DNA of 64,000 bases from assembly GCA_051294905.1 (NCBI GenBank), contig CM119371.1:28832001-28896000 (forward strand), written 5' to 3'. Origin of the DNA: Botryllus schlosseri. Its lineage: Eukaryota. The notes beneath the pieces are model-generated. The model saw nothing but the letters and a program-made list of their open reading frames with translations. It did not search any database and was not told the origin of the DNA. The first letter of the stretch is position 1; each line of letters starts with the position of its first letter. Of the stretch, positions 1 through 64,000 are shown one piece after another. The position numbers and the translations under genes are program-made.

Positions 1-1662
1 ACCGAGAACCCCAATACATTCAGCCGATATTCAAAAGAAGTTGGATATACATAAGCACATTTTCAAAGCTTCAGAGCATTTATTTGAACATCTTTACAGC
101 CATTGTTATACTTGAACATGAAATAAACTAGAAAGGCTACATCTGGACACCTGTTAAGTGTAAGCTATGTGAAATATATCAATATTCTCAGTCTAGCGGT
201 CAATGATTATAATTTTCTGACTTCCTAGCGCCATGTTATGACGTCACGAAAATTGCCAATAATTTTTCAGCTTCAATGGCCGATACCGATAATTCTTTCT
301 CAGTGTGTTATCGTCACGATATTATCGGCGAACCAATAATGGGTCGGGCTCCGGCATATTCAATCTATAGACATCTGGTTAGAATACCAGGCTTCCTGAC
401 ACGCATTTGCGATGAATAAGCATGATATCTCGAGAGTTACTCTCCATCTGGGGACTTGGAAGTACGGAATTATACCCTTGAGCTCCATATCGCATTGCGT
501 AGAGATGGAAGTTTAGGCTATTTGATTAGTGGTAATCTACTGTTTTCTCTGAAAGAGCGGCACGCTCTGCACAGCACATAGATAATCTTAAAATCATTAC
601 TCCGTCCTCGGTTTTCTAATATTTTCATTTGAAATTATGTCTTGGTGGATTGTACCAGGTTTTCGTAATGTTTGACCATAATATCATCTCCAAATTTGTA
701 GCTGAGAGTTGGATTTGTTGCGGATGTTGGATTGAAGAACTCTGATACATGCTAAGATTCGATAATATTATGTTGGCAACCACTGTATTGTGATTCATGA
801 AAACCCTTGCTCATCATTGCAATTTGCAGTTTCACAACGACATTCCGCCGCCCAGTATCGCCAGATACTGAGTCACATATGATATAGCATTTTCAAATTT
901 TTATCATATATTCCTTGAATCGGTTTGCTAGACCGCTGAAAATATGTTGAGTTGTTCTACTTTCGCCTTTTGGAACAGCCAGTTGGATTTGTGTCAGACA
1001 AATTGAAATTATACGATATACACAGTCTACATCTAAAATCGAAATTAATAATTATTTATTAATTATTTAATTTGTATGTAAGCAAGAAAACGATCGGATT
1101 TATTCAATCTGGGCAATCACAATTTACCGAAACACTATTTCAAATCTTCGCAATTGGAATTGTGTCAGTTAAATTCAAATAAGTCGGTATAATTATTATA
1201 TAGTCTGTATCTACAAAAAAAAGCCTATCCTTCCTACAGTGAAAACTGGACAATTTTTGTGCGGGAGGCTTTTGTTAAACCAGGCTTAACTTTTGTCAAT
1301 TTTGTAATCAGGACACAAAAGTTCATCGTTTGTGACTACAGGACACACAAAATTTTGATTTTTTTTCTAGCCATAACCCTATAGTGTACAGTGGTGTAGC
1401 AGAGTGCGAAATACGCCTCTAAGACTTTCGACCTTGTGCATTGTGATTTCGCCCTTCGCAAGTTTCATTGCCGCCGCCATCAGGCCAGTGCAAGATGTCA
1501 TCACGGACTTGATCATGATTCACACAATAAACAACGATCGTAGGGCCAAGTTGTCACGGAGTCATCTTATGTTCTGTGACTTGTGACCCAAGTCTTAAAT
1601 TTTAGGTATGCAGCGATAAATGAAATGTACAAAGCTGCTATCGTGAATAATAGGAGGCTTAC

Positions 1663-4600
1663 GGATAGTCAAGAACTCCCATCCTACAAAAGTCATTTCT
1701 AGGTTGATGCACGACAGGCAATCCGAAGCGAAAAACGCAAGTCACATTGTCCGGCCGGCACTGGGCATCATTGAGGTATAAATGATGACATACCGTTTAA
1801 GCGATCCAGTTCATCTTGAACGATGGTCCATCCGTGATCAGAAACGTCCTCCTGTCAAATCACAGCACGTTGATTATAGACGCAAATAAAGCGTAACCAA
1901 GCGAAGTGGCTCCTTTGTACGGCATCAGAAAAGTACGTTGATCCCGATCGACGCCACAAAATGTCGGCACGACATGTAGTTATATAGTAGTCCATATCAA
2001 CATTTATGCACTGCATGATATACGTTCTACAATGCAAGGCCAAGAAGTGGCCAAGCGGCCAGTGGAATCTTGAAATTGCAAGAAATACGGACTGTATACA
2101 GCGCGGTACAAGTGTTTTCCTGGTATTTTATGCTGATATCATTTTTTCAGATAAAACGCTTTATTATCACAGTACACCGAAAAATATATTCCTAATAAAC
2201 TTATTTATTTTTCAGTGATGCTGCAGCTGAGTAACAAATTATTGCGTACATTGTTGTTCGCCCACAGAGTATGCAGGTGTCATTACCAAATATAAGTAGT
2301 CTCACCGCATTTGTGAAGCTAGACTGGATGGTTTTCTCCTCTACACAAGAACATTCACTACCCTCGCTTTGTTGTTGGTGAGCTTGATCTAAACACGGAA
2401 GGAAGATTATCGGCACGACAATAGAAATCTAGGTTTCCAAGATGGCGTCGCGGACATGAGCAGCGCTGCGCGACGAAGCACACAGATTTAAAAAATGTAT
2501 AGTTATCTAGAGCAGTGCTTTTAAATCTTCTTGAGCACCATCCAAACTTTTTCGTCAAAATATTATCATCCACACAAACACACCGAATATTGTTTTACAA
2601 AAAGAAAAATGAAGATAATTAACAATATTTTGTTCAGATTTGCAACAAGTAGGATACTGGTTTAGGCCATCAAGTCTCTCATTAAAAAGTCACTCTTTTC
2701 CTCGTCTTGATTTCAACGATAGTGCATTAAAAGCCTCTTCGGCTAGATAAGTGTTGGGTTTGGATGACGAGGTCTTAATAAGAACCACCCTGCACTCCTA
2801 TCCAAAATACAGTGTATTTTCCACGAGCGACAAATGCGTGCTGGCAGAAATCATTTTTAAGAGTATTGACAAAAAGGTCTTGGCGGCTCCACTTTGTCGA
2901 ATGGTTGCCAAGCCCACATGATTGTTTAATGCCTCTGCCTGATGCTTGGAAAATAAGCCCCAAAACTATCAAGGAGAGTAGGCTTATTAGAGCTCGCTAC
3001 CTTACGATACACTGCTCCAAGTTGTGTTCTGCTTTTTTCAATTCCCCAAATTTCTCTTAAATGAACGTGTCGCATTGACGCGCACCCGCTCGTTGCACAC
3101 CGCTGCACTAAAGCATCCCAACGGTCTTTGACGGTGTTTGTCAGAGAAACCAGTAGACAAATCTTATCGGGAATTCAAACCAATTTGTACAATACAATGG
3201 TCGGTACATTATATGATGATTCATACGGTATGCGTGTCTCTCCTATGGGCAATATTACCTGATACAGTGACCTTAGATTCGCAAATTGTAATCCTTTGTG
3301 ACCCACACTTAAATGGTGGTATTTACTACTATCTTAGTGACTCGTGCAAATCGAAGCACAGTTATTACAAAAATATGATGAAGTCAAGTGATAGCATGAC
3401 TTGAGGTGGCTTCTATGAGTCGCCAACACAACGATGTCGATCTTTCGACTCGGACTCGAGTCCAGACAATACATGACCTCTCAGATATTCGTCGATAAGA
3501 GTAAATTGTTGAGTAGAATTTGTGAAGGATCCATGCTTACAGAAATTTCGATTTTTGACGAAACAGTTGTCAAGTCAATCTACGATAGGGTATGTGGAAC
3601 CAATAAAATTGTACGTTTATCAAAGATGAATAGCTCAAATGGGCAAAGGTTTGAGAATATTGAATATATTTTATTAATAATATTCATGATCGAAGTCACC
3701 ATATGCATATTTTTGTGTCTTTCGACCCTTCTCAGAGGAACTTGGCTCTAATGTATCGATCTATATGAGCTAAAACAGAAATCCATTTTGCAAACCACGA
3801 ACCATTCAAAACTAGCATTTTTCCGAGGTCCGTAAATGTTCTGGTTCACGTGGCGCAGGTTCTAAACATGGGCGACAACTATGCACTGTATGCGGTCACA
3901 TTTTCCACAATATACAGTAAAATGGTAAATATAGTTGTCATACCATTTTGAAAATCATCTTCAGTACTAGCGGAGCACGACCGTACGATATCCGGGTGTA
4001 TGGCCTGTTTAGGAAACAAGACAGATAACAATCAGTCACGAACGAGCCACAGTCATAACAGATTGTGGAATGTTCTACAATTTGAATAATGAGTATGGAT
4101 CTAGATACGCACGGAATTCACGATTCGTCACACAATACGAAATATGTTAACAAATCTCGGTACGAGATATTGGATTACATCGGTATTCAAAGTTTCAACA
4201 GAATTCGGACCAGACTTCCAGAAAACCTCGACCACAGCAACTTTATAGCATGTGGGGGTGGGCACAAGAGATACGAGTTGTTGTTTACAAAGAGAGCATG
4301 ATGATTTTCTGGTAGAAGCTGAACAGGGTACTGCTCATTTGAATGACAATCCACAGAACGAAGTTTTTTAGAGTAATCAGCGCGTAGGCAACATTTGTCT
4401 GGAGCAATCCCCATAGAGCAAGACAGGAAGAGAGAAAGAGATGATATTCTTTTTCGCCTGCATCATCGAGATGCTTTGACGACGGAGATGCGACACCTCC
4501 CTCCTTCAGTAAGGTTATCTAGTCTGCACCCCCGTTTTCTCCTTCACATGCTATCTGTGGATGCTGAGCGCCTAGCAGGATAGCGGCGGATACCAGTTTT

Positions 4601-7600
4601 CGAGTCTTTAGTCCGACCCGGTCAGGGATCGAACACGCGACCCACCGATCGAGAAGCTGGACGCATCACAACCACACTCTCGCTCGAGGACTACTCAATT
4701 ATGTAAATAGAACGTCACACCAAACAACTCTTTTCTTGTCACTCATACGACTAAAACGGTTGCCCGACATGAGCATGCGACTCGTTGGAAAATGAAAGTT
4801 GTGCATGGGTAAACACCGGACACGTTAGCATACGTCACTGCAGCATGTGACTTTTATAACCCCAAACGTAACCGTAACCCGAAAAATAAAATAACCCAGA
4901 AATTAACCGCTACATTATGCTAACTCCCAGCATTACCCTAATCTAGTGGTTCCCAACCGGTGGGGAATTCAAATGGTATCTGGTGGGGAATATACCATTT
5001 GTTAAACACAGCACAGTCTACATATTAACGGATACACATGCGCAATTACCGTTACCAGTTAAAAGCTCTCGAATGTATGTATCGAAAATTATATTGCATG
5101 TTGTCCTCGAAAAGTCATTTTAACTCCGGATAACCGATCATGGCGTCACAAACGCATCCAGCACGACCAGTATGACTTGAAATAACGCTCTTGGTGAATT
5201 CTGCGGGTTACCGGTATCGGTTCACAATATGTTTCAGTTATAGGCGATAGTCTTGCGTACTGGTGTGGTTGTGTGTCTTCTGTCCTCAAAACAACGAAAT
5301 AGATGCTCCGTAATGACAAAAAATTTGGGTAGTGGGGAATGAAAGCTCGGGATAAATCTGAAGTGGGGAATGAAGACAAAAAGATTGAGAAAAACTGCCC
5401 TAATCCAGCCCTAACCCACCCTATCCCATAAAGTAACCCACATGCTCATGTGTGGCATGCACAATTGTCGCATGCCGAAATACCACATGCTCATATGTCC
5501 ACGGACCGACTAGAACAGTGGTTCCCAAATGGTGGGGAATTCCCCACTGGTGGGGAATTCAATGGTTTCTGGTGGGGAATAGACGCATTTGTTCAAAATT
5601 ATATACAGGACAGTCTACAAATTTACGGAGACACATGCGCAATAATTACCGTTACCACTTAACTACTCTAGAATGTATGTATCGAAAATTATATTGCGTG
5701 TTGTCCACAAAACCTCATTTCAACTCTGGATGGCAAATGATGGCGTCACAAACGCATCCAGCACGACTAGTTTGATAGCAAATAGCTGCTCTGTGATGAC
5801 AAAAGTGTTGCGTGGTGGGGAACAGGACCGTAACTGCCGCAGCTCAAATCCCACATGGGAGGGGGCAAGTTTGAACAGGGCCAAAATTATTTCGTGAATA
5901 AACATAAATTGTAGAGTATTTTTTTGGAAATTTATACCACTTTTTCAAGATGTCTTCGCGCTGATGGTGCGATTTAATATTGCCGAATATCTTGATTATT
6001 GGGTACACTTCCCCACTAAAATACGTAGAATTTATCGAAATGGAAACTTCGGCGTCGGCCATTACTGCGCCACGACGCTCCAAGACATACGAAGTTATAG
6101 GCCATGTAACATGCGACTCCGAGAAGTGCGCCAGAACGATCAGCAGCGTGAAAATCTCGGTCTGGGAGGAATGCCTTTGTGGTGACCGAAAACTTCGATA
6201 AATATACAATATACATCTTTGTTTAATTGTCCATAGCCGGCTGAATGGCTGGCGCCGAATGTTTCTATCCTGGGGATCTGAACCCCACATGACAAATGCC
6301 ACCCCGCAGGGGAAAATTATTAGCCAGTAAAGCAATACCAATGTGAAATCGTGTGTGCCTTTTAGTGTTGGCCATTTCCATATCTTTTGACATAGCAGAT
6401 ATAGGAGGTTCCGAGATAGCATAATGTAACGAGGTCAATATACCAACGGGTCCGCCAAAGATGTTTAATTCTTATTTAGGGGCCCTACCTTTTCCAACGC
6501 ACCTCACTCAGCTCTACCGATAAATCTGATTACGTGATGAGCATAGAGGCGTTAAAAAATTGATAGCAAAATATGAGCAATTCCCGATCATATTGACCGA
6601 TTTAAACGAAAATTATATAGATTTCCGCGCTTCGCGCGTTTAGTCGCAATAGGGCGACGCACTAAGACAGTTCACCCAATGCAGCTGATAATTAGCGGGG
6701 AAAAAGCATACAAGCTCGGGGGCTGAGGGGGTTCTGACGAAGACCTGTTACAGTCCTGGTGGGGAATGAAGGCCCGGAAGAAATCTGAAGTGGGGAATGA
6801 AGACAAAAAGGTTAGGAACCACTGGACTAGAACGACATTGCAAAAGATAACACTCAAATTATCCTTCACTCAGTTGATATAAACCCACGTCTACAACAGT
6901 TTTCCAAAGAGTTATCAATCTTCATATTACCATGTCGCTCGTCTCCTCATTGCGCGGCTCCTCTTCACAATCTTGACCCTCCGTTATAGGTCGCTGCCCT
7001 TCGTCTTAAATGCAGGATTCATCATAAACCCCTTCTCTCTACGTATATAGTAATCTAAATCAGCGGTTCTCAACCGGGGGTCCGCGGACCCCTGGGGGTC
7101 CGCGAAGCAATTCCAGGGGGTCCGCAAGACGTCTAAATTTTTAAAAAGGTTGATAACCTAATTTTTATTATATTTTTTAATTTGAGAAAGCATGAGGCAG
7201 TTTCGCACCACAGCTGCTAAAACCTCATGACTCATATCATCATAATAATCGTCTGACATGGACTATCGTAATATGGAAACTCATTTCCATTGCCAGTTTT
7301 CCAATAACCTGCTGATACAAACATATTGCTGTTTATAGACGTTTTATTGGGGTTTGTGGAAAAAATTAAGATATGGGGACGATGGTAACGTCAATCAGGG
7401 TGACTTCGTAATGTCTGCGAAACCTTCTCGATTTGAAGTTGACAGTCTCATCAAATTAGTGAACAGTCGTTTGAAATAAAAATTTCCGAAGTATTTCCAT
7501 AATTTGTCCCAATGCAGGGAACAGCTTCTTGGAGGTACAGAACTTTATTATACAATTGAATAGTATATTCATATTGAAATGAACCCGAATATTTTCGGCT

Positions 7601-10600
7601 GACAGTCGTCATAAATCGGACAATGATATACCTGCTCTTAAAGCTCGGCTATCAGATTTTGCGCATTCTTAATGCGGATGCTCTATCGACAAGGTTGATT
7701 TTTTGATGAACAAGGAGTGTTTCGTTGCTATCAAGGCGTTACGATCCAACCCTGAAATTCATATCACCAGTTATATTGGTATATTGGTGCGCTGTTTACT
7801 GCCGTTCGCGACTTGTGTACTTGTCATTATTACGTCACAACGACAAAATTCTTTCTATATTTCGAACTTGGTTAACCTCATTTACTGGCGTTCACTGCTG
7901 AAGAGAGCCAGTCGAAAAGCTTCCAGTAGAATAAATTTAAAAATATGAACGTATTGTTTGCTGTAATGTTCAATTGTTCATTATCGAACATGTTTGCTCG
8001 TAAATATATATGTGAACCTGAACAGAGCAAGTCGTTTCATGACAGTCTTTTTCTGGTTGGAAAACTTGGATCCGTTCTTTGGAGCATAAAATTTGTCTAT
8101 ACTTTTAGATTAGGATTTCACTTTGACGGTAGAAACTCTCTGCGGACCGATCAAAATGCCGTCGCGGGCCGAATGCGACCAGCAGTCCGTATGTTGCCCG
8201 TCCCTGCGCTAGATGCTGGACATGATATGTTCATAAAATATGTGTTTCTTCATTTTGGTGCCATAAATGTTGCGATGACACCAAAAGTATCGTCGGAAGC
8301 GTTATGTGTTAACATTGCATTAGCCTCCACCTATCTTAGCTGAAATGGCTTTCGGCATTCCTCGTTCATATCAAAACGAAGATGCGGATTTTCAAGACAC
8401 GACCACGTACTTCAAGAAATACAGCAGCAAAATTAGCTTTGAAATAATAAAAGTCCACTAATTTCTACATAAATAGTATGATGTTATCTTCAAGAAAAAT
8501 CATTATTTTGTTGTTTATCACAAGCCTACAGTTCATATTTGCACAAGACAGATGAAGGTTGCACCAAAATAGAGCTAAAATCGAGCTAAAACTTGAGGGG
8601 GTCCGCGAGGGTCCGTGACGGTCAAAAGGGGTCCGCGAAGAAAAAAAGGTTGAGAACCACTGATCTAAATTATCGATAGGCATTTCTACAGTCACACAGA
8701 TGGCCAAATAGACCCAAGAGTAATAGACTGAAAAGTGCAAGTCGTCCGCAACAGTGCGGCAATGTGTGAACATTGCAACGGTAGAGGGACCTGGCGGTAT
8801 CCCTCTGGTAGCAAAGTGGCTGTCCGATATATATCAAGTTAGCTTTACTGGCAAAATAATCTGGGAATCCTGTACCGAGGTTTACGAGTTCTTCAATCCA
8901 CAGATGTTTAGTCAAACACGAAGTATATATTGTATCAGAATAAGAATGAGTCTGCGAATATTTCGCATTTTTCGCGTTAAGTAGGCCTACTCGACAAACG
9001 ATATGACGTCACGTCATGCGTTGCGCAAACGGTAGCTTGGCAATAATACGGGACGTGTTGTGAAATTCATATAACGGTACTCAAAAAACGCGGTAAGCAG
9101 CGTCATATCTAGGGTTGCATTTAAAACAAGGCCCCAATTAAAAACATGTTTTTTGTTTTGTTCATTTTTTAACCCATGACACGAATATTTAACAGTGACT
9201 TCATAATCGTCATAATGGATTGACACTGACAATTGAAAATATAGGGTAAATATAGCTCATTTGACGAAATATCTGTATTTTACCTGTTGAACCGACTATA
9301 TCGAGTTTTTCAGCCATCACATATCGATATACGTTGGTTAAATCGGGTTTTAATTGTCCGTAGGCTCATACAAGTTTTTTTTAAAGTATTTACACAATTA
9401 TGGCACAATTTTACAACTTGAGAAAAAACAATTTGCACAACATTTTGCACCCGCTCTCTTGAGGTTGTGCAGATACAAAGCCCTTATATACGACAAACAT
9501 AAGCGAAACTAACATTAGACAGTGTTCGAGTAATATACAGCGAGTCATACCATTTTGAGCCACATCATCTTCAGCAATAGAGCGTAACCGTAGCCGGCGT
9601 ACGATATCCGCATTTCTGGACTGTTTAGGAACCAAGACACATTACAGTTAGTCAAGAGCAGGCCTCAATCATGTAATCAGCCAATCAGCACAATTGGAAT
9701 GATGAGTGGGCCTAAATTGCAATACGACGGAATTGAATAAATGGCTTAACTGACACCACAGGTATACCTTCTACAATATGGAAAACATTGAAAATAGATT
9801 GCAGAACATTCTTCATTGCGAGGGGACATTTATAGTATTACTGAGATTTGGAAACGAAATGCAAAAAAAGCGATCGTAGCGTATTTAGCAACATAATACT
9901 CTTAATACGGCATCAGTCGTCAAATTACCGAGTCGCTCGTATGCTCGTTTCGTAGCTCTTCAAGCTCGTCCGTCTTTGCAGCTTCCGAGGTTTGATTCGC
10001 GTTTATTGCTTGCAGCGCCTCGGCTTAGATACAAGGTTATCAGTCGTTAAGCAGTTCTGTCTTTACAGAGACTGTCATAGTATAGCCTGCCTTGCTAGCA
10101 ATGTTCCCTCTAATTTTTCGACGAGTCTGCGCGCACTCACCAACTCACTGCGCGGTCTCTTGGATAATAGTGCGTAACGACTAAAAAAAAGGTCATCACT
10201 TCGAAGTTTTTGTGCGCAGCTTAGATTTTCTGTGCGCAGAGACCGTGTCAGCAATGCGCAATTGCGCACGTGCGAAACTTAGAGGGAACATTAGGTGCTA
10301 GTAAACGTAACACCGGCAATTTAAACTCTATTACAAGTAAAACTAGAGGTTTTCGGCGTACAATTTTGATTTAAAATTATGGGGCTCGCTCTTTTCGAAG
10401 TAGAAAGCGAAAGACGCGATCGCCGCTACTAACACAGAATGATAGATGATACCACAAATAGATACAGCGTTAAAGAAACATTCCTGAGGCACTTTCACCT
10501 CATTTTTTACAATTGTATGACAATTACATTGATCACAAAGAACTGAAAGTACCTAAAAACATTTTGAGCACAGAGTAGAAGTAGGAAAAGCGTACTTACG

Positions 10601-12854
10601 TACTCAAAACAAGTAGAAGTACTTTTGCTGACCCGCTATGACTCAAGGTAACATCGGGTAGATGCCGGGAATATATGGAAGGACTCGAATTTCCATTTTC
10701 TCGACACAATTTAGCAAGTTGTATTTTCAAGTTAGTCAAAGTCTCATAATACCCCCTGAATCACCTTCACATATAGTCAAAGCCTCCTGCAGTACACAGC
10801 ACACCCACTTCTCGTCATCTCGAAACAAAGTCATGTTTTCGGCGATTATCTCCTGTCAAAGGAATCACATCGTGACGGTTAGTCAACAAGAAACAAGCTG
10901 CAGTCATTCAATCCTAATGAATGTTCCACGGCGGGAGTCTTCCGTAAATTTAGACATAAAAGAATGTTACACTAATACCGTAGAATAACGCAGAAATTGA
11001 AAATGGAGTGGTGGGGGGTGGGCACAATATCATTCTATTTATTGTGAGCTATCGCCGTAGTACAAAGCGCATTCCATCAGAAATCGGTACCTACGCTCTT
11101 CGTAGCATATCGTTGTCCATTATGCAATAATGTGTTTTCTAACCAACCAACCAACCGACCAACCAATCAATCCAGTTAGATCTGAACTATCAACTCTATC
11201 AGGGAAATCAATTTGTCGACCTAGACTAGGGGCGGGCAACATACGGCCCGCGAAGGGATTTTGTCCGGCCCGCGGACAGCTTTCCGTCTTACATGATAAT
11301 GTGGTCCGCGTCCCCAGTCAGCCGAGATTCCCCACCAGTTGCTTGCCATGTCAAATTTCAGTGACTTTATGTTCTTATATACGTGTATTCGCAGCGTGCG
11401 AGAGTGGAGCTTACGCGTCAGTTCGTCGAAGCGAGAACACTGGCATTATCGGCATTTACGATGTACTCAACCCTAAGGTCGTCTGTGGTAATCATGGTGT
11501 TTGTCGACTACAATGGTCATGTACACCAGACTACTATTTCTTATTTTTGATTCCGTAACCGCCGGCTTGTAGCATGGAACACTTTTAGGCTTTTGTAAGG
11601 CACCGCTTATGCCAGGGGTCGCCAACTCAAAATGGGTCGCGGGTCACTTTTCAAATTTCGTATAGAGGACGCGGGCCGCATAAATTCAATATCGAGATGA
11701 ATTAGGCCACACAGTTCAACAATGACGCTATGTCCTCACCTACTCAACCCTAATGAATTGATAGGTTGGTAAATTTGGGGTACCGGGCTTATCGAATGCC
11801 TTGAAATCTTAATTAAGGAGTGCGACATAGTGTTCTATGTGATGTGGACCCGAGCAAATCTCCCGGCTCAGTGAAATTGGTCTACGTCACACTTTCAATT
11901 TGGCCAAAGGCAATTTCACGGTAACTTTTGACCGGTTTGCCGAACGCGAAATTTGATAAAACGGGTATCAATCGAAAGCTACCGGGGTACTGATTGCAAA
12001 AATATAAGTTTTAATCTGCTCGTGGTCCTGGAAACCCCTAAAATCAGCCTGGAATGGTAAATTGTAACGGAGCTTGGTACCGTGACGCCTAGATAAACCT
12101 CCAACACTTAAGTAGTGTTTCTGGAGCCGACCTCGGCCGGACTCGAACCCACACCCATTGGTGTTGTAGCTATGAATTATGCCACTACGCTAGCTCGCCA
12201 CTATTGCACCGTGCATTGATCGATCAGAGAGGAGCACACATGGCAGCGCCTGTATGGCAATACTATTCTCAAATCCACATTGTCTTCGTCATTATCGGCG
12301 AGAAATCGATTTGAAGTGACAATGCTGTCGTTAAAATACATTCATTAAATACGATTTATTCCTTGTATATGTGGATAAATGGACCAATAATGTATCGATT
12401 CAGCAATCCGGCCCGCCGAGTACTTAATTGTCTTATATCCGGCCCGCCGACTGGGGAAGTTGCCCGCCCCTGACCTAGACGCTTTGAAATGAGGAAACGA
12501 AATAAAATCTGTTATTTCTATTGCTCATAGTTGGCAGATTAGTGGTAATGAAGGTTTATGAAGACTATTATTAGTAATTTGCAGTGAATGTAAGTATGGA
12601 AAAAAACGTATAGACACCTATTCCTATATGAGGAACCGCATGAATCCCTAAAAACTGCCACGGGTCCGCTAGGCTGGCCTTAGGGTCAATAGGACGAACA
12701 TCAAAATGAACGCGTACTCAAAATTCGACAGCCGTAGGCATCTCGTAAAATTACCATAGCCTTACCAGTTTCGCCATACACGCGACTTTGCGTTTATCTT
12801 CCTCACTTGCAGCGTCCCGATAAAGATTCCTGAATTCTTGCTCAGGCATGTGAT
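1663..12854 (-). CDS. Multi-exon gene, paralog 1 (partial): helical CARD/death-fold-like segment plus acidic tail of three two-exon modules; function unknown
   Basis: Minus-strand GT-AG exons with compatible phases: 12766-12854 (xHMPEQEFRNLYRDAASEEDKRKVACMAKL), 10765-10852 (EIIAENMTLFRDDEKWVCCVLQEALTICE), 9929-10023 (AEALQAINANQTSEAAKTDELEELRNEHTSDS), 9551-9620 (SRNADIVRRLRLRSIAEDDVAQN), 6931-7004 (DEGQRPITEGQDCEEEPRNEETSDM), 3944-4004 (AIHPDIVRSCSASTEDDFQN), 2306-2388 (DQAHQQQSEGSECSCVEEKTIQSSFTNA), 1794-1851 (EDVSDHGWTIVQDELDRLN), probably 1663-1698. All are open, and all but the first have a counterpart in paralog 2. Start and final exons unresolved; the domain label is inference. Confidence 0.8.
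2513..3140 (-). mobile_element. Degraded hAT transposase C-terminal remnant in an intron
   Basis: Minus-strand PNTYLAEEAFNAL (~2720-2760) resembles the hAT motif TTYLCExGFSxL; CAGTG terminus at 2513; absent from the paralog-2 intron. Confidence 0.5.
4400..4690 (-). mobile_element. tRNA-derived SINE
   Basis: Minus strand has B-box-like GTTCGATCCC followed by GGTCGGACTAAAGACTCGAAAACTGGTATC...CCTGCTAGGCGCTCAGCAT, which resembles a conserved SINE central domain. Boundaries approximate. Confidence 0.6.
4944..5397 (+). mobile_element. hAT MITE
   Basis: TAGTGGTTCCCAA...TTGAGAAAAACTG; TSD CCCTAATC; same family as 5516-6824. Confidence 0.85.
5516..6824 (+). mobile_element. hAT MITE with a nested element at 5823-6758
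   Basis: Outer TIR CAGTGGTTCC/GGAACCACTG, TSD GACTAGAA; inner CAGGACCGTAAC/GTTACAGTCCTG, TSD GTGGGGAA. Confidence 0.92.
7061..8662 (+). mobile_element. Non-autonomous hAT element
   Basis: TIR CAGCGGTTCTCAACC/GGTTGAGAACCACTG; TSD ATCTAAAT; subterminal GGGGTCCGC repeats. Confidence 0.92.
10099..10293 (+). mobile_element. Short hAT MITE
   Basis: TIR AATGTTCCCTCTAA/TTAGAGGGAACATT; imperfect TSD CTTGCTAG/GGTGCTAG. Confidence 0.8.
11227..12472 (+). mobile_element. hAT MITE (GGCCCGC family) carrying a SINE insertion
   Basis: TIR TAGGGGCGGGCAAC/GTTGCCCGCCCCTG; TSD ACCTAGAC; empty site in paralog 2 at ~63835; sister copy at 32673-33559. Confidence 0.93.
11824..12199 (-). mobile_element. tRNA-derived SINE nested in the MITE
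   Basis: Absent from the sister copy 32673-33559. Minus-strand head GGCGAGCTAGCGTAGTGG (A box) ... GGTTCGAGTCC (B box). Confidence 0.75.
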
Positions 12855-14077
12855 CTACGGTTTAAATTAAAATGTACATTATCGACATGATACCAAGAAT
12901 TTGTCATCATGATGGCAGAGATAAGCAAACAGGGATTTGGATTTCTTCATGGTATGCCGGATTTGAGGACTTTGATATGATTCGGACTTGCAGTTGTTTC
13001 GAGAGTTAATTTCGATTTATAGACAGATATGATCAAAGAATCCACATGCTTCTACTCAATTCCAAGTTACGAATGTGCAGGAGTATACGTGGAGCATGCA
13101 GGCAAAGTCAACTTGAGCTCTGATATGTGACTTATGACTTATGGTGTGGTGCCGCCGTCATTCGACAATGCCGTGTATAATATAGGACGTATAGGCATTA
13201 GATAAGAAAATCGGAATAGCGAACATTAGGTACCTGTTGCGTATCCATAGCTCTCATCGTTCATCATCCTTTTTGCTATTGTGATGACAAGACTTTTACA
13301 ATTTTACGAACCACGTATACTGACACTATGCAACTAAATACAAGCGTAGGATAAAAATCAAGTTACTAATAGAAAACTGCCTCGCAAGTGTGGATGCGAG
13401 TAAGCTACTGCTACTACGCAGGTTTCGACGCGGCACTCCAGTTCCAATGAGTGCCGATTTAGCAGGCGTCGATTCCTGTTTGTTGCGGTAAATCTGCTCC
13501 ATAGGGAAATCGGCAAACGTTGCGTATCTGTCTATTCAACGCAAAATAATCAATCGATCCAAATGAACAATAATACCGATTCTCTTAGTCAAAAGAAGAT
13601 GCTTCAAGCGAGATTCGCAATAGTGCTTGCTTGTCTCTTGCTCGATAGAATGGAGCTCGAGACAACAGTAACGCGTTCAATTTATAGTACTAGCGAAAAG
13701 ATAATTGAACAGTAATCAAACAATCAAAATCAAAAATCGTAAAATTACAATGATTGGAAAACCAGAATACAAAATAAGGACAGTTACATTGGCGTACTGA
13801 TTCCTCTAAAAACGTCCTCAAATAAAGACTAGCATATAACATGCGCATTGCGCAATCGCAAACAACGCATGCGTCGAGGCCTACGCTTTCAAATGAACCT
13901 CACGCTTATATTTTATCGTTTAACTCGCGAGGACGTTCCACCACGAACCAAAACATTGCCAATGAAGGAAGAGTTAGGTCCTTAGCCTATACGCAGCACA
14001 CTCGAGAAGAAATTGTCTTTGCAGCTGAATTTACCTTTCTCAATATTGATATGACAGAGGTTTTCGAAGCGATATAT

Positions 14078-15325
14078 CAGGGGTTCTCAACCCGCGGCCC
14101 GCGGGCCGCATGCGGCCCGCAGACGATTCTTTTGCGGCCCGCGACATCTTTCAATATGAATGCAATTACTAGTGGTACAGTATCGTTATGGAAGACCGAT
14201 GTGTCACATATGTCGAAGAACAGTTGTTGAAACGAGCCTAGAAGCTTCAAATGATAGCACGATAGTTTCTTCTGAAGTTATACATATCGCCTGATCTTAG
14301 AGAAAACGTTGCTGGCTTGGTTTCAAGCCCAGCAATCCATATTTCGAGGCATTTTTAAAATTGCCGACGACGTGACAGACGCATTGTTCAAAATTGCTTG
14401 GAATATCGATAAACCGAAGAGTCTGCTAGAGAATGTGTGACTTCAATAAAAATTTAACGTACTGTGCGAATATTCGCTGTTTCCGGAACTTGGCAGCAAT
14501 TTTAACATCACCTGACAAATTTCGAGGCTACAGTTGTCTGATTCAACACTCAACAATCACCAGAAGAGTAACAGATATCTCAGTCGATCTTTTATCGCAT
14601 GTTTTGAAACACGCATAGAATACTTTAGCCTAGCATTGGACGAATCCATCGACTGCACACAGTGCACACTGCACAGTGCACACTGCACACACATTGCAGA
14701 GCTAATTATCCAGGTGCGTTTTATAAGAGTGGACATATTTCCAGAGGAAATGCTGAGGGGGCAAACGTGGGAAGGGGACCAGTGAAAAACATCAATTTGA
14801 CAAAGCTGACTTCTGTAACTATTGGTGTAAGGCCCCAGTCATGGAAGGAAAGGAGAAGAGCTGACTGTTTGCTCAGAAATGTCCCCGAACGTCTGACTTC
14901 TTATAGCACTGAGAGCTCAAAGTGATAATGACCTCTGCAACGAAAATATCACCGTAATTTTATACTTGCTCTCTCAGGCATTGAAACAGCCAGTTCGGTA
15001 CTCTGGTGGAAGGGTTTGAAGGGTACACATACCAACATGGCAACGAATAGAATGTACGCTCCATGAAGGGATTTAGCCTACTTGCGCCACTTGAAGATAG
15101 ATATCCTGAAAAAAAAAAACAGCAACTGCAAACTTACAAACGCTCTCCATTAATGCTTTAGAATGCATAAAAATGTACTAAATTCCCGTATAAGACTTGT
15201 AAATAGGCTACTGTAGCCTAAATTTGATAGTGGTTCACGAATATATGGTGATAACGTTTTGCGGCCCGCGGCGTCTTTTAGTGTGAAAATGCGGCCCGTT
15301 ACACGAGGGAAGTTGAGAACCCCTG
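14078..15325 (+). mobile_element. Deleted hAT (Buster/SPIN-like) element with transposase remnants
   Basis: TIR CAGGGGTTCTCAAC/GTTGAGAACCCCTG; TSD CGATATAT; remnant EYFSLALDESID...LIIQVRFI. Confidence 0.9.
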
Positions 15326-17053
15326 CGATATATATACGACGCGTTGAGACAGGAAGCTTTAAAATCTCAGCTGGATGTGTGGTGAAAAGCTGGGTTGGGT
15401 TGCGAAACAATGAACTCCATTCCATTCATTGTCCGTTATAGCTTGAAATTCAATCACGGCTAATCCCAGACATTCAATTCCAACTGTGAAAAAAAAATTA
15501 CCAGCTCAGATTAATGCTGTGATAGGTGGGATGCTGTGCTTTACAAGGACTTTTATAAGAATACAGTGCAATCGACTATTATGAAACAAAATACCAGCGA
15601 TGGGAAATAATTGTGATCTTAAAATGACTAATACAACAGCGTATAGTGGCCTGATTTCATGAACTCCAGGGGTATATTTTAGGTGTCGTATGGGCTACAC
15701 GAATTTGACCGCGGTGGATAAGTGGATTTGGTGATCTACATAATTCGGAGTCTTTGTCATGACAATATGTCACAGTTCCTATGAGCTTAGCAACTGTATT
15801 TGGCGGAAACTAATCATTAAACCATGAGCGACAGCAATTGCGAGGCCTTTCCCACGCCTATGGGTGCCGCTTGAAGAAGTGATAAATTAGGTCGACATGT
15901 AATAGAATTAAGAAGTACAGATTATGACGGTGACATTGTCGCTGGTTCTGTTATTTTTTACCCGCTCATGACACACAATGTACAATGCGATGTAATGAGC
16001 AGATGGGAGAACATCGAAACGATAAAGTACGGTGTCTCGATCTGGCAAGCCCGTCTGCCTAATGCCCGATCTATCGCTCTTTTTCATTATCTTCCTTGAA
16101 TTCCTCCATGGCTGGGTGTTTTTCTGTGCATTTGTGCAATGACACTGTGAGCATAGTGAGGCAGGGGAAGGCCACCAACTCGCCCACGTATTATAGCATT
16201 TGGGAAGGTGAAAACTCGCCGCATAGGGTTCTCGAAGTGCCAGGGGCCCGTGAACTATTTCGCCCTTTGAGAGGGTGCTGCGAGGACAAGATGGTTGAAA
16301 ACCACTGATCTAGAGTCTAGAGACTCTAGACCAAAGGCCATATGTTCTGATAAGAATTAATGGAGTGAATTCCGTTTAAATGGTTTGGGCGAATGTATTA
16401 AGCTTCAACATTTAGATCAAATCCTTTCAATTGTAAATTGAAACGCAGTTTCTCGAGTAAGTAGTGAAGAGTGGTCACTCGTAATATTTAATTTACATTT
16501 GCAACATGGCAAGGAGCTCCGACCAAGAGGCGCTTTGGATGTGTAGCCTATTGACCATTTTGCCCATCTACTTCAGTGGTTCTCAACCTTGTCTCCAGCG
16601 CCCCCCCCCCCCCCCCGGGGTCGATTTGGATTTTGAAGGGGGATGAAACGCTCATGGGGCGAAATGGGGAGCGCTGAGCTCAGGGGGGCGCTGAAGAAAA
16701 ATGGTCTCGCAGTAGATGGTGTAGCCTACTAAGGACATATAACTATATGATCATATGTATCCCTGAGTTCTCATTGCAAACTAACATGCGACAAAATCTG
16801 TCAGCTCACAACGTTTTTCGCCGCGCTCATCGCGAAATATCCACTGACCTTGTTTCCATGAATGCATTGGTTCATTTTAATTCATGTAAAATGAATTTGG
16901 CGTGATTTTGGATTGCCAATTCCCCGTTATGACACTCCCGTCACGCTAGCTACTCCCAGGTCGTTTCGGCACCTTCCTATCTTTTCATTGTATCGCAGTT
17001 CTGTGCGGTTTTGTAATAGCGAGAATATTAATAAGCCGATACTATACTGATAG

Positions 17054-18039
17054 TAGGGATGGTGTGAACGTGAGGTTCATGTTCGCGTTCTGTGTGTGAA
17101 CCTCGGAAATTTAGAGGTTCGCGTTCACAACAGAACCTTGGTAGGTTCTGCACTGTGAACCTTTTGGTAAATTGTAATTTTCACCGCATTATAAGATCTT
17201 TGGCTCGAATTTATTGCATGTCAACTGCGGGGCACTCTATGCATGGTGCTGGCAGCATAGAAAAAATCAACGCTAAACGAGCATGCACCATGCACCTCGA
17301 CAACCTTAAAAGTTTTACTTGCTTTGTTGCAAAAATTTTCTCGGAAAAACCAGCTTTCCGTTTGTGAATATTTAGTGACTCTCTGCTGTGAGCGTGACCC
17401 GCAATCACACAACATCACGAGCGATATATACGTAGTCAGCGAATGATGCTTATTCAACCAATCAATGACATTGATATCGTCTTCTGATGTAAAATATCGA
17501 ACGGGCGTACGGGGTCAGTCTTGACTTCATATCTTTACTGTATCATTAAAACCAAATCCGTGCGATTAAGGTGCTTGCTACTGCTGAATAACTTGTCGTT
17601 GTTTGTAATGTCGGTAGCGAGTATAGAAACCCGTTGTACACTCTGCTCAATATCAATGTAGCAATACTCTGACTCCGAACACATTGTCCGGTCTGGCTAA
17701 GACCGTTAAGGCGTAAGCTTATATTCCTTGGTAAGTCATCGTCGAAATTGTTGGCAAAGCGACGGAATGTATTGATTTTATGCAATTATTATATCCTTTG
17801 ATTACCGCGGTTGATACATTTAGCGACGTTTAAAACGCCAATATGTACTTCAGCATTGTGGCATAATGTGGACCGAGTCTTCGCTAGGTATCGTGAACAT
17901 TAATATAGGCTATCACTTCATTGAAAGATAGGGTTAGCAATATGACGTCACGAGGTTCACGTTCGTGTTCACACAGAACCTTTCAAAAAGGTTCGTGTTC
18001 ACACGAACCTGAACCTTTCAGAGGTTCACACCATCCCTA
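17054..18039 (+). mobile_element. hAT MITE
   Basis: TIR TAGGGATGGTGTGAAC/GTTCACACCATCCCTA; TSD ACTGATAG; GAACCT/AGGTTC subterminal repeats. Confidence 0.93.
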
Positions 18040-18870
18040 ACTGATAGCTCGTGTTATTTTACACAAAATGTTTTGAACTAGGTATTTTATCCTGCAGCGC
18101 ACTGCGTGTCGAAATCGAAAAGGCACTGTAGGCTACTTTACAGCTATTGAGAGTGAGGCCATTTGTACACTAATGATGTTTTGAAGCTATTTGGCCAAAA
18201 TAATTACCTAAATATACTTGTATAGGCTAAAATCTTCAGAATATTTCTTCATCGATGGTAACGCTTAGTGTTGTTACCCCCATTCTTGTTAAAGTTAATA
18301 GCTTGTTGCACGACTAAATTTAATGTGAGCAAATCACTACCATATTCTCAGTTGATTTGATAGTCACACAAACATATTCTCAGTTGATTTGATTGTCACA
18401 CAAAGCAATAAAACAAAACCCAATAGAATGACCTTCCCCGTATTGCCAATCGCCGAAGAGAATTCGGGATGTGTATCAGAGTTGGATCAATTGTAATTTG
18501 TAATTTAGTTGAATGTAATTATTACATTTTTTCATGTAATTGTAATTGTAGTAATTGAAGCATTTCTATTTTGTGTAATTGTATTTTGATAAAAATTTTG
18601 CTTAATTACAATTTCAATTACATTGTTATGGAAACCTGACAATCACAACGTAAAATAATTAATCAATCATTTATTCGTCACACCAGTGAAAATCCGGTAC
18701 GGACCAGGATGACGACGAGGGGACGCAACCCGCAACCACAGTCGTCACCTGTAATAGTTGCTGGTGTTCTATGCGTGCCCCGTTATAACTAGATAATTCA
18801 GCCATGCTAAACTGTTTCCCCTACTTCAGTAGCAACAGAAAACCTTGCGAATTACTATTATAGGCTAAAC

Positions 18871-19173
18871 CAGTGGTTCTCAAACTGGGGGACGTGCCCC
18901 CTTTGGGCAGCGTGAAAGCACCTGAATGGAGGGGGGCGCGAAGCTCCGGTAAACTGAAATTTTTTCCGCGCCTGGCGCGATTCCCCTCCGTTTCATAGTT
19001 ATTGCTCTGTGTATACTGTACATAGTCCGAATTTCATTAACCATGCATACCATCAAACTATCTGTAAGGATTGCTAACATTCTGGTTTCATTGTGTGATA
19101 TGACGATAACGGGGGGGGGGGGCACGAAATATTTCACTGTCATAAAGAGGGGCGTGTCTATAAAGAACCAGTG
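18871..19173 (+). mobile_element. hAT MITE
   Basis: CAGTGGTTCTCAAACTGG start; TSD GGCTAAAC; same family as 42429-42751. Confidence 0.85.
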
Positions 19174-19292
19174 GGCTAAACGAAATCTTAATATTTCAAA
19201 AATTAATTAACAGCAAATAAACTCTTCTGAAACCTGTGCTGAACACGTCTTCATTTTATTAATATCAAGCGTTTAACTCCCTTCAAATTTAG

Positions 19293-22200
19293 GTGTATTA
19301 TCATCAATGAAACTGATGTCCCTGTCATCCCACAAGAAGTTGTAGAGGCACCAGAGGCACCGATAGATGTACGAGGTTCCCAGAGAGGCCTAGCTCGGAG
19401 ACGACGGATCGTAGACTCCCACTTTACGAATGAAATTTAATATCTTATCTTAAATAAAGAAACTGCGGTATAACTCGTAGGCTAAAACCGAACGAAATGG
19501 AACAGTGTAGAAAGAAATGAAGTGGAACAGTAACTATCAATAATGCACAGTTACATGGGCATAGCGAAAAAAGCAATACTATCACGGTGCGGTGTTGCAA
19601 GTCAGGGCTTATGCAGTTAAATGGGCTTAGCAAAAGAAGCGTATTTATGTCACTGTGCTGCAATTAGAGGCATAGTAACTATCAATTAATGCACAGATAA
19701 ATGAGTACGCACGGCAAAAGAAAAGGATTCATGTCAGTATGTCACATTGCTGCAAGTACAAGCATACTAACATCGATAATGGGAATAGCACAAACTATTT
19801 ACATCACGGTGCTGCAAGCAGAAGCAATGCATCTTAAATTGAAAGCTTTTATGAAGTAGGTAGACTAGTTTCTACTGGGTCTGGTGAAGGCAAGACAAGC
19901 CTTCAAGCTTTTGCCTTACATCTACTATCAACAGCTGCTAGGTCACAAGTGCCAAAACTGCAAATCAGCAAGGGACTGTTGTTGCTTCCCTACTAAAGAG
20001 CCTTTGCTGTTGCAAGCAGTCAATTTCCAATTTATTCTTTTCCGCTTTCAGCTCATGCTCCAGGAACATGGCATCCGATATGAAGTTATTAACTTCAGCT
20101 CTTTTTGGTTTCTTTCTTGGCATCCCCGTCTTTTCTGTTTCTTTTACCACTGGCCTTGAAGCCGGAGTTGCAGTCGCGAAAGAAATTGGGATATATGATA
20201 TAGAAAGCACTCATTGCATAGCTTGCTTTGCTCAGAATGTTAGTATTTTAGTCATAAACGCTCATTAATAATAAACAATATCGATGTCAACATCACATCG
20301 CGGATATGTCCCAGACCATGATTACCATTGGCTGGCTATGGTCCTCGTGGCTATCAATCACTGAGCATGAGCATTGCTAATTCTGGTCAGTGGAGCGATT
20401 TGAGGTATGGCACAAATTTGGTACGTACAGGAGTCGCAGCTAAGCGGTAACTCAACACGCAGCAAAACCTACATAACCAGAGTCAGCAATGCTCAAATAT
20501 CAACAGCGAATACCATTGACTACTAATTGTGGGGATCACTTGAAGTGACCATTATTATGGCAAACCGAACCCGAAGATGTCGATGCTACGGAAAGGTCCA
20601 CAAACATCACTTGACCAGAATCAAAATCGTTCTGGAGTGGCTCGAATTGTTCTGGTATCAAGCCATGGATTATCTGTGACATCTCTGGTACTGCATTGGT
20701 TGGAGGACCTCCGCCAGTTGCAGCCAGGTGGGCACTCTGTAATATCTTCTCTCGAACTGTTGAAATGCATACGCTTCGCATTAGAACTGGCCTCGGCATA
20801 TTCCTAGAATTTCATCAAAAAGCTTACCTCGTCTTCATGTTATTCCAACATTTAAGCTGCTTGGATGATACCTTTTGAGCATCCGGGCCTTTTGAGCATC
20901 CGAGAAGGAATCGTATTGAACGGCACGATCTTCTCATGCAGCATTTTTCCTTTGGATAGAACTTCCATCATTTCTGTTATCCTCAGGTACAACCAGCTTC
21001 CCGCTCACACGAGTCATAAGACGGCTCTTGTCAGCCAAACTAAACCTTAATTTTGACATACTGTAACTGCAACAATGTCTCTGTTGAAATCCAACATTAT
21101 GGTCTGCTTTATCGGAGCATTATCATGCGACAGACACATCGAGGTAACTATGAAAAAGCAAGGCCTGTATGAATACTGCCACATCACTGCCATACTTCAC
21201 AACTCCCATTCCATTGATATACAGTTATTTATACACTATTATACAGCTTATTAAATCCAGATATTACATGAAAATGATCGAACTCGGTGGACTTTACAAT
21301 GGTCTATACCGGTATAGTTTACCATTAACATCATAAATCCGATTAATATAATATGTGCACAGGCCATCATCCCGCAGCATACTACCAGGAAAGTCAGTGC
21401 AAAGCGTCCGAGTAACCAGGGCTTTGGAGCCGGAGCCCGGAGCCCCGGAGCCGTGCATCTTTACCTGAGCTGGAGCGGGAGCTCTACACAAAATTCAGCC
21501 TGAGACGGAGCCGGCTCCGGCGTATTTCATTAGATGCTATTATATGTGCAATAAACCACATCTGCTGAGTTCACATAATTCCACAGCAGGCGTTCGCGAA
21601 ATTACGAATCTTTTCCTCTTTGACGCCACCATTTCTGACTAACCATGTTCCTGGGGATTTAACAGCAGAGCAGTCATATGTTCAATGTTCAATTTTCATA
21701 CACGAGTGCCCAACCTCGGTATGCTAGATATGCTTGTGAGTATTGTGGGTATTCGGCATACCCGCAATTTCATCATCAGCACAACCTTGTTGGCCGATTG
21801 TACAGTTCGAAAATAACGATCACTATGTATTACGCGAAATGGGAGAGAGGATAAAAACGTGACTTCGTTGCACATGTCGATATGACAAGCACGCGCCGAG
21901 AAATTCCATCTCATCGTTGCTATGAATCGCGGATGAGGAAATACTCGTTCTTTCGTGGTAGTTTTTTTAATCGGGCCGCGAAATTTGACAGTGTTATTGT
22001 GCATGCAACTATGCATGCGAATTAGAATTCATTACTCCACATGATCGTCATTCACTCCAGTACGGATTTTCGAGCGTAAATAGGGGATGACAGAAGAGTA
22101 ACCCAAATCGTCGTTACACTCAGCGAACAATTGTCGCGGTTCGAGCTGCTCGATGCGATGTCAGGACCCCATGGTATTCGATGTTGGAGACAAAATACTG

Positions 22201-23218
22201 ATTTGTTATGCGATTTCGAATTTGTAATCATTTGTTTCTTGAATTCATTCTTGATGTCTGCTTGATACTCTACTAGTCCTGGATTATCGCGCACTCTGAC
22301 TTGTAAATGAGCATATGTAGTTTAATACGATACGGGCATGGCGCAATGTGCATGGCACAGTGTTTAATTCGAATATTTGATTCGTTTCAACGGGAAAATA
22401 TATTCCGATAAACTTGATCGACACCGGATGGACTGATAACGAGTGCACCAATATCAAATTTCAAACCATTGGCTATTTGGTACAAATAGAATTTGTATTG
22501 ATCAGGTCGTGATATGTGCCCATATTACCCTTACTGCAGTTACAGTTGAATAATAATCGCACATTTAAGGATTGAATTCAGCTGCATGGCTTAATGTTAA
22601 CGAGTACGGTGCCAGTGTTAAAACCCGCATCAGAATTTTAATGCTGTACACAGCAATGGCATGGAGTAAAGTGCGATCTAGCGCAACTATGATGTTATCG
22701 ACAATTGACAAGTATTCATTATGTCGTCACGAGCCGGCACCTAGGTCTTCGTTACTGCATCCGATGTTGCTGACGGCTGACAGACTCTGGATTAGCCTAC
22801 TATAGATAACTAACCTACGGGTAGATTAGTAATCTATATAGACCAGGGGTGGCCCGCAGGCCGCGGGTTGCCCACCACTTATATGGACAGACACCTTCGA
22901 TAGTTTTCAGAGCAGGAGCCGGAGCCGGAGCAGTGGTAATAATGTGGCGCTGGAGCGGGAGCTAATGTATGATAAAAGAAAGCGCCGGAGCTGGAGCAAT
23001 GCAAATTTACGACTGCTCCAAAGCCCTGCGAGTAACGCCTTCAGACTGCCCCCGGCTCGACTCAGAAAACGCGCACTCGACTGCCAAATTATCAGCTCGT
23101 CAGCTACCGCGCATCGTCTCTAAATACCAAACAGCTCGAAGTCGAGCTCAACAGACCGCGAAGTACGAATCCAGCCCTGCTCAAACTCATTGAGTTGCGC
23201 TCTCTGAATACCGACGCC
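19293..23218. mobile_element. PIF/Harbinger remnant: transposase C-terminus (+) facing a Myb/SANT gene (-)
   Basis: Plus 19293-19440 ...GLARRRRIVDSHF after a TTTAG acceptor. Minus ~19965-21020: KCWNNMKTR, TGGGPP and a coiled-coil tail LEHELKAEKNKLEI. Terminus-like ...TCTGAATACCGACGCC at ~23218. Confidence 0.6.
21417..23028 (+). mobile_element. hAT MITE (GGAGCC-repeat family)
   Basis: TIR CAGGGCTTTGGAGC/GCTCCAAAGCCCTG; TSD CGAGTAAC. Confidence 0.93.
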
Positions 23219-25098
23219 TTGCTAAACACCTCGCTACGCAGAACATGAGCAGTGAGCAGCTCCGCAATCAACAGGCAATCATAATACTGCCTGCGCTATT
23301 ATTAATTATCTCCTACGTGGTCACCGGTCGGTCTACCCTTACGGGAACGGGAATGCGAATGTGTTGTCAAAGCAGTGCTTTCATTTCTGGGTTATTGTGT
23401 CCAGCAGCTGTATTAAAAACAGTTGGGGAAAGACTGTACTTCAACACGAAACAATATCCATGCGCGATTCGCTTTAGTCAGTTGGGATTGTTGTCACCCG
23501 CTATTCACTGCGTTTAGTTCCAGGAGGATAGGGGCAGCACGTGATTTCCGTGATTGAGATGTTTCATACGTCTACTCATACAGTCCCGACACATCATTTG
23601 TCTGCTATCCAGGTACTGGTATAATTAGGAATTTTTCAATCACATCATGGATAAACAATAAACATACTCAATGCTGCGGCAGCCGAACGGAAAGTACGCA
23701 AGTTGACTTCTGCAACAAAGGTATAATCAGTGGCTAAGCTGATGACTTTACAAATAAGACGATTGTTCTGTTTTATTCTCCTGCAACAAGCAGATTTCCA
23801 CATTGTAGTCACTGCAGTGGTTCTCAACCTTTTTGACCCGCGGACTATTTTCAAGCTCGCCTATGTATCCGCGGACTCAAGCTTTATATTAACGAAAAGT
23901 AGGTTTTTTGGTTTCTATCCAAGAGAGTGTATTACGGTAACAATAAAAAAGCAAGCTCTGTTTTCACCCAACCCACACTTAATGAGAGGCTTGTCCTTGA
24001 TCTTGCTTGACAAGTTTATCAAATTCCGGAATTATGGTTGTCAATGTAGGCTTACATCTGATGTGATCTTCTGGTTGTAGTCTATTGCTATACTTCTTTT
24101 GTTTACCGTGAGAGTTGAAAAGCCAGATTCACACAGGTAGGCTATGTGGCCGGAAATAGAAATAGCAAAAGAGCTGTTGCTGCTTGCTAGCAAAGATCTG
24201 AAAGACTGTGCTCCATCGACTGCACATTTGGCCAAAATTGATTCAAGGAAGCTTTTTTAAACTTGTCTTTCCACATCTATCGACTTGCAATTCAAGCAAC
24301 TGTTCAGTAATGCAGTCCATATCTGGAGTTCTACTTATAGACAACTATAGATTGTCTTTGTGATTAGCACATTTCCCTACGATTTATTAATATCCGAATA
24401 ACGTCTGTAAGTGAAAGAGTCGCAATAATCAATTACCAATACTCAGCGTATATCGCGCCGCAAACGTGTGCTATGTGCCTACGTGCAGGACCGTAACAGC
24501 ACTTCGTCAGCCCCCCCCCCACAAAACGTTGGTTTTGGGCCCCCACAGGGTGATAAATCCAACTTCTGGGGGACTTCGCCCCAAACAGCTTCGCCCCCTC
24601 TTCCGATACCTTTTTACCCCTACTTCTCAGCTAGATTTTTGTACTGTTGAGTTAGCCATCTCGTTTCGAATGAACCGCGCGAAGCGCGAAAATATTCTAC
24701 ATCTGGTCAACATGATCGGGAATTGCATATATATTGCTGTAAACTTTTTATCATGTCTCTGCTCATGTAATCAGATTTACCGGTAGAACTGAGTGAGGCG
24801 TTTCGGAAAATGATATAATTCATGCGTATTTTTTCTTGGGGGAAGGGTACCTAATAATCAAGAAATTCGACACCATTAAATCCCGCTTAGCGCGATTTTT
24901 TTTTAAAGTTGCATAAATTTTAAAAAAATACTCTAAAAAAATTTATTTTAATTCACGAAAATACCTGGCATATTCGGTATGTGAATTGTGAATACTACTA
25001 ATCATTAAATTCCGAGTCCATTCGTACTAAATTCAAGTCAATCCGACCAAAATTGTACAGTTTATGACCATGATAGAATCGCTTATGACAATTTTAAC

Positions 25099-27443
25099 CA
25101 GTGGCGGCTCGTGACAATATCGGGCGGTGGGGCAAGGGCTGCGAGCGACTTTTATCAACATGACGTCACAATGGCGTTTTCCAACGTTAAAAAGTAACTT
25201 TAATATGATGGTCACATGAATTTCCCGACAACAGTGATTTGAACGTAGGTGCCGCGAGAGGTTTGCCGGTGAGCCGTGACTTGAAGTGTGGTAACAAATG
25301 TTTTATTCATTTTTTTTTAATCAAAGGATTATTTTACATAATGTACGTGAACTAAGAATCGTCCCTATGCCACGAATCAATTATCAGGTCATCCTTAGTA
25401 GCATGCGTTATGATTTCATGGTAGAGTTAGAGATTACGCAAATCGATAGGCCGTCCGAAAGTGTTTCGTACACGATCCTGGTGTGTTACGACCACTGAGC
25501 TGGTGGTTACGAGTTACGAACAGGTGATAGGCAACCAAAGCGGAGGTACCCGGCGTACGATTGGATCAATGGACTGGACAATTTCTAGACCTTTAATTTT
25601 CGCTCTAAAGGCAACTGCGTAAACTAGCCTACGTACGGAGCAAAGATTCAATACGATTCATGTTCGCACTTGACTTGACCAGACTAATTCCAATGACTAG
25701 AACTCGAGAGATTGCGTAAGCCTAACTGCAAAGGTCAACGACTTCGGACACATACGCAATTGTTATCTCATAGATTGGGCCTGTCATATTGAATCCAGAA
25801 CATCAATTTGAATGGTCTTTGAAGAACTAAGGACAGCAGCCTCGGAACTTCGGTCTCGGAACAACATAGTACATTTTGGCCTTGAAACTGGAGATTGTGA
25901 CGCAACACATACGGCTTACTGTCTATAAGTCTGCTGCGAAATAGCCGTTGGAAAATATATTAATCAATAAATACATGAATGAAAGCCGTAAACTTAGCAT
26001 ACTGTTACATGAAACATGGCCATGCATGAAATCATCGAGAAGTAGCATTCGCAATCTCATAACCCATTCCGGCATGGTACACTGTCAAAATCAATACAAA
26101 CAGACGAACACCGAACTTTGAGTAAAATAGATCGAGGAATAGGCTGATCGAATGATCAGCTGTTAGCCGACATCGAAAATGAAATAGCTATCGCATTTGA
26201 CAGGGGATTGTAAGCAAATGGTTTGCAGGCCACAATTTCACAGTGAAATGCACATTGGCGAACATAAAATTATGTGAATATTTGAATGCAAACCGAGAAA
26301 CTTAGTTAGCTGTTTCATGCGATCATCGAGATATACCATTGGAAATATCATCACCGATCTCGTTATGGAACGCAGACTAGATTAGCACAGACAGACACCG
26401 GCTTTTGCGTGAGATCCGCAATGATGTGGGTAGGCTAAGTATCAGATCAGCGCGCATCTCTACCATACTCGACCTCGAAAACGAAATAACTGCCTCAATC
26501 ATTGAGCGTCAACTTTAAGACTTGGCACCGCGTTCGATACTAAAATCAAGACATACCGTGCAAAAGCTCATGACAGATCTAGGTATGGAACATCGTTAAA
26601 ATCAATAGAGACCAATAACGGCTTTTGCGTAAATCTGTTAGCGATAAATGAAGAGTCAGCTCTCACTCGACTTTGGAAACGAAATTACCACCCACATAGT
26701 TCAGTGACAAACTTAAAACTTGTTACAGCGGTCGATACTAACATTAAGACTTACTGTGCCAAATGTCATGACCGATCTCGGTATGGAACGTCAAAATCAA
26801 TGGAGACCAATGCCGGCTTTTGAGTAAAATCTGTTTGCTGTACAATGTACATGATAGATCAGCACACACTGAACTTCGGAAACGAAATTACTACCCTTAT
26901 CTTTAAGTAGCAAGCCTGAAACTTGGAGCAGTGCTAAATACTACCTTCACGACATATCATACCAAGTTTCAAGAATTATCATGGTGCGAAACACCGTCAA
27001 AATCGACATATACCAGCAAAGGTCGACTCAACGCATATCATGGTAACCGAGTTCAGATATAGATACGATTGTTACATCACACCTTAAGGGCGACAGGCAT
27101 AGTTGCCCCACTTGCTCGGCCATTTTACGAATAAGAGAGAGTAAATCACCGTTTCTTTATTGTGCGCGGCTTTGAGAGAATAGATAGTGAAAGCTTGTTA
27201 TGAGCGCTACCGGGGCAAGCCCCGGCTAGGCATTCACAAAGCGAAAACACAGAAGAGAATTCGATTTTCGCAGAGACTTCGCTATGTATGGGCATTTGTT
27301 AGCGAAAGCACAAGAATAATGCGGGTTTCGCTGTGATCTCGGTATATACTGATTGCTGTGCGTCTATAAATGGTTAAATTGTTATTGAACAGAATTTTAG
27401 GTGGGGCAATGCCCCAGTTGCCCTATAGGACGAGCCGCCACTG
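25099..27443 (+). mobile_element. Non-autonomous hAT element with an internal ~200-bp tandem array
   Basis: TIR CAGTGGCGGCTCGT/ACGAGCCGCCACTG; TSD ATTTTAAC. Confidence 0.92.
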
Positions 27444-27517
27444 ATTTTAACTATAGGCTACCTCGGACATAAAGTTTGAAAAATTCCAGTTGGCGATAAT
27501 AGGGGTTTATACCTGGC

Positions 27518-27625
27518 ATGTTTGGTATCAAACCAGGAAGATGCTACAGATGTGCAAAGCATACCCGTTTTGCTTGTGATACTTGCAACCAACTGGTTTG
27601 CCCAAGACACAGAAAATCTCAGAAG
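27518..27625 (+). pseudogene. piggyBac-like transposase C-terminal cysteine-rich domain remnant
   Basis: GRCYRCAKHTRFACDTCNQLVCPRH fits the CxxC...CxxC...CxxH pattern. Confidence 0.6.
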
Positions 27626-28792
27626 AACGAATACTATTTGCAGTGGTGTTTCGTTGTTCTTGCGTTTGAAATATACGTGGTGAAACATCGCTTATTGAGG
27701 TATCTCTGATATTGCTTTCAAAACTATATTCGCTGCAGTATAATTTATTCACGTGAAGGCATTTCGTATGGCCCTTATCAACAAGAGTCGGTACAATAAC
27801 AAGCATATAGAAAGAGATTCAATTGAAATCCAAATTGACAAAATGTGACGTAACAATGCAATAATAAAAAGTAACGGTAGCTGGCCAAAGTCAGCTGTAC
27901 CAGTACTCCGGTAGTCATAATAAAGGGATAAGAAAGAATCAAATTATACAATACATAGAAGACGTTACATAGACAATTAGCGGTATCCAGATTGTATACA
28001 AACTCGTTCTCCTTCTTATGGTGGCGTTAATTATTGATAAGGGAAACCTGAAAAGCCACCGAGGTAATAAATTCTACTGTAATGAATGTATAGTTCTGAA
28101 AGCACTATTCAAGTTGAGTACCGCCAGTCACATATTTGAGGCATCCATGCATTTTTTATGACAGCTATTAGGGTTACTGACATTTCAAAATAGGTATTAC
28201 GCAGCCTAATTCTCAAATCGGAATTTGACGAAACCGGACCAGGACGGGGCTCATTCACTTTCGGACCAAAAAGCTATTTTCTCCGTAAGGCTGCAATGAC
28301 TTTGGTCCGAAAGTGAACGAGCCCCGTAGGTCTGTCAATTACATGTTCCGAAATCATATCGGAAGTGGAAGAAATAATTGAAAATTTTGATGTTTCGGTA
28401 GATTTTCGACTTCTCAATCTAAAACGAAGTCCGTAGACCGCTAGATTAAGATCCATGATCGTTTCTTAAGGTCTTATCGATATAAAATTACCTAAAATAA
28501 TATATTCACTATGAGACTGGCGTCTTTCCATTGAAAAACACGAGGAAATACAAGGTTGACAATCTGTCAACGTGTGTGCCGATAAAGTTACTTAAAATTC
28601 CTGGGCTCGCGGACTCACCCAGGACCTTCCGCTGACTCAAATGAGTCCGCGGACTCGGGGTTGAGAAACACTGTATGTAGTGTATATAGCCTATAGCGTA
28701 TTCACGACCATTGACTACCCGGATATTGGGATATGATATGACTTTACGCACATCACAGCAAGCAGCGAGAGTGGTTATCCGTTGGTTATCTG

Positions 28793-40330: not shown

Positions 40331-41333
40331 TTTAGGCCGTTTGGACATGACTTAACGTTGCACAATTACGCTCCTTGCATTTTCGAAGTCATCATCCTCC
40401 ACCAGCTCTACCGCTAACTCTGACCATTTGGGCAGAGAGGGGATCAAATAATATAGTAATATCTGGAAGAACCAATTATACACTGGGCAATAATTTTGAA
40501 CGAAAAATTTGTTGACAATGATTTGGCACTTGATTTAGGCTAATTTTGGGGTGCTGATTCCAAAAATGCCACTGGTTTTCTTCTAACACGTCAACTTTTT
40601 TCTCTACGACATCCGCCCAAAATATGCAAATTTTCACGAATTTAGCCATGTTACTTTTCCATATCATCTAAACATCCACACTTTTACCATATAATAAGTT
40701 AGTAAGTCAAGGGCTCGATTGAATTATGTAGGGAAAAGGTACTGGTATCGATCTGGGCCGATGTTTTCACGCATTATTGGTAAGAGGATGCAATTATCCG
40801 AGGATATTTCACACACATATTTGATTCAAACTGCAGGATATGGCAAGAAAATTAAACTTGGCATTTACTATCAGCTAAAGATCCAATGTCACTTTCAGCT
40901 TATCCAGTGTAACCTGAAACTCCTGTACGCTCGATAATTTTGATCAAGATGAAGATCTTAGGGATAGCAGGCCAAATGATGAAGATTTTGAAATCGAAGC
41001 TGATTCAGAAAGTAGAGTAGTCCATCAACACGAGTTATTGATCTGACATAAGCTTTGGAACTTGGAATAGACATCTTCGGAGCTTTTAACATCCGCACGA
41101 AGGGAGAAAAGATTACTTGGCAAGGTAGAGAAGGTATCTCACTTCCGATCAGGAGAAACAGCCTTTTCTTCGTAGGCCTACTATCGGTAGCTTTGTTTAT
41201 TATTGTTATACTGGCATTGGCATGATGTCATAACCAGAACATTTCCACGGTTTAGCACGGCTGATGTCTCCACCATCACGATGACAAATTCCTGGTATCG
41301 TGTCGATAATGTACATTGTAATTTAAACCGTAG

Positions 41334-44300
41334 ATCTTATGCCGGAGCAAGAATTCAGGCATCTTTTTCGGAAAGTTGCAAGTGAGGAAGAGAACGCAAA
41401 ATCGCGTGTTTGGCAGAACTGATAACGCTATGGTAATTAAGAGCTGAACAGTGCACACGGCTGTAAAAGTTAGTACGCGATCATTTTAATGTTTGTCCTG
41501 TCGACCCCAAGGCCAGCCCAGCCGACGCGTGACCGTTTTCGGGGGGATCCATGCGGTTTCTCATATAGGAACAGGTTACATTTACGACAAATTATAAGTA
41601 TCACTAATCTAATCGGAGTACTATGTGCAACAGAAAAGACACATTTCATTTGGTCGATAAATTGATTGCCCCGAAAGAGTTGATATTGATAGTTCGGCTC
41701 GTAGATTGACAGGTAGATTTGTTGGTTAGAAAACATGATATTGCATAACAACTACATGCCCCAATGTGCGTAGGTATTAGGTACCGATTTCTGGTGGCAC
41801 ACACTTTGTACGACGGCGATAGCACACAATAAATATAGTATGATAATGATATTGTGTGGCTCATTTTCAGTTTCTGCGGTGTGCTAGAGTAGTGTTTATT
41901 AAACTTATGGATATTATTGAATGGGCGATATGCTACAAAGAGCGTAGGTACCGGTTTCCGGTGGAACGCGCTTTGTACTACGGCGATAGCTCACAATAAA
42001 TAGGATGATATTGTGTGGCCCATTTTCAATTTCTGCGGTATTAGTGTAACATTCTTTCATGTCTAAATTTGCGGAAGATTCCCGCCGTGGAACATTCTGT
42101 AGGATTGAATGACTGCAGCTGGTTTACTGCTGACCAACCGTCACGATGTGATTCCATTGACATGAGATAATCGCCGAAAACAACCTTGTTTCGAGATGAC
42201 GAGAAGTGGGTGTGCGGTATACTGAAGGAGGCTTTGGCTATGTGTTAAGGCAGGGGTGGGCAAACTACGGCCCGCGGGCCGCATGCGGCCCGCAACACCG
42301 ATCTGTGCGGCCCGCGAGAGTCTAAAAAAACTTTAAAAAAATATTGATAAAATGCGTACTAGAAATCGAATTAATGCAGGGACTTGATTAACTATTTCTT
42401 AGTATATTTCACCATGATAATTCTAAGACAGTGGTTCTCAAACTGGTGGGCAGACCCCCCTTGGGGGCGTGAAAGCATCTGAAGGGGGCGCGAAGCTGAG
42501 CGCAATTGAAAAAAAATTTCGCGCCCCGCGCGATTTACATCCAATTCAAAGTTATTGCTCTGTATTTAGTCTGAATTACATATTCAAAAATCCCTCATCT
42601 ACAGTCGTAACCTTCCATGCCATCAAACTACCCGTTAGGTTGGCTAGCATCCTGGTTGCGTTTTGTGATATGACGATAAGGGGGCGCGAAATCATTCACC
42701 GTCATAAGGGGGGGGGGGGGATGCGTGTCTTAAAAAGTTTGAGAATCACTGATCTAAGGTAAATACTCAATATCACAGCAGGGTAGCTGCAACGAGATTG
42801 ACATAATTTGGATCACGATTGGGATTTCCGATTGGACACTCTATTTTTAATTATTTCAGTGTTGTTTTTATAAAAAACGATTCGGGCGTGTCTTGGGTAG
42901 CTTCGTTTGTATGCGTAGGATTGGGTATTTATATTTTATCTACACATAGTAGAAGCCTGTTTGAAGCTAACCTGGTTATGATGCTGTCAGCATTGTGAGT
43001 CCTGGAACTGAACCAAAAGTGGAATTAGTAAATCTATGAACAGATCGCTGCTCACAGATTTAAATTTCAATCCTGTTCTAAGAATCGGGCCAACCGACTT
43101 TCATCTCTATAGTTTTGACAAATTGGTTATTTAGGTTCGCCAGCCTATGAAATCTCGCGACTATATGTTTCTGACGCGTGTACGATATCATCAAAGCAAT
43201 GTTTGACTTGTTTTAAATAAGCACTTGCGTATATCATCTCCATGTCCTCATTATATAATCAAATATCAATATCGCGTTTTCGTTTATAATCCCAATTTTA
43301 TATGGTGCGGCCCGCGAATGAATTCAGATGTTGAATGCGGCCCGCGAGCTCAAAAGTTTGCCCACCCCTGTGTTAAGGTGATTCTAGGTGATTCTGGGCG
43401 TATGGGACTTGACTAACTTGAATAAACAACTAACTGCTCTGTGAATGCAGAACTGCTTATCCACTGAATTGATGAATCTTGCCCTCAATTCGAGGCGCTG
43501 CAAGCAATGAACGAGAATCAGCTTCGGAAGCTGCGAGGTTGATGATATAGACCAGCTACGCAACGAGTTTACGAGCACCGATGAAATTTAACGATTGATA
43601 CCGTATTATTGAATGACTGCAGCTTTTTTTTCGTTTACCAACCGTCAAAATGTGGTTCCATTGACAGGAGATAATCGCCGAAAACACAACCTCGTTTCGA
43701 GATGACGAGAAGTGGGTGTGCGGTATACTGAAGGTAGCTTTGGCTATGTGTCAAGGTGACTGAATTGATGAATCTTGCCTTCAAGTCGAGGCGCTGCAAG
43801 CAAAGAACGAGAATCAAGCTTCGGAAGCTGCAGAGGTAGATGATCTAGACCAGCTACGCAACGAGTTTTGGTGCACCGAGGTAATTTAACGATTGATACC
43901 GTATTGGAATAATATGTTTCATGCGTCACATGCTCTTTGTATAATCAAATCTAGTGATATAGGCTATCTCAGGGATGCCACTGGGATATTTCGAAACAAC
44001 CCAGATGCGATGTGGAGGCCAAATGAACCCAGAATAACTCAGATCCTCTATTTCACTCAACCAGTCATCCTACGGCCATACGTAGTCATACATATTCATA
44101 AGAGTCTTTGATATTGAATTTCCTGAATTTCCAACAGTCGTACTATATATATACCAATTCCAACAGTCTTTTTAGATATATATACACTTTGCTCGGTAAC
44201 AAATATGTGTTTTTCCTCAACATCCGGTGGTTTCTATATAAATCTGTTCGTTTATGTTTCATGAATTCTGTCAAAATTATGTTGGTTCATCCTCAATAAT

Positions 44301-45113
44301 GTTGCATATTACTCTTTCCTCCCACACGGAGTTAGCGGTAGAGCTGGTTGAAGACTTCGAGAATGCACGGAACGTAATTGTACTATACATTGAATAATTT
44401 TCATGTCACACTGATAAAATTATTCACCAGCCTGATATGCCGGCGAGCATCACTGCGCTATATAAACACCGACGCATCCGATGGTTTCCAACCTTTTCTT
44501 CTAGTTGCGACTCATTTTCAATTAGTAAATGTTCCGTGGCTCAGCTCAAGATTTGATGGGCTGAATATTGTAAGAAGGTCAGCACCTTTGCCCAGACTTA
44601 CTCGCGGCCTATTTCGGAAGCTGATTACGTTCAACATCTTCACGAGCCTTAAAATGGAGGCCAACGACCTTCAGCTTTGGAACCACTATCTTTGAATAAA
44701 GCATTCGAACTGCCGTAACCGACTCTATCGTAATATACTGCTCCTATTATGATTTCGATTACAATTGGACTTATTTCGGAAGTTGAAGTTATTGTTTATT
44801 CCTGAATGCAATTTACGCGAGGGCGGTAGTCCCACACATTAAAAGCAATATACGTGATTCTGAATCGCGGGAGAAAAATTTCGTGTATAACAATTCTACC
44901 CCGAAATGATGTTGTTCACGTGGATTTACGAAAACATTACGAGCCTACTTCCAGCCTTTAAAATCCGGACATTTAGGCGAATTCCGGACATGTCCGGGAA
45001 ATTCCGGACGTATGGCAGCCCTGATTGAAGATGAAGTGCATCGACCGATAACGGAGGGTCATACTTCAGACGCTGCGCACGAAGAGGTGAGCAATGAGAA
45101 TACGAGCGACATG
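41334..45113 (+). pseudogene. Inverted, rearranged third copy of the same gene family
   Basis: Exon homologs: 41334-41421 (1-nt deletion, donor GT>AT), 42164-42249 (acceptor CAG>CAT, MITE inserted at the donor), ~43490-43583 (acceptor lost), a duplicated intact pair 43668-43755 and 43786-43880, and 45031-45113 (xEVHRPITEGHTSDAAHEEVSNENTSDM). The exon expected between the last two is missing, which breaks phase. Confidence 0.8.
42251..43370 (+). mobile_element. hAT MITE with a nested MITE at 42429-42751
   Basis: TIR CAGGGGTGGGCAAAC/GTTTGCCCACCCCTG; TSD TGTTAAGG overlapping an exon donor site of the pseudogene. Confidence 0.93.
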
Positions 45114-45180
45114 GTAATCTGACGATTGATAACTTTTTTAGAAAACATGTTGGATCAATTGAGTCACGGGTAATCCGAGC

Positions 45181-45575
45181 GACAAAGCCAAAAAGTGAAA
45201 AAATAGGATGTCACCCGATAGCCCGTCAAATTTTCAATCCTAGTCTCCCATCGTGAAACCTCTTCGCGTATGACCAATCGTCCAGCTGGAGCAGCCACTC
45301 ATGCTACGAAGACTGCAAGACAACCAACACGCTCTGCTAAACACTCTCAAATCCGGATCATTTTGACAGCGAACTGGGCTGCCCCACATGCATGCAGCTA
45401 TGTGTGCCGGAGATGCAGAGACAAAGCCAAAAAGTGGAAAAATAGGATGTCACTCGATAGCCCGTCAAATTTTCAATCGAAGTCTCCCATCGTGAAACCT
45501 CTTCGCGTATGACCAATCGTCAAGCTGGAGCAGCCACTCATGCTACTGGAAGACAACCAACACGCTCTGCTAAAC
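45181..45575. repeat. Tandem duplication, period ~240 bp
   Basis: GACAAAGCCAAAAAGTG..AAAATAGGATGTCAC... at 45181 and 45420; partial third copy at ~45910-45960. Confidence 0.85.
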
Positions 45576-48230
45576 CCAGTGGTATGTCACTTGACAACGC
45601 TGTTAGACCGCGGTACATTTCTCCGATACCTCGGATGTCACTCGATAGTAGGGCTGGGCAAAACCGAGTACCTGAGTGATTCGATTCTGAATCACGTAAA
45701 ACGCTTCGAGTCGAGTATTCGAGTATCACTCATTATGACGTCACAACAGAATATAATATGTTTAAGTTGAAAAATGTACCTTTTATCCCACCACAAAGAA
45801 TATATTGTCTGTTATCCGTCACATTAAAGATACGTTGGTATTTTTTCGACTATACCGATTTCATTGCTCTTGTTGACAATGTTGTGGGATGATGTTGGAC
45901 ATGTGGCTACCCCACATGCATGCCGCTATGTGTGCCGGAGATGCAGAGACAAAGCCAAACAGTATGACGCTGCAGGCACCCCTTCGGTGACGTTGATGGG
46001 CGCATGTTTTGACGACAGTCTCGTATATTTCTCTGTTGCTGTATATCGTTTAAGATTTTTTGTGAACCTGTTTCAGACTTCGCTTTTTCATGTTATTTTA
46101 GACTTCGCATTTTTGCTTTCAGTTTATTTCAGACTTCGCAGTTTCAGGTAGACTTCTGTTTATTAGTGAACTTCTGTGCATTTTTAGACATTTTCTTTCC
46201 ATGAACTTCTTGGAGGCGCAGACCTTGAATAGTATATTCTCATTTAAATGAACCCGAATCACAATGTTCTTTCCCATTCTCTACTAGTTGCTGACGATTA
46301 TCCCTGACGAAAGTATTTCGGCTCATTTTAATACAAATCTACTTCCCTTCTTTGTTATTCTGCCGTTACGTAGATGCACATATTTGATTCAGAATTGCAA
46401 GTCCCCTTTGTTTACTAATGGTATTCATCAAGTGTTAGTGGAGAAACTTGCAGCAACTATCATTAACTGGAGGGGCGATTTTTTTAGGGGCCTCAACCCT
46501 CAACTACTCCGAGTCTGTGTCGGAATTTTCACCGAATTGTGTCGATGATTATTGCTATTGTGATTGAATACAGTGATATTGAAACTGTGTTGATGCTCTG
46601 GTGTGAATGCAAGGTAGTGGTGGTGATATATCATCGTTCTTCTGGCATGGTGCAGATTAAGATTTACAATGAAGGGTTCACGGAGCGGTTAGTTCTTCAG
46701 ATATTTTTGCTTTGTGATGATAAGAGAAAGCTTGCGTGTATATCAGAAACACAACGTGGCGTTTAGTCATAAGAGCCTTTGATACTGAATTTTCAACAGT
46801 CATACTATACATTTTGCTCGCTGAACAACGGATGCTAGCTGAACAATGGTATGAGATAGAATACAGACACAAGCGTCAACAAGATGCAGATAGATATGTA
46901 GACAGGTAGCAAGTTCTCACAATCCCCCAACAGGAGTTGACGCCAGGCGTAATGTAAGGTCGGATAGAGTTAACAAAGCAATAGCGAACACGCGAACACA
47001 AAGACGACAGCGGCCTAGTAAAAAGAAATTGGAAGACGCAAACGCTTCGCCGAGACGGCGTAAAAAGAATCGACCTGTCTCACACACACGTCCTGTCCTG
47101 AACACGGCAAACAACGTATGAACGACCAACCCGTACCAGCGCGCATACAATAATCTCTCGTCGCGCGTCATCGAAGCGAAGGATGCGTGAAGTGTGAACG
47201 CGATTCTCTCTCATTAACGAAATAGCAATTACGCAAGCTTGTGTCTGAGCAATGAGCACCAGCTTCCCAATAACATACCAATTTCCCGAGTACCTCGCCG
47301 ACACAAGGTTTTCATAGTGTCCACTAGGGCTGTTCAAATTTGAAATATTTTCAGGAAACGTCGTTTGCGTAAGTTCAAATGATGGTTTAGTACAGGGGTG
47401 GCCAACCTTTTTACTATTCACGGCCGCATTGCGATTGCTTATGTAGCCTACGGCCGCATTCTAGGGCATAGACATAGTCGCGATCAGCCAACCGGACACC
47501 TAATACCCATGTTAAACTGTCCGTGTCCATTTCCGGTGAATTCCGTATTAATCTACGTTTTCGTATCGTCTTACTATACGCATCCAAATCGCTAGTGGTG
47601 ATGTAACGAATAGTTTACTGGGTTCGCGCGAATATATTTTCAGATTCGCGTATGGAATTTGTCATTAATATTAGTAGTTTCGCATATTACTATCAAATAT
47701 TTACCCTGTCTCAGCCCATGTGAACAGAATCACCGATAGACTTGATGGAGGGAGCGTTTTCGAAAATTTAGGGCTAGTTAATACAAGTGATGATGCATAT
47801 TCGGTAGGTCAATTGTTATAAGTCACCCTGTTGCATGATGTTATTTCTTGACCTCCCATCAGGATTGTCGGTGTAGTTGTAATATTTTGGAATCTCCCAA
47901 ACGTGCAAGAAACAAATTTCTTTCGTGAGGAGCACACGATTCCAAGTTGGTATATCTATAAGGGGTGAATTATTTTCCTCCGCTGTTCGCATCCGTGTAG
48001 TCAGGGGCTCAGTTTGCAAAGGGCGCTACTACATTAAAATAAAAAAAGTGAAGTCGCATTGAATTGCGCCTAGCGCGAAGAAAAATTCAAGATCGGTTCA
48101 ATCTCTCATAGCTTTAAAATCAATCTCCTAAAAATCGGGAGTCAAATCGTAAATTCAATTTTCATGTTGACGGCCGCCAACACATACTAATTGAATTAGG
48201 TGTCCAGGGCAGCACAATTATCCTTCTGCG

Positions 48231-49400
48231 TAGCGTTGGGACCCCGGGATCCCGGGATTTGAAGCAATCCCGATCCCGGGATTAACCCCAATGAAATCCC
48301 GGGATTTGTGAACAGCATCTACCAAGGCTTACGTAGCGTCATGTGTCATTTTTTGGTAATAATGCAGTGTCAAAAACTAGACAGGTTGTCTAAAACGTTG
48401 TTTCTTAACCTTACGTCCGTGCAGCGCCCCTTCTCGAAAATGGCCTACGTCTGGCGCCCCCACCCATATTTTAAGGATATTTCGCCAACAAATTACGAAA
48501 CCGTCTAAGCGATAATATACTCTTGATCAGTGGTTCATAACCAATTTGAATGTCGGAGCCGCATTAGAACACCCGATTAGACTATATACTGATAACGAAA
48601 ATTCTAAAGGTAGCTAATAACCTAACTCTAAATCCCACCATCTAGCACACTCAAAAGCATGCACATGCACATAGACTTCTACAGATTGTATATCTGTTAT
48701 TTTAGCATTGGTAGACGCAGATTGGCAAGTGCTATGCATTAAAATAAATTGAAAATGCATATCATTACTTGGCATACTATTTTGTTGTTATGTGATAACT
48801 CTTCATAGATTCAAGCACTTGATACACAAGTTTGCGGAGGATTATTCTATGAAAAATATTGACTTTTGCAATTTGTATTTGACTAAGCGCCGTTATTTTA
48901 ATGATAGTGAAATTGTGTCGAAATTCACTCTTCAAAAAGACGATATATAAAGGTCTACGAGAAGTAGAACTCAGGATATGTCGTTGTCTGACGGGTATTC
49001 CTCCGTGCGTTTGACGCTAGTCTGCAAGAATTCTGTTTCTCTGTTTTCAGAAGCGGCCTTGGACGGCTTTAGAGATATCTAATATTCCTCATTTCAGCAT
49101 TCATATACAAAAATTGCCTATAACTATTTACAAAAACAAACAACAACTGTCGTCCATTATATTTTCGTGGCATATTTAGAGGTCACTCAGAGCCGCAAGA
49201 AGGCTACCTTGGAGCCGCGGTTCAGATTCACTGCTCTTGATGCTCTCATGTTTTGAGTCAATAATACAAGGAATAGATGTTGTTTATGTAGCTTGTATTA
49301 TGTGTATTTTACTATTTTGCTAATCCCGGGATTGAGAAGCGAAAATCCCGGGAAATCCCGATCCCGAGATTTCAAATTCGATTCCGAAGTCGTGACCCTA
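48231..49400 (+). mobile_element. hAT-like MITE (CCCGGGAT repeats) with nested fragments
   Basis: Clusters of ATCCCGGGAT at both ends; ...ACCCTA terminus; near-TSD TCTGCG. Confidence 0.7.
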
Positions 49401-49586
49401 CTCTGCGTCAAACATGTACAAACTAAACATTTAGTTAGTTGACGGTCAATGGTCATTGGTCAACTAACTAACGTTTTTGAGTAGTTCTAATTCTAGTTCT
49501 AGTTGCTGATTTCGAAAATTGAGTAGTTGTAGTTCTAGTCGTAGTTGTGGATTTTGAAAATAGAGTAGTTCTAGTTTTAGTTCTAG

Positions 49587-51215
49587 TTGCGAATTTTGAA
49601 AATTGGTTCGGATCTTGCAGCTTCAATACCAAACTCCTCCGATGACTTTCTCTCGTTCTTGAGTCCTGGCCCTCAGAAATCCATTTTTCTAGAGCCGACA
49701 AGTAAAGGAGAACTTGCGATCGTATTATCTGAAATGAAAAGTAACAAAGCAGTAGGACCCGATCTCATCCCAACGCACTTTCTGAAGCTAGTCTTTAATA
49801 TTATTGGTGATGTTATATGCATTTTCTTTAATGAGTCGATACTTCTGGGCATTTTCCCAGATGCACTGAAAACTACCAGAGTAATGCCAGTGTTTAAGAA
49901 AGGCTGTAAAAAGCAAATTTCTAACTACCGACCAATATCTGTTCTGCCAAATCTTGCCACGGTTTTTGAAAAACTGATTGACTGCCGACTCAAAAAATTT
50001 TTTGAATTGAATGCAGTACTGTCTCCGACTCAGCATGGATTCAGATCAAACCACAACACCAACCATGCAATACTATCAATTGTAACGGACTATTACAAAA
50101 CCATCAAGCAAAAAAAAAGTGGCTGCAGCATTTTTATCGACCTGCGCAAAGCTTTCGACACAGTTAACCACAGAATCTTAAGATACAAGCTAGAACACTA
50201 TGGAATCAGGGGTATTGCAGCAACTCTACTTGAAAGCTACCTGGCAAATTGCAAACAATTTGTTAAACTGGGGACATTAAGATCGACTACCAGAGATATA
50301 ACTTGTGGAGTCCCACAAGGCTCAGTCCTTGGACCGACTTTTTTCCTCATTTATATTAACGACATTGTTAATGCATCTTCATTCCGCACAACCCTATTTG
50401 CTGATGATACTCACCTCTTCATAACCTCCAACACTGTCAATGATTTGCATGCATCCGTGAATAGGGAACTCCCAAAAGTGTCGAGATGGCTGCAAGCAAA
50501 CAAACTAAGCTTGAATGCAGATAAGACCGAGATGCTCCTTTTAAATAATGCCAACCATAGTTTCACTGTGAACATCAATCATAAACAAATCTCCATATGT
50601 GACTCAGTAAAATATCTCGGTGTCACTATTGATGGTAAAATGTCTTGGAAGCAGCATATTGGATGCACAATATCAAAACTAGCTCGATGTGTGGGAATAA
50701 TGACCCGTCTGCAATCTTTGGTTTCCAGATCAATACTACGAACCATATATTTTTCTCTTTTCCACTCTCACCTGCAATATGGAATCGTAGTATGGGGAAG
50801 TGCATGCAAAACATTTCTGTGCAGAATTCGAACCCTGCAAAACCGTGCGATACGGCTGATCTCATCTGTACCTTTACGTACCAATCTATCGCCTTACTAC
50901 CGTAAGCATCGAATTTTGCGAGTTGATGAGCTATATCGCTTCGAAGTATCAAAAGTTGTTCACAAATATTTTTCCAATAGTCTGCCTCCTGTGTTTGATG
51001 ACTTTTTCATACCTGCTAAAAATGTCCATTCCCATTACACGAGATCCTCGTCAAAGGGAAATATCTACTTACCCCCACCCAATAGCAACTTAACTAACAG
51101 ATCTATCGACTACTCGGGACCTATCATTTGGAATGCATTACCACCACATATCCGTGAATTGCCTTATGATAGATTCAAAAAAGCCCTACTTGATCACCTC
51201 TTATCGTTAGACTAA
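49587..51215 (+). CDS. Reverse transcriptase ORF2 (5'-truncated) of a CR1/L2-group LINE
   Basis: 542-codon open frame: KAVGPD, NYRPISVL, QHGFR, FIDLRKAFDTVNH, GVPQGSVLGP, LFADDT, LNADKTE, KYLGV, WNALP. No APE domain. Confidence 0.93.
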   Translation: MRILKIGSDLAASIPNSSDDFLSFLSPGPQKSIFLEPTSKGELAIVLSEMKSNKAVGPDLIPTHFLKLVFNIIGDVICIFFNESILLGIFPDALKTTRVMPVFKKGCKKQISNYRPISVLPNLATVFEKLIDCRLKKFFELNAVLSPTQHGFRSNHNTNHAILSIVTDYYKTIKQKKSGCSIFIDLRKAFDTVNHRILRYKLEHYGIRGIAATLLESYLANCKQFVKLGTLRSTTRDITCGVPQGSVLGPTFFLIYINDIVNASSFRTTLFADDTHLFITSNTVNDLHASVNRELPKVSRWLQANKLSLNADKTEMLLLNNANHSFTVNINHKQISICDSVKYLGVTIDGKMSWKQHIGCTISKLARCVGIMTRLQSLVSRSILRTIYFSLFHSHLQYGIVVWGSACKTFLCRIRTLQNRAIRLISSVPLRTNLSPYYRKHRILRVDELYRFEVSKVVHKYFSNSLPPVFDDFFIPAKNVHSHYTRSSSKGNIYLPPPNSNLTNRSIDYSGPIIWNALPPHIRELPYDRFKKALLDHLLSLD

Positions 51216-51510
51216 CAATGTTGCCCTACCTCGCCCAGACATTGCTTCATTGATCATTTGCTACCATCGTTTAATTTTTCTTCTATTTTATTTTTTTAAC
51301 TACTGTAACTTTTTTTACAGCCAGACTGTTTAGAGTCAAATGTACCTGTTTGATGCTGGTGTGATAAGACTAGATGATCCTCACGGTCTTATCGATCATT
51401 CCTATCTAATACCGAATACTGTGCATCCATATTTTCTGTACCACCACCACTGCCGTGTGTTATGTATTTTGGTTTGATGAAAAATAAAGACTCTCTCTCT
51501 CTCTCTCTCT
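49590..51510 (+). mobile_element. 5'-truncated LINE (CR1/L2/Crack-like) with 3' UTR, AATAAA and (CT)n tail
   Basis: RT ORF, a ~270-bp 3' UTR, AATAAA at ~51483, then a (CT)n tail. CTAGTTGC occurs at both junctions (possible TSD). Confidence 0.85.
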
Positions 51511-51799
51511 AGTTGCCGAACAATTAGAAACACGTGTCGTGGTTTTAGGCGAATTAAGATGCCGGTATTCTGTTGAATGATGTTTGTGCATATGCAGCCA
51601 TTGCTCGCTCACAGCCACCACCGCTAACAGTGACATAGCCAGCGGGTGGCTGTTTGGGGTCGGAATCTCTCCCATTTCAAACTCGAAACTCCGTTCTTTT
51701 GCAATGTCGATTCAATATCTGATATTTCAGATAAAATAAAAATTCATGCGTTAACTAGGAGAATGAAATCCAGTTCTGCACGATTCATATCCTTTAATG

Positions 51800-54542
51800 C
51801 AGTGATTCCCAAGCGCGGCCCCCAGATAGCCTTCTTGCGGCCCCCAAAATATATTAGGGAATCGATAAATGACAAAAAATAAAATTTATATTTATAAAAT
51901 AGGCTACTCTTGCTTGGCTTTGCCTCTGTAGTTTTTAATTATAGAATTGCAGGAAAGCTGTGAGTATAGACTGCTAACGTTACGTCACTGCTGTTTCAAT
52001 GCAATGTGCACTAACTTTCCAGTTGAACGAGCAGTAGCTATAGATAAAAATAGGTATTGATAACTTTCAAAACCGGAGGATAATCCTGAAAAAATAGTAA
52101 ATTTTTCCCACTTCGTGGTCGCTTGACTAAAAAAGAAAAAGATGCTCAACTCCCGGAAAATACAGTTTTTCTTTCACATCAACAGGTGATTGACTGAAAA
52201 AAAAAGGTCAACTTTCCGGTCCAGCTCCCGAAGTAGCCGCCGTAGCATTCCTACAGTGCTGACTTAATGCATATCAGTCGAATTTGGCCCTATATGTAAC
52301 GAAAATCCTAAAAAAAGGCGTCCTCCGAGGACACATTAAAAAAATAAAAAAAAGAGGACAAATCATCTTAAAAGAGGACGTATGGTAACCCTATGATAAC
52401 TAGACGTGCAACACGTGACTCACGGTTGAATACGCCGAGATGCATACTGCTTAGCCGGCTAAAAGCAGCATAATTGGTTGTCCTATAGTCAGGGCCGTAA
52501 CTGCCGCACCCCAAACCCCCCAATTGAGGGGGGCCGAGCTCGAAGGGGGCCCAAAATTATTTCGTGAATTAGCATAAATTATAGAGTATTTTTTGAAAAT
52601 TTATGCAACTTTTTCAAAAAATTTTCGTCCGTTGCGCGATTTCAATTCGCCACATATCTTGATTATTGGGTACTCTTCCCCAAGAACAAATGAGCAAGAT
52701 TTATAGAAATGGGAATATCAGCGTTGGCCATGACTGCACCACAACACACCAAGACATATAAAGTTTTAGGCCATGTAACATGTGACTCCAAGAAGTGTGT
52801 CAGAACGATCGGCAGCCAGAAAGCCTTGGCCGTAAAGGACTGCTTTTGTGCTGACCAAAAACTTCGAAATACCAAAAACTTCGTTATATATACAAAATAC
52901 ATATAGGTTTAATTGTCGATATAGGCGCCTAAATGACTGGCGCCGAATGTTCATGTCTTGGCAATCTTAGCCTTACAAGACAAATACTATCCCGCAGGAA
53001 AGAAAATTATATGCCAGTGAAGAAATACCAATATGAAGTCGTGTGATCTTTCAGTTAAGTACAGTGGTTCCCAACCTTTTTCGTCTCGTGCCCCCCATGG
53101 CCGATATTTGAGCTAAAATTCCACCCTATGAAAAAGTTTTCTGTGACTAAAAAATGTGCTTTTTAATGCGCAACCGTTTGTTGACTGAGCAATTAATGAC
53201 CAAACATATTCAGATATGTCCGAACTATGGCGAATGCGGATTGCACTAAACTTTGGTAAAGTACAGTCAAATTTGACCTGTTTTTGACCGGTCGGGTAGC
53301 CGAGTCCGCTTGCTGAATCGATGAATTTGATACGGTATGTTTTTCACGTTAGCTCATATGTTGGCTTAAAAAGTTATAACAATTCCACTAGCGGCCTTGT
53401 GCTGAATTCGGCTCGACGTTTTCCTGCTTAGTAGCAATTTGATCGAGAGACTGTCGCGGACCCAACGAAATCGTCTCGCGAGCCCCACTTTATCCGGGGG
53501 TGTAATATCTACGGAACGCATTTAAACATACACCTAGCTTAAAATCCACCAAAGAAACATACAATTGTAAAGCACCAATTTCTACTTAACAGTTCTATAC
53601 CATAAAAATTTAAAAACCTTGTGAACCCAGTGCATCTTCCGATACAATGCCAAAGACAGAATTCCCCTGAAAAAATTAAGCCAGATTCCCCCCTAAAAAG
53701 TTCAAAATTCCCCCCAAGGGGGAATTCCCCCCCCCCGGTTGGGAACCACTGGTTTAGTAGGTTTGGGTAATTCTAAATTTTTGATATAACAGACAGGAGG
53801 TCACGAAATAACATCATGTAAAGAAGTCATACCTAGGGGTCCGCCCGCCCGAAGATGTTTAATTTTACGGGGTCTGCAGTTTCAAAGACACCTCCCACTC
53901 TGCTCTACCGGTAAATCTGATTACGTGGGCAAAGAGGACAACCATGCAATTCCCGATCTCATTCACCGATTTTATCATGAATTATCGAAATATTCGCGCG
54001 TCGCGCTGTCTCACTAAACAGTACAACTTTAGTTTCGTGGCAAAAGCGAACAACGTGATGCGGGGTCAGTTTATCACCCTATAGGAGCCCGGGGTACTGA
54101 TTAAGTGCTGTTACGTTCCTGCCAACGTGTACATGCCCGGAAATGTTTAATTACTATTGAGGGGGCCCATACCTTTTCAAACACACCTCACTCAGCTCTA
54201 CCGGTAAATCAGAATACGTGAACAGAGACAGGATGAAAATTGATAGCAATACATGCAATTCCCGATCATATTGACCGATTCAGTTATGAAACTAAAGAAA
54301 TTTCTCGCGCATTGCGCGTTTAGGCGAGAAAAGTCGATTCACTCAACGGACACCCAATGCAGCAGATAAGTAGCGGTAAACAGTGTACAGTTTTGAAATC
54401 TCGCCAGGGCAATAAAACTACTCCAAAATAGCCATGATGACTGTTTGGGTCCGTTTCATAGCCGTATAGTATTCGTGCGGCCCCGATCGCACTCTGAAAT
54501 TCTAAATTTGGCCCTCACACCGAAAAAGTTTGGGAACCACTG
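51800..54542 (+). mobile_element. Three-level nested hAT MITEs
   Basis: Outer CAGTGATTCCCAA/TTGGGAACCACTG with TSD CTTTAATG; middle 52490-54121 (same family as 5823-6758); inner 53062-53751 with TSD GTTAAGTA/GTTTAGTA. Confidence 0.88.
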
Positions 54543-54707
54543 CTTTAATGACTTGGACGTCACAGATGGGCAACTATTTTCTGAGAATGACAGGCCGGAA
54601 TCCGTTGGCGAGCCAAGAAATATATTTGCACTATATTCGGCGGTGTATTAATTTATAATAATTTATAAATTGAAAGCAATGAATTACGTGGGTGGATGTG
54701 TTACTAT

Positions 54708-56732
54708 CAGGGCTGTGGAGTCGGAGTCGGTGGAGTCGGAGTCGGGGTAATTTTCGCTTGATGGAGTCGGAGTCGGAGTCGTGAAAACTGTAATAGCTGG
54801 AGTCGGAGTCGGAGTCGGTGGGAAAATACTGACTGGAGTCGGAGTCGGAGTTTGTGAGAATGACTATGATTTCGACTCCGACTCCGACTCCAACTTCTCT
54901 ATCATGAAAACATTTGCTTTCAAAGAATTTTCAATATAATTTTTATGTACCACCAATCACTGTTATTATTAACCATACAGATCAGGTGCAGCCAGCCCGT
55001 GGCACGCAGGCCAAATTTGGCACACGAGAAGGTTAGGTGTGGCCTGCCAGGTAATTCTCGAAATTATTTATGACATGAGGTACACTTGCAAGGCCAACGA
55101 AAATTTGGTTAGCATGACCGAGAAATTTGATGATGACTAAAACAACAGTTCTGAGGCATTGACGTATCCAGGGGTCAGCCACATTTATCCCAGATCTTCG
55201 TATATGACCATGAAGTAGAATATTTCATAGCAGATTTATTTGACTTGAAATTTTTCTCGGAACTTCGCATGATTCATTGTCACTAGATTTCTTGCATTCA
55301 GTATTTTAGCCCCCTTTTGAAAATTATAAATATATATTCTTCACAGAATTGAGTCTAACTATATTCGCAATTAGGCGATACGGCTTCGCTTGTGCACTCG
55401 CAGCGAGATCGTCGACAAAACATTTGCAAAAAATGATAGAGGCATGTTCACTGATACCGTCGATTTTGCTATCTCTAAACTTCGAATAATCCTGTCCTTG
55501 CTAAATGAGCCCAGTGGTATACAGATGCGACCCCCAATGTATGTAAGCGACATATTTATTGATATAGCTATAGCCTAATTCAGTCGTTATCTTGCAAAAA
55601 AATTTCGCGCTTCGCGCGACCAGGGCCTGATTGCGCACTGCACAGTTGGATGACATAATGTTATCAATTTTAGAGCGTAGTAATATAAGTCTTGTTTGCA
55701 ATGTTTCATAATTCGGTTCGCTCCCATCGACGACTAAAAAAAGGTTATCAACATTCCCGTTGCCCGCGCAATGGTTCGTAAATCTATGGTGTCCCTTTCG
55801 CCGAAAAAGTTGCCGACCCCTGATATAGATAAAAGACATTACTTGCAAATTACAACTCAGTTGCAGAGGGGAAGAAAATCGCAAGATGCGTTTTCGCGAT
55901 GCAGTCAAAATTGATGCATTTTTTGGAATTGTAACATGATACTGTGACAGAGAAAATGCATCGGCTGGTTTTGTAAAATTGTAAAAATATGTAAATATGA
56001 CCAAACGATGCTTCCCATTTGACAAAATTAAAAATATTTGTAGTGTAGCTTAGCTGTTTGGGTCGAACAAATGATTAAGAAAGACTGCAAGTTCCAATCC
56101 TTGAATACTTTATTAAGTACATGTAGAATAGACATAGGCTATGGTCTTTGACTACTTAACTAAATTCCATTTATGACCAATATCTATTACTAGTAGTAAG
56201 AGTGTTTGCGCTTGTAATCAGGATAGTGTGTAATGACAAAATTAGTAAGTTCAATTTCTTTATCAGTTGCTGAGTCATACACAAGACCTACACTTGGATT
56301 TTTTATCTACATTTTTATTATACAGGATTGGATATCTGCCATATTTGAATGATTCATACATTTCAGGATATTAGAGAGTCTATGTTATAAAAACTTGAAT
56401 AAGGAAGGATATTTAGCAAATCTTTATTTCATGTTAATTGCATAGTGGATAATTCGAGCTGTGCCACAATGAAACAATTCAGCATGCCACAGTTAAGCAT
56501 ATGTTTGCATATGTTTAATGGTTGTATGATAGTCATTCAACCGACAATGTGGCATATAATTTTCGAGGTAAATTGGTAATAATGCTGGAGTCGGAGTCGG
56601 AGTCGGGAGTCGGAGTCGGTACGTTTAAAGACCCGGGAGTCGGAGTCGGAGTCGGAGTCGGTATATTGAAAATGTGTGGAGTCGGAGTCGGAGCCGGAGT
56701 CGGTGGTAAAATTTACCGACTCCACAGCCCTG
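54708..56732 (+). mobile_element. hAT MITE (GGAGTC-repeat family)
   Basis: TIR CAGGGCTGTGGAGTCGG/CCGACTCCACAGCCCTG; TSD GTTACTAT; (GGAGTC)n subterminal arrays. Confidence 0.94.
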
Positions 56733-59296
56733 GTTACTATTAGGCAATTAAGAATTTATAATCAAAGTACAAATATCATATTTATCCCACGTAATTATTC
56801 TAAACAATGGTGGACAAGAAACAATGTGAACTATTTTTAATCTCACCACCTCATAGACACGTCCTTCAATTAGGAGACCACAATGTATGGGATGTTACAG
56901 CTTGGCTTGTGTAGCTTGGAAAAATCGTCCTGTTGTGTTGGTAATTTCACTGTCAGGTTTACCGAATTCGTCTTCTCGCAGCCTCAGCCGAATCACTGCG
57001 TGCATATGTCGTAATACCGACTTAAATTAATCCATGTTATATCTACTTTATTATGCATACAGATTACGCCATGGATCGGCAACCCTAGGCACGCAAGATA
57101 ATTGCCATAGCACGATGTATGATTTGATGCGCATTCTTATAATCGGGTTTCTTGCAAAAAGTGAAACAAATGTTTTCAAAATGGAAAAAGCTCGAAGGTG
57201 AATCCAAATTATTTTGTAAATCAACATGAAGTAGGGTCTTTTGGTACGGATTTTATTTTTCTTCAAAATGTTATCCGCACTTCCCACGAATAGTACGTAT
57301 TTGGCCCGTGGGCCGTAAAATGCCCAGGCCCAGGATCGTTTTTATTTTTATTTTGAAAAATGAAAATATGTGTTTACTCTTGTAATAGTCATTGGTATTA
57401 CATTTTCGTCTTCGCGACCAACGAGAATGTGCAAATGACTCCATTGGGGTCGCGACCCCTAGCTTGAGAACCCCTGCCCTAATATATCAAAAAATATATA
57501 AATGCAACTTTCATTAAAATTAAATGCGACTTTCCCAGATTCCGAGTGCAATAATAACTTTCCCTACTTAATACCTGATTAATAACCTTTCGCGACCCGC
57601 GCCTAAATATAACATAATGCAATGGAAGCCTAACACGGTTTCGACTTCTTATCGAGATGAAATATACGACTTATCGAGATGAAATATACGACATAGTAAG
57701 TTCTACTCGTCCTTGCGTATCGTCGACGACAATTTGGGTGAGCTCGTCAACATCAGAAAGCTTGTTTCGCATTATCGGCATTCGCGCGTGTACACATGAT
57801 AAATTAACGCTTTCTTGGCACATTAGAAAAATCCAACCTCCTTCTATTTGGAGTCACCTCTACTTTCGTCAGGTTCACTAAATCTTACGAACGCAGTTTA
57901 CTCGAAATCAGTCTTTTGTATTCAAAATCAAATCAAAAAAATTATTAGGTACACTAAATGGCCCCTTTCGCCCCGACTATCTCCAGAGAGTCCTTCCAGC
58001 TTGCAACAACATTGTCATTTTTTCAGCAACAAATCTCTGAAATACAAGCGACAAGTAGGTCAACATTATAAAGCACTGAAGGAGAAAGAGGGCGTATCGG
58101 CTTCATCCGAGTGTATAGCGTTACCACGAGGCTATAGTGTCAGGTCTCAGTTACCCGCTCAAAAATAGACTAGACGGTTTTAAACAGGATGCTATTCCGA
58201 CGCTATGGTTTAAGCTCTCTAGTGGCCGGATTCTTGCAGATACATTCAATCGGCAAATCCTCGAATGTTTGCCAATTCCATTCCATTCTTTGCGAATAAC
58301 GATGTTGCTCGAATGAAGCTCACATGATCCATGATATATATAATACTGTTTTGATATAGCGTTTATAATAAAGCATTCTACTGGAAAACAACTGTATGGA
58401 TTTTGAGGTAATATATTGGAATCATTAGGCTGGTCCGGCACGCGAGCAATCAAACTTGTGAATCCGGGTCGCGACCCAAGTTGAGTTTGGCACCCCTGTT
58501 GTAGACAGACAACAGGAACCACAGCAGGTGCCCTGGCATTCCAGACCAGAGGCCCGCCCACTACCCGCTATGTTATGGACTTTATATAATCGAAAATTAA
58601 TGAAGATTATGGACCCTTGCATTTTTTAGACCAGTGGTTCTTAAAGTATGGGTCGCGACCCAAACATAGGTCGCGAAGGGTATAATTTTGGGTCGCGACG
58701 GTACCAGAACGGTCCTTTAATATGTATGTAATATTATTTGAGGTCATTGGCTTCCGGGGGACTGGGTTCCACAATTGTATTTGAAGATGAGACATCGGGG
58801 TATGATGGTGGATATATAACAGGAAACATAGACATGGCGCTCTCAGAACTATCAGAACTAAAGTCCAGTTGATATCAGAATTATTCCGAATCGATAACGA
58901 TACAACACACTTTTCCGACATTGCCGTTATTTTATGCGAATATTAAAATCGAATGGAACTTTTCAACTGGCGGCAGTAAGTTCATTTGTTTACAATCAAA
59001 CACTAATCTGGCAACAAATACTTTCAGTCAAACAGGCAAAGTAGCAGTTCATGAAACGCAACTAATCAGCATTTCTCCAAGAAGTCCACTCGTTATGCCC
59101 CGGATAAATTAATGCAATAGTATTGAAGAACCTCTCTCTGGGAATAACCGGAGGAAAGGTATAGTACCGTTGGATATACAAAAATTCCAACAGTAGTTTG
59201 CTGATACCGATATTTCAACGGAGACGGATATCGGCTGGGTTGTAATAACCCCCAGCTCACAGGCGACAAATGATACAGTAATGCACTTGGCCTTAC

Positions 59297-62200
59297 CGCT
59301 AATCCCCAGTCAGCGAAAGCGGGCTTCGCTTTTTCACGTTCGGCGTCCAGCGAGGCTTCAAGCTCCAGCACGCGGGCTTAAATCCAAATGCATATTATTG
59401 GTACTACGGACGAAACAGTGTACAGTGGTGTAGCAGAGTGCAAAATACGCCTCCAAGACTTTCGACTTGCACATTGTGATTTCGTATTACGCAATTTTCA
59501 CTCCCTCACTCTTATGCCAATGCAAGATTTTATCACGTACGTGAACATGATTCACACCATATTCAAGGATCGCAGGGCCAAATTGTCACTGAGTCATCAA
59601 AATCCTCAAGTTCTGTGACCGTGAACTCGAGTCGACAATTTTAGTCACGCGCAGTGATAGAAAATACAAGTACAAAGCTGACAACGTGAATATTCCGAGG
59701 CTCACGGATAGTCAGGAGGTCCCATTCTATAATAGCCATTTCTAAGTTGATGCACGTCAGACGATCCGAAACGTAAACCAATCACATTATCCGGCTATGG
59801 ACACCATGGAAGTATGGATGATGACATACCGTTTAACCGATCGACTTCATCTTGTACGATGGTACATCCTTCAGAAATGTCCTCCTGTTAAATTGCAGCA
59901 CGATGATTAGCACACGTAGATAAAGCGAAACCAAGCAAAGCGGCTCCTCGGTACGGCTTCAGAAAAGTACGTTGATCCCAATCGTTCCCACATAATATCG
60001 ACACGAGAAATCATATAGCTAGTTATACAGTAGGCTAGTCTAGATCAACATTGATGATATTATATAATGAAAGGCCGATAACTGGCCAAGCGACCCGTGG
60101 AAGATCGAAACTACAAGAAATAGGGACTACGTGGTTGTCGACTCGAGGTTGGCCGATATCGGGATTTTAAGCCGGCAGCAATAGCGCCGATATCACGTAT
60201 TTTCCTACTATTTTATGCGGTTATCATTTTTTCACATTGAACGTCTTACTAAACGCCTTATTAATCACTGTTAATTGAAAACTATATCCCTCATAAACGT
60301 TATAGATTTACGGCCAAACTGCAGCAGGTCCAACTTGCGTATTGCGTACATTTATAGTTCACCCACGGAGCATACTGGTATCAATGACCATATCACAAGT
60401 AGCCTTACCGCATGAGTGAAGCAGGAGCAAAAGCTTTGCTCCTCTTCACAAGAACATTCCGTTGCACCATCCACGCTTTCTTGTGGGCGGGATTGATCTG
60501 AACAAAAGAGATAATCGGCACGATAGTCAAAATCTATGTTGGCTTGTCCAAGATGGCGCCGCGGACCCGAACAGCAGTAATGTGGATTTTTGAAATCAGT
60601 AGTAAGCATTTAGTTAATTCAGTAGGCATTTAGTAAGCACCGAATTTACGCTGCCGTACCAGTTCTAGATATCCATGTGCCGTACGAACGAACAGAACAA
60701 CCCTTCTCTAGTTGGCCAGAACGTATCAGACTATAGGAGCTAAATCAGAAACCCATTTTACAAGCCACGAACACTCCAAATGGGCATTTCTTCGAGGTCC
60801 GCAAATGCTTGGGCTCACGCGGCGCCGGTTACACGCTCACTTACTAGGGCAAACATAAGCTATCAACTATGCAGTCGAATATTCTTCGCAATATACAATA
60901 AATGGTAAATATAAGAGCCATACCATTTTGAGAATCACTATCTTCAGTGCTAGAGCGGGACCATGGCTGGCGTAGGATGTCCGCGTGTCTGGCCTGTTAA
61001 GCAAACAATACAAATTACAATTATGGCAAAGCCCGTGTATATCATTTGAGTTACAATTATATTTCAAGATAGGGTATGATTATATTGGGTTGTGGGTTAC
61101 CACTTCTGTTAGGTTCAGCGGACTGGATTATGCAAATAGAACGCGATACTGGGTCGCACGAAACAACTTTTTCCTGCCACCCATATGATTGAAACGATAT
61201 TGTTCTACATGCCACTCAAATTACCCGTCATTCAGTGGATATAAATCCACGATTCCTATAACAATTTTCTAAAAAGTTATCAATCGTCGGATTACCGAGT
61301 CGCTCGTATCCTCATTGGGCAGCTCCTCTTCGTCCGCAGCGTCTGAAGTATGACCCTCCGTTTTCGGTCGATGCATTTCATCTTAAATGCAAGATTCATC
61401 GATAACTGCTTTTCTCCGTATATTTATGTATATAAATATACAAATAAAAATCATCGATAGGCAGTTGTACAGTTACAGAGACAGCCAAATAGACCTAAGA
61501 TGAATAAGCGTGAAAGTCGTCCGCAACAGTGCTAAAATTAAAGACACTATATGGACATTGAACAATATCGAAAACCATATCGCGGTACACAAACACAAGG
61601 CCTCAAGTCGCCATGGACGACTGTGACGTGTCGTAATAATAGTATCAGGCCATAAGCTAACTAAAAACCCATTTCACGAGTCTCCCAACATTCACAATTG
61701 ACATTTTCTCGCCGGCCATAAACGTATTCGACCCACGCGCTTCAGGTTTCACAGATACAAAGCCCTCATACATCTACGTCAAACATAAGCGACATCAACA
61801 ATAGACAGTGGAAGAGTATAAATATATACAAGTCTTACCATTCTGTTTCGCATCATCTTCAACATTAGAGCGCGACCGTAGCTGGCGTACGATATCCGCA
61901 TGCATGGCCTGTTTTTCAACCCATTTCACATTATAGTTAGTCAAGAACGGGTCACAATCATGTAATCATTCAATCATCACAATTGTAACGATGACTGGGC
62001 CTAAATTACAACACGTGCAGAATTGCATAAATCGCTCAACAAAAATTGAAAAAATGGTTGTTATGGATCGCAGAACATTCATTGTATCGGAACATTCATA
62101 GTCAAATTAGGATTTGGATGCGAAATCTACAGAAAATGCTACCGTAGCATATTAAGTATGACGAGGCCTTGAGGAAGGTGAATGGGTGTCTCTAAGACAG

Positions 62201-63479
62201 CATGCTCATTTTCTCGTAGACGATGAACTGTGTGACAGTTCATTTGAGTGTTAAATGACAATGGCATTATTATGAGTGTCAAATAATTCAAATCATGGTG
62301 GGAATTATGGTGGTAATGCAAATTTTATCATTCCAGTGACGAACAATCCAAGATAGGCTACGATTATATTAGGTTGCTAGTTGGCCATTGGACTGGGTTG
62401 TGGTGATGGCTTAGACTCGATTCAGGGATATATCGATATATAGATAAATAGCCTATATCAGCCTGTATCACCGGATTAGATTATGCAAATAGCACGTGTA
62501 ATGTGACGCATGAAACAACGTTGTTACTTGATCTTCTGCGGTTAGTGCGACACTTCTCAATATGGCAATGCAATTCGCTATCACTGATTCGCTAATGTGT
62601 GCAGCTGTACACTCTCGTTTTATGTAACATAATACTGTAAAACGGAATCAATCGTTAAATTACCACGGTGCTCGTAAACTCGTTGCGTAGGAGGTCTAGA
62701 TCATCTACCTCGGCAGCTTCTGGAGTTTGATTCCCATTCATTGCTTGCAGCGCCTCGGCTTAAATGCAAGATTCATCAATTCAGTTACCAAGCAGTTCTG
62801 TATTCACAAAGTCTGTAAGAGTATAAGTCTGCGTTGCTACGCATGTAGAGTAGACGTAATAACGTTAATCCAATCTCAATTAGAAGTAGAGGTAGAGATA
62901 TTCAATCGATGTCAACACTACTTCTAATGAAATTAGGGTTTGAAAGGTACTTTTGGAAATTGATTCGGTGGTGGGGTCGCACAATTTTGCCAGCAAATTA
63001 TCAGGTTCGCTACCTCAGAAATTGAAAGCGAAAGACGCGTTCGTCACGACTAACACAGAATGACAGATGATGCCACAAATAGATGCAGTGGTAAAGAAAC
63101 ATTTCCGAGGCATTTTCACCCCGTATTTTGACAATTTTATGACAATTACATTGATCACGAAGAAGTGAAAGTATAGTCTAAAACCATGTTGAGTACAGAG
63201 TAGAAGTAGGGAAAATATACTCAACTACTCAAGAAATACTTTTGTTGACCCATTTTTACTCAATGTCTCATCGGGTGGATGCTGGAAATTTATGGAAGGA
63301 CTCGAATTTCCCTTTTCACGATAAAATTTTCATATTATCAAGTTAGCTGTTTTTTCACGTTAGTCAAGGTCTCATACTACGATAAAATCACCTTCACACA
63401 CAGCCAAGGCCTCCTTCAGTAAACCGCGCACCCACTTCTCGTCATCCCGAAACAGGGTTATGTTTTCGGCGATTATCTC
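59297..63479 (-). CDS. Multi-exon gene, paralog 2 (5' part beyond the window end)
   Basis: Exons 63392-63479 (EIIAENITLFRDDEKWVRGLLKEALAVCE), 62664-62758 (AEALQAMNGNQTPEAAEVDDLDLLRNEFTSTV), 61839-61908 (AMHADIVRQLRSRSNVEDDAKQN), 61296-61381 (DEMHRPKTEGHTSDAADEEELPNEDTSDS), 60924-60993 (ARHADILRQPWSRSSTEDSDSQN), 60409-60497 (DQSRPQESVDGATECSCEEEQSFCSCFTHA), 59830-59884 (EDISEGCTIVQDEVDRLN), 59706-59741, and candidate 59297-59376 (xRVLELEASLDAEREKAKPAFADWGLA). Same order, phases and splice sites as paralog 1; introns are homologous but lack most MITE insertions. Confidence 0.8.
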
Positions 63480-64000
63480 CTGTCAATGGAATCACATCGT
63501 GACGGTTAGTCAACACGAAACAAGCTGCGGCCATTCAATAATACAGAACGTTCCACGGCGGGAATGTTCCGTAAATTCAAACATAAAAGAATGTTACACT
63601 AATAACCGTAGAATAACGCATAAATTGAAAATGGGCCACACCATATTATTCTATTTATTGTGAGCTATCGCCGCCGTTCAAAGCGCATTCAACCAGAAAC
63701 CGGGACCTGACTATATATGTAGCAATGTAGCATATAGTTGTTCATTTTTATGCAATAATGTGTTTCTCAGCCAATCAACCAACCAATCAATCTACGAACG
63801 GAAGTATCAACACTATCAGGGCAATCAATTTATCGACCTAGCTCCTTTGAAATAAGGAAACGAAATAAAATTTGTCTTTTCTGTTGCTCATAATACGCCG
63901 ATTAGTGGTAATGAAGGTTTATGAAGACTATTATTAGTAATTTGCCGTGAATGTAAGCATGAAAAAAATGCGAACACCTATTTCTATACTGCCGTGAATG

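Follow-up and report, generated by a model that had tools for sequence, protein, structure and literature searches.

Acidic codons are retained while other residue classes drift neutrally between two probable short-exon paralogues in Botryllus schlosseri

The SCPP/SIBLING genes of vertebrates occur as tandem copies with short exons and acidic, disordered products, and they are further characterized by phase-0 introns, a signal peptide and richness in S-x-E. In the KNL1 scaffold, repeat arrays multiply and diverge rapidly and in a lineage-specific manner (PMC4558858). Among ascidian proteins, the Botryllus histocompatibility factor BHF is described as carrying several disordered regions and as a proposed scaffold, largely conserved and provided with membrane-targeting N-terminal cysteines (PMC12065747). 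Disordered regions can also keep bulk molecular features while their sequences diverge (PMC6634968, PMC13004512).

We analyzed a window of 64,000 nucleotides from B. schlosseri (contig CM119371.1 of assembly GCA_051294905.1, positions 28,832,001 to 28,896,000), in which a sequence-only reading had proposed a hidden tandem gene family in three copies. Copies A (1663-12854) and B (59297-63479 and beyond) are both on the minus strand and have eight GT-AG exons in common (Table 1); the limits of that proposal, 1663 and 63479, are the end of the 36-nt exon of A and the start of the 88-nt exon of B. As in SCPP/SIBLING genes, there are tandem copies, short exons and acidic disorder, but the introns of A and B alternate between phase 1 and phase 0, and S-x-E shows no enrichment. 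With KNL1, the locus shares scaffold-type multiplication and divergence of repeats, although its product has no MELT-like match, its repeated units are pairs of exons and it yielded no conserved short motif. BHF is likewise an ascidian protein with disordered regions and a proposed scaffold role; however, it is largely conserved, unlike A and B, and no fuhc-type neighbor was recognized in the window.

Table 1. Positions of exons, exon remnants and intronic elements in the window
Feature	Position	Strand	Length	Remarks
A exon Ea	12766..12854	-	89 nt	phase 1 to 0; predicted amphipathic helix; outside the earlier eight
A exon Eb	10765..10852	-	88 nt	phase 0 to 1; best-conserved exon, 22/29 aa
A exon X1	9929..10023	-	95 nt	phase 1 to 0
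A exon Y1	9551..9620	-	70 nt	phase 0 to 1
A exon X2	6931..7004	-	74 nt	paralogue of X1
A exon Y2	3944..4004	-	61 nt	paralogue of Y1
A exon X3	2306..2388	-	83 nt	phase 1 to 0
A exon Y3	1794..1851	-	58 nt	phase 0 to 1
A exon Z	1663..1698	-	36 nt	phase 1 to 1
B exon Eb	63392..63479	-	88 nt	upstream exons of B past window end
B exon X1	62664..62758	-	95 nt	
B exon Y1	61839..61908	-	70 nt	
B exon X2	61296..61381	-	86 nt	
B exon Y2	60924..60993	-	70 nt	
B exon X3	60409..60497	-	89 nt	
B exon Y3	59830..59884	-	55 nt	
B exon Z	59706..59741	-	36 nt	
B exon X4, predicted	59297..59376	-	80 nt	phase 1 to 0; good AG/GT; open after Z
Copy C	41334..45113	+		inverted, decayed; 6 exon remnants, 3/6 broken
C Ea	41334-41421	+		1 nt short; donor gone
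C Eb1	42164-42249	+		acceptor gone; 2 nt short
C X1a	43489-43581	+		both splice sites gone
C Eb2	43668-43755	+		sites and frame intact
C X1b	43786-43880	+		sites and frame intact
C X2	45031-45113	+		sites and frame intact
Element with inverted ends	7065..8658			inserted in the Y1-X2 intron of A
Further intronic elements of A	10100-10292; 11228-12471			

All eight shared exons lie at the limits given by the sequence-only reading, and their lengths (A/B 88/88, 95/95, 70/70, 74/86, 61/70, 83/89, 58/55 and 36/36 nt) agree with its figures, with AG acceptors, GT donors and phases that match between the copies. Its further observation that the unequal lengths differ by multiples of 3 without stops is also borne out, as the joined frame has no stop in A or in B, compared with 9-17 in the other two sense frames. 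Six of the eight exonic gaps between A and B are multiples of 3 and the remaining pair, of 2 nt and 4 nt, adds up to 6, whereas among 66 intronic gaps only 13 are divisible by 3. AG..GT pairs kept in both copies number 22 under a filter that left out the 36-nt exon; 16 have an open frame, and all 16 are inside predicted exons. Neutral simulation returns P=0.015 for the lack of stops, 0.0008 for a frame maintained throughout the exons and 0.002 for conservation of the 32 splice bases, values that are inflated because the exons were chosen for these very properties. Beyond the original eight exons, we add Ea, X4 and an internal repeat structure; in all, nine exons of A and nine of B are free of stops, frameshifts and splice-site losses.

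The retention of Asp and Glu is independent evidence for a translated, selected frame that encodes a predicted disordered polyanion, as the acidic-codon test does not depend on how the exons were picked. Between A and B, 43 of 46 acidic residues are kept against 30.0 +/- 3.2 expected, a result matched by none of 2000 neutral simulations, and the four gap-free exons alone retain 18 of 20 (P=0.008). The five other residue classes are at the neutral expectation. The GA dinucleotide is kept at 39 of 42 in-frame sites, compared with 8 of 19 out-of-frame sites (P=4e-5) and 93 of 143 intronic sites, and this restriction to one frame argues against both a mutation bias and a frame-blind splicing enhancer. 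Under a stricter two-lineage model with an acid-rich ancestor, there are 7 discordant columns where 18-22 are expected, and the observed acidic retention is reached in 0-4 out of 1500 runs, whichever of eight settings is used. Third positions of the kept acidic codons still differ in 9 of 43 cases. This frame-specific retention shows purifying selection after the A/B split, in agreement with the proposal of a real coding unit.

Overall change nevertheless proceeds at the neutral rate. The dN/dS ratio between the paralogues, which had been proposed as a check, is 0.69 with a confidence interval that includes 1 (0.44-1.14, from two sequences), and thus does not exceed 1 as an arms race would have it; exons differ by 19.2% and alignable introns by 17.4%. 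The amino acids had been said to diverge strongly, and divergence is indeed present (119 of 187 identical), but it is no greater than neutral substitution predicts (113.9 +/- 6.5 identical). Similarly, the description of the family as fast-evolving fails in its adaptive sense, since differences in the 137 non-acidic codons are spread evenly over positions 1, 2 and 3 (34, 27 and 33). The divergence therefore looks relaxed, and adaptive change is without support. The feature-conserving disordered regions cited at the outset resemble this pattern in that residues are poorly conserved and a feature, here acidity, is kept; what differs is that acidity is kept position by position in recent paralogues while the rest is neutral. 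Aromatic residues, important in activation domains, are not conserved in the A/B product (4 of 8 kept).

Our preferred interpretation, held with moderate confidence, is a pair of paralogues, A and B, of one lineage-restricted protein-coding gene that contains a repeated two-exon module and has a disordered, negatively charged tether or scaffold as its product. Since only splice sites, frame and acidic residues are kept between A and B, the product is likely a floppy, negatively charged tether, and selection would now act on splicing, frame and charge. Asp and Glu make up about 25% of the known part, which carries a net charge near -32 to -35 across about 220 residues, and FoldIndex is negative over nearly all windows past about residue 50 of A. 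Such a protein would bind basic partners or cations, or space two ends, through charge and not through a folded surface, and its better-ordered Ea-Eb segment, about 60 residues long and predicted to be helical, would form the end that docks. A basic patch occurs in A only (P=0.044 among 7 patterns). LIR, MELT, RGD, YxxL and CK2 motifs are not enriched in the A/B product. A role as selective autophagy receptor is not supported: the xLIR pattern (PMC5119064) has no match in A or B, where just a bare W-x-x-L core is present in exon Z, and aromatic residues are kept only at the neutral rate.

The gene appears to have been enlarged by tandem copying of an exon pair, judging from its paralogous exons and frame-preserving phases. 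The repeated module consists of a phase 1-0 exon followed by a phase 0-1 exon, so its copying leaves the frame unshifted and the protein, by steps of 45-59 codons, would have grown stepwise. Paralogy of X1 with X2 and of Y1 with Y2 is clear (z 7.4-15.9). Ea and X3 show a moderate relationship to X1/X2 (z 3.4-4.9 among 128 pairs; held-out profiles E 0.6-3.6), and exon Ea of copy A is probably an X-type exon; neither profile nor pair comparisons give significant homology of Eb and Y3 to Y1/Y2.

Alternatively, the same gene structure could yield a secreted or membrane-bound product, such as an acidic extracellular stalk or a calcium-binding matrix protein with its signal peptide in an unseen first exon. 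Phase-1 module boundaries are typical of extracellular mosaic proteins, and all modules here start and end in phase 1. The N-x-T sequon of Eb is found in all three copies, and the acidity under selection would fit as well. However, a simple scan of 12.9-59.2 kb gave no signal-like first-exon candidate, neither sequons nor S-x-E motifs are enriched over shuffles, and the known part of A and B has no membrane helix (maximum 19-residue hydropathy 1.11 and 0.65). An extracellular product is unlikely.

It is less probable again that one very long minus-strand gene contains A and B as two blocks of an internal duplication, with B exons spliced to A across about 46 kb of mobile elements. Z ends and Ea starts in phase 1, the assignable open reading frames between the copies are mobile-element pieces, and scans for donors, profile matches and signal peptides found no upstream exon for A. 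On the other hand, the linking intron would have about 15 times the length of any other (A 95-2926 nt, B 88-755 nt), and the predicted exon X4 of B, with its phase-0 end, would need a further 0-to-1 exon downstream, which was not found. X4 was detected with the Ea profile (E 0.053) and resembles Ea and X3, with z 5.4 against Ea of A, a partly circular comparison, and 4.5 against X3 of B (0 of 500 shuffles). A candidate terminal exon of B after X4, at about 58740-58860, would also speak against a continuous gene. Terminal exons directly below Z (acceptors 1573 or 1565 in A, 59612 in B) were dropped in view of a 7-nt deletion in A at this point and the better fit of X4. Similarity between A and B beyond Z extends to 1383, about 40 nt short of the expected start of X4; as it ends before X4, and as A has no upstream X- or Y-type or signal-like first exon, A may be truncated.

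This possible loss of both ends, together with the many intronic insertions of A, would suit an explanation to which we give about the same low probability as to the single long gene, namely that silencing has recently turned one copy or both into pseudogenes and that the selection signal predates this event. Private changes in X1 lean the same way (5 synonymous and 12 non-synonymous in A, 4 and 2 in B). So do the transcript data, which also count against the preferred interpretation; about 39 million records from four bulk RNA runs (6-13% of each run) were aligned at 86% likeness to copy A, with which B is about 80% identical in exons. Two exon-bearing bins of A (1564-2227 and 3556-4219) have zero depth in all four runs, and no predicted intron of A is among the best 15 of 68 splice joints, 53 being weaker. 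A sequencing-run search included no RNA run among those listed as carrying the sequence. Against silencing, all 18 exons of A and B are undamaged, whereas C lost three of six, and the RNA runs come from unspecified tissues.

A bolder view, slightly less probable still, is that selection has been reduced to charge alone, with about 45 Asp/Glu positions held, other residues neutral and length set by exon-pair copying. The product would be a natural, evolving polyanion that might mimic nucleic acid or serve as a decoy against virus-like elements, and it might be made from one giant B-A transcript. Should the same pattern hold in further alleles and species, the family would be a clean natural setting in which to test charge-only constraint in disordered proteins. 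Annotation by open reading frames and homology misses genes like A and B, and plain dN/dS would score them neutral; a class-specific acidic test reveals a selected coding frame where dN/dS fails and is a simple way to confirm orphan genes. So far, the finding indicates no new pathway.

Returning to the tether or scaffold interpretation, its lineage-restricted status is weakly suggested by searches with short, exon-sized pieces. That no known gene was recognized from the sequence agrees with protein, Pfam and PDB searches, all without a match. Homologue searches, which covered longer proteins only, gave five candidates for the Y1 piece (none at E<=10), 2047 for the Eb+X1 alignment (none at E<=1) and 222 for the X4 read-through (none matching). 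Seven exon pieces had no Pfam match, the three sub-threshold matches falling on pieces with intronic read-through, and the best E among PDB sequences was 0.55-0.93. The Eb profile matched seven entries of a representative library, each with 6-21 short stretches, and the two examined are unrelated repeat proteins. ESM Atlas proposals of trypsin for Eb (0.91, 125 shared features) and unnamed clusters for Ea were set aside as chance level. A metagenome scan left five loci among 594 pattern matches; the single locus examined, L001, has the 7-residue seed inside an unrelated open reading frame and was taken as chance. Topic searches of the literature, made without sequence, found no description of the family.

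Resemblances of the product to CARD, Bcl-2 BH1, BESS and kinesin W-acidic sequences have no search support. In particular, the Trp-containing helix of Eb may resemble RIG-I/MAVS-type CARDs, a lead only. It is very unlikely that Ea-Eb is the back half of a CARD or death-fold domain in an adaptor of innate immunity that has a long acidic linker: predicted amphipathic helices would fit, but exon-sized pieces of Ea, Eb and Eb+X1 match nothing in Pfam or PDB, Ea resembles the X exons of the gene itself, and the Eb+X1 fold model (built on the copy C sequence, with two long helices, a pTM of 0.33 and no match in Foldseek) is uninformative. That the unit is a transposable element, or a fragment captured by one, with incidental exons, as the density of such elements around it might suggest, is hardly credible, given exons with no transposase or reverse transcriptase match, no terminal repeat seen at the limits of A/B similarity, exon bins of A free of the repeat-derived reads that cover true elements, and frame-specific selection on acidic codons.

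The third copy, C, is inverted and decaying, as had been noted, and lacks Y1 and anything past X2. In the two intact exons compared with B, C keeps 12 of the 14 acidic codons present in B, a number too small for a neutral control. With intact A and B beside broken C, duplication and decay are both represented, which fits the birth-and-death description: the whole unit may have duplicated at least two times, with one copy inverted and dead. The unit is likely a fairly ordinary sort of young gene family. The window is rich in mobile elements, and copy C sits among them.

The eight-exon unit that the sequence-only reading had described is real, correctly observed and selected. Its exons are common to A and B, the two open minus-strand copies, all with AG...GT borders and with the lengths and matching phases originally reported (see table). 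The joined frame contains no stop in either copy, as had been claimed even for the exons of unequal length, whereas the other sense frames contain 9-17. In the A/B alignment, gaps divisible by three make up 6/8 of those in exons versus 13/66 in introns. Neutral simulation gave P values of 0.015 for no stops, 0.0008 for a kept frame and 0.002 for kept splice bases, although the exons had been picked for those very traits. Both copies keep 22 AG..GT pairs, and the 16 with open frames all lie inside predicted exons.

Features of the gene copies and of other elements in the window
Feature	Position	Strand	Details
Ea, copy A	12766-12854	-	phase 1-0; upstream of Eb
Eb		-	A/B 88/88 nt; phase 0-1
X1		-	95/95 nt; 1-0
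Y1		-	70/70 nt; 0-1
X2		-	74/86 nt; 1-0
Y2		-	61/70 nt; 0-1
X3		-	83/89 nt; 1-0
Y3		-	58/55 nt; 0-1
Z		-	36/36 nt; 1-1
X4 (predicted), copy B	59297-59376	-	phase 1-0; below Z
X4, donor read through	59096-59377	-	open for 94 codons
Ser/Pro-rich open frame	58737-58874	-	46 codons; PPSY motif; ATTAAA just past stop
A/B collinear blocks	1383-12628 (A); 59417-63988 (B)	-	eight; 71-85% identity
Conserved Y2-X3 intron block	2433-2464 (A); 60548-60575 (B)
Copy C pieces	41267-45152	+	inverted
Copy C Eb2-X1b intron	43756-43785	+	30 nt
Acidic open frame	40915-41045	+	short; ~300 nt upstream of copy C Ea
R2-like element	35163-39900	+	broken retrotransposon; outside rDNA
28S rRNA fragment	35163-35349		Rfam; front of R2-like element
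R2-like N-terminal ORF pieces	35331-36486	+	then ~2.6 kb interruption
R2-like reverse-transcriptase piece	39127-39900	+	Pfam RVT_1
LINE-type element	49587-51215	+	5'-truncated; 542-codon reverse-transcriptase ORF (RVT_1); short tandem repeat at start
30-nt tandem repeat	29437-29856	+	~11 copies; 139-codon open frame
C2H2 zinc-finger array	34060-34500	+	decayed; stops and frameshifts

Over 187 aligned A/B codons, dN is 0.22, dS 0.32 and dN/dS, the comparison proposed at the outset, 0.69, with a bootstrap range (0.44-1.14) that spans 1. Differing columns reach 19.2% in exons versus 17.4% in alignable introns, the latter figure being biased low through block selection. The strong amino-acid divergence noted earlier amounts to an identity (119/187) that equals the neutral expectation. 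Acidity was not used in picking exons, and the acidic residues (Asp/Glu) therefore testify independently to translation of the frame, and to selection on it, since the A/B split. They are kept at 43/46 positions against 30.0 +/- 3.2 expected (matched in 0/2000 simulations), alone among six residue classes in departing from neutrality, and at 18/20 in gap-free exons (P=0.008). In DNA-only alignments, GA at codon positions 1-2 is kept at 39/42 sites, compared with 8/19 out of frame and 93/143 in introns. Retention would look too high if the ancestor had been rich in acidic residues, so we added a two-lineage simulation starting from such an ancestor. The 7 discordant acidic columns compare with 18-22 expected, and under each of eight settings 0-4 runs out of 1500 matched this figure. 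At their third positions, acidic codons vary as much as codons in general (9/43 differ), and differences in non-acidic codons are even over all three positions. This acid-only constraint is the single feature that might strike a specialist.

The known parts of the product comprise 217 and 223 residues with net charges of -32 and -35, D+E accounting for 25% of the repeats. Disorder is predicted beyond about residue 50, and Ea-Eb is predicted to be more ordered and amphipathic. We lean slightly towards a polyanionic, disordered tether that carries a short helical part for docking, in which the negatively charged, disordered stretch would serve as tether and the Ea-Eb region as docking piece. Such a product might work like disordered regions that preserve bulk features as sequence drifts (PMC6634968, PMC13004512); BHF offers an ascidian instance of a proposed disordered scaffold (PMC12065747). 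A secreted or surface acidic protein would share the acidity, and no membrane helix is predicted in the known parts; we consider this alternative possible but doubtful. No short motif tested is enriched, and the xLIR pattern (PMC5119064) is absent.

Exon comparison shows repeats within the gene. X1/X2 and Y1/Y2 are plainly paralogous (z 7.4-15.9), making two modules, each an X-type plus a Y-type exon, copies at the sequence level. Of the 128 exon pairs compared, the four ranking next involve X-type exons throughout (Ea, X3; z 3.4-4.9), and four modules are probably copies; the likeness of Eb and Y3 to Y1/Y2 was not significant, and held-out exon profiles gave weak matches at best. The gene's way of growing resembles that of KNL1 repeat arrays (PMC4558858). 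The known parts of its product lack KNL1's MELT-like repeats.

A profile search with Ea detected X4, which has good splice sites and an open frame, and the gene thus extends past Z. In copy A, A/B similarity stops ~40 nt short of the expected X4 start. The X4 read-through frame has no homologue in protein searches. The Ser/Pro-rich frame may serve copy B as its terminal exon, which would need an unseen 0-to-2 exon. A single long gene spanning both B and A would be hard to square with a terminal exon there; we judge it unlikely. The conserved Y2-X3 intron block contains what we take to be a YY1-like motif.

The window is animal-type DNA (42% G+C, CpG not depleted, many repeats), and its self-comparison recovered the A/B blocks and copy C. 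This third copy is inverted and decaying, as first described: three of its six exon remnants are broken, Ea among them, and three intact, Y1 is absent and similarity ends after X2. Its shrunken Eb2-X1b intron retains both splice sites and has an in-frame stop. C is about equally distant from A and B in Eb, but its X1 lies far nearer to that of B (0.13-0.14, versus 0.24-0.25 for A), reflecting either faster change in A or B/C exchange. The very acidic frame near C, which has no counterpart upstream of copy A, is what remains of an element or else an upstream exon that has been lost.

Four bulk RNA runs with the same species label were compared with 900-20800, the copy A region, at 86% likeness. 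Reads were heaped on mobile elements; depth was zero in all four runs in the Z+Y3 and Y2 bins of A and 0-0.28 in its X3 bin. The suggested search for reads at the predicted junctions gave no match among the best 15 of 68 splice joints. These data count against strong expression of copy A in those samples and say little on B or other tissues. That one or both copies are recent pseudogenes would agree with the empty bins of A; the stop-free frame and kept splice sites of both speak against it, and we find this reading improbable.

That the unit matches no known gene agrees with protein, profile, structure, Atlas and metagenome searches, which found no relative of its exon-sized pieces. Because all queries were of that size, the blank searches are weak evidence that the family may be novel. 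The tested features of LIR receptors and SCPPs are lacking, as is that of CARD in exon-sized pieces; a death-fold adaptor, for which the ordered Ea-Eb part might be cited, is very unlikely. Some of these alternatives are compatible with one another.

Mobile elements do occur in the window, but that the selected unit is itself one is scarcely credible. The 28S fragment reaches what is presumably the R2 target site near 35300, and the R2-like element appears to have brought ~140 nt of upstream 28S with it. The frame of the 30-nt repeat has no Pfam match.
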